Source: Candidatus Nomurabacteria bacterium
Lineage (GTDB): Bacteria; Patescibacteriota; Minisyncoccia; Phycocordibacterales; UBA9973
Length of the DNA stretch: 44,768 nucleotides
Direction: 5' to 3'
Assembly (NCBI GenBank): GCA_023267195.1
Contig: JAHFNT010000003.1
Location: forward strand, 77,200-121,967
Positions 1 through 44,768 of the stretch are shown here, in pieces. The notes below the pieces were generated by a model. The model searched no databases and was not told where the DNA came from. It worked only from the letters and a program-made list of their open reading frames with translations. Numbering within the stretch: position 1 is the first letter of the stretch; each line of letters starts with the position of its first letter. Made by a program: the position numbers and the translations under genes.

Positions 1-894
1 ATTAAAGGCAGGTATCCAGATCTTTCTAAGGCTCCGCAAAGTGTACAGGATTTTATGAAAGAACCAAATGCTACAAAATTAGCCATTAAGCTGGGACTAT
101 TTCAACCAGGAACCGAAGATGGAAAAGAAAGTGCGTTGATTGGTGAAGGCTCAGTTTTAAAGTTTGATGAGCACGGAAATCTTTCTTTACATAACACATT
201 AAATGGAAAAGAAAATACTTTGATCCACGGGAACAGCGCAGAAGTGGAAAAATACCATGGAAATATGTTTGATTCGGATCATAGCGCTCAAGTTCACATA
301 GAGCCGAGCCCGGATGAGCAAATAGTAAAAATTCCAGAGGGAGCAAAATCATATCCTATTGATCACCCAGCTAATCCTGAAGTAGCAGCCGCTAGGGCAA
401 AGGTGTTGGTTGGAATGGAAGAAGCAGCAAGTAAACAACAAGCTGGAAGTACGGCTGCAGAAACAGCCCAGGCGGAACATGTAACAACCGCAAAACCGGG
501 GAGGGTAAATATGTTAGAAGAATATAAAAATATCAGAAAAGGAAATTCTCATTTTGCCAAAAATCCTTTCGATTTGACTCCAGCCAATCTAGTTGATGCT
601 TATGAAACTCACCAAAGGAACATAAAATTTTTATTCCCCGAAGATAAAATCGGCGACTGGGAAGCTCTGAAAAAACTAAAAGCAAAAGACTGGGTGCAGG
701 GAGGAGCTATCAGCGACGATTTTGATCCCTTTACGAAATATCTTAACAAACTTTCAAATGCAACAGGACTTGACCCGAGGGGTTGGAGGCTTTTTGGTGG
801 ATACGAAACGAATGAATCATACATAGAGCGAGCACTACAAAAGGCAGCTAGTTTGCGGAAGTTAGGCAGGTTGGATTTAAAAGAATTGCAGTAA
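1..894 (+). CDS. Hypothetical protein, 5'-truncated by the window edge; C-terminal domain paralogous to that of 1254..3248
   Basis: Frame is open from base 1 (att aaa ggc agg...) to the ATG at 55, so the gene probably starts upstream; no recognisable family motif. Confidence 0.75.
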   Translation: MKGRYPDLSKAPQSVQDFMKEPNATKLAIKLGLFQPGTEDGKESALIGEGSVLKFDEHGNLSLHNTLNGKENTLIHGNSAEVEKYHGNMFDSDHSAQVHIEPSPDEQIVKIPEGAKSYPIDHPANPEVAAARAKVLVGMEEAASKQQAGSTAAETAQAEHVTTAKPGRVNMLEEYKNIRKGNSHFAKNPFDLTPANLVDAYETHQRNIKFLFPEDKIGDWEALKKLKAKDWVQGGAISDDFDPFTKYLNKLSNATGLDPRGWRLFGGYETNESYIERALQKAASLRKLGRLDLKELQ

Positions 895-927
895 AAATTA
901 AATTTTAATGTTATCATTAGAGCAATT

Positions 928-1233
928 ATGGAGGCAAGCAAACAAACATTAGTGGATTTATTTGAACTGGACAAAGTGGCTCCAGAAAAAGCAGTGGAGA
1001 TGGCGGGACGCTTGAGTAAATTAGTGTTTCAAGCTGTCTTGGTACGCGCCTTGCCACTCCTATCTGAACCAGACTTGGCAGAATATGAAAAAATGGTTGA
1101 TGCAAAAGAGAATGGAGAGATAATCTTTAAATTTTTAGGCGAAAAAGTTCCAGACTTTCAAAAAATAGTAGAGGAAGAAGCAGAACTTTTGCGCAAAGAA
1201 TTGGCAAGGGAGTTTGAAAAAGCGGGGGTTTAA
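928..1233 (+). CDS. Small helical CPR-type hypothetical protein (DUF5663-like)
   Basis: 101 aa, acidic and helical (LFELDKVAPEK...VPDFQKIVEEE); extended -10 TGTTATCAT upstream; family name from recall only. Confidence 0.6.
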   Translation: MEASKQTLVDLFELDKVAPEKAVEMAGRLSKLVFQAVLVRALPLLSEPDLAEYEKMVDAKENGEIIFKFLGEKVPDFQKIVEEEAELLRKELAREFEKAGV

Positions 1234-1253
1234 AAAATATTTAAGAAAATAAA

Positions 1254-3248
1254 ATGGGAAAAGAAGATTTAACAAAAAAAGCAAGAAAGCGAATAAAACC
1301 AAGACAAGAAACTGCGCCCCTAACACAGAAAGAAGGAGAACATATAGAGAAAGATTTAGCTGCAGCACAAATACTTAAGGGGGTCAAGGGAAGAATAGAT
1401 ACGGGGAAAAAACTAAGAGAAAAATTAGAGGGTAATTTGAGTTTGGCACGTGCAGAACTATTTGAAAGAACAGCGTCAGTGAAAATAGCAGAGCCAGAAG
1501 AAGTGAAAGCAGCACTTGAAGAAGTAGAGGCACAGCAACCTACGTCGCTAGAAAAAGTTGAAACTGTGGATGTTGCAGAATCAGTAGATACTAGTGATTT
1601 GCCAGAGGAGGTCAAAAAATTGATTAATGGCGAACTACAAAAAATAATAGATAAAACAAAATTAGCCAAAGACCTAGACGTTGCAAGTTTTTTGAAAACA
1701 GAAAAAGAACTGCTTAAAAGCAACCCTATAAAATATTTTAGCGAAAAAGCAATAAATACTGAAAAGCGTTTAAAACAAATTCAGGGAAGCAAAGTACTGC
1801 AAGAACTAGATGAAAGAACAGCGGAATCTTTAATTTTAAAGGATCGCACCGAAAACCTGCAAAAAATCTTAAGGGCATTAAGGGAGAGACGAGACGCCAG
1901 GCTATCATCAGCAAAATTTAATGAGATGGAGCCTATTTCCCGTGCCAATACAGAAAAAGTATTGGCGGCCATAGCTAAAGCTAAAACCACACAAATGGCA
2001 CGTGGAGAAGAAGTTACACCCGCTCCTGTGCCAGAGGTGGTGGTAGAAGAAGGATCGGAATCGAAGGCAATAATTGAAAAAGCAAGAGGAACTTTAAAAG
2101 AAAGGGCGCTCAAGCTCGTTGAGCAAAGAAGAGAAGAAACAGAAGAGAACACGGGGAAGTCTTTATTTGGTAAAAAGTACAGAGTACTGATTACTGGAGC
2201 GGCAGCAGTATTAGCATCCGTCTTTTCATTGCATAAGCTAGACAAAATTTTTGGGTCGGGGACAAAAATAGAAGATAAAAAATCTTCTATTTTGGCAGAA
2301 AGTGCAATCTCTGCAGAAGATAAAACAGTAATAAGAGAAAGATTAGAAAAAGCTGGGGTAAAAATAAACCCACGGAGTTTTGAAAGAACAGTACCTGCAA
2401 CATCAGAAACAAGTGCGGAAGAACCTCCGAAAGATGAAACAGAAATAGAAGAAGAGGAGGAGGACGAAGGAAACGAAAGAGTGTTTGGGTCTGTAACTGA
2501 AGCAAGGTCCAAAAAAATGAGGGCGCCAGAGGAACATGAAGAAAAACTGGAACCAGAACCAAAAATACATGGATTACCAAAACCTGTACTTCCTGTAGAG
2601 CCGGGAGAAGAGGAAAGATTGGAGTTTACAACAGAGGAAGAGACAGCGCCTGAAGATTTTATATTGAAACCTAAGGCAAAAAAGGAACCAGAAAAATCAG
2701 GGGGAGAAAAACTGACCAGAAGAGAACGAGAGAGAGAAGAAGTTTTAAGTAAATTAAAAATTACAAAATTTACTGAAGAAGAGGAACCTGAACCAGAGCC
2801 TGTACTGCAAACAGAACCAATTAAAGTTGAGACTTTGGATGAATACAGAAGGAGATTAGATGAAGGTGCGGTGGTACCAGAAGTAGAAGTAGAACAAAAA
2901 CCTACTGAAGCTGAAAAAATAAAAGGGGAAATTGAAAAAACAATGGATAATGCAGAAGCAGAAAAGGTAGTAGAACAAGAATCAGAAACAATAAATCCAT
3001 TCCAGAACAGGGAAAACTTTATAAAATTTGTATGTAAAGATGATTTGAAGAGATGGAATAATTTAAAAATCCTGAAGGCAGGATATGTGATAAAACATAA
3101 GATTACTGGGAAAAATGATCCGACTTTTGAACAATTAGTGCGATCTTTACGTGGTTTATCTGAATCGACGGGGAAAAAACCTAAGATTTGGTTCGGAAGA
3201 GAAACGGTTGGGGAATACGTAGATCGAATATTTGAAAGAAAAGGATAA
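1254..3248 (+). CDS. Large Glu/Lys-rich low-complexity membrane-anchored hypothetical protein
   Basis: 664 aa; coiled-coil-like N-half, one hydrophobic segment (VLITGAAAVLASVFSL), E/P-rich linker, small globular C-terminal domain. Confidence 0.75.
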   Translation: MGKEDLTKKARKRIKPRQETAPLTQKEGEHIEKDLAAAQILKGVKGRIDTGKKLREKLEGNLSLARAELFERTASVKIAEPEEVKAALEEVEAQQPTSLEKVETVDVAESVDTSDLPEEVKKLINGELQKIIDKTKLAKDLDVASFLKTEKELLKSNPIKYFSEKAINTEKRLKQIQGSKVLQELDERTAESLILKDRTENLQKILRALRERRDARLSSAKFNEMEPISRANTEKVLAAIAKAKTTQMARGEEVTPAPVPEVVVEEGSESKAIIEKARGTLKERALKLVEQRREETEENTGKSLFGKKYRVLITGAAAVLASVFSLHKLDKIFGSGTKIEDKKSSILAESAISAEDKTVIRERLEKAGVKINPRSFERTVPATSETSAEEPPKDETEIEEEEEDEGNERVFGSVTEARSKKMRAPEEHEEKLEPEPKIHGLPKPVLPVEPGEEERLEFTTEEETAPEDFILKPKAKKEPEKSGGEKLTRREREREEVLSKLKITKFTEEEEPEPEPVLQTEPIKVETLDEYRRRLDEGAVVPEVEVEQKPTEAEKIKGEIEKTMDNAEAEKVVEQESETINPFQNRENFIKFVCKDDLKRWNNLKILKAGYVIKHKITGKNDPTFEQLVRSLRGLSESTGKKPKIWFGRETVGEYVDRIFERKG

Positions 3249-3271
3249 ACTATTTGTGCTATATTTGATTT

Positions 3272-5290
3272 GTGATACACCCAAAAGATCATTTGGACGG
3301 TTTGAATGATAGGCAAATAGAGGCGGCGCTTCATCTCGAGGGTCCGCTACTCATTGTGGCGGGTGCGGGTGCGGGGAAAACTAAAACTATCACGCATCGC
3401 ATCGTAAATCTGATTAAAAATGGCGTGGCACCGGAGAAAATTTTGGCAGTCACCTTTACCAACAAAGCGGCGAAGGAAATGCGCGAGAGAATTATGTCTG
3501 CTATGGGCGCCGAGAATCTTCTTGAGTGGGGTCTCTCGCAGGCCGGCGGGCCGAGAGGGAGCGCTCCGAGAGCACGCGGAGACAGCGACCGCACGAGAGA
3601 AGGATTTTCGGCGCCTTTCGTCAGCACTTTTCACTCACTCGGAGTTTATATTATAAAAGAAAATGCCAGACTGCTCGGGTTGACGAAGTATTTCACCATT
3701 TTAGATGAAGGGGATACTACCACGCTCATCAAAAATATACTGAAAGATCTAGGAATAGATCCAAAAATGTATGATCCCAGAAAAATAAAAAATATAATCT
3801 CGCGCGAAAAGGGAAAGTTTGTGCATTTGACTGATTATGCAGAACAAGAAAATGGAACCTTGGGTAAAATAGTGGCGCAGGTTTGGAATTTATATGAAAA
3901 ACAAAAAACGAAAGAAAATTCTCTTGATTTTGATGATTTGCTCTTAAAAGCAACGAAGCTTCTGAAAGAAAATGAGGAGATTCGCAAAATTTACCAAGAA
4001 AAATGGGAATATATCCACGTGGACGAATATCAAGACACGAATGAAGTTCAATATTTGATGTCTAAATTGCTTTCGGAAAAAAATAGGAATATTTGCGTTG
4101 TGGGAGATGCTGATCAAAATATTTATTCTTGGCGAGGAGCAAATCTAAAAAATATTTTGAGTTTTGAAAAGGATTATCCAAATGCCAAAATAATTTTACT
4201 TGAACAAAATTATCGCTCCACACAAAATATATTGGAAGCGGCCAATGAAATAATTAAGAAAAATAAATACCGACCGGATAAAAATTTATTTACTAAAAAC
4301 AAAACGGGTGAAAAAATCGGGTTGTATGAAGCGCTTGATGAGACAGATGAAGCAGAATTTGTGGCAACAAAAGTTTTAGAAATTATGGATAAGGGATCCG
4401 CTTTTAGCGAAATTGCAGTTCTCTATCGCGCGAATTTCCAATCACGCGCGCTAGAGGAGGCAATGCTTCGATACAATATTCCATATCAAGTTTTGGGCGT
4501 TAAATTTTTTGAAAGAAAAGAGATTAAAGACACCTTGGCGTATTTGCGCGCAGCTTTGAATCCGGATAGTTTGTCGGATATAAAAAGAATTATAAATTTC
4601 CCGACGCGAGGCATCGGCAAAGTGACCTTGGCAAAAATTTTTGCAAATGATAAGGAAAACCTGCCGACAAAAGTGAAAATAAAAGTAAATAATTTTTATG
4701 AAACATTAGAGGAAATAAGGAGGGAAATAAAAATTTTAAAAACAAGCGAAGTGATAAAATTTGTAGTGAAAAAGTCCGGCATTGAACAAGAACTCGCGAG
4801 TGGAACGGAAGAGGATCGAGAAAGATTGGAGAACATTAAAGAGCTCGCGACATTGGCCCTGAAGTATGATAATTTAACGGAGGGAGCTGGGGTAGAAAAA
4901 CTTTTAGAGGATGCTTCGCTGGCATCAGATCAGGATAGTTTGATAGAAAGAGGGACAAAAAAAGAATTAGTAAATGCGGTCAAACTTATGACTGTCCATG
5001 CTTCAAAAGGACTTGAGTTTAAAGGGGTTTTTATCACTGGTCTCGAAGATGGACTTTTCCCGCATGAACGGCAAAATGAAGTGGAGGGGCAAGATATGGA
5101 GGAGGAAAGGAGGCTTTTCTATGTTGCGCTTACTCGCGCCAAAGAAAAATTATTTTTATCCTTCGCCAATTTTCGCACCATTTTCGGCTCGCGCCAGATT
5201 AACACTCCTTCAGAATTTATCTCCGACATTCCAGCCGATCTGCTAGAGAGGGAAGGCGAGGCAAAAGGAATAAAAACTATTTACATATGA
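3272..5290 (+). CDS. pcrA: ATP-dependent DNA helicase UvrD/PcrA with an in-frame palindromic insertion
   Basis: AGAGAGKT, TFTNKAA, STFHS, VDEYQD, GDADQNIYSWRGA, LEQNYRS, TVHASKGLEF, EERRLFYVALTRA; GTG start. Confidence 0.97.
   Translation: MIHPKDHLDGLNDRQIEAALHLEGPLLIVAGAGAGKTKTITHRIVNLIKNGVAPEKILAVTFTNKAAKEMRERIMSAMGAENLLEWGLSQAGGPRGSAPRARGDSDRTREGFSAPFVSTFHSLGVYIIKENARLLGLTKYFTILDEGDTTTLIKNILKDLGIDPKMYDPRKIKNIISREKGKFVHLTDYAEQENGTLGKIVAQVWNLYEKQKTKENSLDFDDLLLKATKLLKENEEIRKIYQEKWEYIHVDEYQDTNEVQYLMSKLLSEKNRNICVVGDADQNIYSWRGANLKNILSFEKDYPNAKIILLEQNYRSTQNILEAANEIIKKNKYRPDKNLFTKNKTGEKIGLYEALDETDEAEFVATKVLEIMDKGSAFSEIAVLYRANFQSRALEEAMLRYNIPYQVLGVKFFERKEIKDTLAYLRAALNPDSLSDIKRIINFPTRGIGKVTLAKIFANDKENLPTKVKIKVNNFYETLEEIRREIKILKTSEVIKFVVKKSGIEQELASGTEEDRERLENIKELATLALKYDNLTEGAGVEKLLEDASLASDQDSLIERGTKKELVNAVKLMTVHASKGLEFKGVFITGLEDGLFPHERQNEVEGQDMEEERRLFYVALTRAKEKLFLSFANFRTIFGSRQINTPSEFISDIPADLLEREGEAKGIKTIYI
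3506..3615. repeat. GC-rich palindromic element in frame within uvrD/pcrA
   Basis: Imperfect terminal inverted repeat ggcgccgagaatcttct / agaaggattttcggcgcc; lengthens the region between motifs Ia and Ib. Confidence 0.85.
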
Positions 5291-6132
5291 AAATATTTCA
5301 TCAAGCAAAAAAATCTTTAGGGCAAAACTTTTTAAAGTCCGAGGTCGCGCTTCAGAAAATTATTGAAGCGGGAGAAATAAAACAAGATGATGTAATTTTA
5401 GAAATTGGTCCAGGGAGGGGAGCGCTGACTAAAAAGCTTTTAGCTTCTAGCTGTCAGCTTATAGCTGTGGAGAAAGACAAAGAACTCTTTGATTTACTGA
5501 AAGAAAAATTCAAAGAAGAGATTTTATCTGGTCAACTAATTTTAATATGTGATGATATCTTGAATTTTAATCTAAGCTATAAGCTATTAACTAAAAGCTA
5601 TAAGCTAATCGCCAATATTCCTTACAACATAACCGGCGCAATTTTAAAAAAATTTCTGACAGAGAAACAGCAACCGGAACGCATGGTTTTACTAGTGCAA
5701 CACGAAGTCGCGAAGCGCATAGTCGCGCGTGACAACAAAGAAAGTGTTCTCTCTATCTCAGTGAAGGCTTATGGGGAGCCTAAAATGATAATGAAGGTGG
5801 AGGCTCGATATTTTTCACCAGCACCCAAGGTGGATTCGGCTATAATTTCTATAAAAAATATTTCCAGAAAGAATTTTACCTCACCTCCGGCCCCTCTCCT
5901 TGCCAAGGAGAGGGTGGCCCAAAAGTCTTCCGGGCCGGGTGAGGTGAATGAAGAAAATTTCTGGCAAATAGTAAAAACCGGCTTCGCCCATAAACGAAAA
6001 AAGCTTGCTAGCAATCTAAAATCCCTAAAATATTTTAAGTCTATGGGGCAAAAAGAGAAACTGGAAAAGCTGGGCAACAAAAGAGCAGAGGATTTAACAC
6101 TTTCAGACTGGATTTCACTAGCTAAACAATAA
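5287..6132 (+). CDS. rsmA: 16S rRNA m6,2A dimethyltransferase RsmA/KsgA
   Basis: KKSLGQNFL, LEIGPGRGALT, ANIPYNIT, FSPAPKVDSA; ATGA overlap with pcrA. Confidence 0.96.
   Translation: MKIFHQAKKSLGQNFLKSEVALQKIIEAGEIKQDDVILEIGPGRGALTKKLLASSCQLIAVEKDKELFDLLKEKFKEEILSGQLILICDDILNFNLSYKLLTKSYKLIANIPYNITGAILKKFLTEKQQPERMVLLVQHEVAKRIVARDNKESVLSISVKAYGEPKMIMKVEARYFSPAPKVDSAIISIKNISRKNFTSPPAPLLAKERVAQKSSGPGEVNEENFWQIVKTGFAHKRKKLASNLKSLKYFKSMGQKEKLEKLGNKRAEDLTLSDWISLAKQ
5434..5607. repeat. Inverted pair of degenerate heptamer arrays inside rsmA
   Basis: 5434-5468 aagcttt tagcttc tagctgt cagctta tagctgt; 5573-5607 taagcta taagcta ttaacta aaagcta taagcta. Confidence 0.75.
5878..5945. repeat. REP-like composite palindrome (family A) in frame in rsmA
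   Basis: acctcacc...ggtgaggt outer stem; internal hairpins cctctcctt-gcc-aaggagagg and ggccc...gggcc; encodes TSPPAPLLAKERVAQKSSGPGEV. Confidence 0.9.
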
Positions 6133-6201
6133 ACCCTAGGGTATAATTAACTCATAATTAAATTATTTTGGTTAAAACACAAAAGGATACTCTCAATCGT
6201 T

Positions 6202-7089
6202 TTGGCGATGCTTTTTTTGGTCATCCTTGTTTTGATAAAAAATGCCTCTTCGGTCAAAAATACCGTGAGTTCAATTTTAGGAATGAATAAAAATGGGCTT
6301 GTTTATAGTGGCGCTACGGTGGGCGAGTTGGTAAACAAAGATACAGATGGAGATGGAATCTTGGACTGGGAAGAGCCATTGTATGGACTCGACCCCACCA
6401 CCAAAGAAACCACCCCGGGCGTGCCGGATAGCTCGGTAATCAAGAAATTAAAATCGGAATCAGAATATAATTTAGATGGAGCAGATGGATCTTATCCCAG
6501 CCCCGAGAATCTGACGGAAACAGATAAATTTTCACAAGAACTTTTTTCCACTGTTGCCACTTTAAATCAAACTGGGGGGTTAGACGAAATGACAGCAGAT
6601 AAAATCAGCAGTTCCTTGGCTGAACATATAAAAAATTCGGTTCCTAAAAAAATTTATACTCTGGCTGATCTTAAAATAATCAATAGTGATAGTAATCAAA
6701 CGATTCAAAATTATGCTGAGGTTTTGGATAATGTCTTCAAAAAATATCCAATGGATTACAGCATAAATGATGTGCTACAAAAGTTCGTGGTTGATGGAAA
6801 TAATGTTGATACTAGTGTCTTAGTCGAACTTGATCCAATAATAACGCAATTGAAAAAAGTTATAAGTGAAATGATAAAAATAAGCGTTCCAAAATCTCTA
6901 TCTTCTCTACATTTAGACTTTTTGAATGGGCTAGAAAGGCTGTCTGAAAACCTAAGCGACATAAAACTCTATGACAGCGATGCTATCGTGGCACTCGGGG
7001 GCGTAAGTCAATATAAAAATAATTCCGCACTACTCGAATCCAGCGTGAAAAATCTTGCAGATGAGATCGCCAATAAATTGAACAATTAA
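6202..7089 (+). CDS. Membrane-anchored protein with a TSP3-like Ca-binding motif; first gene of the T4SS-like cluster
   Basis: N-terminal TM; DTDGDGILDWEE motif; frame is open from 6151, so the start is uncertain. Confidence 0.75.
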   Translation: MAMLFLVILVLIKNASSVKNTVSSILGMNKNGLVYSGATVGELVNKDTDGDGILDWEEPLYGLDPTTKETTPGVPDSSVIKKLKSESEYNLDGADGSYPSPENLTETDKFSQELFSTVATLNQTGGLDEMTADKISSSLAEHIKNSVPKKIYTLADLKIINSDSNQTIQNYAEVLDNVFKKYPMDYSINDVLQKFVVDGNNVDTSVLVELDPIITQLKKVISEMIKISVPKSLSSLHLDFLNGLERLSENLSDIKLYDSDAIVALGGVSQYKNNSALLESSVKNLADEIANKLNN

Positions 7090-7128
7090 CCGAAGAGATA
7101 TATAATATTAGGGCACAAGAAAGAAAAA

Positions 7129-10100
7129 ATGATTTTCAAAAATAAAAAAATACAAAAAATTATTTCATCTCTTTTGGTCATTGCGGTGCTTGCCCCATCT
7201 CTGGTTTTCTTTGTTGCTCCCAAAAAAGTAAATGCTTCGGGTACGCCAGTTTTAGATTTTTTAGGAAATGCATTAAAGTATGTGGGAAATCTTTTTACAC
7301 ACTCAACAGCAGTATCCTCTGCCACAACCGCAAGTTATGCCGCGAAGGAATGGTATGAATTGATACTTGAGCAGGTTCTTCAGGCTGTTGCCAGAAAAGC
7401 CCTACAAGAAATAACTAAAAGTACCGTCAATTGGATAAATAGTGGCTTCCATGGAAGCCCGCTCTTCCTAGAAAATTCAGACTCTTTTTTCCAAGACATC
7501 GTGAAATCTGAAATAAAATCACTAGTTAATGAATTCGGATATGATTCTTCTAGATTTCCTTTCGGTAAAGATTTTTCTTTAAACACAATAATGTCCTACA
7601 AGAGGACACTGGATGATAACGCTGTATACACTTTGAGTAAAGTCACCAATGACCCTGCGCTACTTAGAGCTTATCAAAACAATTTCAATGTTGGTGGCTG
7701 GAATGCTTTTCTCCTCAATACCCAATATCCACAAAATAATTACCTGGGATTCAAAATGCTCGCCGAACAAGAACTTGCGAGAAGAATCTCTGCATCACCT
7801 GGCGCAAAAAATGCAATAACAAAAGTGAAAGAAGCCCTCCAGCAGGGAAATGGCTTTTTATCTCCACAGACTTGTCCTTCAAATCCCGCATACAATAATG
7901 GTTATAATGAATTCAATAAACCCTCCTTTAAGCCATCGGCAGACTACAACCCCCCACATCCTTATCCGGCAGACGATACAATTGGTTTTACAGCAAAAGA
8001 AATAGCAGAAAATGCATTGTATGATCAAACTTGGCAAGCGGGGGTCGCCATAGAAAAAACAAAGTTTGAAGCAAAAAATACCTGCCCCAAGGGACTGGTG
8101 GCTACTACACCAGGGGCAGTGGTATCAAACCAAATAACAAACGCGCTGGGGTCGCAGTTGCGCCAGAGCGAACTTGGCGCCGCCTTGGGAAATAGTCTTT
8201 CTCAAATTTTTGACGCTTTGCTCAATAAACTTTTGGATGAAGGATTAAATGCTCTAGCAAGCAAAACTAATCCAGATCCAGAACCAGACAACTGGAGCTA
8301 TGGAGGATTGCGTCTTGATGGATCCGATGGCACTAGCGATGATCCGTTTGCTGGATTCGACGAAATAGTTTCACTAAAACAATTTAGAAAGTTGTTGGAT
8401 GGATATTTTATAGGAACTTGCAGTAACATAAAGGATTCCAATGGCAATGATCTAGCCGACCAGGAAAATGTGCCCAAGGAACAATGTGAATCTCAAAGCA
8501 TCACTGGTTATAGCTTTGGAACCTGCTCCGGTATAAAAGTTAATGGCATTCAGTATCCAGATCAAGAGGGTATACCGAGAACGACCTGTGATGCTATTCC
8601 AGGCGCCACTTGGACAAAGGTGGGAACTATATATCCAAATACAACCACCTGGACCAGAAACTCTCCACCATTGCAAGATTATATTCCTGGAGACATAGCC
8701 AATACCGAAGAAGAAATAGCCCTGCTAGATAATGGACAATTAACCAGCGGATCTGCCTCAAGTGTAAACCCAAATTCAATCGGCACCTGCACAGGCGAAG
8801 ATCAGATAGGTTCTTATACTGCTCAGACCACTCAATCTGATTGTACCGCAATAGGAGGGGTATGGACTCCGACCTATTCTTCCTCATCGTCTGGATTGGC
8901 CAGCTCTTCTGGCAATGCAAACTTGGGTATTCTCCAATTGGTAAAATTGATTCTGGAAAAAACTATAACCCTTGATCAGTGCATCCCTGGGCCAGATAAA
9001 GGCTGGGAAGATAGACTAAAAGCGGAACAGTCAAGGGTTGGGAAAAGATTAACTGACGATATGAGCGACGATGATCCACTAAAAGTAAAAGCCTCTAATG
9101 ACATAATGCGCGAATTAAAATTTGCCGTAGATTCATTCAAGGACTGGATAAGTTTTGCCATGATAGGTAAGCCAGCCCCAAAACTTCCTAACCTTTCGCT
9201 TCCTAATTCAGTAATTTATATTGATGAGGTTAAGAAAATAGATGATCTGCCTCAACAATCAAAAGAAGTGACAGATACCGTAAGAGTAAAACGCCAGACG
9301 CTAGCTAGACTGGAAGCACTAAAAGCAAACTTGGAAACAATATCAGACAATATTAAACCTTTAGAAGAGCCAACACCAAAAACTGCCTATGAAAATCAAT
9401 TAATATCACTATGGAAACAATATAAAGCACTTCGAGCCTCAATTTCATCCACAAATAGTATAGAAAATACTAGAAACCAAAGAACGGTACTAGAAGAATG
9501 GTCAAATAAGCTGGAAGAACCCGTAGACCCAAACGACTCAAGCAAGGGAACAAAAGGTTTAATTCCCGAATGTTTGACAGAAAGAACAACAATGGGTTGG
9601 GATGCACCTGACCCGACGGGCAAGGGAAATAGCAAACTAACCACGTTAACTACTCCTCAGCAAATCATCAAAATATATGCAGTATTATCAACCAGAGAGG
9701 GAAATAGTACGGCAAGCATTATTGGCGGACTGACCGGTGGCTTGGTGGGTAGTATATTGGGTGGATTATTTGGTACAGAAACAATAGAAGATCGTATTGC
9801 AGAAATTGAGTATCCACTAAAGGGTACAGAAAATGAACAATTCTGCGGCTTGCCAATTATCAACGGCTACAGCCACGGTGAAGTCATCAGACAAGATAGT
9901 TCCAATGAATTAATAACCACCAATGGAGCCGTCAGTGGCGGAGCTCCGGTTCCTTGTGATTCTGGATTGGATAATACTTCTCCAACAGATCCAGTTTCAA
10001 ACAGTGCTGACAGTAGTGCGAGTGGTAGCGGGGGTACGAGACAAACTGGTTTTTGTGGCAGTATTGGTGTCGACCCTACCGGGACCGGCACAAGTGGAGG

Positions 10101-10413
10101 CAGTAGTGGAACATTTATTGGGACTGGGCGAGAGCAATTTACCTTTAGAAATCAAGCAGCCTCATATTTCTATCCGAATACGACAGATCCGATCACCGGT
10201 GAACAATATGCCGCCGGCACTAATGGATATACAAACTTACCGATGGTCAATGCGCAATATGTCTACGGCGACATCACTACTACTGGCGTGGCCAGCTGGG
10301 GAATAGGTTTGGGTTCTTCCAAAGATGAAAGAATAAGCATAGACATAGATTGCAACACCGTCTTCAAAGCCAACAGGACAGACTACACCCATGCAGGAGA
10401 TCCGAGTTTTTAA
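7129..10413 (+). CDS. Large secreted/surface protein (1094 aa) of the T4SS-like cluster
   Basis: Signal/TM N-terminus, three GTC..C Cys modules, coiled coil, Gly-zipper IIGGLTGGLVGSILGGLFG, S/G/T-rich tail. Confidence 0.8.
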   Translation: MIFKNKKIQKIISSLLVIAVLAPSLVFFVAPKKVNASGTPVLDFLGNALKYVGNLFTHSTAVSSATTASYAAKEWYELILEQVLQAVARKALQEITKSTVNWINSGFHGSPLFLENSDSFFQDIVKSEIKSLVNEFGYDSSRFPFGKDFSLNTIMSYKRTLDDNAVYTLSKVTNDPALLRAYQNNFNVGGWNAFLLNTQYPQNNYLGFKMLAEQELARRISASPGAKNAITKVKEALQQGNGFLSPQTCPSNPAYNNGYNEFNKPSFKPSADYNPPHPYPADDTIGFTAKEIAENALYDQTWQAGVAIEKTKFEAKNTCPKGLVATTPGAVVSNQITNALGSQLRQSELGAALGNSLSQIFDALLNKLLDEGLNALASKTNPDPEPDNWSYGGLRLDGSDGTSDDPFAGFDEIVSLKQFRKLLDGYFIGTCSNIKDSNGNDLADQENVPKEQCESQSITGYSFGTCSGIKVNGIQYPDQEGIPRTTCDAIPGATWTKVGTIYPNTTTWTRNSPPLQDYIPGDIANTEEEIALLDNGQLTSGSASSVNPNSIGTCTGEDQIGSYTAQTTQSDCTAIGGVWTPTYSSSSSGLASSSGNANLGILQLVKLILEKTITLDQCIPGPDKGWEDRLKAEQSRVGKRLTDDMSDDDPLKVKASNDIMRELKFAVDSFKDWISFAMIGKPAPKLPNLSLPNSVIYIDEVKKIDDLPQQSKEVTDTVRVKRQTLARLEALKANLETISDNIKPLEEPTPKTAYENQLISLWKQYKALRASISSTNSIENTRNQRTVLEEWSNKLEEPVDPNDSSKGTKGLIPECLTERTTMGWDAPDPTGKGNSKLTTLTTPQQIIKIYAVLSTREGNSTASIIGGLTGGLVGSILGGLFGTETIEDRIAEIEYPLKGTENEQFCGLPIINGYSHGEVIRQDSSNELITTNGAVSGGAPVPCDSGLDNTSPTDPVSNSADSSASGSGGTRQTGFCGSIGVDPTGTGTSGGSSGTFIGTGREQFTFRNQAASYFYPNTTDPITGEQYAAGTNGYTNLPMVNAQYVYGDITTTGVASWGIGLGSSKDERISIDIDCNTVFKANRTDYTHAGDPSF

Positions 10414-10424
10414 AATTTAGAAAA

Positions 10425-12836
10425 ATGAAAAAAATAGGATTATACATTCTAATACTCATAGCTCTAGTTGGAATATTCGTTCCAAATGAAAAAGCGCGGG
10501 CACAGAGCCCGGATGGACAAGGCACGTGTTTTGATTCTGACGATAAGCCAACCACTCTCAATCAAGCACAATGTGGATTAAATTCTGGAACATTAACTAA
10601 AAAGGCTTACTACTGGGTACCAACAGGTTCAAGCACCCCATCAAACCCTCTCTCTGCTTATGACCAATGCGTAAAAGATAAAGGTAGTGCAGCAAGTTGC
10701 CAAGGTTTATCGGGGGCACCAAAAACTGATCCTAATAAATCAGCATTTGAACAAGAAGTTGAATCAAATATTTGTTCAATGAATCCGTTAAGTAGTGGCA
10801 GTTTCTGGCCTGGTTGTTTTATACAAGGTTTTTATGCCATTTTCTATGTTATTCCTGGCTGGATATTGTGGGTAGCGGCATACTTCTTTAATGTTTTAAT
10901 ATCCATAACATTGAGTAGTACTTTCTTCAAGATGGGCTTCGTTTCTGAAGCCTGGGGAATTGTGAGAGATATTTCAAATATCTTTTTCATTCTGATTCTC
11001 CTGTATGTAGCCATAAAAATTATTTTGGATTTAGGAGGACACGAAGCGAAAAAAATGATTGCCAACGTAATAATTATTGCGCTCTTAATAAACTTCTCGA
11101 TGTTTTTCACCCAAATTATTATTGACTCTGCAAACATAGTAGCACTTGTCTTTTATAACAAAGTGCAAGTTTCCACAAAAGACGCCCAAGGAAAGGAAAG
11201 GCCGTATCAAAACACAGGAAGCGGAGAAAAGGATGTCGCGGGCGGATTAGTAAACGCTTTTAACCCTACCAAATTAATAACTGAAAATTATTTAAATCAA
11301 GCTAAAACAACAACAGTAGATGTAAACGGGGTAGAAACAACTGTTCCTGCCACCAGAGTTTCGCCAGGAATATTAATTGGGATGCTTCTTATCACTGGAG
11401 TACTAATGCTTTTTGCAGCTTATTGCCTTATTGTTGTTGGCTTAAGCTTTTTAGGAAGAATGATCGAACTTTTTGTTTTGATTATTTTCTCGCCCTTTGC
11501 CTTTATGTCTTTTACGGTACCTAAATTAGCGGGCGCTGACTATATAGGGTGGAATAGTTGGTTTGATCGGCTAATTCAAGTGTCGTTTATGGCGCCGATT
11601 TTTATGTTCTTTTTATATTTTATATTTAAATTGGTTCATGCGGACATATTTGGTGGTCTAAAAAGTGGAACGACTTCAAGGATGATAGAGTCAATATTAA
11701 TGATAGTGCTTCCAGCTTTGTTGATTTTAATTTTACTTCTCAAGGCTACAGAATTTGCGAAAAAGGGATCTGGAAAATTTGGAGAGATGGTGACAACCGG
11801 TGCCAAAATTGCTGGCGGACTGGCTGTGGGTGTAGCCGCCGGGGGAACAGCTCTAGTTGGCAGAGCTGCAATAGGGGGGACAACAGCTGCCCTTTCAAGG
11901 AGAGAGGGTGCAATGGCTCACGGAGAATATCTAAGGAATCTTGGTAAATGGAAACATGGACCAAAAACAACACCTCCTCCTATTGCTCCAAGAGCAAATA
12001 TACTTGACAGGTTGGGTGGTAGAATTAATGCAAGCCAACTTAAATCAGGTGATATATCCCATGCTAGACATGAAATAGATGAGCTTAAAAAGAAAGCTGG
12101 GGTTGAAGGACTTTCAGACAAGCAGCTTTCTGGTGTAGATAAGAAAAACATGGAAATCTCTTTTGTTAAAGAAAAGAGATCTGAGGTTGAATCTGAAATA
12201 CGTAAAGGATATGACGCAAAGGGAAGAGAGGTTAAAATTAATGAAGATGATGCAAAAGATGCTGCGGGTAGATATTACACAGACGCAAATGGTAATAGAA
12301 TAAATGCTACTGGTGAAAATGATTATAAGGCTCAGAGACGACAAAAGCTTGTAGACGATTTGAAGGCTACACCTAGGGCTGGAGATTTGGACTCTTCTGG
12401 TGAACTTTCTGATCAAGGAAGAAAGAAGGTCGAAGATAAGTTGGGACAAGAATTTAATGAAATATTGAGAAAAGCGGCCCAAAGAATTGGTAGGGAAAGA
12501 TATCGAGAACTAGAACATGAAGCCAAGGAAAAGGTTGGGGTTGGTAACCGATTAATAGCAAGAAGTACCAGTGGTTCATACGATCCTAGAAATCTTGCAA
12601 ATATCAAAGCAGACAGAAGGGAAGGGTTGGGATTAAGATTTGGTACAGCATTAATTGCCGCAGTAGCTATGGGGATAAGACTTGGATTCAAAGAGGTGCC
12701 TAGCGCAGACCCAAAAAGGGACTTCTTGACCGAGATGAGGGATATATTAGGAAACGCCATGAAGATAAAACTTGAAGTGAAGAGTGGTGGTTCACATGAT
12801 GAAAGTCATAAAACTAGTGGTGGCGGACATCATTAA
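10425..12836 (+). CDS. VirB6/TrbL-like polytopic membrane protein with long C-terminal tail
   Basis: ATG at 10425 gives signal peptide MKKIGLYILIL; WGIVRDISNIFFILILL, LLINFS, R..ELFVLIIFSPFAF; multiple TMs; lies upstream of PrgI/VirB4. Confidence 0.7.
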   Translation: MKKIGLYILILIALVGIFVPNEKARAQSPDGQGTCFDSDDKPTTLNQAQCGLNSGTLTKKAYYWVPTGSSTPSNPLSAYDQCVKDKGSAASCQGLSGAPKTDPNKSAFEQEVESNICSMNPLSSGSFWPGCFIQGFYAIFYVIPGWILWVAAYFFNVLISITLSSTFFKMGFVSEAWGIVRDISNIFFILILLYVAIKIILDLGGHEAKKMIANVIIIALLINFSMFFTQIIIDSANIVALVFYNKVQVSTKDAQGKERPYQNTGSGEKDVAGGLVNAFNPTKLITENYLNQAKTTTVDVNGVETTVPATRVSPGILIGMLLITGVLMLFAAYCLIVVGLSFLGRMIELFVLIIFSPFAFMSFTVPKLAGADYIGWNSWFDRLIQVSFMAPIFMFFLYFIFKLVHADIFGGLKSGTTSRMIESILMIVLPALLILILLLKATEFAKKGSGKFGEMVTTGAKIAGGLAVGVAAGGTALVGRAAIGGTTAALSRREGAMAHGEYLRNLGKWKHGPKTTPPPIAPRANILDRLGGRINASQLKSGDISHARHEIDELKKKAGVEGLSDKQLSGVDKKNMEISFVKEKRSEVESEIRKGYDAKGREVKINEDDAKDAAGRYYTDANGNRINATGENDYKAQRRQKLVDDLKATPRAGDLDSSGELSDQGRKKVEDKLGQEFNEILRKAAQRIGRERYRELEHEAKEKVGVGNRLIARSTSGSYDPRNLANIKADRREGLGLRFGTALIAAVAMGIRLGFKEVPSADPKRDFLTEMRDILGNAMKIKLEVKSGGSHDESHKTSGGGHH

Positions 12837-12868
12837 TCCGAGTAGTAGAGCAAAGCTCACTACGGGAT
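12836..12868. repeat. Intergenic hairpin (REP-like or terminator)
   Basis: atccgagtagt-agagcaaagctc-actacgggat immediately after the stop codon; no U-tract. Confidence 0.6.
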
Positions 12869-12881
12869 AAGAATAAAATTT

Positions 12882-13970
12882 ATGGACAAAGAAGAATTAC
12901 AAAAAAATATAGCGCTGTATTATTCGAAACTTCCACCAAAACTGCAAGAAATGTTTTCTGGTATGAGCTGGCTTGAAACATTGAAGACAATAAGTTCAAA
13001 ATATAATTTAACCGAAGACCAAATTCAAACCCTCGGCACTGAAACAACTCTGGTTTTGCTAGGCATAATTCACCCAGATGAATACGAAAAAAAGTTGAGA
13101 GCTGAGATAGTGTTATCAAAAGATTCCATAGATAAAATGCTGTTGGAAATAAACAGCTCTGTGTTGGCTGCTATTCGCCCAAGTCTTACTGAAACATTTA
13201 GTAAAAATACTATTCCTCAAACACCGGAGGAACAAGAAATAGGTCAGGAATTGGATGCACGTCTTGAGAAATTGCCAGAAAATATCAAAGACATTATCAG
13301 CCAATCAAACTACCAAACAGCCCTGTATGGCATTGCAAAAGATTACAAACTCAATGTAATACAAATGGGCATATTGGAAACAAAAGTTATTGACCTGGTT
13401 CTGGGCAATTTACATCCAGATGAATTTGCAGATTCTTTGGAAACAGGCTTAGGGTTACCAAAAGAAAAAATTAGCATGCTTGTCAAAGACATCAATGAGA
13501 AAATATTTTTGAAGATTCGAGAATTGTTAAAATTGATGAACACTCCAGCTGGGGAGGAGCCGGTGGTGGAAGAAGAGGAATTTTCCCCCCTCCTTGTGGA
13601 GGAGGGGGCAGGGGGTGGTGATAGCTCTAGAACACCACCTCGCCCTTCGGGCACTCCTCCTCAGAAAGGAGGAGAAAAAAATAAAACCACAGAAATACTT
13701 AACAAGGCTGGGATTAGTTTAGTTGAACTGCCTGCTGGCATAAATCAAAACGATGTGAAGCCAACAGAAAAAAGGGAAGATATCTTGGCAAAAATAGAAA
13801 AGCCGGAGCTTCACCCAATCCTCGCACAAAAATTGTCTGGCTTTTCTAAAAATCCAGTCGTGGAAACGGATCATTCGTTGCACAACCTTTCTTCCAATAA
13901 AACAGTTCCCACTGCCCCAGAAGTAAATAAAATACCAAAAGTTGATCCATACCGGGAAATTCCTGAATAA
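12882..13970 (+). CDS. Cytoplasmic hypothetical protein with a tandemly duplicated helical domain and C-terminal DPYRE motif
   Basis: KLPPKLQE...LVLLGIIHPDEY...EINSSVL repeated as KLPENIKD...LVLGNLHPDEF...DINEKIF; ends VDPYREIPE. Confidence 0.8.
   Translation: MDKEELQKNIALYYSKLPPKLQEMFSGMSWLETLKTISSKYNLTEDQIQTLGTETTLVLLGIIHPDEYEKKLRAEIVLSKDSIDKMLLEINSSVLAAIRPSLTETFSKNTIPQTPEEQEIGQELDARLEKLPENIKDIISQSNYQTALYGIAKDYKLNVIQMGILETKVIDLVLGNLHPDEFADSLETGLGLPKEKISMLVKDINEKIFLKIRELLKLMNTPAGEEPVVEEEEFSPLLVEEGAGGGDSSRTPPRPSGTPPQKGGEKNKTTEILNKAGISLVELPAGINQNDVKPTEKREDILAKIEKPELHPILAQKLSGFSKNPVVETDHSLHNLSSNKTVPTAPEVNKIPKVDPYREIPE
13581..13678. repeat. Head-to-head doublet of family A REP-like palindromes, in frame in 12882..13970
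   Basis: cccctcctt-gtgg-aggagggg; ggtggtg...caccacc; gccc-ttcg-ggc; ctcctcct-cagaa-aggaggag. Confidence 0.85.
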
Positions 13971-14034
13971 GTGCTAGGCTCTAAATAAAATATGTATTAT
14001 AATTAGGCTAAGCTAAAAATCATCACGCCTATTT

Positions 14035-14472
14035 ATGCAATTCAAGGTTCCACAATTTTTGGATATAGAAGATAAAATTTTCGGCCCTTTTACTTTCAGG
14101 GAATTTGTTTATTTGGCCGGCGGCGCAGGTCTGTGTTTTGTTTTATATAGATTGCTTGGATTGGTGCTTGGCGCAATACCTATCTTGCTAGTTGGAGGGT
14201 TTTCTATTGCTCTTATTTATTATCGACCCAACAATAAACCTTTCATCAACATGCTCGAGGCGGGATTCAAATATTTTACCCAAAATAGGCTTTACATCTG
14301 GAAAAGAAATTTGAATAAAATTGGAAGCGAACGATTGCGCCTGGCACGGGAAAACAAAAATGAGGTAATGAAAGAATTCGGCTCCAGATTAGACAGTAGC
14401 AAGCTGCGAGACTTGGCTTGGAGCTTGGATGTATTAGATTTGAGCAAGCAAAAGTCAGCTGATAGCTTATAG
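14035..14472 (+). CDS. PrgI-family (VirB3-like) membrane protein
   Basis: MQFKVPQFLDIEDKIFGPFTFREF, two TMs, RPNNKPF; upstream of VirB4. Confidence 0.85.
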   Translation: MQFKVPQFLDIEDKIFGPFTFREFVYLAGGAGLCFVLYRLLGLVLGAIPILLVGGFSIALIYYRPNNKPFINMLEAGFKYFTQNRLYIWKRNLNKIGSERLRLARENKNEVMKEFGSRLDSSKLRDLAWSLDVLDLSKQKSADSL

Positions 14473-14542
14473 CTAATTAGAATGAATAAAATTATTAAAA
14501 AAATATAAAATTTATAAGCTAACACCTAAAAGCTATAACCTA
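14456..14542. repeat. Inverted heptamer arrays around an AT-rich spacer
   Basis: cagctga tagctta tagctaa (14456-14476) ... taagcta acaccta aaagcta taaccta (14515-14542). Confidence 0.75.
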
Positions 14543-14548
14543 ACCAAA

Positions 14549-15187
14549 ATGGCCTTAAACGCAAAAGCAACACAAGAATTCATACCGATAAAAGAAGTCC
14601 GCGACGGAGTAGTCGTACTAAAAGACGGCGACTTGCGGGCAATCGTACTTGCCAATTCAGTCAACCTGTCTTTGAAATCTTCTGATGAACAGAAAGCTAC
14701 AATTCTACAATTCCAAAATTTTCTAAATACTTTGGATTTTTCCGTGCAAATATCGGTGCAATCGAGAAGACTCGACATCCGGCCATATCTTCTCTTGCTA
14801 GAAAACAGAATCAAGGTGCAAAGCGAACCTCTATTAAAACTACAAACAAAAGAATATATAGAATTTATTAAAAATTTTACCGAATCGGTCGCCATCATGA
14901 CCAAAAGCTTCTTTGTGATAGTGCCTTACACCCACACCGCACTGAAATCAGATTCCGGGGTATTGAGTAGATTGTTTTCTAGAAGAAACAAAGAAGAAGA
15001 GCGCGCGGCCAAGCAGGTAGACTTTGAAGAAAAGAGGTCACAACTTGAAGAAAGAGTGGCGGTCATCCAGCAGGGTTTGTCTCGTTGTGGCATAAATTCG
15101 GCGCAACTTGGTACAGAAGAAGTGGTAGAGGTATTTTATAAAGTTTTCAATCCAGGAGAAGTGGAGGGAAAGATTAAAATCAGCTGA
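14549..15187 (+). CDS. VirB4-associated T4SS protein (TraC/TrsD-like)
   Basis: ATQEFIPIKEVRDGVVVLKDG, SVNLSLKS.DEQ, FLNTLDFSVQI; lies between PrgI and VirB4. Confidence 0.7.
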   Translation: MALNAKATQEFIPIKEVRDGVVVLKDGDLRAIVLANSVNLSLKSSDEQKATILQFQNFLNTLDFSVQISVQSRRLDIRPYLLLLENRIKVQSEPLLKLQTKEYIEFIKNFTESVAIMTKSFFVIVPYTHTALKSDSGVLSRLFSRRNKEEERAAKQVDFEEKRSQLEERVAVIQQGLSRCGINSAQLGTEEVVEVFYKVFNPGEVEGKIKIS

Positions 15188-15258
15188 TAGCTTATAGGTT
15201 TTAGGTTGTAGAAAATGTTACAATAATCTTTAAGGTATAAGCTATGAGCTAAAAGCTA
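15181..15258. repeat. Inverted heptamer arrays upstream of virB4
   Basis: cagctga tagctta taggttt taggttg (15181-15208) ... taaggta taagcta tgagcta aaagcta (15231-15258). Confidence 0.75.
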
Positions 15259-15261
15259 TTT

Positions 15262-17121
15262 ATGGACTTTTTTAAAAAATTATTTGGAAAGGAGGGAGAA
15301 AAGGACAACGTAGAGGCGCAAGCGTCTACCTTAGCTGTTTTGCCGGAGGAAATTTATGAGTCTGCTACCCTGGAACTCCAAGACGTGATCGCCCCGTCCG
15401 CCTTAAAAATCGGCCCCAAATCAATAAATTTGGGTGAAAAAATAGCCCAAACCTTTTTCATCATATCTTACCCGAGATTTTTAAGCGATAATTGGTTTTC
15501 TCCCATCATCAATCTGGATAAGGTTTTTGATATTTCAATTTTTATTCATCCAATAGATACTTCGCTCATGCTCAGACAGTTTCAGAAAAAGGTAGCCGAA
15601 GTACAGAGCCAAATAAGCGTACGGGAACAGAAGGGGATGGTACGCGACCCGATGCTCGATACCGCTTATCAAGATTTAGAAGGTCTCCGCGACAACCTGA
15701 TGCAAGCCCAGGAAAAAATGTTTGATGTGGGTATCTATATTACCATCTATGCAGACAATGAATTTGACTTGTTTAAAATTGAAAACGAAATTAAATCAAT
15801 GTTGGAATCTAAGCTCATCTATATCAAGCCGGCGCTTTTCCAACAAGAGGATGGTTTTAAGAGTGTACTGCCCATAGACACAGATATTTTAAATGTGAAC
15901 CAAAAATTAAACTCGGAACCTTTATCCAGCGTTTTTCCTTTCATCTCTTTTGACCTGACTTCTGATAGAGGAATACTCTACGGCATCAATAGGCACAATT
16001 CAAGTTTGGTTATCTTTGATAGATTTTCTCTGGAAAATTATAATTCAGTAACCTTTGCCAAGTCTGGTTCCGGAAAATCCTATGCGACAAAATTGGAAAT
16101 TTTAAGGTCGCTGATGTTTGATACCGATGTTATCGTCATCGATCCAGAAAGAGAGTATGAATTTCTTTCGGACGCTGTCGGGGGGAGATATTTCAGCATT
16201 TCTCTTTCTTCTGATCACCATATCAATCCTTTTGATCTGCCAATACCGCACGAAGGGGAAACCGCCGAAGATGTGCTACGTTCAAATATAATAAATTTGG
16301 TAGGACTTTTTAGGTTGATGTTAGGTGGACTCACCCCCGAAGAAGATTCTCTAGTAGATAGAGCCATTTCAGAAACTTATGCCATCAAAGACATCACGCC
16401 TGAATCTGATTTTTCAAATATTGAACCGCCGCTTCTCTCTGATTTTGAAATGGTGCTCTCGGGCATGGATGGTAGCGACTCTATCGTGCAAAGATTAGTG
16501 AAATACACGCGAGGCTCTTGGGCGACATTTTTAAATAGGCCATCCAATGTCGATATCAACAAAAAGTTCGTGGTATTTTCCGTCCGCGACATGGAAGACG
16601 AACTAAAACCAGTCGCCATGTATATCATCATGCATTATATTTGGAATACGATAAGGAAAAATTTGAAGAAACGCTTGCTCGTGGTGGATGAAGCCTGGTG
16701 GATGATGAAATCCGAAGACACCGCCTCGTTTTTATATTCTATTGCTAAGCGAGGCAGAAAATATTATTTAGGACTTTCCACCATCACCCAAGACGCAGCC
16801 GACTTCATGAAATCCCCATACGGCGTGCCCATAATTACCAACTCCTCAATCCAGCTTCTACTAAAACAGTCGCCGACCACTATCGATCTTTTGCAAAAAA
16901 CTTTCAACCTCACCGACGAAGAAAAATATTTACTTTTGGAGTCTGGCTTGGGAGAGGGAATATTCTTCGCTGGATTGAAGCATGTCGCCATTAAAATAGT
17001 TTCTTCTTACACCGAAGACCAGATTATTACCTCTGACCCATCGCAAATACTCTCCAACAGGAAAGCCAAGGAGGAACAAGAAAATGCAAACCTCACCCGA
17101 CCTTCGGCCACCCTCTCCTGA
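15262..17121 (+). CDS. virB4: VirB4-like T4SS ATPase
   Basis: Walker A AKSGSGKS, VIDPEREY, INPFD, Walker B VVDEAW, KRGRKY, ITQD. Confidence 0.9.
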   Translation: MDFFKKLFGKEGEKDNVEAQASTLAVLPEEIYESATLELQDVIAPSALKIGPKSINLGEKIAQTFFIISYPRFLSDNWFSPIINLDKVFDISIFIHPIDTSLMLRQFQKKVAEVQSQISVREQKGMVRDPMLDTAYQDLEGLRDNLMQAQEKMFDVGIYITIYADNEFDLFKIENEIKSMLESKLIYIKPALFQQEDGFKSVLPIDTDILNVNQKLNSEPLSSVFPFISFDLTSDRGILYGINRHNSSLVIFDRFSLENYNSVTFAKSGSGKSYATKLEILRSLMFDTDVIVIDPEREYEFLSDAVGGRYFSISLSSDHHINPFDLPIPHEGETAEDVLRSNIINLVGLFRLMLGGLTPEEDSLVDRAISETYAIKDITPESDFSNIEPPLLSDFEMVLSGMDGSDSIVQRLVKYTRGSWATFLNRPSNVDINKKFVVFSVRDMEDELKPVAMYIIMHYIWNTIRKNLKKRLLVVDEAWWMMKSEDTASFLYSIAKRGRKYYLGLSTITQDAADFMKSPYGVPIITNSSIQLLLKQSPTTIDLLQKTFNLTDEEKYLLLESGLGEGIFFAGLKHVAIKIVSSYTEDQIITSDPSQILSNRKAKEEQENANLTRPSATLS

Positions 17122-17146
17122 CGGGAGAGGGGCTGGGGGTGAGGTT
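17089..17146. repeat. Family A REP-like palindrome overlapping the virB4 3' end
   Basis: aacctcaccc...gggtgaggtt stem; the TGA stop lies in the ctctcc-tgac-gggagag hairpin; reverse orientation relative to the rsmA copy. Confidence 0.9.
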
Positions 17147-17184
17147 AGCTTTAGAAAATAATGTAATTGGGGTATAATTAGATC

Positions 17185-18162
17185 ATGAGGTTTAGATTTT
17201 TGTATTTAATAATATTTATTTTTTCTGTAATAATTTTTCCTTTTAAGGTGAGTGCTGTATCCTCTAGCAGTATTTCAGTCAATGTGGTTCCAGAAAATCC
17301 AGCTCCGAATGAAAATGTGACCATTACCTTGAATAGCTATGGGAGCAACTTGGACAGCGTATTAATATCGTGGATTGTGGATGGGAAAAATGCACTTTCT
17401 GGAATTGGAAAAAAGTCTTTTTCTTTTAGAGCTGGGGAGGCCGGGGAAGCCACCAATGTTACCGCCACAGTATTTTTGCCGGATGGATCAATAGACAAGA
17501 GAATATTGATTCGGCCCGCCGTAATGACCCTCCTGTGGCAGGCAAATGATTCTTATGTCCCACCGTTTTATCGTGGCAAGGCCTTGCCAACGCCAGACAG
17601 TGAAATAAAAGTGGTCGCTATGCCAGAAATAAAAAGCGGCGCAACGCTGGTAGACCCGCGCAACATGACTTATGCCTGGAAGAAAGATTATACCAACAAC
17701 GTGGACGGCTCGGGTTATGGTAAAAATTCTTTCGTTTACGTAAATGATTATCTAGAAGATGGAAATAATATCAGCGTGGTGGTCTCCACTGTTGACCAAG
17801 AACATTCCTCGCAGGCAAGCATAGACATAGGAACGACAGAGCCGAAGCTGGTGTTCTATAAAAGCTATCCGGACCTGGGAACGCTTTGGGACAGAGCGCT
17901 CGAAGATGGCCATATAATCAATGGAGCTGAAATAATAGAGGCGGCGCCATATTTCATCTCCCCGAAAGACATCCGTATACCGAGTTTGAACTTTGTTTGG
18001 TCCATTAACGACTCGCAAATTGCCGTACCGATTTTTAAGAAAAATATTCTGCCCCTCCAGGCGCAAACTGGAACTTCTGGAACGTCCAAAATTAAACTGG
18101 AAATAAATAACATCTACAAAATTTTTGAAACAGCCAATAAAGAAATCAACGTAAACTTTTAA
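17185..18162 (+). CDS. Secreted beta-rich (Ig/PKD-like) protein
   Basis: Signal peptide ending VSA; PENPAPNENVTITL, ISWIVDG, DSYVPPFYRGKALP. Confidence 0.75.
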   Translation: MRFRFLYLIIFIFSVIIFPFKVSAVSSSSISVNVVPENPAPNENVTITLNSYGSNLDSVLISWIVDGKNALSGIGKKSFSFRAGEAGEATNVTATVFLPDGSIDKRILIRPAVMTLLWQANDSYVPPFYRGKALPTPDSEIKVVAMPEIKSGATLVDPRNMTYAWKKDYTNNVDGSGYGKNSFVYVNDYLEDGNNISVVVSTVDQEHSSQASIDIGTTEPKLVFYKSYPDLGTLWDRALEDGHIINGAEIIEAAPYFISPKDIRIPSLNFVWSINDSQIAVPIFKKNILPLQAQTGTSGTSKIKLEINNIYKIFETANKEINVNF

Positions 18163-18163
18163 G

Positions 18164-19297
18164 ATGAAAAAACTTTTTCCATACATTCTAATACTGATTT
18201 CATTAATAGGGTTGTTTAACCCGATCACTCAGACAGAAGCTCAAAGTCTTTTGGGAACTTGTACGTTTACCGATGGGAGAGAACCACTTTTAAATGTTCC
18301 AGCAGAAGAATGTACCTTTATTTTAAATGGTGGGTTTTGGACTCAAAACCAAGGAACGGGGGGAGGAGCAACACAAACTACAAACTCAAACAGTTTAGGA
18401 ACTTGCAGACAAGGCACAGCAGGTGAGCCAATCCAAAACATGACAGAAAAGGATTGTAAAGCTCAGGGGGATGGATGGATCTGGATTTCTTATTATTATA
18501 ATTTAGCCCCACTACCTTGTACTAGCACAGGCCCCAATGACACCTCCTGTGTTAATGGAAAACTTACAACTTTTGACCCTACCCAGCCCAACAACCTAGG
18601 CGCGTATCTGAATTTAATGCTAAAACTATTTATTGGTATTTGCGCGGTTTTGGCAGTCATAATGATTATCATGGGTGGAATCGAGTATATGACGAGCGAG
18701 ATTGCTAATACTAAAGAAGACGGCAAGAATAGAATTACCAACGCAATCTTCGGACTCCTCTTGGCTTTGGGTGCGTATATACTTCTTTTTACCATAAATC
18801 CAAATTTGCTGAACACTGAACTAAAAAGTTTGACGACTGTGACAGTTAATGTAACTTTAGCTGATGCCATACCAAGCGATACAGGTACCCCACCCGGAAT
18901 CACTAGTGGATGTAGCTCTGGAATAGTAAAAACTACTATCAGTATGTTCGCTTGCTCTGATATTCTTAATAACGTTAACGCGATGCTTGCTGCTTCTAAA
19001 AGCGCCGGACTTAATATAACCGGTGGAGGGTATAGATCATTTGAACAGCAAAAACAATTAAGAATAAAGTATTGCAAGGGTGATTATCAAAACCCAAATG
19101 CGCCATGTGATCCACCAACAGCACTCCCTGGAATGTCAAACCATAATAATGGCAAGGCTTTTGATCTCCAGTGTGATGGAGTCTTTATTCAAACCAGAGA
19201 CAATAAGTGTTTTGTATGGTTACAAGCAAATGCTGGCAAATATGGTCTTTATAATTTACCATCAGAGCCCTGGCACTGGTCAGTTGATGGAAGATAA
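18164..19297 (+). CDS. T4SS pilin (TrbC/VirB2-like) domain fused to an M15 (VanY-like) peptidase
   Basis: Two-TM pilin hairpin (AVLAVIMIIMGGIEYMTS...GKNRITNAIFGLLLALGAYILLFTINP); M15 motifs GYRSFEQQ, SNHNNGKAFD, EPWHW. Confidence 0.85.
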   Translation: MKKLFPYILILISLIGLFNPITQTEAQSLLGTCTFTDGREPLLNVPAEECTFILNGGFWTQNQGTGGGATQTTNSNSLGTCRQGTAGEPIQNMTEKDCKAQGDGWIWISYYYNLAPLPCTSTGPNDTSCVNGKLTTFDPTQPNNLGAYLNLMLKLFIGICAVLAVIMIIMGGIEYMTSEIANTKEDGKNRITNAIFGLLLALGAYILLFTINPNLLNTELKSLTTVTVNVTLADAIPSDTGTPPGITSGCSSGIVKTTISMFACSDILNNVNAMLAASKSAGLNITGGGYRSFEQQKQLRIKYCKGDYQNPNAPCDPPTALPGMSNHNNGKAFDLQCDGVFIQTRDNKCFVWLQANAGKYGLYNLPSEPWHWSVDGR

Positions 19298-19309
19298 TAA
19301 TTAAATTTT

Positions 19310-20677
19310 ATGTCAAAAAGAAATTTTATACTTTTAACAATAGTCTTGATCATCATAGTTGCGGTGGTGTTTGGATTTCTCTATTTTAGAAAAGGCGCGA
19401 CTCTGCCCGGAGAAGACGGCACTGGCACCAATTTTCTTTCACAATTTAATCCTTTTGGTAGTGGCACGAAGACACCCCCTGCTACCACCCCTCCGGCCGA
19501 CGTTTCTGGATATGAACCAACACCCAAAGCAGAGGTAAAATTAAAAAAAGTTTCCAGTATGCCTATTGCCGGATTCACTGTTTATCAAAAGGAGAGATTA
19601 AAAGAAATTTCTACTCCGGAGCCGGTAGAATCTACAACACCAACTTCAGACCCCTCCCTAACCCTCCCCTTAGCAGGGGCGGGGAAAAATTCTAAAACAA
19701 TTCCAACCCAACCACCGACAGAATTTATGCCAGCCTTGAGATATGTCGCTCGTAACAACGGAAATGTTTATCAAACTTTTGCAGACAAGTTGGTAGAAAA
19801 GAAATTCTCCAACACCATAATCCCAAAAGTGTATGAAGCTCTTTTTGGTAGCGGGGGGGAGTCTGTGTTTATGCGATATTTAAAAGCGGATGGCAAAACG
19901 ATTGAAACTTTCGCTGGGAATTTACCGAAGGAATTATTAGGGGAAGAACCGACAGGAGATAAAGAAATAAAAGGCTCATTTTTGCCGGAAAATGTCAAAG
20001 ATATGAGCCTATCTCCAGATGCTTTTAGCTTATTTTATTTATTTGAAGCCGAAGACAACATAGTAGGCACAACTTTAGACCTAGCAACCAACAAAAAAAC
20101 CCAAGTGTTTGATTCAGCTTTTACTGAATGGCTATCGTGGTGGCCAAACAGCAAAACTATTACTCTCTCTACCAAACCTTCCTCTGGTATCCCGGGATAT
20201 ATGTATACCCTCGATCCTAGCAGTGCAAACAATAAAGGTCTAACACAAGTCTTGGGCAATATAAACGGACTCACTACTTTGATGAGTCCGGATGGCAAAT
20301 TTATACTCTATGGTAACGACAACTTATCTCTGAGTGTTTACCAGAAAGACACCAAAACTTCAGAACTACTCGGGGTGAGAACTCTACCGGAAAAATGTGT
20401 TTGGGGTAAAACAAGCGCGGTTGTTTATTGCGCCGTGCCAAAATTTATTGAATCAGGTGGCTACCCAGAGAAGTGGTATCAAGGGGAAACATCTTTTTCT
20501 GATCAAATTTGGAAGATAGATGTTGCAGATGGAAATGCAACTATTCTGGTTGACCCGATAACCATCGAGGGAGGGGAGGAAATAGACGGCATTAAACTAA
20601 TGGTAGATGATAGTGAAAATTATCTATTTTTTGTAAATAAAAAGGATTCCTTCCTTTGGGAATTAAAACTAAATTAA
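19310..20677 (+). CDS. Membrane-anchored beta-propeller-like protein
   Basis: N-terminal TM, P/T-rich linker, LSPD / MSPDGKFILY blades, LPEKCVW, YLFFVNKKDSFLW. Confidence 0.7.
   Translation: MSKRNFILLTIVLIIIVAVVFGFLYFRKGATLPGEDGTGTNFLSQFNPFGSGTKTPPATTPPADVSGYEPTPKAEVKLKKVSSMPIAGFTVYQKERLKEISTPEPVESTTPTSDPSLTLPLAGAGKNSKTIPTQPPTEFMPALRYVARNNGNVYQTFADKLVEKKFSNTIIPKVYEALFGSGGESVFMRYLKADGKTIETFAGNLPKELLGEEPTGDKEIKGSFLPENVKDMSLSPDAFSLFYLFEAEDNIVGTTLDLATNKKTQVFDSAFTEWLSWWPNSKTITLSTKPSSGIPGYMYTLDPSSANNKGLTQVLGNINGLTTLMSPDGKFILYGNDNLSLSVYQKDTKTSELLGVRTLPEKCVWGKTSAVVYCAVPKFIESGGYPEKWYQGETSFSDQIWKIDVADGNATILVDPITIEGGEEIDGIKLMVDDSENYLFFVNKKDSFLWELKLN
19651..19685. repeat. Single family A-related REP-like unit in frame in a linker
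   Basis: cccctccctaaccctcccct-tagc-aggggcgggga; encodes PSLTLPLAGAG. Confidence 0.7.
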
Positions 20678-20681
20678 CAAA

Positions 20682-21164
20682 TTAGATTACGCCGGTATAT
20701 TTAATTACCACTCGACGTTCACGCCCTAAACCGATGGACTCGGTTTTTAGATCTTGCGCATCAGATAAAAATTCATGAACTATTCTACGCTCAAAAGCGG
20801 ACATTGGATCAACCTCTATATTTGATTTAAAGTATCTGGCTCTCTCTGACATCATGTGAGCGACAGCCCTGATGTTTTCAATGTGTTTTTTCTGAAAACC
20901 ATTCACATCAACCAAGACACCTAAACCCCTTTCTTCACCAACATTCAACTTGGGAAGAAGTTTGGCTTCAATAATTCTATTAACAACGTGGTTTAGCGCA
21001 TGTAAACCTTCTCCGTCGTGAGAAATAAAAAGATGTGGCTCATTTACTTCTAGCGAAACCCAGACATTTTTAGGGCCATCTTCCACCACAGAAACTTCAT
21101 TCAGTTTTATCATTGTTTTGGCAAACAACTCTTTTATTAAATTTTGGATTTCTTCTTTTTTCAT
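20682..21164 (-). CDS. jag: Jag/KhpB RNA-binding protein (KH + R3H, no Jag_N domain)
   Basis: PMSAFERRIVH R3H motif, TESIG.GRERRVVI; downstream of yidC. Confidence 0.9.
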   Translation of the reverse strand: MKKEEIQNLIKELFAKTMIKLNEVSVVEDGPKNVWVSLEVNEPHLFISHDGEGLHALNHVVNRIIEAKLLPKLNVGEERGLGVLVDVNGFQKKHIENIRAVAHMMSERARYFKSNIEVDPMSAFERRIVHEFLSDAQDLKTESIGLGRERRVVIKYTGVI

Positions 21165-21191
21165 CTTTTTCTGTATAAATTTTACAACTTT

Positions 21192-21926
21192 CTATTTTAT
21201 AACCATTTTGAAATTTTTCTCTCTCTTTACATATAACTGCTGGGCTACCATAAATAGGTTGCTAGTAATCCAATACAAAGCAACAGCCCCGGAAATACTG
21301 TAAGCAATAAAAGCTACTACGAACGGGAAAATATATTTCATTTGCATATTCATACTTTTACTAAAACTCTCTGAAAAAGAGAGGGCGGAATTTGACCCAC
21401 TTGGGGTGAGAACAGGTTTAGGCATAAAATGAGCCTGTAAATACTGAGATACGCCAGCCAAAACCGCCAAAACTAAACTTTTTTGAGTTATGTCTAGAAT
21501 ACCCAAGAAAATCATATTGGCATGCTCCGGAGCCTGAATAAAAGAATAAAGGAACCCGCTTTCAAAGTTTATACCTTTGTAAAAAACATAATATAGCGCA
21601 AAAATAATAGGAATTTGGACCAAAACCAAAAGACACCCAGAGAATGGATTTACATTGTGTTTTTTATAAAGATCAAAAGTAAGGCGTGCTTGTTCTTCTT
21701 TGCTTGCTCCGCTTGCTTTAATTTTATTAAGCTCGGGAGTCAAAATATTCATCTCTGCCTGGCTTTCAATAGATTTTTGAGATAAAGGTAAAAGGATTAG
21801 TTTAACTAAGATAGTCAATATTATCACCGCTACGCCCACATCCCCACCAGGAATAATTGAAACTAAAAAGGCCAAGGCGTTTATTAATGGATGATATAGA
21901 ACAATGTTCCAGATATTGCTTAACAT
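21192..21926 (-). CDS. yidC: Membrane protein insertase YidC (short form)
   Basis: LYKKHNVNPFSGCL, QIPI, ALYWITSNLF. Confidence 0.95.
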   Translation of the reverse strand: MLSNIWNIVLYHPLINALAFLVSIIPGGDVGVAVIILTILVKLILLPLSQKSIESQAEMNILTPELNKIKASGASKEEQARLTFDLYKKHNVNPFSGCLLVLVQIPIIFALYYVFYKGINFESGFLYSFIQAPEHANMIFLGILDITQKSLVLAVLAGVSQYLQAHFMPKPVLTPSGSNSALSFSESFSKSMNMQMKYIFPFVVAFIAYSISGAVALYWITSNLFMVAQQLYVKREKNFKMVIK

Positions 21927-21956
21927 TACTCCATTCTATATGAAAAGAATTAAAAA

Positions 21957-22172
21957 TCAAACGAGAGGATCAATGTGATTCTTTTGCCAAGGATGACACC
22001 GCAAGATACGCCCGAGGCCTAAATAGGCACCCCGTAGCGCTCCGTATTTTAAAATAGCTTGTTTGGTGTATTCCGAGCAGGTCGGATAAAAAACACAGCT
22101 TGGTTTTTTTAGAGCAGAAATATTTTTCTGATAAAAATCAATTAATTTTACTAAGTATGTTTTTAATTTCAT
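21957..22172 (-). CDS. yidD: Membrane protein insertion efficiency factor YidD
   Basis: CVFYPTCSEY, RILRCHPW; ATG at 22172. Confidence 0.92.
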   Translation of the reverse strand: MKLKTYLVKLIDFYQKNISALKKPSCVFYPTCSEYTKQAILKYGALRGAYLGLGRILRCHPWQKNHIDPLV

Positions 22173-22461
22173 TTTCAAGCATTGAAATATCTTTTGGGTA
22201 TTTTTTAAAAACAAAAACCCCTAGAGTGCCGAGAGGGAAGTTTGGAAAATATTTTTTTAACAAAAAATAGCCAAGGCGCCTTAATAAATTCCTTTGCACA
22301 GCCAATTTAGCCACATTTTTGGGCACGATAAAAGAGATTTTTTTTTCTTGGGTGCCAGTATTTAAAAATTTGAAAGTTAAATGCCCGGAATTAATAAATT
22401 TCCCTTCCTTAAACACCCTTTCAACAGACTTTTTTTCGGCTCTGTTTTTTTTGGGAAGCAT
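22138..22461 (-). CDS. rnpA: Ribonuclease P protein component
   Basis: MLPKKNR, ISFIVPKNVAKLAVQRNLLRR (RNR-like motif); synteny. Confidence 0.9.
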   Translation of the reverse strand: MLPKKNRAEKKSVERVFKEGKFINSGHLTFKFLNTGTQEKKISFIVPKNVAKLAVQRNLLRRLGYFLLKKYFPNFPLGTLGVFVFKKYPKDISMLENEIKNILSKIN

Positions 22462-22479
22462 ATATTTAAAAGACAAAAA

Positions 22480-22614
22480 CTAAACGGAGAGTTTGGCGCG
22501 CCCCTTCCTCCTTCTTCGCAAAAGTACTTTTTGCCCAGTTTTTATTCTGGATCTAACTAAAAAACCATGGCTTTTGGCTCTTTTCCTCTTTTTAGGATTG
22601 TATGTGAATGACAT
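22480..22614 (-). CDS. rpmH: 50S ribosomal protein L34 (below the ORF-track cutoff)
   Basis: Manual translation [44 protein letters not shown]. Confidence 0.96.
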
Positions 22615-22620
22615 AGATAG

Positions 22621-22649
22621 AGTCTATAATAAAATTAAGGATTAGGCAA
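22621..22649 (-). promoter_or_regulatory. sigma70-type promoter of rpmH (leaderless)
   Basis: TTGCCT-17 bp-TAGACT, 6 nt before the ATG on the minus strand. Confidence 0.6.
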
Positions 22650-22661
22650 CTAGGTATTTTT

Positions 22662-22681
22662 TTATCCACATCTTATCAACA
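22662..22681 (+). promoter_or_regulatory. Two DnaA boxes upstream of dnaA
   Basis: TTATCCACA (22662-22670) and TTATCAACA (22673-22681). Confidence 0.8.
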
Positions 22682-22737
22682 TAGTTAATAAGTTTTTAAA
22701 GATGCCGCTAAATTTATAAATAGTATAATACTGAACT

Positions 22738-24078
22738 ATGAATACAAAACAGCTGTGGAAGAATTGTTTGATGCAGATTGAATCGGGGATATCTAAAGCA
22801 AATTTCAGCACGTGGTTTAAAAACACCTCAATTGTAAAGGAAGAAACTGGGATTGTGTATGTGGGTGTGCCAAATGAATTCGTGCGTGATTGGCTTATAA
22901 ACAAATATCATAAGCTTATCACCAAAACCATAGCCGATGCTTATGAAAGCATGCGCGCGGTGGAATATGTCATTACCAAAATAGAAACAGTTAAACCAGA
23001 CACAATGGTAGCGAGTGAAGCAGTAGAAAAGGAGCTGCCATTAAAAGATTTATACATAAATCCGGAGGACAATTTAAACCCGCGTTATCACTTTAATTCT
23101 TTCATTGTTGGAACATTCAACGAACTTGCCTACGCTGCTGCCCAAGCAATCATAGATTCCCCGGGAACAAAATATAACCCATTTTTCATTTATGGAGGCA
23201 CGGGACTGGGGAAAACCCACTTAATCCAAGCTGTGGGAAACGCGGTAAAGGATAAATATCCCAACAAAAAAGTGCATTACATGACTTTGGAAAAATTTGC
23301 AACGGATTTTATAAACTCACTCCAAAGCAATAAGGCAAACTCATTCAAGGAAAAGTACCGCAAATACGATCTTTTAATCATAGATGACATACAGTTTATA
23401 GGTAAAATGGAAAAAATTCAGGAAGAACTTTTCCACACCTTTAATACTTTCCACGAAAACAATAAGCAAATTATTTTTTCTTCAGACAAACATCCAAACT
23501 ACATTCCAGAACTGGCCGATCGCTTAAAATCTCGTTTTTCTGCCGGAATGATTGTGGACATATCAGAACCTGAATATGAATCCCGCTTGGCTATTTTAAA
23601 AGTAAAATTGCGTGAGTTAAATATTGATCTTGGGGAAGATTTGATAGAGTATGTGGCAGAAACAGTACAAGGTAACATCCGAGAGCTGGAGGGAAGCCTC
23701 AATCTAATTGTATGCCAATATCGTCTCAAAAATAAGCCGTTGAATCTAGCGGAAGTTAAAAATCTGCTAAAAAACAACATGAAGCCGAAGAAAAACATAG
23801 CTATAAAGGATGTTGTGAAAATAGTAAGTGAATATTACAAGCTGGAGGAAGCTTCAGTTTATGAAAAAACCAGAAAAAAAGAAATTGTCAAAGCGCGCCA
23901 GGTGGTAATGTTTTTGCTTAGGGAAGATTTTAATGTTTCTTATCCTTTAATAGGGCAAAAACTTGGGGGTAAAGACCATACGACAGTGATACATTCGTGT
24001 CTTAAAATAAAAACAGATCTAAAAAACGACCCACAACTTCTGCAGGAACTAGAACAGATAAGAATTATGTTTAAATAA
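22738..24078 (+). CDS. dnaA: Chromosomal replication initiator DnaA
   Basis: YNPFFIYGGTGLGKTHL, IDDIQF, GNIRELEG, GGKDHTTVIH. Confidence 0.99.
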   Translation: MNTKQLWKNCLMQIESGISKANFSTWFKNTSIVKEETGIVYVGVPNEFVRDWLINKYHKLITKTIADAYESMRAVEYVITKIETVKPDTMVASEAVEKELPLKDLYINPEDNLNPRYHFNSFIVGTFNELAYAAAQAIIDSPGTKYNPFFIYGGTGLGKTHLIQAVGNAVKDKYPNKKVHYMTLEKFATDFINSLQSNKANSFKEKYRKYDLLIIDDIQFIGKMEKIQEELFHTFNTFHENNKQIIFSSDKHPNYIPELADRLKSRFSAGMIVDISEPEYESRLAILKVKLRELNIDLGEDLIEYVAETVQGNIRELEGSLNLIVCQYRLKNKPLNLAEVKNLLKNNMKPKKNIAIKDVVKIVSEYYKLEEASVYEKTRKKEIVKARQVVMFLLREDFNVSYPLIGQKLGGKDHTTVIHSCLKIKTDLKNDPQLLQELEQIRIMFK

Positions 24079-24317
24079 TTGTTGATAAGTGGCTCAAAAA
24101 GCAATAATAAAGAAAGTAAAAGGTGTTAATAAAAATTTATAAAAATATACTTCTTACTTAAAAAAATAAAGTATTAATAAAATATAAAAAATTATTAGAC
24201 TTCCAAAAATAAAATTATTGATAAAATAATCAAACAACAAAAGACCCTAAACACTTATCCACTTATCCACACCACTAATATTATTAATAATTTAAATATA
24301 TAAAATATAAACAATAT
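24079..24317. other. Probable oriC (dnaA-dnaN intergenic region)
   Basis: Very AT-rich; TGTTGATAA at 24080-24088; overlapping TTATCCACT/TTATCCACA at 24255-24271 followed by trio-like cta ata tta tta ata. Confidence 0.85.
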
Positions 24318-25415
24318 ATGAAAATAGAATGCTCAATCGAAAAAATCAAAAATGCTATCTCACAAGTGGAAAGAATAACTGGTAAAAATTTAACCTTGCC
24401 AATTTTGAGTTCTGTTTTATTGGTTGCATCTTCAAACTCTCTAAAACTTAGATCCACAAATCTAAGTCTTGGTATTGAAGTTGAAATTCCAGCCAAAATT
24501 GAAAAAGAAGGGGTTCTAGCTGTTTCTGGGGCTGTGTTAAATGCCGTTTTTTCCAATGTTTCCCAGAATGATACAGTGCAGCTTGAAGAAAAAGATGGAA
24601 ATTTGTCTGTTAAAACAAAAAAGAGCCAAATAAAACTAAAAGGTCAACCGCATGAAGATTTTCCAACCATCCCAAGGGTTAGTGGAGCCAGTTTTGAAAT
24701 AGACTCAAAAAAACTAATTGACGGAATAAAGTCAGTGTATTACAGCTCTTCTGTTTCAGATATAAAACCAGAAATTTCAAGTGTTTTTTTATATGTAAAT
24801 GCCGACAATTTAGTTTTTGTATCCACAGACTCCTTTAGGTTGGCGGAGAAAAAAATAAAAATGAAAGGTTTGGAGGAAACAACTAGAATCCTTATTCCAT
24901 TTAAAAATGTTAATGAAATTCTTAGGGTTTTTGGAGATTATCATGGTTTTATCAAGGTTTGCTTAAACAAGAACCAGATTTCTTTCTCATCTGAAAATAT
25001 TTACTTGACCTCCCGTGTTATTGATGGAATTTTCCCTGATTATCGACAAATCATTCCCAAAGAATTTACCACTGAAGTGGTGGTCTTGAAGCAAGATCTC
25101 TTAAATGCCCTCAAAATATCCAACGTCTTTTCTGATAAATTCAACCAAGTTAACCTTAAAATTACTCCAAAAGAAAAAGTTTTTGAACTTTCCTCTTCCA
25201 ATAATGATATTGGGGAAAATAAAACATATTTGGATGCTGTCATAAACGGAGAGGCGATAGAACTAAGCTTTAACTATAAATATTTTTTAGACTGTTTTCA
25301 GTCTATTGCTACAGATAGCATTTCTATAAAATTTTCAGGAACCCAAAGGCCAATGGTTATATCTCCTGTTTCTGATACCTCCTTTCTTTATCTAATAATG
25401 CCGATGAATAGATAA
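24318..25415 (+). CDS. dnaN: DNA polymerase III beta sliding clamp
   Basis: STDSFRLAE, SRVIDGIFPDY, C-terminal YLIMPM. Confidence 0.98.
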   Translation: MKIECSIEKIKNAISQVERITGKNLTLPILSSVLLVASSNSLKLRSTNLSLGIEVEIPAKIEKEGVLAVSGAVLNAVFSNVSQNDTVQLEEKDGNLSVKTKKSQIKLKGQPHEDFPTIPRVSGASFEIDSKKLIDGIKSVYYSSSVSDIKPEISSVFLYVNADNLVFVSTDSFRLAEKKIKMKGLEETTRILIPFKNVNEILRVFGDYHGFIKVCLNKNQISFSSENIYLTSRVIDGIFPDYRQIIPKEFTTEVVVLKQDLLNALKISNVFSDKFNQVNLKITPKEKVFELSSSNNDIGENKTYLDAVINGEAIELSFNYKYFLDCFQSIATDSISIKFSGTQRPMVISPVSDTSFLYLIMPMNR

Positions 25416-25419
25416 TAAA

Positions 25420-25677
25420 ATGATTGAGATTAAGGATCTATTGGCTAGATTTGATCACCTCCTCCTTTCCAAGGAGAGCAAACTAGAGTCTGTGAAAAAT
25501 ATTATTTCAGAAATAATAGGGGTGAATATTAAAAAAGAAGAAATAAAAATAAAAAATAATATAATTTATTTAAACATCAAACCAATTTATAAAAATGAGA
25601 TTTTTTTAAAAAAAGATAAAATTTTCTCAAAATTTCAAGAGTCTTTTGGGACAAAGATTCCCCAAAATATCAAATAG
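25420..25677 (+). CDS. Probable DciA/DUF721-like helicase loader domain
   Basis: 85 aa directly after dnaN; IKNNIIYLNIKPIYKNEIFLKKDKI resembles the DciA KH-like fold; by-eye similarity only. Confidence 0.5.
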   Translation: MIEIKDLLARFDHLLLSKESKLESVKNIISEIIGVNIKKEEIKIKNNIIYLNIKPIYKNEIFLKKDKIFSKFQESFGTKIPQNIK

Positions 25678-25688
25678 CAACAAAATAT

Positions 25689-28223
25689 TTATTGTTGTTG
25701 TACTGTAAATGTTACAGTGGTTTCACTGCTATTGTGCACTTTGTCGTAGGAAATAATTTTTAACTCATTTTTATTTTGTAAGTTTTCTAACTCGCTGGGG
25801 ATGAAAGAAAAGTTGAAAAATGGAGTTTCTCTGGTTTCTATATAAATACCATTAATAAAAATATCTATTTTTTCGAGAGGCAATGGTTTCTGGCTGGAAA
25901 TTTTTAAATCTATTTTTTGATTAGGTAAATAATCAGTTGTATTGTTTGGTTCAATGATTGAAACTATAGGTTTATTTGAATCAATATGTATATCATCCTC
26001 GGTGGTGGGTTTTTGATCCCAGGTTATCTCAGGATAATTGTGTTTATTTTGAGTCCACCAAGTCTGGACAGGTGTTTCCCAGTGGTTAAACTGGGAGTCA
26101 CTCTCTGGGTTGGCGGGCACCGGACCAAGAATATCTTTTTTATTTACCCAGTACAAAATAGAGTGCACATTGGTGATTACTTTTTCTTCTAGTGTTTCCT
26201 TGGGAGTGTTTTCTGTCGCCAATTTTCCTGAAATTTTATCTATGAAAAAGTTTTCATTTCCTTGCCAAAATCCGCGCAAGACAGGCTTGAGAGTAGTGGG
26301 GTCGGTTTCTAAATCAGGTTTTTCAAAATTTTCATTAGGGAGATTTTTGAGCGCCTCGTTCATAAATTTATTCCAAATCGGTCCAGCCATTGCCGCTCCG
26401 CCCTTTTTCATTGGGGTATTTTCATTATTACCGGCCCAGACCCCAACTACAATCGAGGGAGTATAACCTATGGTCCAAGCATCTTTGTTGCTGTTGGTCG
26501 TACCTGTTTTTACTGCAACATTTCTGTCTCCAAAATATAAGACGGAGTGAATGCCGAAAGTCGGCTCTCGGGATACTTCATCCGATAAAATATCCGAAAT
26601 GGTCAGCGCTGTATTCTTGGGCAGAACTTCTTGCGGGTTGGCTTGAAATTCTTCGAGGATATTTCCATTTAAATCTTCAACTTTTAAAATTCCAGTATAG
26701 GGATTTCTGGAGCCATTATTAGCAAAAACCCCATAGGCAGAAGTCATATCAAGGAGAGATACTTCTCCGCCCCCTATGACCAAAGTAAGACCATATCTAT
26801 TGATATCACCTAGAGTGCTGATACCCATATTTTCAGCTGTTCTCAATGATTCAGGTAGTCCAGCCAGATAAAAAAGTTTTACCGCCGGAATGTTAATGGA
26901 TTGAGCCAAAGCATTCCGAAGCGAAATCGGCCCGCGGTATGCCCCATCATAATTTTTAGGCATATAGCAATCTTCTTGATTGTGTCCCGGCAGAGCCTTG
27001 CCAGAAGCATCGCAGGTTGTTTGAAATTCTGTTGGCAGGTCAAAGAGTACTGTTTCGGGTGTAAAGCCCTCATTGAAGGCTGTAGCGTAAATAAATGGCT
27101 TAAAAGATGAACCAGGCTGTCTGGTGGCGGTAGCTATATTAAAATTTCCATCAATTGCTTTATCAAAATAATCTCTCGATCCAACCATGGTTAAAATTTG
27201 GCCAGTTTTGGGATCTATTGCCACCAACCCGGCATTTTTTCCATTCCAATCTTTTTCATTTTTTAGCGCCCCCTCTTTTACTATTTGTTCCGCTTTAGCT
27301 TCTAGGTCGGCATCAAGCGTGGTGGTAACTTTCAACCCCCCGTTTTCAACCATTTCTGCGCCATATTTTTGTTCTAAATAGTCTTTAATGAAAAAAACGA
27401 AATGAGGAGCCTTGATGCCAAAAGTCGCCTGTGGAACAAAATTTACAACCTCCTTTTTGGCTTGATCATGTTCTTCTTTGGTAATGAACTTTAGTTCTAG
27501 CATTCTAGCCAGCACCAAATTTTTTCTTGCTTCCAATTTATCTTTATTTTTCCCATAAGGGGAGAGTACAGTAGGAGATTGTGGTATGGAGGCTAGATAC
27601 GCCGCCTCTGCCAAAGTCAGGCTCTCCGCATTTTTGTTAAAATAATTTTTACTGGCAGCCCCTATTCCATAAATACTTCCTCCATATGGAATTTCATTTA
27701 AATATGCTTCTAAAATTTTTTCTTTAGGCAGGGAGCTATCTATTTTCACCGCCAAAACCCATTCTTTTATTTTTCTTACATATCTAGCCAGACCACTGCT
27801 CGGTGTGAGCAGAGTATTTTTTACTAATTGCTGGGTGATGGTAGAGCCACCACCACCAATGCCGACACCAAATAAATTGGAGAGAACCGCTCTTAAAGTG
27901 GAAGTCACCCGTATTCCGCTGTGATTATAAAATTCAGAATCTTCTATGGCCACGGTGGCATTTTTTATATTCACCCCCATCTGCTCAAAAGGAATATTGG
28001 TTCTTTTTATGTTTTGGTGTATATCATAGAGCAAAATTTCTCCTGTACGGTCATAAATTTGGGTAGAATTCACCACCTTTCTGTTTTCAAAAGAGTGAAA
28101 ATCTGGAATTCGCAAAGAAGAAAACCAAAAAATGACCACCCCGGATGTAAAAATAAAAATACCCGCGAAAAGCAGTATTAGGTTTTTGAATAATCTTTTG
28201 TTTCGTAAAATTCTAAGCACCAT
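25689..28223 (-). CDS. Class A penicillin-binding protein (transglycosylase/transpeptidase) with C-terminal Ig-like domain
   Basis: EDSEFYNHSG, GGSTITQQLVKN, RKIKE; SSFK, SIN and KTGT motifs. Confidence 0.95.
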   Translation of the reverse strand: MVLRILRNKRLFKNLILLFAGIFIFTSGVVIFWFSSLRIPDFHSFENRKVVNSTQIYDRTGEILLYDIHQNIKRTNIPFEQMGVNIKNATVAIEDSEFYNHSGIRVTSTLRAVLSNLFGVGIGGGGSTITQQLVKNTLLTPSSGLARYVRKIKEWVLAVKIDSSLPKEKILEAYLNEIPYGGSIYGIGAASKNYFNKNAESLTLAEAAYLASIPQSPTVLSPYGKNKDKLEARKNLVLARMLELKFITKEEHDQAKKEVVNFVPQATFGIKAPHFVFFIKDYLEQKYGAEMVENGGLKVTTTLDADLEAKAEQIVKEGALKNEKDWNGKNAGLVAIDPKTGQILTMVGSRDYFDKAIDGNFNIATATRQPGSSFKPFIYATAFNEGFTPETVLFDLPTEFQTTCDASGKALPGHNQEDCYMPKNYDGAYRGPISLRNALAQSINIPAVKLFYLAGLPESLRTAENMGISTLGDINRYGLTLVIGGGEVSLLDMTSAYGVFANNGSRNPYTGILKVEDLNGNILEEFQANPQEVLPKNTALTISDILSDEVSREPTFGIHSVLYFGDRNVAVKTGTTNSNKDAWTIGYTPSIVVGVWAGNNENTPMKKGGAAMAGPIWNKFMNEALKNLPNENFEKPDLETDPTTLKPVLRGFWQGNENFFIDKISGKLATENTPKETLEEKVITNVHSILYWVNKKDILGPVPANPESDSQFNHWETPVQTWWTQNKHNYPEITWDQKPTTEDDIHIDSNKPIVSIIEPNNTTDYLPNQKIDLKISSQKPLPLEKIDIFINGIYIETRETPFFNFSFIPSELENLQNKNELKIISYDKVHNSSETTVTFTVQQQ

Positions 28224-28259
28224 TCGAATTATAGCAAAAAATGTGATATTATTCGAGTT

Positions 28260-29459
28260 ATGAAAGTAATAACCGATAGAAAATTAATTGATGAGGTGGT
28301 GGAGATCGGGGTGGATGAAATTATTGAAAAAGACCATTTTATCAACGCTCTAAAATCGGGGCGCCGCCTAAATATTAAATTTGGCATTGATCCGACCATG
28401 CCAGACTTGCATTTGGGGCACAGTGTCCCGCTCCGGAAGCTTCGCGCCTTTCAAGACCTTGGGCACCAGGCAATACTGGTGATTGGTGATGCCACGGCCA
28501 TGATCGGAGACCCATCTGGCCGATCAGAAACCAGAAAAGTTCTAAGCAGTCAGGAAGTGAAGAAAAATATGAAGAATTACTTGAAGCAAGCTGGAAAAAT
28601 TTTAGATATAAAAAATGCCAAGGTGGTTTACAACAGCAAATGGTTCAGCCACAACATGGTGACGATACTTGAATTATCCAAGGCTGGGACGGTACAGCAA
28701 ATTTTACACAGATCCGATTTTAAGAAAAGAATAGATGATGATCAAGACATCACTCTCCTCGAAACTCTTTATCCTCTTCTGCAGGGATATGACTCGGTGG
28801 TAATCAAGGCGGATTTAGAAATAGGAGGGACAGATCAGAAATTTAATTTGTTGACTGGCCGAAGAGTGCAGAGGCATTTTAAAATGCCCGAACAAGATGT
28901 CTTGACCCTGCCTCTCCTCGAAGGTACTGATGGGGTTAAAAAAATGAGTAAGAGTTATGGCAATTTTATTGCCCTAGATGAAAAGCCCGCGGAGATGTAC
29001 GGTAAAATTATGTCCTTGCCGGATGCACTTATTGTTAAATATTTTAATCTGTGCACGAATATTCCCGCCGAAGAAGTTTCTCAAATAAAAACCGCCATGG
29101 ACACTCAAACTTTAAATCCAAAAGAAGCCAAAATGCGTCTGGCGCGGGAGATAGTGAAAATTTACCACGGCGAGAAAAAGGCCGAGGTTGCCGAAAAGAT
29201 TTTTATCAGTACTTTTCAAAAAAAGGAAATTCCAGAAAAAATGGAAGAAGTTAAAGCTCATACTGGCGAATTGTTGAGTGAAGTTCTGGTTCAAAACAAA
29301 GTTTTAGCTTCAAAAGGGGAATGGAAAAGATTGGTTTTAGGAAATGCGATCCATGCTTTAGACAAGCATCAAAACATAACGGATCAAAATCTAAAAGTTA
29401 CAGAAGGTCTAACGCTAAAGATTGGCAAGAAAAGATTTCTGAAAGTGTTACTAAAATAA
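28260..29459 (+). CDS. tyrS: Tyrosine-tRNA ligase
   Basis: GIDPTMPDLHLGH, GGTDQKFN, KMSKS, S4-like C-terminus. Confidence 0.97.
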   Translation: MKVITDRKLIDEVVEIGVDEIIEKDHFINALKSGRRLNIKFGIDPTMPDLHLGHSVPLRKLRAFQDLGHQAILVIGDATAMIGDPSGRSETRKVLSSQEVKKNMKNYLKQAGKILDIKNAKVVYNSKWFSHNMVTILELSKAGTVQQILHRSDFKKRIDDDQDITLLETLYPLLQGYDSVVIKADLEIGGTDQKFNLLTGRRVQRHFKMPEQDVLTLPLLEGTDGVKKMSKSYGNFIALDEKPAEMYGKIMSLPDALIVKYFNLCTNIPAEEVSQIKTAMDTQTLNPKEAKMRLAREIVKIYHGEKKAEVAEKIFISTFQKKEIPEKMEEVKAHTGELLSEVLVQNKVLASKGEWKRLVLGNAIHALDKHQNITDQNLKVTEGLTLKIGKKRFLKVLLK

Positions 29460-29495
29460 AAACACCCCAATATCATACCGGGGTGTTTTTATTTT
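29453..29495. terminator. Bidirectional intrinsic terminator
   Basis: aaaataaaaacacccc...ggggtgtttttatttt perfect 16-bp inverted repeat between convergent ORFs. Confidence 0.85.
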
Positions 29496-29500
29496 AATTT

Positions 29501-29635
29501 TTACCTATCCAAATGTCCTTCTTCGTCCTCACTTTCATCATCTAGCCCTAAGTCTAAATCATTGGGGGCGTCCAAATCCGAGTCATCATCGCCCATTCCA
29601 AAACCATCTTGTATTTCTTCTTCGTCGTAACTCAT
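29501..29635 (-). CDS. 44-aa highly acidic microprotein (not in the ORF track)
   Basis: MSYDEEEIQDGFGMGDDDSDLDAPNDLDLGLDDESEDEEGHLDR*; ends at the shared terminator. Confidence 0.65.
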   Translation of the reverse strand: MSYDEEEIQDGFGMGDDDSDLDAPNDLDLGLDDESEDEEGHLDR

Positions 29636-29726
29636 ATAAAAAATAAATATTTTTTATTAGAAACCCTATTAATGCCTCCTTTGTATCAAAATCTAAAAAG
29701 CTTGGCAATAGCAAAATTACCTAAAA

Positions 29727-29735
29727 TGTGGATAA
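29727..29735 (-). promoter_or_regulatory. Perfect DnaA box
   Basis: TGTGGATAA = reverse complement of TTATCCACA. Confidence 0.6.
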
Positions 29736-29759
29736 CCCTTCGACAAGCTCAGGGCAGGC
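29736..29759. repeat. Family B short REP-like element, intergenic
   Basis: cccttcgacaagctcagggcaggc; its reverse complement resembles the uvrB insert. Confidence 0.7.
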
Positions 29760-29760
29760 T

Positions 29761-30249
29761 TTATCGTAAGTGTGCGAAAGCAGTGAGCGCTATAGCAATC
29801 GCATCTAATTCATCATCCGATTGTTTTTTTGCGTCTACTTTTACTAAAAGTTTTACCATTTTTATTATTTGGGTTTTGTCTGATCGGCCGTAGCCTGTCG
29901 TCGCTATTTTTATTTGGGGAGGGGAAGCCTCAAAAATCTTTAAGCCAGCTTTTGCTGCCTCATATACTACCACTCCGCGCGCTTCAGCGACTTGCATGAC
30001 CGTCTTGTGGTTGGTATTTAAAAATAAAGTTTCAATCGAAAGAATTTCTGGTTTGTATTCTTTAATTATTTTTTTTACCTCTTCCCCAATTAATTTTAGG
30101 CGTTCTGAAAATTCTAATTTAGCAGAAGTGTTAAAACACTCCGAAAAAATTACTTGTTCCTTGCCCCGCGAAGCTTTAGCGAAGTGAGGTTTTTCAAGTA
30201 TTGCGATTCCCAACCTTTCATATCCCGGATCGATTCCCAAAATTCGCAT
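29761..30249 (-). CDS. ruvC: Holliday junction resolvase RuvC
   Basis: ILGIDPG, IETLF, AEARGVV, DDELDAIAIAL. Confidence 0.95.
   Translation of the reverse strand: MRILGIDPGYERLGIAILEKPHFAKASRGKEQVIFSECFNTSAKLEFSERLKLIGEEVKKIIKEYKPEILSIETLFLNTNHKTVMQVAEARGVVVYEAAKAGLKIFEASPPQIKIATTGYGRSDKTQIIKMVKLLVKVDAKKQSDDELDAIAIALTAFAHLR
30164..30189. repeat. Short palindrome-like element in frame in ruvC
   Basis: ccccgcgaagctttagcgaagtgagg; encodes PHFAKASRG in the loop after the second beta strand. Confidence 0.6.
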
Positions 30250-30271
30250 AAAACTATTTTAGCATTTTTAT

Positions 30272-30348
30272 TCCCCTCTTGAGGGGTGGCGCTTGCGCCG
30301 GGGTGGAAGAACCTCACCCCAGCCCTCTCCTGGCAAGGAGAGGGGGAG
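30272..30348. repeat. Intergenic doublet of family A REP-like palindromes
   Basis: cccctc-tt-gagggg-tggcgcttgcgccggggtgg and aacctcaccccagccctctcct-ggca-aggagaggg. Confidence 0.88.
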
Positions 30349-30349
30349 C

Positions 30350-31393
30350 TCAAATTAATTTATTTTGTAAACTAGCTGGAACATCAAACCCTAAATGCTC
30401 ATAAGCCTTATTAGTAGCTACGCGTCCACGCGGGGAGCGTTCGAGGAGGCCGAGCTGGATCAAGTAAGGTTCAATCACTTCTTCGACGGTTGCTTCTTCT
30501 TCGGACATGGCGGCCGCCATAGTCTTGAGACCAACAGGTCCGCCGTTAAATTTTTCAATCAAGATTTCCAAAAATTTACGATCCGATTGATTCAAGCCAA
30601 TTTCATCGATCGCGAGCATGTTGAGCGCATCTTTGACCGTTTTTAAATCTAAACTTTTTTTATGCACCTGCGCAAAATCTCGACAACGCTTTAAAAAATA
30701 ATTAGCCGTGCGCGGAGTGAAGCGGCTGCGTTTCGCGATTTCTTTCAGAGCATCATTTTCTAATTCTGTTTTTAAAAGTTTACTAGATCTTTCGATGATT
30801 TTGGCAATTTCTTCGTTGGAATAAAATTCCAAACGAAAAACCCCACCAGAAAAACGTGAGCGAAGCGGAGAGGAGACCATGGCGACGCGCGTGGTGGCGG
30901 CGATCAAGGTAAACGGTGGTAGATCGAGCTGGATCGTGCGCGCCGAAGGACCTTTGCCGATGATTATATCTAAAACTCCAGACTCCATCGCTGGATATAA
31001 AATTTCTTCTACCATTTTATTTAAGCGATGAATTTCGTCGATGAAAAGGATGTCTCCCGAGGCAAGATTGGTCAAAATAGAAGCCAAATCACCCACTTTT
31101 TCAATCGCTGGGCCGGAAGTAATCTTCATTTGTCGGCCAGTTTCTTTGGCGATCAGATGCGCCAAAGTAGTTTTTCCTAGTCCAGGGGGGCCGTAAAAGA
31201 GGATGTGCTCCGGGATGTGTCCGCGCCCTTCGGCAGCCTGTAATAGTATTTTAACGTTGTCTTTTATGTGTTTTTGGCCAATATACTCGTCCCAATGGGT
31301 TGGACGCAGGGTTTGATCTAAAAAGGAGTCATCAGAAACAACTCCTTTTTCCGAGCTTGAATTATCTATTTCGTTTGTTTTTTTGCTTGACAT
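30350..31393 (-). CDS. ruvB: Holliday junction branch-migration helicase RuvB
   Basis: LRP..WDEYIGQ, GPPGLGKTTLA, FIDEIHRL, GGPVGL, EPYLIQ.G.LERSPRGR. Confidence 0.98.
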   Translation of the reverse strand: MSSKKTNEIDNSSSEKGVVSDDSFLDQTLRPTHWDEYIGQKHIKDNVKILLQAAEGRGHIPEHILFYGPPGLGKTTLAHLIAKETGRQMKITSGPAIEKVGDLASILTNLASGDILFIDEIHRLNKMVEEILYPAMESGVLDIIIGKGPSARTIQLDLPPFTLIAATTRVAMVSSPLRSRFSGGVFRLEFYSNEEIAKIIERSSKLLKTELENDALKEIAKRSRFTPRTANYFLKRCRDFAQVHKKSLDLKTVKDALNMLAIDEIGLNQSDRKFLEILIEKFNGGPVGLKTMAAAMSEEEATVEEVIEPYLIQLGLLERSPRGRVATNKAYEHLGFDVPASLQNKLI

Positions 31394-31415
31394 TGATTTT
31401 ATATTATGCTATACT
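31387..31415 (+). promoter_or_regulatory. Near-consensus sigma70 promoter firing rightwards
   Basis: TTGACA (31387-92)-17 bp-TATACT (31410-15), with extended -10 TG. Confidence 0.75.
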
Positions 31416-31538
31416 GGGGAAGTATTGTGAAAGTAAGGCTTTTATTAACACAGTATACACATAGCTATACACATTATAGCATTTGCGTTCTTTTACATAT
31501 AGTATAATCTTCCCAGTGTGTTTTTTGGGGAGATTTAT

Positions 31539-31693
31539 AAGAAGGCATTAATCTCTAAGCAATCAGCCATCGGTTATACGAATTTGCGTAGGACGTTCTG
31601 GTTCTATTTATAGACCACTGGAACTATCCTATAATATTTTGTTACTCTCGGGGCCCAGCCCTGAAAGGATTGTTTAGAGATTAATGCTTTTTT
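31539..31693 (+). ncRNA. Candidate structured ncRNA (6S-like rod with central bubble)
   Basis: ~26-bp closing stem aagaaggcattaatctctaagcaatc / gattgtttagagattaatgctttttt, internal stem 31589-31631, U-tract at the end; identity and strand unproven. Confidence 0.45.
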
Positions 31694-31717
31694 CTTTTGG
31701 AGTGTTATAATTTAGGA

Positions 31718-33505
31718 ATGATTCAACCAAAAGAGAAAAAAATAAAAAATATATTACCAATTTATTTTTTATTCGTTTTGAGTTTGCTAATTTTTTCTGG
31801 AGCTTCCTCGGCGGAAGCGATGGAAGTTGGAACTCTTTCTTTTAATCCTCTTACTGTGTCTTCTGGTGATACTCTCAATATAATTTTATCTGGGGTATCG
31901 GCTACTATTCCTGACAATACTGTTACTCGCCTCTGGATTGATAAAGATGAAGGTTCTGGCTATTCTGGCGCCAAAGATTTCGGTTCCTGGGTAACTGTCG
32001 GTGATTTAAAGCGCGGGATTAAACGAATCATTAGTTGTAATAAGTCAAAAAATTATACCCCAGGAGAAACGGTCAGTTTGTCTGGAAAATTATTGAAACA
32101 ACAATTATATCTGACCTATGAAGGAACAGGCCAACGCTCCAATACAGTGACCTACACAACCGATTGCCGGGGAGCATCGGAGATTTCCATGAAATTACTC
32201 AAGTTGCTGCCCGACTATACTGCTGGGGGTAAAAAATATACAAATATGGGTGCTTTTAATGCTGATGTTTTTAGTACAAGTAAAGCCGGGCTTACCACTA
32301 ATGTATTTTTTACTTATTATGATTATCGCCAGAATAACAATGGAACTGTTGATTGGTCATATCCTTGTATGGTTGGGTATAGTAAATGTATAAGGCCTAA
32401 CTCGTTATTAAAATCTTACGGAAATAAGACTGGCCGCCGAGTATTTTCTCTTGAAGATCCAATGAACCCTAAAATACAAGAATCTGGAACAATCTGGGAT
32501 ATAGATACGGACAATGATCAATATGGAGATGCGGCAGTTGGTCTGCGAACACGATGGGCCGTAACCAGTGACGATGGCGAATATTCAGCCATTACCAACT
32601 CACAGTATAATCTGTTTGCTCAACAAAAAGGGGGATCTTATCGTTATATTGTAAATGCCAATGGGGGGGAAAGATTGGTTGGAATTATTAAAGCGGGGGC
32701 CAATACTTATTTGATTGGAAAGACGGGAGTTTATAATATGACGAATTTAAAAAATCAACCAATTGTACAAGCTACAGGAGTTAATCGTTTTAGTAGTAAT
32801 CAAAGTTATTTTAAAGATATGCCACCCAATACGCCAAACTCGAAAAATTTCTCTCCAGGAGATGGGGATGAAAATATTGTTTTAGGAGATACTTTTGCCA
32901 GGGTTGTCTTTGGCTATGCTGCCGGAAAAGATAGTACTAATATTCTTCAAACTCCCAAATTGGAAATGTATTCATTTAATCAGAGCTCGCCAGTCATCAG
33001 TTATCCATTGCCATCTTCAGTGCTTGGTGTCGGATTAATGGGGTTAAATTGGTTAAAAACAGGCCTAGTAACCCCAGACGGCAAAAAGTATGTGATTTTA
33101 GGGTCTGATAAAAAAATTTTTATTTACCAAGTTAGTTTAGATGGTAAAACATTTATACCAATTGCGGAGAATTTAACTATACCTAATGTGTCTTTAGTGG
33201 GATCAGCTTATGTTACTTGGCTAGATAGTACTGTTGGAGTGGTGATAAATGGAGAGCCGGCGGTAATGATCTTTAATACAGATAAAGGTACAGTTAATCC
33301 TAAAATTTTTAAATTTTCAGATCTCAAAGAAGGCATCGTAAAAAATGTTCCCGCTCGAGTAGTGGGAGGGGGTATATCTAAAGTTCAAACGGCAGCGGCT
33401 TATATAAAAGGAAACACTACTTATGTGTACACCTCGAGTGGTCCTGGGTATGGCATTGGCGGTAGTAAACAAATCGCTGTTTGGGATTTGTCCGGGGTAC
33501 ACTAA
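31718..33505 (+). CDS. Secreted beta-rich hypothetical protein
   Basis: ATG at 31718 lies 6 nt after TGTTATAAT; signal peptide (...ASSAEA); G/S/T/N/Y-rich. Confidence 0.75.
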   Translation: MIQPKEKKIKNILPIYFLFVLSLLIFSGASSAEAMEVGTLSFNPLTVSSGDTLNIILSGVSATIPDNTVTRLWIDKDEGSGYSGAKDFGSWVTVGDLKRGIKRIISCNKSKNYTPGETVSLSGKLLKQQLYLTYEGTGQRSNTVTYTTDCRGASEISMKLLKLLPDYTAGGKKYTNMGAFNADVFSTSKAGLTTNVFFTYYDYRQNNNGTVDWSYPCMVGYSKCIRPNSLLKSYGNKTGRRVFSLEDPMNPKIQESGTIWDIDTDNDQYGDAAVGLRTRWAVTSDDGEYSAITNSQYNLFAQQKGGSYRYIVNANGGERLVGIIKAGANTYLIGKTGVYNMTNLKNQPIVQATGVNRFSSNQSYFKDMPPNTPNSKNFSPGDGDENIVLGDTFARVVFGYAAGKDSTNILQTPKLEMYSFNQSSPVISYPLPSSVLGVGLMGLNWLKTGLVTPDGKKYVILGSDKKIFIYQVSLDGKTFIPIAENLTIPNVSLVGSAYVTWLDSTVGVVINGEPAVMIFNTDKGTVNPKIFKFSDLKEGIVKNVPARVVGGGISKVQTAAAYIKGNTTYVYTSSGPGYGIGGSKQIAVWDLSGVH

Positions 33506-33522
33506 AATTCAGCTTTGTAGTT

Positions 33523-35220
33523 TTATTCCTCGTTTAGATTAACTACGCTCTGCACTTCTGCAAAAGAAGTAACGCCGTTTATTATTTTTACTAGGCCGTC
33601 TTGGCGCATAGATAGTATCCCTTGAGTGCTTGCCACTTTTTTTATTTCACGCTCACTTGGATTTTCTGGCATAATTTTTTCTATGGCCTCATCTGTCTTA
33701 ATTGCTTCAAAAATCCCGATTCGTCCCTTATAGCCAGTCTTGTTGCATTTGTCGCACCCCACGGCAGCGAAAAGCCTTAAGGGCGCATCGGGGTTTAGAT
33801 TATAATTCGAAAGTTTTTTGCCCTCAGCAATCATTCCGTTCATGATTGATTTGATAGTTTCTATTTCTTTGGGTGTCACTTCTTTTTCTTTTTTACAAAA
33901 TGCGCAAAGTTTGCGGACTAAACGTTGGGCCATAGAGACAGATAAAGCCGAAACTAAAATTTTTGGATTTACTCCCAGATCTATAAGTCTAGGTATAACT
34001 CCCGCTGCATTGTTGGTGTGCAGAGTGGAGAAGACCATATGTCCAGTCAGAGAGGATTGCACGGCGATCTCGGCCGTGTCGCTGTCGCGGATTTCTCCGA
34101 CCATGATTACATCGGGATCTTGGCGGAGTGCTGAGCGCAATCCTTCAGGGAAAGTGTACCCTCTTTCAATATTGATTTGAGTTTGCGTTATCCCTTTTAG
34201 GTGGTATTCAACAGGATCTTCAATGGTGATTATATTTATTTCTGGCGTGTAAATTCTTCGCAAAAAGGCATAAAGAGTGGTAGTTTTTCCAGAACCAGTC
34301 GGTCCAGTGACTAAAATGAGCCCATTTGGTTTTATAATTTCTTCCTTTATGATTTCAAAAAGGCCGGGTTCAATTCCTAATTCTTCCATTTCTACCTGCA
34401 GGGATTTTGGATCCAGTATGCGCATTACGATCGATTCTCCATAAGATCCCGGAATAAAAGAACTACGGATGCTTATCTCTTCATCTCCCTCCATAATATT
34501 AAAACGCCCGTCTTGCGCTATCGTGGAGGTCAACTTCATTCCAGAAAGAAGCTTGATGCGAGAATTAAGCAATCTATACACATCAGTTCCGAAGAAATTT
34601 ATGTCTTGTAACACGCCATCTAAGCGCAGACGCAGACGGCCGCGTTCCTTTTCCGGTTCGATGTGGATGTCCGAAGCTTTGATAGCTATGGCGCCTGCTA
34701 AAATCACCTCCAGTAGCCGGGAAATTTTGTGAATTTTGTTTCCTTCCAATGTTTCCGCTACCATCTTCTGGATATCCTGCATCTTCTCTATCTTTTTGGC
34801 GGTTTCTCTCAGCACTTCTCCTGAAATATCCAAGCCTCCGACCATCGAACTTTCCGCCATGGAGATTTCTTTATATCTTTCCCAAACTTTATTTATACTT
34901 GCCGTTGATGCCATGTAAAAAGTAGGAGTCAGGCTTTTTCGTTCCATCTCTTCTTTCAATTTATTTATCAAATCATCGGAAGGTATTTTTAGTGCGATAA
35001 AAATATTTTTGCCGAAAAGTTTAAAAGGCGCGATGTTCATTTCTCTGGAATCTTTTTCGCTTATGGCGCGGAGTGCTTCATTGTCTACCCCTAGTCGGTA
35101 CAGATCAATATACGGGAGATGATACTTTGCTTCCGCTAGGGTAGCCACCAATTCCTCCTCTTCTTGTTTACGCAAATCCTCTAGTTGTTTGTTTTGTTTT
35201 TCGTCGTCAAATAAAGCCAT
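33523..35220 (-). CDS. pilB: Type IV pilus assembly / T2SS ATPase (PilB/GspE family)
   Basis: ASDIHIEP, GPTGSGKTTTL, TIEDPVEY, LRQDPDVIMVGEIRD, STLHTN, CxxC...GCDKC..TGYKGR. Confidence 0.92.
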   Translation of the reverse strand: MALFDDEKQNKQLEDLRKQEEEELVATLAEAKYHLPYIDLYRLGVDNEALRAISEKDSREMNIAPFKLFGKNIFIALKIPSDDLINKLKEEMERKSLTPTFYMASTASINKVWERYKEISMAESSMVGGLDISGEVLRETAKKIEKMQDIQKMVAETLEGNKIHKISRLLEVILAGAIAIKASDIHIEPEKERGRLRLRLDGVLQDINFFGTDVYRLLNSRIKLLSGMKLTSTIAQDGRFNIMEGDEEISIRSSFIPGSYGESIVMRILDPKSLQVEMEELGIEPGLFEIIKEEIIKPNGLILVTGPTGSGKTTTLYAFLRRIYTPEINIITIEDPVEYHLKGITQTQINIERGYTFPEGLRSALRQDPDVIMVGEIRDSDTAEIAVQSSLTGHMVFSTLHTNNAAGVIPRLIDLGVNPKILVSALSVSMAQRLVRKLCAFCKKEKEVTPKEIETIKSIMNGMIAEGKKLSNYNLNPDAPLRLFAAVGCDKCNKTGYKGRIGIFEAIKTDEAIEKIMPENPSEREIKKVASTQGILSMRQDGLVKIINGVTSFAEVQSVVNLNEE

Positions 35221-35328
35221 TACATGAATTATAGCAATAAATGAGGAGCATAAACAAATTCATTTGTTTAATGTCCGAATGCAATTGCTATATGGTATCC
35301 ATATATCTTAAGTGGTATCATTTACATA

Positions 35329-37755
35329 GTGCCTGAAGTAATAAATCACAATATAAAAAAGCTAGTTTTGCTCGATTCTCACGCCATAATTCACCGTGCC
35401 TATCATGCTCTGCCTGAATTTTTATCCTCCAACGGAGAACCAACTGGTGCTCTGTACGGGCTTGCTAGTATGTTGATGAAGATAATTACTGATTTGAAAC
35501 CAGACTATATTATCGCTTGTTATGATTTACCCCAGAAAACTTTTAGGCACGAAGCGTATGATGCCTACAAAGCTGGCCGGGCGAAAGCGGACGAGGCGCT
35601 GATCGCGCAGCTAAAAAATTCCCGACAAATTTTTGAAGCTTTCAATATTCCCATTTATGATGCCCCGGGTTTTGAAGCTGATGATGTTTTAGGGACAATA
35701 GTCGAAAAATATAAAAAAAATAAAAACATAGATATTATTATCGCTTCGGGAGACATGGATACGATGCAGCTCGTGGATGATAAAAAAGTGCAGGTTTATA
35801 CTTTGAAGAAGGGAATCAACGACACGATTTTATACGACGAGGAGGCAGTTCTGGAGCGTTTTCATTTTAAGCCAAAATTTTTACCAGATTACAAAGGGTT
35901 GCGCGGAGATCCGTCCGACAACATTGTTGGTATAAAAGGTATCGGAGAAAAAACCGCTGAAAATTTGATTGTAAATTTTGGAACAATAGAAGAAATTTAT
36001 AAAAAAATTAAAAAAGATAAAGAAACCTTTTTGAAAATAGGTATTTCCGAGAGAATGATCGAACTTTTAAAAAATAACGAAGAAGAAGCCTTGTTTTCTA
36101 AAACATTAGCCACTATCCGCACAGATGCGCCGATCAATTTTGAATTACCGGAAAAAACTTTTTGGGAAAACGCGGATTTAAAAAAAATAGAACAAGTATT
36201 TATTAAATTTGAATTTCGCAGCTTATTTGCCAGATTAAAAAACTTTTTTGGGAATGGGCAGAAGGCAAATCCAGCAGAATTTTCTCAGGTCCTCGGTTCT
36301 CCGGGGCCCCATACCCCGGCCAGACCATTCGAAAATTCTCTAGATTTGCCTTCTGCAAAAAAACTTCAAGAAGCCAGTATCGCTCTTTGGCTTATCAACT
36401 CTGACATTTCAAATCCCAAATTGGAAGATATTTTGATGTTCGCCAAGACTTCTTCCTTTGAAGTGGCTTATGAATATATTTTTAAAATATTGAAAGAAAA
36501 AAAACTAGATAAAGTTTATGAGGAAATAGAACTTCCGATCGTGCCAGTGGTGAAAGAAATGGAAGATCATGGAATTTTGATAGATAAAAAATATTTTGAA
36601 AAATTATCAGAAGAATATCACAAAGAATTAGATGTTTTAACGAAAAAAATATACAAAATGGCCGGAGTGGAGTTCAATATAAATTCACCGAAACAATTAG
36701 GAGAAGTGCTTTTTGGCAAATTGGGCTTAAAATCAAGCAAAAAAAAGAGTGCCAGTGGTTCTTTCTCTACCAAGATCTCTGTCTTGGAAGAACTAGAAGA
36801 AGATAATTTAATTATCAAAGAAATAATGGCATATCGTGAATTACAAAAATTACTCTCTACCTACATCGATGTAATTCCGAAAATGGTGGCGGAAGATGGA
36901 CGTTTACACGCAAAGTTTTTACAAAACGGAACTACCACCGGAAGATTTTCTTCACAGGACCCAAATTTGCAGAATTTACCAATCAAAACAGAGTTAGGGA
37001 AGAAAATTCGCCATGGTTTTGTCGCCCAAAAAGGCTCGAAGCTTTCTGCTTTTGATTATAGTCAGATTGAATTGCGGGTGATCGCGATGCTTTCAGGGGA
37101 TAAAAAGATGACGCAAGTTTTCAAAGACAAAAAAGATATTCACGCGGGGGTAGCTTCTTTTGTTTTTGAAGTACCGATAGAAAAAGTCGATTTAGAGATG
37201 CGTCGTCAGGCGAAAGTGATAAATTTTGGCATTATTTATGGCATGGGTGTTTCGGCGCTTCGCAAGAATCTTGGAGGTACACGCGAAGAGGCGCAAAAGT
37301 TTTATAATAATTATTTTAATCAATTTTCCGGGGTGCGTGATTATCTAGAAAGTATTAAGACTTTTGCTATTAAAAATTCTTATACCGAAACATTATTTGG
37401 GCGCAGAAGATATTTCCCCAATATTAATTCTAGAATTCCTTTTTTGAAAAACATGGCTGAACGTACCGCGACCAACGCTCCAGTGCAAGGGACAGCCGCA
37501 GATATTATTAAGCTTGCTATTAGACTAGCCGAGGAAGATTTGAAAAAAGCGAATTTGTTGGATCGGGTACATCTCGTGCTACAGATTCATGATGAGCTTG
37601 TTTACGAAATAGAAGAAAAAGTGCTCAAAGAAGCCGAAGTTATCATAAAAAAAGCGATGGAAGAAGTTCTGGAACGCTCCTATCTACACTATAAAGCCGA
37701 GATACCTCTTTCCGTCCATTCTGGTTCGGGAGACAATTTGGGGGAAGTAAAATAA
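35329..37755 (+). CDS. polA: DNA polymerase I (5'-3' exonuclease + polymerase; 3'-5' exonuclease region reduced)
   Basis: EADDVLGT, GDPSDN..GI.GIGEKTA, TGRFSSQDPNLQNLP, DYSQIELR, AKVINFGIIYG, LQIHDEL. Confidence 0.97.
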   Translation: MPEVINHNIKKLVLLDSHAIIHRAYHALPEFLSSNGEPTGALYGLASMLMKIITDLKPDYIIACYDLPQKTFRHEAYDAYKAGRAKADEALIAQLKNSRQIFEAFNIPIYDAPGFEADDVLGTIVEKYKKNKNIDIIIASGDMDTMQLVDDKKVQVYTLKKGINDTILYDEEAVLERFHFKPKFLPDYKGLRGDPSDNIVGIKGIGEKTAENLIVNFGTIEEIYKKIKKDKETFLKIGISERMIELLKNNEEEALFSKTLATIRTDAPINFELPEKTFWENADLKKIEQVFIKFEFRSLFARLKNFFGNGQKANPAEFSQVLGSPGPHTPARPFENSLDLPSAKKLQEASIALWLINSDISNPKLEDILMFAKTSSFEVAYEYIFKILKEKKLDKVYEEIELPIVPVVKEMEDHGILIDKKYFEKLSEEYHKELDVLTKKIYKMAGVEFNINSPKQLGEVLFGKLGLKSSKKKSASGSFSTKISVLEELEEDNLIIKEIMAYRELQKLLSTYIDVIPKMVAEDGRLHAKFLQNGTTTGRFSSQDPNLQNLPIKTELGKKIRHGFVAQKGSKLSAFDYSQIELRVIAMLSGDKKMTQVFKDKKDIHAGVASFVFEVPIEKVDLEMRRQAKVINFGIIYGMGVSALRKNLGGTREEAQKFYNNYFNQFSGVRDYLESIKTFAIKNSYTETLFGRRRYFPNINSRIPFLKNMAERTATNAPVQGTAADIIKLAIRLAEEDLKKANLLDRVHLVLQIHDELVYEIEEKVLKEAEVIIKKAMEEVLERSYLHYKAEIPLSVHSGSGDNLGEVK
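36258..36356. repeat. 99-bp palindromic element in frame in polA
   Basis: Perfect 14-bp terminal IR gcagaaggcaaatc / gatttgccttctgc, then agaattttc / gaaaattct, apical ccgggg...ccccgg. Confidence 0.9.
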
Positions 37756-37779
37756 TAGACTTGTGCTAGAATAAGGAGG

Positions 37780-38238
37780 ATGGACAATCAGACTCAAAAA
37801 CAAAGCGTACATAAGATTTTAGCGCATTCATATGCGATGCATTTTGGTCTATTTATCTTTGGTGTTGTTTTAGACGTGGTTTTTGGTTTAAAAGTTTTTA
37901 CTAATTCAGTTTTGGTGTCTTTGGGAATTATTTTGTTGGTGTTTGGAAGCATTTTAATACCTTGGGCTCAATACACTTCTCATCGTCTAAAGAAGGAAAA
38001 TATAACCAAAGAAACTTTTTGTCATGGACCTTATTGTTATACACGCACTCCTACCAACTTCGGTCTTTTGTTTGTGACTTTGGGTTTTGGATTGATTATC
38101 AATGCTTTTTTTGTGATGGTTTTCTCTCTCGTGTCTTTTGTTTTCGCCAAGTTTGTTTTCTTAAAAAAAGAAGAACAACTCTTAGTTCTAAAATACGGCG
38201 CGCCATATTTAGAATATAAAAAATCCGTTCATTTTTAA
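37780..38238 (+). CDS. Isoprenylcysteine carboxyl methyltransferase / PEMT-family membrane protein
   Basis: Several TMs, GPYCYTRTP, EE..L...YG..YLEYKKSV. Confidence 0.75.
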   Translation: MDNQTQKQSVHKILAHSYAMHFGLFIFGVVLDVVFGLKVFTNSVLVSLGIILLVFGSILIPWAQYTSHRLKKENITKETFCHGPYCYTRTPTNFGLLFVTLGFGLIINAFFVMVFSLVSFVFAKFVFLKKEEQLLVLKYGAPYLEYKKSVHF

Positions 38239-38247
38239 TTTATTTAT

Positions 38248-38910
38248 ATGATCTATCTTTTTTCCGGGGATGATGCTAAGAATAAAATTATAAATTATGA
38301 AAAATTTATCAAGGCCCTGCCTGCGCAGGCAGGTATACCTCTCACGCAGATTTTTGCTGTGAATAGAAATGATTTTAATCAAATGCAAATTGAAAGTTTT
38401 TATTCCGGCTCCAGTTTGTTTTCAAATTTATCTGCAGTAATATTCCAAAACGTTCTGGAATACGAAGAAACGAGGGATTTTGTGTTGGAAAAATTGAAAC
38501 TTATGGGAGATTCCGCTAATTCTTTTGTTTTTCTAGAAGGGAAGCTCAGTAAGCCGATACTGGATACTTTCAAAAAAGCGCGCGCCGAAATCAATGTTTT
38601 TGAATTGCCAAAAGAAAAAAAGGAAAAATTCGACAATTTTTTGGTTGCCAATGCTTTTGCCAACAAAGATAAATTGAACACTTGGATTTACTTTCGCCAA
38701 GCGATAGACGTCGGAGTAAGTCTCGAAGAAGTTTCGGGGGTTTTGTTTTGGAAAATTAAAGACCTGATCCTAAAAAAAAATTTTAGTAAATTTAAAGAAG
38801 AACAACTTAAAAATTTTATCATGAAACTTTCTTATCTTTTGCCTGAAGCCAGGAAAGAAGGTCGCGACGCCGAGTCCGCTTTTGAGCAATTTTTACTTGA
38901 GGTTTTTTAG
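38248..38910 (+). CDS. holA: Divergent short DNA polymerase III delta subunit (HolA-like)
   Basis: MIYLFSGDD, SSLFS, F.VANAF..KD; ends FEQFLLEVF. Confidence 0.6.
   Translation: MIYLFSGDDAKNKIINYEKFIKALPAQAGIPLTQIFAVNRNDFNQMQIESFYSGSSLFSNLSAVIFQNVLEYEETRDFVLEKLKLMGDSANSFVFLEGKLSKPILDTFKKARAEINVFELPKEKKEKFDNFLVANAFANKDKLNTWIYFRQAIDVGVSLEEVSGVLFWKIKDLILKKNFSKFKEEQLKNFIMKLSYLLPEARKEGRDAESAFEQFLLEVF
38316..38333. repeat. Perfect 18-bp palindrome within the holA-like gene
   Basis: cctgcctgcgcaggcagg equals its own reverse complement; spans LPAQAG. Confidence 0.8.
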
Positions 38911-38975
38911 AAATCTGGTATTATCAAACAGACAACACGCGCCCGTAGCTGTTTTGGTAGGTCGTTAGATTGTTT

Positions 38976-39048
38976 GCGCCCGTAGCTCAGCTGGTAGAGC
39001 AGATCCCTTTTAAGGATAAGGTCCTCGGTTCGATCCCGAGCGGGCGCA
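38976..39048 (+). tRNA. tRNA-Lys (UUU), CCA not encoded
   Basis: gcgcccg/cgggcgc acceptor stem, gctc/gagc D-arm, loop cTTTtaa-type cttttaa, T-arm ctcgg-ttcgatc-ccgag. Confidence 0.95.
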
Positions 39049-39054
39049 CAGATT

Positions 39055-39585
39055 TTATTGCTGATTGAGCCAATCAATCATTTTTTGGAAAGTCAGAACT
39101 CCTGCTTCTCCAGTCACCGGCAAACCTTCCGCTTTTTGGAAATTCATAATATCAGTTTTTGTCCCTGGACCAAAATCATTATCTACTTTTTTAGAAGTGT
39201 TATTATAGATATTTAAAAAGGTTTGAAGGGTTCCGACTTGTGTTCCAGTTGATTTTAATTTAAGGACTGCTTTCTGGTCCAAGAGTTTTTGTAGGGAAGT
39301 GATAAGATCTTGGTATTTAGAAAGAGGTGGTTTTGTGGTGGTAGGATTAGTGTTCAGTGTTTGGTTTGCTGGCATCTCTTGTTTTGGTGGCTGCAAATCA
39401 GCTAGCTCGCTTTTTAATTTAGCTATTTCTTGTTCTAATTCTTTGTTTTTGGCTTCGAGTTCTGCTTGCCTTTCTTTGCTAACATGCAAATCTCCCGGTT
39501 CTATTGTCTTAAAAGCCCAATAGCCGACGATGCTCATGCCGCCGATAATCATTATTGAAATTAATATAAATTTAAAATTTTCCAA
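39055..39585 (-). CDS. Membrane-anchored protein with coiled coil and PG_binding_1 domain
   Basis: LKLKSTGTQVGTLQTFL...DNDFGPGTKTDIMNFQKAEGLPVTGEAG..T; TTG start. Confidence 0.8.
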   Translation of the reverse strand: MENFKFILISIMIIGGMSIVGYWAFKTIEPGDLHVSKERQAELEAKNKELEQEIAKLKSELADLQPPKQEMPANQTLNTNPTTTKPPLSKYQDLITSLQKLLDQKAVLKLKSTGTQVGTLQTFLNIYNNTSKKVDNDFGPGTKTDIMNFQKAEGLPVTGEAGVLTFQKMIDWLNQQ

Positions 39586-39632
39586 AGTAAATATAGTATA
39601 GCAAAAAAACAGAGCTATGATAAGATGACTTT

Positions 39633-41771
39633 GTGATGTCTAATATTTTCAAAATAAAAAGTCCTTTTGAGCCAGCTGGAGATCAGCCAGTGGCTATTTC
39701 GAAGCTCTTGGAAGGTTTAAATAAAGGCATGCAAAAGCAGACGCTTTTGGGAGCGACGGGGACGGGTAAGACTTTTACCATGGCGAATGTGATCGCGCAG
39801 TACAACAAACCGACGCTCGTGATTGCGCACAATAAAACACTTGCCGCTCAACTCGCGCAAGAATTTAGATTATTTTTCCCCGATGCGGCAGTGCATTATT
39901 TTGTTTCTTATTATGACTATTACCAGCCGGAAGCTTATATGCCAGCTTCGGACACTTATATCGAAAAAGATGCGTCTATCAATAAAGAAATAGATATGTT
40001 GCGTCATGCGAGTACTCAAGCGCTTCTTACTAGGCCGGATGTGATTATCGTCGCTTCTGTTTCTTGTATTTACGGCTTAGGCAGTCCAGAAGAATACGAA
40101 AAAGTGAACTTAAAACTCGAAATCGGAATGAAACTAGATCGACTAACTTTAATGAAAAAGTTAATTGAAATTCACTTTGAGCGCACCAATGCGGATTTAA
40201 CTCCGGGATCTTTTCGTTCGATCGGCGCGCGGGTGGAATTTATGCCTGTTTCCGAGACAGTGATGTACCAGATAGAATTTGCAGATGGAAAAATTGCAAA
40301 AATTACAAAAGTAGATCCGATTTCTGCACAAATTATCAAAGAAGAAAAAAATATTTTTATTTTTCCAGCAAAACATTTCATTACTGAAGATAAAAAGAAA
40401 GCAAATGCATTAGTAGCAATTAAAAAAGAATTAAATACGCAACTGAAAAAGTTTGAAAAAGAGGGAAAGCTACTCGAAGCGGAGAGAATCAAACGTCGAA
40501 CCAACTACGATCTCGCGATGATCAAAGAGATCGGTTATTGCAACGGTATTGAAAATTATTCACGACACCTCTCCGGTAAAGCTGAAGGAGAACCACCAGA
40601 AACACTGCTATCGTATTTTCCGAAAACAGGATTTTTAACGATTATCGATGAGTCACATGTAACCTTGTCGCAATTAAACGGCATGTATGCGGGAGATGCT
40701 TCGCGTAAAAATACCCTGGTGGAATACGGTTTTCGTTTGCCTTCAGCCAAAGACAATCGACCGCTTAAATACAATGAATTTCAAGAAAGAATTGGTCCAG
40801 TAATTTATACCAGTGCTACGCCGAGCGAAGTAGAACGCAAGGAAAGCGAGCAAATCGTCGAGCAAATCATTCGTCCGACGGGGTTGGTGGATCCAGAAAC
40901 GATAGTGCGCCCGGTGAGTGAAAAAACAAGTTACAAAGGGCAAATTCAAGATTTTATTTCAGAAACAGAAAAAACAATCGCGAAAGGTTTCCGAGTTTTG
41001 GCGACGACCCTAACCAAAAAAATGGCAGAAGACCTTTCTGTTTATTTAAAGGATAAAAAAATAAAAGCAGAATATTTGCACAGTGATATTAAGACGATGG
41101 ATAGAATTAAAATTCTTACAAGATTTAGAAAGGGAGGGCTTGCCCCGAGCGGAGCCGAGGGGTTTGACGTATTGGTGGGAGTGAACTTGCTTCGCGAGGG
41201 GCTCGATTTGCCGGAAGTGGCCTTGATTGGGATTCTCGATGCCGACAAAGCAGGATTCTTGCGTTCTGAAACTTCGCTCATTCAGACTATCGGCCGCGCG
41301 GCGCGCAACAGTGAAGGAAAAGTGATTCTCTATGCCGATGTTCTGACGGAAGCGATGGATTATGCGCTCAAAGAGACAGAGCGCCGTCGAAATATTCAGC
41401 TAGCTTATAACAAAAAGCATGGCATTACTCCAAAGACGATTATGAAAAAGATCCAAGATATTACCGAAGAGATGGAAAGTGAGCATGGGAAAGTGGTAAA
41501 TGCTGAACTCGGGCTTGATCTAGAAGTTTTCAAACGCGCTTATGCTAAAGAATTAAAAAAAGATAAAAAATCTAATAAAAAAGTGCCAAATACCAGTTTG
41601 GGGCAATCTTATTTATCTGACGAAGAGATTGGTAATTTGATTTACGAAAAAATCATAAAAATGAAAGAAAAAGAAATGAGTAAAGCCGTCAAAGAACTCG
41701 ATTTCGAAACTGCTGCCATCTTGAGGGATGAGATTGGGGTACTCAAATTGCGTTTGGAAAAGAAGCAATAA
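39633..41771 (+). CDS. uvrB: Excinuclease ABC subunit B
   Basis: PAGDQP, GATGTGKTFT, YYDYYQPEAY, IDESH, NLLREGLDLPEV, QTIGRAARN, LDFETAAILRD. Confidence 0.98.
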   Translation: MMSNIFKIKSPFEPAGDQPVAISKLLEGLNKGMQKQTLLGATGTGKTFTMANVIAQYNKPTLVIAHNKTLAAQLAQEFRLFFPDAAVHYFVSYYDYYQPEAYMPASDTYIEKDASINKEIDMLRHASTQALLTRPDVIIVASVSCIYGLGSPEEYEKVNLKLEIGMKLDRLTLMKKLIEIHFERTNADLTPGSFRSIGARVEFMPVSETVMYQIEFADGKIAKITKVDPISAQIIKEEKNIFIFPAKHFITEDKKKANALVAIKKELNTQLKKFEKEGKLLEAERIKRRTNYDLAMIKEIGYCNGIENYSRHLSGKAEGEPPETLLSYFPKTGFLTIIDESHVTLSQLNGMYAGDASRKNTLVEYGFRLPSAKDNRPLKYNEFQERIGPVIYTSATPSEVERKESEQIVEQIIRPTGLVDPETIVRPVSEKTSYKGQIQDFISETEKTIAKGFRVLATTLTKKMAEDLSVYLKDKKIKAEYLHSDIKTMDRIKILTRFRKGGLAPSGAEGFDVLVGVNLLREGLDLPEVALIGILDADKAGFLRSETSLIQTIGRAARNSEGKVILYADVLTEAMDYALKETERRRNIQLAYNKKHGITPKTIMKKIQDITEEMESEHGKVVNAELGLDLEVFKRAYAKELKKDKKSNKKVPNTSLGQSYLSDEEIGNLIYEKIIKMKEKEMSKAVKELDFETAAILRDEIGVLKLRLEKKQ
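41138..41162. repeat. Family B element in frame in uvrB
   Basis: gcttgccccgagcggagccgagggg; adds about GLAPSGAE before the conserved FDVLVG. Confidence 0.75.
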
Positions 41772-41845
41772 TATGATACATTGTGCCCATAGACACCCCC
41801 TAAGAGTAAGGCGGGGTGTGAGTTGCGTTGTATAGAGAAAAACAT

Positions 41846-44527
41846 ATGAAAAAAGAACCATTAGAAAAAATTGTGGTTAAGGGGGCTAGGACCCATAACT
41901 TGAAGAATATTAACGTAGAAATGCCACGCAATAAAATGGTGGTTATTACTGGCGTGTCTGGATCGGGAAAATCATCGCTTGCTTTTGATACTATTTTTGC
42001 TGAAGGGCAGAGAAGATATGTGGAATCTCTGTCTTCGTATGCTCGGCAGTTTTTAAACCAAATGCCAAAGCCAGACGTGGATGAGATCACAGGGCTTTCG
42101 CCAGCGATTTCGATTGACCAAAAATCTCGTTCGAATAATCCGCGTTCGACTGTCGCCACGATCACTGAGATTTATGATTATCTGCGGGTGATGTATGCGC
42201 GCATCGGGCATCCACATTGTCCGCAGTGCGGGGAGGAAATTAAAAAACTTTCGAATGAAGAAATTTTAAATTTTATTTTGGAAAAAGTTAAGAATTTTGA
42301 CAAGAAAAATTTCTCCGGATTACTCCAGCCTGTGGCTGGAACCTTCCCTGTTCGAAATTCTTCTTCTAAAAATTCAAAAAAAATACGTAAAGTCATGGGT
42401 GTGGAGTGGGACGAAACAGAAATCAGTATTTTTTCTCCAGTAGTTCGCGGACGTAAAGGGGAATACTATCAACTGCTTTATGATTTACTCGGTAAAGGTT
42501 TTGCTGAGATTCGTCTGGATGGAGTGATGAAGAAATTGCGCGAGCAAATTACTCTTTCCAAAAACAAAGCGCACAACATAGATATTTTGGTAGATCATTT
42601 TGCGGTGCATGAATTTGCAGATGACAAAGAGGGTAGCCGTATGCGTTTAGCGGAGGCGATAGAACGCGCGCTGATAGAGTCGGATAACCTAGTGGCGATC
42701 AAAATCGGCGAGGAGGAATTTATTATGTCCGCTAAATTTGCTTGTAAAAATGATGGATTTTCTTTTCCGGAAGTGGAACCGCGACTTTTCTCTTTCAACT
42801 CTCCGTATGGTGCCTGCCCGGCTTGTAATGGCCTCGGCTCGAAATATTTTATGGGTGATGAACCTTGTGATGTTTGTCATGGAGCGCGGCTTCGCCCTGA
42901 AGCGTTAAATGTTTTTCTGGAAGCTGAAGTTGTCGGCCAAAAAGGAAAAACACAAAAAAGTAAAGTAAATATTTTGGATTTGGCTGAACTTTCGATCAAA
43001 GATGCGCATGATTTTTTCAAAAATCTAAAACTTTCTGAGCAAGAAAAAGAAATTTCCGTGCCAGTCGTGAAAGAGATAGAAGCCCGACTGCAATTTATGC
43101 TCGACGTGGGTTTAGATTATTTACAACTTTCTCGCAAAGCGAACACACTCTCCGGCGGAGAAGCGCAGCGTATTCGCTTGGCTTCTCAGCTCGGCTCACG
43201 GCTCGTCGGCGCGCTCTATGTGCTCGACGAGCCGACGATCGGGCTGCATCAGCGAGATAACGACAGACTGATCAGAACCTTGCAGAATCTTAGAGATTTA
43301 GGCAATACGATTTTGATCGTGGAGCACGACGAAGATACGATTTATGCCTCGGATTATATCGTGGACATCGGGCCGAAGGCTGGAGTGCATGGCGGGCAAG
43401 TAATCGTTTCGGGATATTTGGAAGATTTACTGACGGCGAAAAAAAATACCAGCAATTCTCGCACTCTTTCATATCTGCGGGAAGAAACCAGAATAGAAAT
43501 TCCAGAAAAACGTCGCGAAGCGAAAGGCGTGCTTCGTATTGCTGGCGGAAAAATTTTCAATATTAACAATCTAAACGTCGAAGTGCCTCTCGGCGTCATG
43601 ACTTCGATCACAGGAGTTTCTGGTTCGGGAAAAAGTTCTTTCATGTATGAGATTTTGTATAAAAATCTGCAAGCGCGTTATGAAAGAAAATATCGCACGG
43701 CGCAAGTTTTCAACTGCTCTTCTTTTGCTGGTACCGAGTATCTGTCTCGCGCGATTTTAATCGACCAATCACCGATCGGCCGGACTCCGCGTTCAAATAT
43801 TGTTACTTATACTGGCGCTTTTACGCATATCCGAGATCTTTTTGCGACGACAGAAGAAGCGCGACTACGTGGCTGGAAAGCGAACCGTTTTTCTTTCAAT
43901 GTCAAAGGCGGGCGCTGTGAAGCCTGTGAAGGAAACGGAGAAATAGCAGTGGAAATGCATTTCTTGCCGACTGTTTATGTCACTTGTGATGTGTGCAACG
44001 GTAAAAGATTTGATAAAGAAACTCTCACGGTAAAATACAAAAAGAAAAATATTTACGAAGTGCTACATCTGACCGTAGAAGAAGGTTTGAAGTTTTTTAA
44101 AGATATTCCAGCCATTTCTGACAGGTTGCAAACTTTGCTGGATGTCGGTTTAGGATATTTAGAGCTAGGTCAATCTGCGACGACGCTTTCCGGTGGAGAA
44201 GCGCAACGGGTAAAAATCTCAAGCGAGCTCTACCGCCCTCATTTAGAAAAAACTATTTATCTTTTAGATGAGCCGACTGTGGGGTTGCATTATGATGACG
44301 TGCAGAAACTCTTAGAAGTTTTGAATAAACTTGTTTCTAAAGGCAACACAGTAGTATTGATCGAACACAATCTTGATATTATCAAGAGCTCAGATTACAT
44401 TATAGACATCGGCCCAGAAGGGGGAGTAAATGGCGGAAATATTGTAGCTAAAGGCACACCGGAAGACGTTGCCAACAATGCAAAAAGTTTTACTGGTAAA
44501 TATCTTAAAAAAGTTTTACGTAAATGA
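41846..44527 (+). CDS. uvrA: Excinuclease ABC subunit A
   Basis: GARTHNLKN, two GVSGSGKSS and two LSGGEAQR motifs, zinc fingers; ATG at 41846 preferred over TTG at 41828. Confidence 0.98.
42292..42375. repeat. 84-bp imperfect palindromic element in frame in uvrA
   Basis: gaattttgacaagaaaaatttc / gaaattcttcttctaaaaattc stem with apical tccagcc-tgt-ggctgga. Confidence 0.75.
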
Positions 44528-44768
44528 AGAAAATAAATCTAAAATTACCTGACCAGCCCGGAGTGTATTTTTTTACTAAAGGTAAAGAGACTTTGTATAT
44601 CGGTAAAGCGACGAGTTTGAAAGATCGAGTAAAAAGCTATTTTGGGAAAGACTTGATAGAAACTCGCGGCCCGCTCTTGGTGGATATGGTTTTTAAAGCT
44701 GATAAAATAAAATATGAAGTTACAGATAGTGTTTTGGAAGCGATAATCCTCGAAGCCAATCTGATAAA
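44524..44768 (+). CDS. uvrC: Excinuclease ABC subunit C / GIY-YIG nuclease, truncated by the window edge
   Basis: [17 protein letters not shown]...[17 protein letters not shown]...[11 protein letters not shown]; ATGA overlap with uvrA. Confidence 0.9.

Follow-up and report, generated by a model that had tools for sequence, protein, structure and literature searches.

Ten sites in the window (the whole analysed stretch of 44,768 nucleotides, from the 648-kb genome of a groundwater bacterium) carry blocks of extra sequence that are, with a probability of about 0.8, copies or decayed remnants of several non-coding hairpin repeat families, selfish and spreading horizontally within the genus and order. 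Hairpin repeats in essential genes would give rise to added protein loops, as with the Rickettsia palindromic elements (RPEs), and the overall picture is one of selfish DNA that resembles these elements, a comparison made in the initial annotation and an apt one, and that has an unusual build. Three kinds of block can be distinguished: i) the BoxC/PIT/TM motif; ii) elements of 90-140 nt composed of a core and two arms; and iii) mini-palindromes and short motifs, which may be remnants. The blocks in the propeller, ruvC and uvrB genes are short remnants. In the second kind (the uvrD, polA and DPYRE blocks) the GC-rich core of the hairpin is conserved and the arms are unique to each copy, yet complementary to one another; no earlier description of such elements was found in the literature searched.

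The blocks constitute genuine additional in-frame sequence at all ten sites and are missing from most same-genus orthologues. The translations run uninterrupted across 10/10 blocks, in agreement with the initial annotation, which stated that no frame is broken and that several distinct hairpin families sit in frame in core genes; the orthologue alignments it proposed revealed inserts that are either absent from close orthologues or polymorphic among them and that have boundaries matching the stems. Its description of all blocks as palindrome-like held in part. When folded as DNA and compared to 200 dinucleotide-preserving shuffles (fold z and number of shuffles that fold equally well or better are given between brackets), 7 of the 10 blocks outfold nearly all shuffles, the exceptions being those in the propeller, ruvC and uvrB genes. 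All in-gene blocks lie on the forward strand, except that of ruvC.

The uvrD-type element (3506..3615; z -4.6, 0/200) lies in frame in a UvrD/PcrA-like helicase and consists of a conserved two-hairpin GC core and an outer stem of about 20 bp. It adds ~35 residues between motif Ia and the TFHS strand of the helicase, and PcrA (1pjr) contains nothing that matches query residues 81-115. At this site a long insert is present in 9 of 30 same-genus sequences and none in the other 21, the fillings belonging to at least four different families; a second site in the gene, empty in the window, is filled in 21/30 and holds the uvrD-type core in both orientations. The element of the window was also found in rsmA of G013, and further copies in relatives occur in the genes for class I aminoacyl-tRNA synthetases, TsaD, queuine tRNA-ribosyltransferase (TGT) and UvrB and in RecG-like genes. 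The caution in the initial annotation that the bias towards repair genes might reflect local gene content was therefore well placed, given the copies in synthetases, TsaD and TGT. The 65-nt cores are 77-98% identical across unrelated genes (uvrD, rsmA, tRNA synthetases, TsaD, TGT), and within 55 genome pairs the identity was 86% for the core, 71% for the host uvrD gene (47% at its third codon positions) and 46% for the arms.

A covariance model of this type (R1) scored the window's block at 120 bits and recovered one copy in this genome, copies in 32/41 genomes of the genus (≤10 each) and a patchy set in 23/151 genomes and 22/131 genera of the order (≤12 copies each), with scores that reach those of the training copies. 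Since the uvrD type recurs across the genus and order and is single-copy here, its spread is lineage-wide. The proposal that the families are spreading in this genome was thus not borne out: most of the complex families are single-copy, and the dynamics are those of genus and order. Further genome copies, as had been expected, exist for the TM/A' group, the holA palindrome, the motif at 29736 and part of the DPYRE block; no second copy of the uvrD, polA, uvrA, uvrB and ruvC blocks was found in this genome, and these families were seen to recur in relatives only.

The polA-type hairpin (36257..36356; z -8.3, 0/200), with core GGTCCTCGGTTCTCCGGG..CCGGCCAGACC and a copy-specific 25-bp outer stem, is located in frame in DNA polymerase I, in the variable linker that joins the 5'-nuclease and polymerase parts and in which different species carry different inserts. 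Fifteen copies of this type, each with its own complementary arms, were found in relatives (polA, uvrD, rsmA and uvrA/uvrB loci), and the core is present in two uvrD genes (G006, G037) and one rsmA gene (G018). The DPYRE-type composite (13583..13672; z -4.0, 1/200), a tandem array of three to four GC hairpins, is read in frame within the low-complexity linker of a protein whose last residues are DPYRE and is found in the window only (1/13 same-genus orthologues); it recurs in the uvrA genes of G045, G040 and G033, the last of which carries it in uvrB as well, and an identical 29-nt piece is found at C1:80464. The insert in uvrA (42302..42365; about 21 extra residues; z -2.8, 2/200) is a decayed, AT-richer hairpin common to G050, G007 and G010, whose copies show the outer stem more clearly, and the window-type insert occurs in 4/30 same-genus orthologues. 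The short GC-rich insert GLAPSGAEG of uvrB (41136..41162; net +8 residues), present in 3 and missing from 27 of 30 same-genus orthologues, folds at chance level (z +1.3, 184/200) and is a shortened version of a 15-residue hairpin insert in G046 and G051.

The blocks in rsmA, at the virB4 end and around 30304 are copies of the BoxC/PIT/"TM" intrastrand-triplex motif, which is known from earlier work and was found by our scan in many phyla; one of the supposed element families is in fact pan-bacterial. The rsmA/ksgA block (5879..5946; CCTCACC..CCCTCTCC-loop-GGAGAGGG..GGTGAGG; z -3.8, 0/200) is in frame where the methyltransferase and C-terminal domains meet and accounts for about 20 residues more than in KsgA (6ifs); 6/20 same-genus orthologues have an insert at this site, which in G006 and G013 belongs to the family of the window's block. 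The copy that closes the VirB4-like ATPase gene at its 3' end (17089..17147; z -5.0, 0/200) supplies the final 10 codons and the stop, which lies in the hairpin loop (17119-17121); the block is found in the window only (1/13, missing from 12/12 relatives) and shares 88% identity over 58 nt with C6:62618. Between genes, a composite of four hairpins with the TM-type element last (30268..30349) adjoins the stop codon of the minus-strand gene 30350-31393 and shares 91% identity with C5:125069 over 34 nt. A short CCCTCCCCT-loop-AGGGGCGGG motif (19651..19685), an A' variant of the TM group, is part of the reading frame of a secreted beta-propeller-like protein, in a variable linker where G007 and G018 carry other inserts; its identity to C6:31191 is 93.5% over 31 nt, and its palindromy is at chance level (z -0.4, 69/200). 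The TM/A' group has additional copies elsewhere in this genome.

The window copies carry the three blocks that define the motif, the pyrimidine CCTCACC(C), CCCTCTCC and the purine GGAGAGGG, in the order and spacing given in Table 1 of Holder et al. 2015 (PMC4666352). The cited part of that paper treats the motif as a repeat lying between genes in E. coli and others, whereas of the three copies here two are read in frame as protein or provide a stop codon, a contrast that applies to the cited part since in-gene copies may be present in the supplementary lists; the window copies are, moreover, full palindromes that include the GGTGAGG partner. The cited part of the same paper reports no transposase near the motif.

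Among the mini-palindromes, a perfect 18-nt palindrome (CCTGCCTGCGCAGGCAGG, 38316..38333; z -2.1, 7/200) adds 5 residues to the holA-like (DNA polymerase III delta-like) protein; these are present in 3/30 and missing from 27/30 same-genus orthologues, and all five genome copies lie within ORFs. The ruvC insert PHFAKAS (30164..30187, reverse strand; about 4-5 extra residues) folds at chance level (z +0.3, 117/200) and is a weak case that resembles a 'TSLKL' motif of rsmA (G006) and uvrA (G048, G035). Directly beyond the ruvC stop codon lies a GC-rich CTTCGACAAGCTCAGGGCA-type motif (29736..29760), which occurs nine times in the genome when up to 3 mismatches are allowed, six times within ORFs. 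The initial annotation had listed intergenic relatives of the in-gene blocks; 30268-30352 indeed folds (z -3.2, 1/200), and 29728-29765 is repeated without being palindromic (z +0.3, 120/200). Gene ends often hold copies, as at 17089, 29736 and 30268 in the window.

The comparisons showed that insertions are polymorphic between species, that a family can be shared by several genes and species, that one site can be filled in either orientation, that hot spots are used repeatedly, that the stems covary and that each orientation uses a single reading frame. The genus loci had first been gathered around genes; in an unbiased sample of 57 additional copies, 23 were in long ORFs, 1 was near an ORF end and 33 were intergenic or in short ORFs only. 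The elements would insert at tolerant positions of housekeeping genes, in surface loops and linkers between domains, and be retained only where the reading frame remains open, and as only such insertions would survive, they would be translated as extra loops. Movement may proceed via an intermediate of fixed polarity, a folded single strand of DNA or RNA, and may depend on host recombination or on an enzyme that acts in trans. The suggested link to RAYT transposases found no support: this genome has no match to RAYT/IS200 (PF01797), TnpB (PF07282) or DDE_Tnp_1 (PF01609), and the Y1 transposase genes, present in 90/151 genomes of the order, show no association with the uvrD-type element (12/23 genomes with the element, 78/128 without).

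It is unlikely that the blocks are instead host-beneficial structural modules, acting as DNA triplex, cruciform or mRNA hairpin in replication, transcription or translation pausing, as a recombination signal or as a protein-binding site, with a fold that is kept by selection. The cores are indeed more conserved than the host gene, copies are frequent at gene ends, the TM motif adopts a stable triplex in vitro and shows conservation in many phyla (cited part of PMC4666352), and the stems of copies at the same site covary between species. Compensatory double changes were found at 31/50 predicted pairs in the uvrD type and at 14/22, 18/31 and 21/34 in other families, counts that represent non-independent events since many of the compared copies are orthologous; within each uvrD-type copy, 16-23 of the 26 outer-stem pairs are still Watson-Crick. 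Template-switch 'palindrome correction' alone, without selection, could yield compensatory arms. Yet most orthologues lack the blocks, families swap at one site and occur in both orientations, and PIT elements had neither promoter nor terminator activity in earlier work (cited part of PMC4666352). The mispairs, moreover, favour G:T over A:C in the uvrD type (41:8) and GRSDG type (34:6), although not in the polA and RHS types (8:13 and 21:13), and in the uvrD type this bias tracks the strand of the element rather than that of the gene or mRNA.

Even less probable is an origin without transposition, by local slippage or template switching combined with interspecies homologous recombination of gene segments after DNA uptake. 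Template switching does generate arms that are copy-specific and self-complementary, several species are filled at an identical site, and neither a transposase nor a target-site duplication was recognised. Cores of 65 nt with 77-98% identity in unrelated genes are nevertheless beyond local mutation or allele exchange, and the patchy occurrence in 22/131 genera, with as many as 12 copies in a genome, argues against this origin as well.

We attach very little weight to the possibility that the blocks are missing from the mature protein through mRNA excision, ribosome bypass or protein removal. The hairpins reach -60 to -80 kcal/mol as RNA and would impede ribosomes in a coding region, the GC clusters ('byp') of one yeast, in Magnusiomyces mitochondria, are bypassed in translation (cited part of PMC8811140), and a ribozyme would likewise show a conserved, structured core. 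The in-gene copies are, however, all free of stops in frame, with 27/27 pairs of a long ORF and a spanned uvrD-type copy in one phase per orientation (26 copies, one of which is spanned on both strands), a restriction that would be needless if the blocks were removed. Alternative frames of the core are free of stops in 6-13 of 13 copies, and intergenic copies are less constrained. No Rfam family matches the elements, ribozymes and introns included; a hammerhead-like CUGAnGA in some copies is unconserved and lies inside a covarying stem; and the blocks are much too short to be inteins. The frames suggest that the elements are translated; a search of RNA runs retrieved none that contains the stretch.

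Chimeric joins at GC-rich repeats, or other assembly and binning artefacts of metagenome-assembled genomes, are a negligible explanation: metagenome contigs do break at the DPYRE and TM blocks, the virB4 block shows a depth spike and many foreign loose contig ends (17111, 17144) and runs of N/X occur at element sites (G008 rsmA, G046 uvrD), but dozens of independently assembled genomes contain the same inserts in frame at matching codons, a 16.8-kb contig that crosses the blocks of uvrD and rsmA shows 0 differences, and a second-sample contig crosses the DPYRE block. A source-sample contig covers 3000-13662 with zero differences, and the metagenome contigs listed include no empty allele.

Of the known systems, REP/BIME sequences are short extragenic palindromic repeats that are thought to move as folded single strands. 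Short palindromic repeats are common to both and Y1 genes are frequent in the order, yet the present elements also lie within genes, in a genome in which no Y1 gene was found. MITEs derive from a parent insertion sequence, end in conserved terminal inverted repeats and are flanked by target-site duplications; in the present elements, by contrast, conservation is lowest at the termini (the arms), and neither a duplication nor a parent element was found. MITEs such as Correia, ERIC and RUP are small, non-autonomous long-hairpin repeats that can fuse in frame with genes (cited part of PMC10969869), features shared by the present elements.

As selfish repeats, the elements would work much like the GC clusters of yeast mitochondria and the RPEs. 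The former are GC-rich palindromes in an AT-rich genome, with polymorphic in-frame insertions in var1, families that merge and shuffle, and a mobility suspected to depend on structure rather than a dedicated transposase (cited part of PMC8811140). They are organellar and eukaryotic, however, their terminal AG/TAG repeats (presumed target duplications) have no recognised counterpart here, and the bypass in one yeast contrasts with frames that here point to translation. RPEs comprise several families of palindromic repeats of roughly 100-150 bp, without a transposase of their own; inserted in frame in housekeeping genes that are unrelated to one another, they encode conserved peptides, and their host genome is small, AT-rich and dense in genes (cited part of PMC10969869). 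These features are shared by the present elements; the lineage is different, the core alone is conserved here, several families compete for few hot spots in both orientations, and the copy number is low (1-12 per genome for the uvrD type).

The source assembly comprises 648,148 bases in 7 contigs (39% G+C, rated 91% complete), in which the window is C6:77200-121967; near-identical DNA was present solely in groundwater metagenome runs, and for positions 3300-6100 the runs listed included none of RNA. In the window, housekeeping genes are densely packed on both strands, and the ten blocks under study are located in uvrD, rsmA, the gene for the DPYRE protein, the end of virB4, the gene for the propeller protein, ruvC, polA, a holA-like gene, uvrB and uvrA. 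The initial annotation described them as palindromic elements of several families, inserted in frame into core genes. As far as the frame is concerned this is borne out for all ten, which according to ORF calls and translations lie within unbroken ORFs, each as a G+C-rich island (55-75% GC) inside an AT-rich gene. Palindromy was assessed by folding each block as single-stranded DNA against 200 dinucleotide-preserving shuffles. For six in-gene blocks 0 to 2 of the 200 shuffles folded as well (uvrD, z = -4.6; rsmA, -3.8; DPYRE, -4.0; virB4 end, -5.0; polA, -8.3; uvrA, -2.8), and the block in holA, a perfect 18-nt palindrome, scored -2.1 (7/200). The blocks in the propeller gene (69/200), ruvC (117/200) and uvrB (184/200) folded no better than chance in the window copy; the palindromic character thus holds for seven in-gene blocks, the other three being non-palindromic remnants. 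Between genes, a string of hairpins occurs at 30268-30352 (z = -3.2), and the block at 29736 is a repeated motif, not a palindrome (120/200 shuffles as good).

Orthologues were collected within the genus (up to 40 genomes) and from 12 further families of its order, together with 13 syntenic stretches; the proteins were aligned and the underlying DNA was read at every length difference. The inserts had been expected to be absent or polymorphic among congeners and this is so at the sites of all ten blocks: in every case the window block is extra sequence that most congeners do not have. No insert was found at the uvrD site of the window in 21/30 sequences, at the rsmA site in 14/20 (including one with an assembly gap further downstream), and in uvrB and holA in 27/30 each; the window-type insert of uvrA occurred in 4/30, and the blocks of the DPYRE protein and the virB4 end in the window alone (1/13 each). 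In polA and the propeller protein the block is part of a linker that is different in nearly every species, and in ruvC the window has only 4-5 extra residues. Compared with the solved structure of KsgA, the rsmA insert (~20 residues) is positioned between the methyltransferase domain and the C-terminal domain, and relative to that of PcrA the uvrD insert (~30 residues) follows the helix that comes after motif Ia and precedes the next strand.

The inserts are recognisable DNA elements that recur across genes and species, and not mere variable loops. The element found in uvrD of the window is also present in rsmA of genome G013, with a 65-nt core that is almost unchanged and outer arms that are different. 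Likewise, uvrD of G006 and G037 and rsmA of G018 contain the polA-type core, uvrA of G045, G040 and G033 and uvrB of G033 contain the DPYRE composite, and two species have the rsmA peptide type in their polA linker. Certain positions, few in number, act as hot spots and differ from species to species in the family they carry: site 1 of uvrD, filled in 9/30 species, holds at least four families; site 2 of uvrD, empty in the window, is filled in 21/30, at times with two elements in tandem; and a second site in uvrB is filled in 11/30. At uvrD site 2 one and the same core is inserted forward in four species and in reverse in at least five. No target-site duplication was recognised at the filled and empty sites compared (uvrD and uvrA/uvrB loci). 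One case, uvrD of G006, suggested that the arms are inverted copies of the host flanks; as a general rule this is unsupported, and the arms of elements in uvrD site 2, at 20-30 nt each, far exceed the 3-6 variable host codons of the empty sites.

Four families share a common build: the uvrD type and the polA type, joined in relatives by the GRSDG and RHS types, form 90-140 nt hairpins, in which an outer stem of 15-30 bp, nearly perfect within a copy and unlike that of every other copy, surrounds a conserved G+C-rich core. The consensus fold of the uvrD type (13 copies) has 50 pairs, 31 of which, including two core stems, show compensatory double changes, and in the other families such changes affect 14/22, 18/31 and 21/34 pairs. 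In every uvrD-type copy compared between 11 genomes, 16-23 of the 26 outer-stem pairs are Watson-Crick. Across these genomes the core is 86% identical and the arms 46%, as compared to 71% for the host uvrD gene (47% at third codon positions). The complementarity of the arms may be kept either by selection on the element or by template-switch correction. In the uvrD type G:T mispairs outnumber A:C mispairs by 41 to 8 on the element strand, regardless of the orientation in the gene, 11 of the 41 deriving from a single conserved T:G pair; the ratio in the GRSDG type is 34:6, and the polA (8:13) and RHS (21:13) types show no clear bias of this kind.

Searches with Rfam 15 returned solely a tRNA at gathering score in the window and, for eight element-bearing loci at E<=0.1, a sole sub-threshold match in helicase coding sequence. 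The latter was to RF03531, an sRNA of C. difficile described as 'included into helicase gene', and falls in conserved uvrD coding sequence outside the elements (loci L025:3373-3470 and L026:406-503). A resemblance to the hammerhead core (CUGACGAG in some uvrD-type copies) was discarded, as the string belongs to a stem that covaries (other copies have CCGACGGG), is not followed by GAAA and has no Rfam match. The first 13-14 nt of the polA-type core (AGGTCCTCGGTTC, window 36286-36300) also occur in the T-arm region (window 39018-39052) of the tRNA gene at 38976-39048 and in other tRNAs of the genome, a likeness that may be due to chance or may hint at a tRNA-derived origin.

The several families that had been proposed are indeed distinct, and one of them is already known as a motif. 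The blocks in rsmA (5879-5946), at the virB4 end (17089-17147) and at 30304-30348 read CCTCACC(C) - spacer - CCCTCTCC - loop - GGAGAGGG - spacer - GGTGAGG, and hence match the intrastrand-triplex motif BoxC/PIT/TM (TM): as in Table 1 of PMC4666352, in the portion of that paper available to us, a CCCTCACCC-like third strand, CCCTCTCCC and GGGAGAGGG are consecutive, with short loops between them. These loops measure 3-7 nt in the window, where the search described in the same portion used 1-6 nt. Judged by sequence the three blocks are members of this family, the folding computed here being that of hairpins. According to the accessible text of Holder et al. 2015 (PMC4666352), the motif was already known in the 1990s and occurs in over 260 genomes; the triplex it adopts in vitro is stable, it has a link with local instability of the genome, and it was never found beside transposases. 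This text contains no mention of copies that are read as protein. A scan of one genome per prokaryotic species with the first three blocks retrieved at least 120 stretches, among the listed matches from Planctomycetota, Bacteroidota, Cyanobacteria, Chloroflexota, Proteobacteria, Verrucomicrobia, Actinobacteria and others, and 80 of these at least 120 loci together held 111 TM matches (chance expectation below 1, by a rough estimate with uniform base frequencies). In the metagenome runs X1-X4 the summed contig depth over the block at 17093-17147 rises to 176-247, with 10-13 loose contig ends per side; the TM motif is carried by many other organisms of the same groundwater. The long-known and unexplained BoxC/TM triplex motif can sit within coding sequence.

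For a census of the source genome, genes were called crudely, which gave 625 ORFs over 92.7% of its length. TM and its short variant A' occupy about 14 loci (5 in ORFs and 2 overlapping ORF ends), the 18-nt palindrome has 5 copies (5/5 in ORFs), the 29736 motif 9 (6 in ORFs) and one further motif 4 (4/4 in ORFs). Further copies of the blocks within the genome are accordingly found for these, and for the uvrD, polA, uvrA, uvrB and ruvC blocks blastn-short gave no second copy. The short motifs as a class (18-nt palindrome, CTTCGACAAGCTCAGGGCA motif, uvrB piece and ruvC piece; few copies each) may be what is left of longer elements; G046 and G051, whose uvrB inserts are longer, suggest as much. 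Spread within the source genome, as originally envisaged, finds no support for the uvrD type, of which the covariance model recovers one copy there. The same model yields about 108 matches in 32/41 genomes of the genus (up to 10 per genome) and, across the order, matches in 23/151 sampled genomes and 22/131 genera (up to 12 per genome), with scores that reach those of the training copies.

The location of these copies was inspected as well. Among 41 copies fetched from other genera, 26 had no spanning ORF and only about 3 lay in long ORFs; among 57 further copies from the genus, 23 were well within long ORFs, 1 was near an ORF end and 33 were outside long ORFs, with 17 of the best-scoring 24 in long ORFs. 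The uvrD type is therefore mostly intergenic in other genera and has many genic copies in the source genus; lineages seem to differ in their tolerance or purging of genic insertions. A Pfam scan of ten host proteins identified three class I aminoacyl-tRNA synthetases, TsaD, two queuine tRNA-ribosyltransferases, UvrB and a RecG-like helicase, one of the remaining two being below the Pfam cut-off and one without match. As the hosts are so varied, the repair-gene flavour of the window reflects its gene content, just as the initial annotation had cautioned. Long ORFs and the copies they span form 27 pairs (26 copies, one being spanned on both strands), and in all of these a single phase is used for each orientation (12 forward, 15 reverse), with predicted peptides ..GVSQADGPRGSA..DSDP.. 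for forward and ..ALPLGSSACETP.. for reverse copies. The alternative core frames are open in 6 to 13 of 13 copies. Many of the 26 copies are orthologous; by flanking sequence they represent some ten distinct sites.

The idea that RAYT transposases mobilise the elements found no support. The source genome has no match to Y1/IS200-RAYT (PF01797), TnpB (PF07282) or DDE_Tnp_1 (PF01609), and one fragment of rve at the end of a small contig. Y1 genes are present in 90/151 genomes of the order, namely in 12/23 with the uvrD-type element and 78/128 without it, and are thus not associated with it. In the five element-richest genomes Y1 (G100, G020) and RVT_1 (G059, G109, G172) are mutually exclusive and TnpB is present in none; with five genomes too few to judge, this complementary pattern is a lead and not a result. 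The small contig, C2 (6.5 kb), begins with the rve (integrase core) fragment and bears the only GRSDG-type element of the source genome (C2:132-416 and C2:5522, respectively).

The definitions of REP/RAYT systems and of classical MITEs fail on location, enzyme association and conserved termini. Unlike REPs, which are extragenic and have a cognate Y1 (RAYT), the elements described here are in long ORFs in 23/57 further genus copies and in all ten window blocks, and neither a Y1 in the source genome nor co-occurrence in the order was found. Unlike in MITEs, the termini are not conserved, the arms being inverted repeats within a copy that are 46% identical between copies (versus 86% for the core). 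No target duplication was recognised at the sites compared, and the source genome had no DDE_Tnp_1 or TnpB match and one rve fragment, on C2. In behaviour the elements are closest to the Rickettsia palindromic elements (RPEs) and then to the GC clusters of yeast mitochondria, a likeness of function that carries no claim of family membership. Like RPEs (~100-150 bp), the elements of 90-140 nt have strong folds, comprise several families and are in frame in unrelated protein genes with a conserved predicted peptide. With the yeast clusters they share the form of GC-rich palindromes in an AT-rich genome and polymorphic in-frame insertions, here in a bacterial and not an organellar genome. To our knowledge, Rickettsia and the yeast clusters are the few systems where palindromic DNA of a selfish kind is regularly translated into protein, and the mode of movement has been explained in none of them. 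In R. conorii, according to the available part of PMC10969869, RPEs form ten families with 44 insertions, nearly half of which are in frame, and for the yeast clusters the available part of PMC8811140 reports in-frame insertions in var1, merging families and suspected self-activity. Our literature search, which covered a part of the journals, retrieved no description of such elements in candidate-phyla-radiation bacteria (Patescibacteria, Parcubacteria).

Taken together, repeated hairpin-forming elements entered genes at different times in different species and in both orientations. The sites that tolerate them are few and are used in common; their core is more conserved than the host gene, their arms are variable but self-pairing, and inside genes one particular frame of theirs is open without exception. 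High identity combined with a patchy distribution points towards selfish elements that would spread horizontally, and the covariation together with the G:T bias on the element strand in two of the four families suggests that what is copied or recognised is a single strand, folded and of fixed polarity. Insertions at other sites and in other frames would be purged by selection on the host protein, and the blocks are presumably translated. We give this selfish-element reading as a whole a probability of about 0.8. The observation in the initial annotation was largely right and its interpretation right at the core, the corrections being the known family, the in-genome spread, the RAYTs and the three remnants.

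A tentative and rather doubtful extension is that the 90-140 nt elements form a new structure-defined mobile class, which would have: i) a core of two hairpins in a stem that pairs and is free in sequence; ii) a single-stranded intermediate of fixed polarity; iii) an unrecognised enzyme or a self-acting core; and iv) repeated entry into the same few permissive loops of essential proteins, with selection leaving one readable frame per orientation. If so, the elements would be a steady source of new protein loops in reduced genomes. What is new is the build of a core with covarying arms, the shared hot spots, the strict frame rule and the triplex motif in coding sequence, and together these are well suited to asking by what means such elements move. 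With its many families, its dozens of sequenced species, sites both filled and empty that are defined to a single codon, both orientations and clear covariation, the lineage makes questions of mechanism (strand, structure, target choice and frame filtering) testable.

A caution for the annotation of small uncultured genomes is that 'low-complexity' loops, GC-rich and out of place in conserved enzymes, are element insertions, and that contig breaks there have the same explanation. The elements are a probable cause of breaks and gaps in assemblies. Stretches of N (read as X) occur in rsmA of G008 (locus L012), downstream of the insert site of the window, and at uvrD site 2 of G046 (locus L036), a place where other species bear elements; among the metagenome contig joints listed, none neatly skipped an element. 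Repeats of another kind, AT-rich AGCTNNN heptads (AGCTTATAGCT and the like), are present in both orientations in rsmA (5430-5466 and 5575-5606) and between genes (14457-14536 and 15182-15262). Metagenome contigs join these places to one another (e.g. 5608 to 14568 and 15212 to 5577), which marks them as repeats in the assembly, and in rsmA they encode conserved segments of normal length. Finally, the uvrD gene of one congener (G045, locus L043) contains a long insertion, beginning CLIENTK.. directly after the conserved DQ of the VVGD.DQ motif, that looks like an intein and is unrelated to the hairpin elements.
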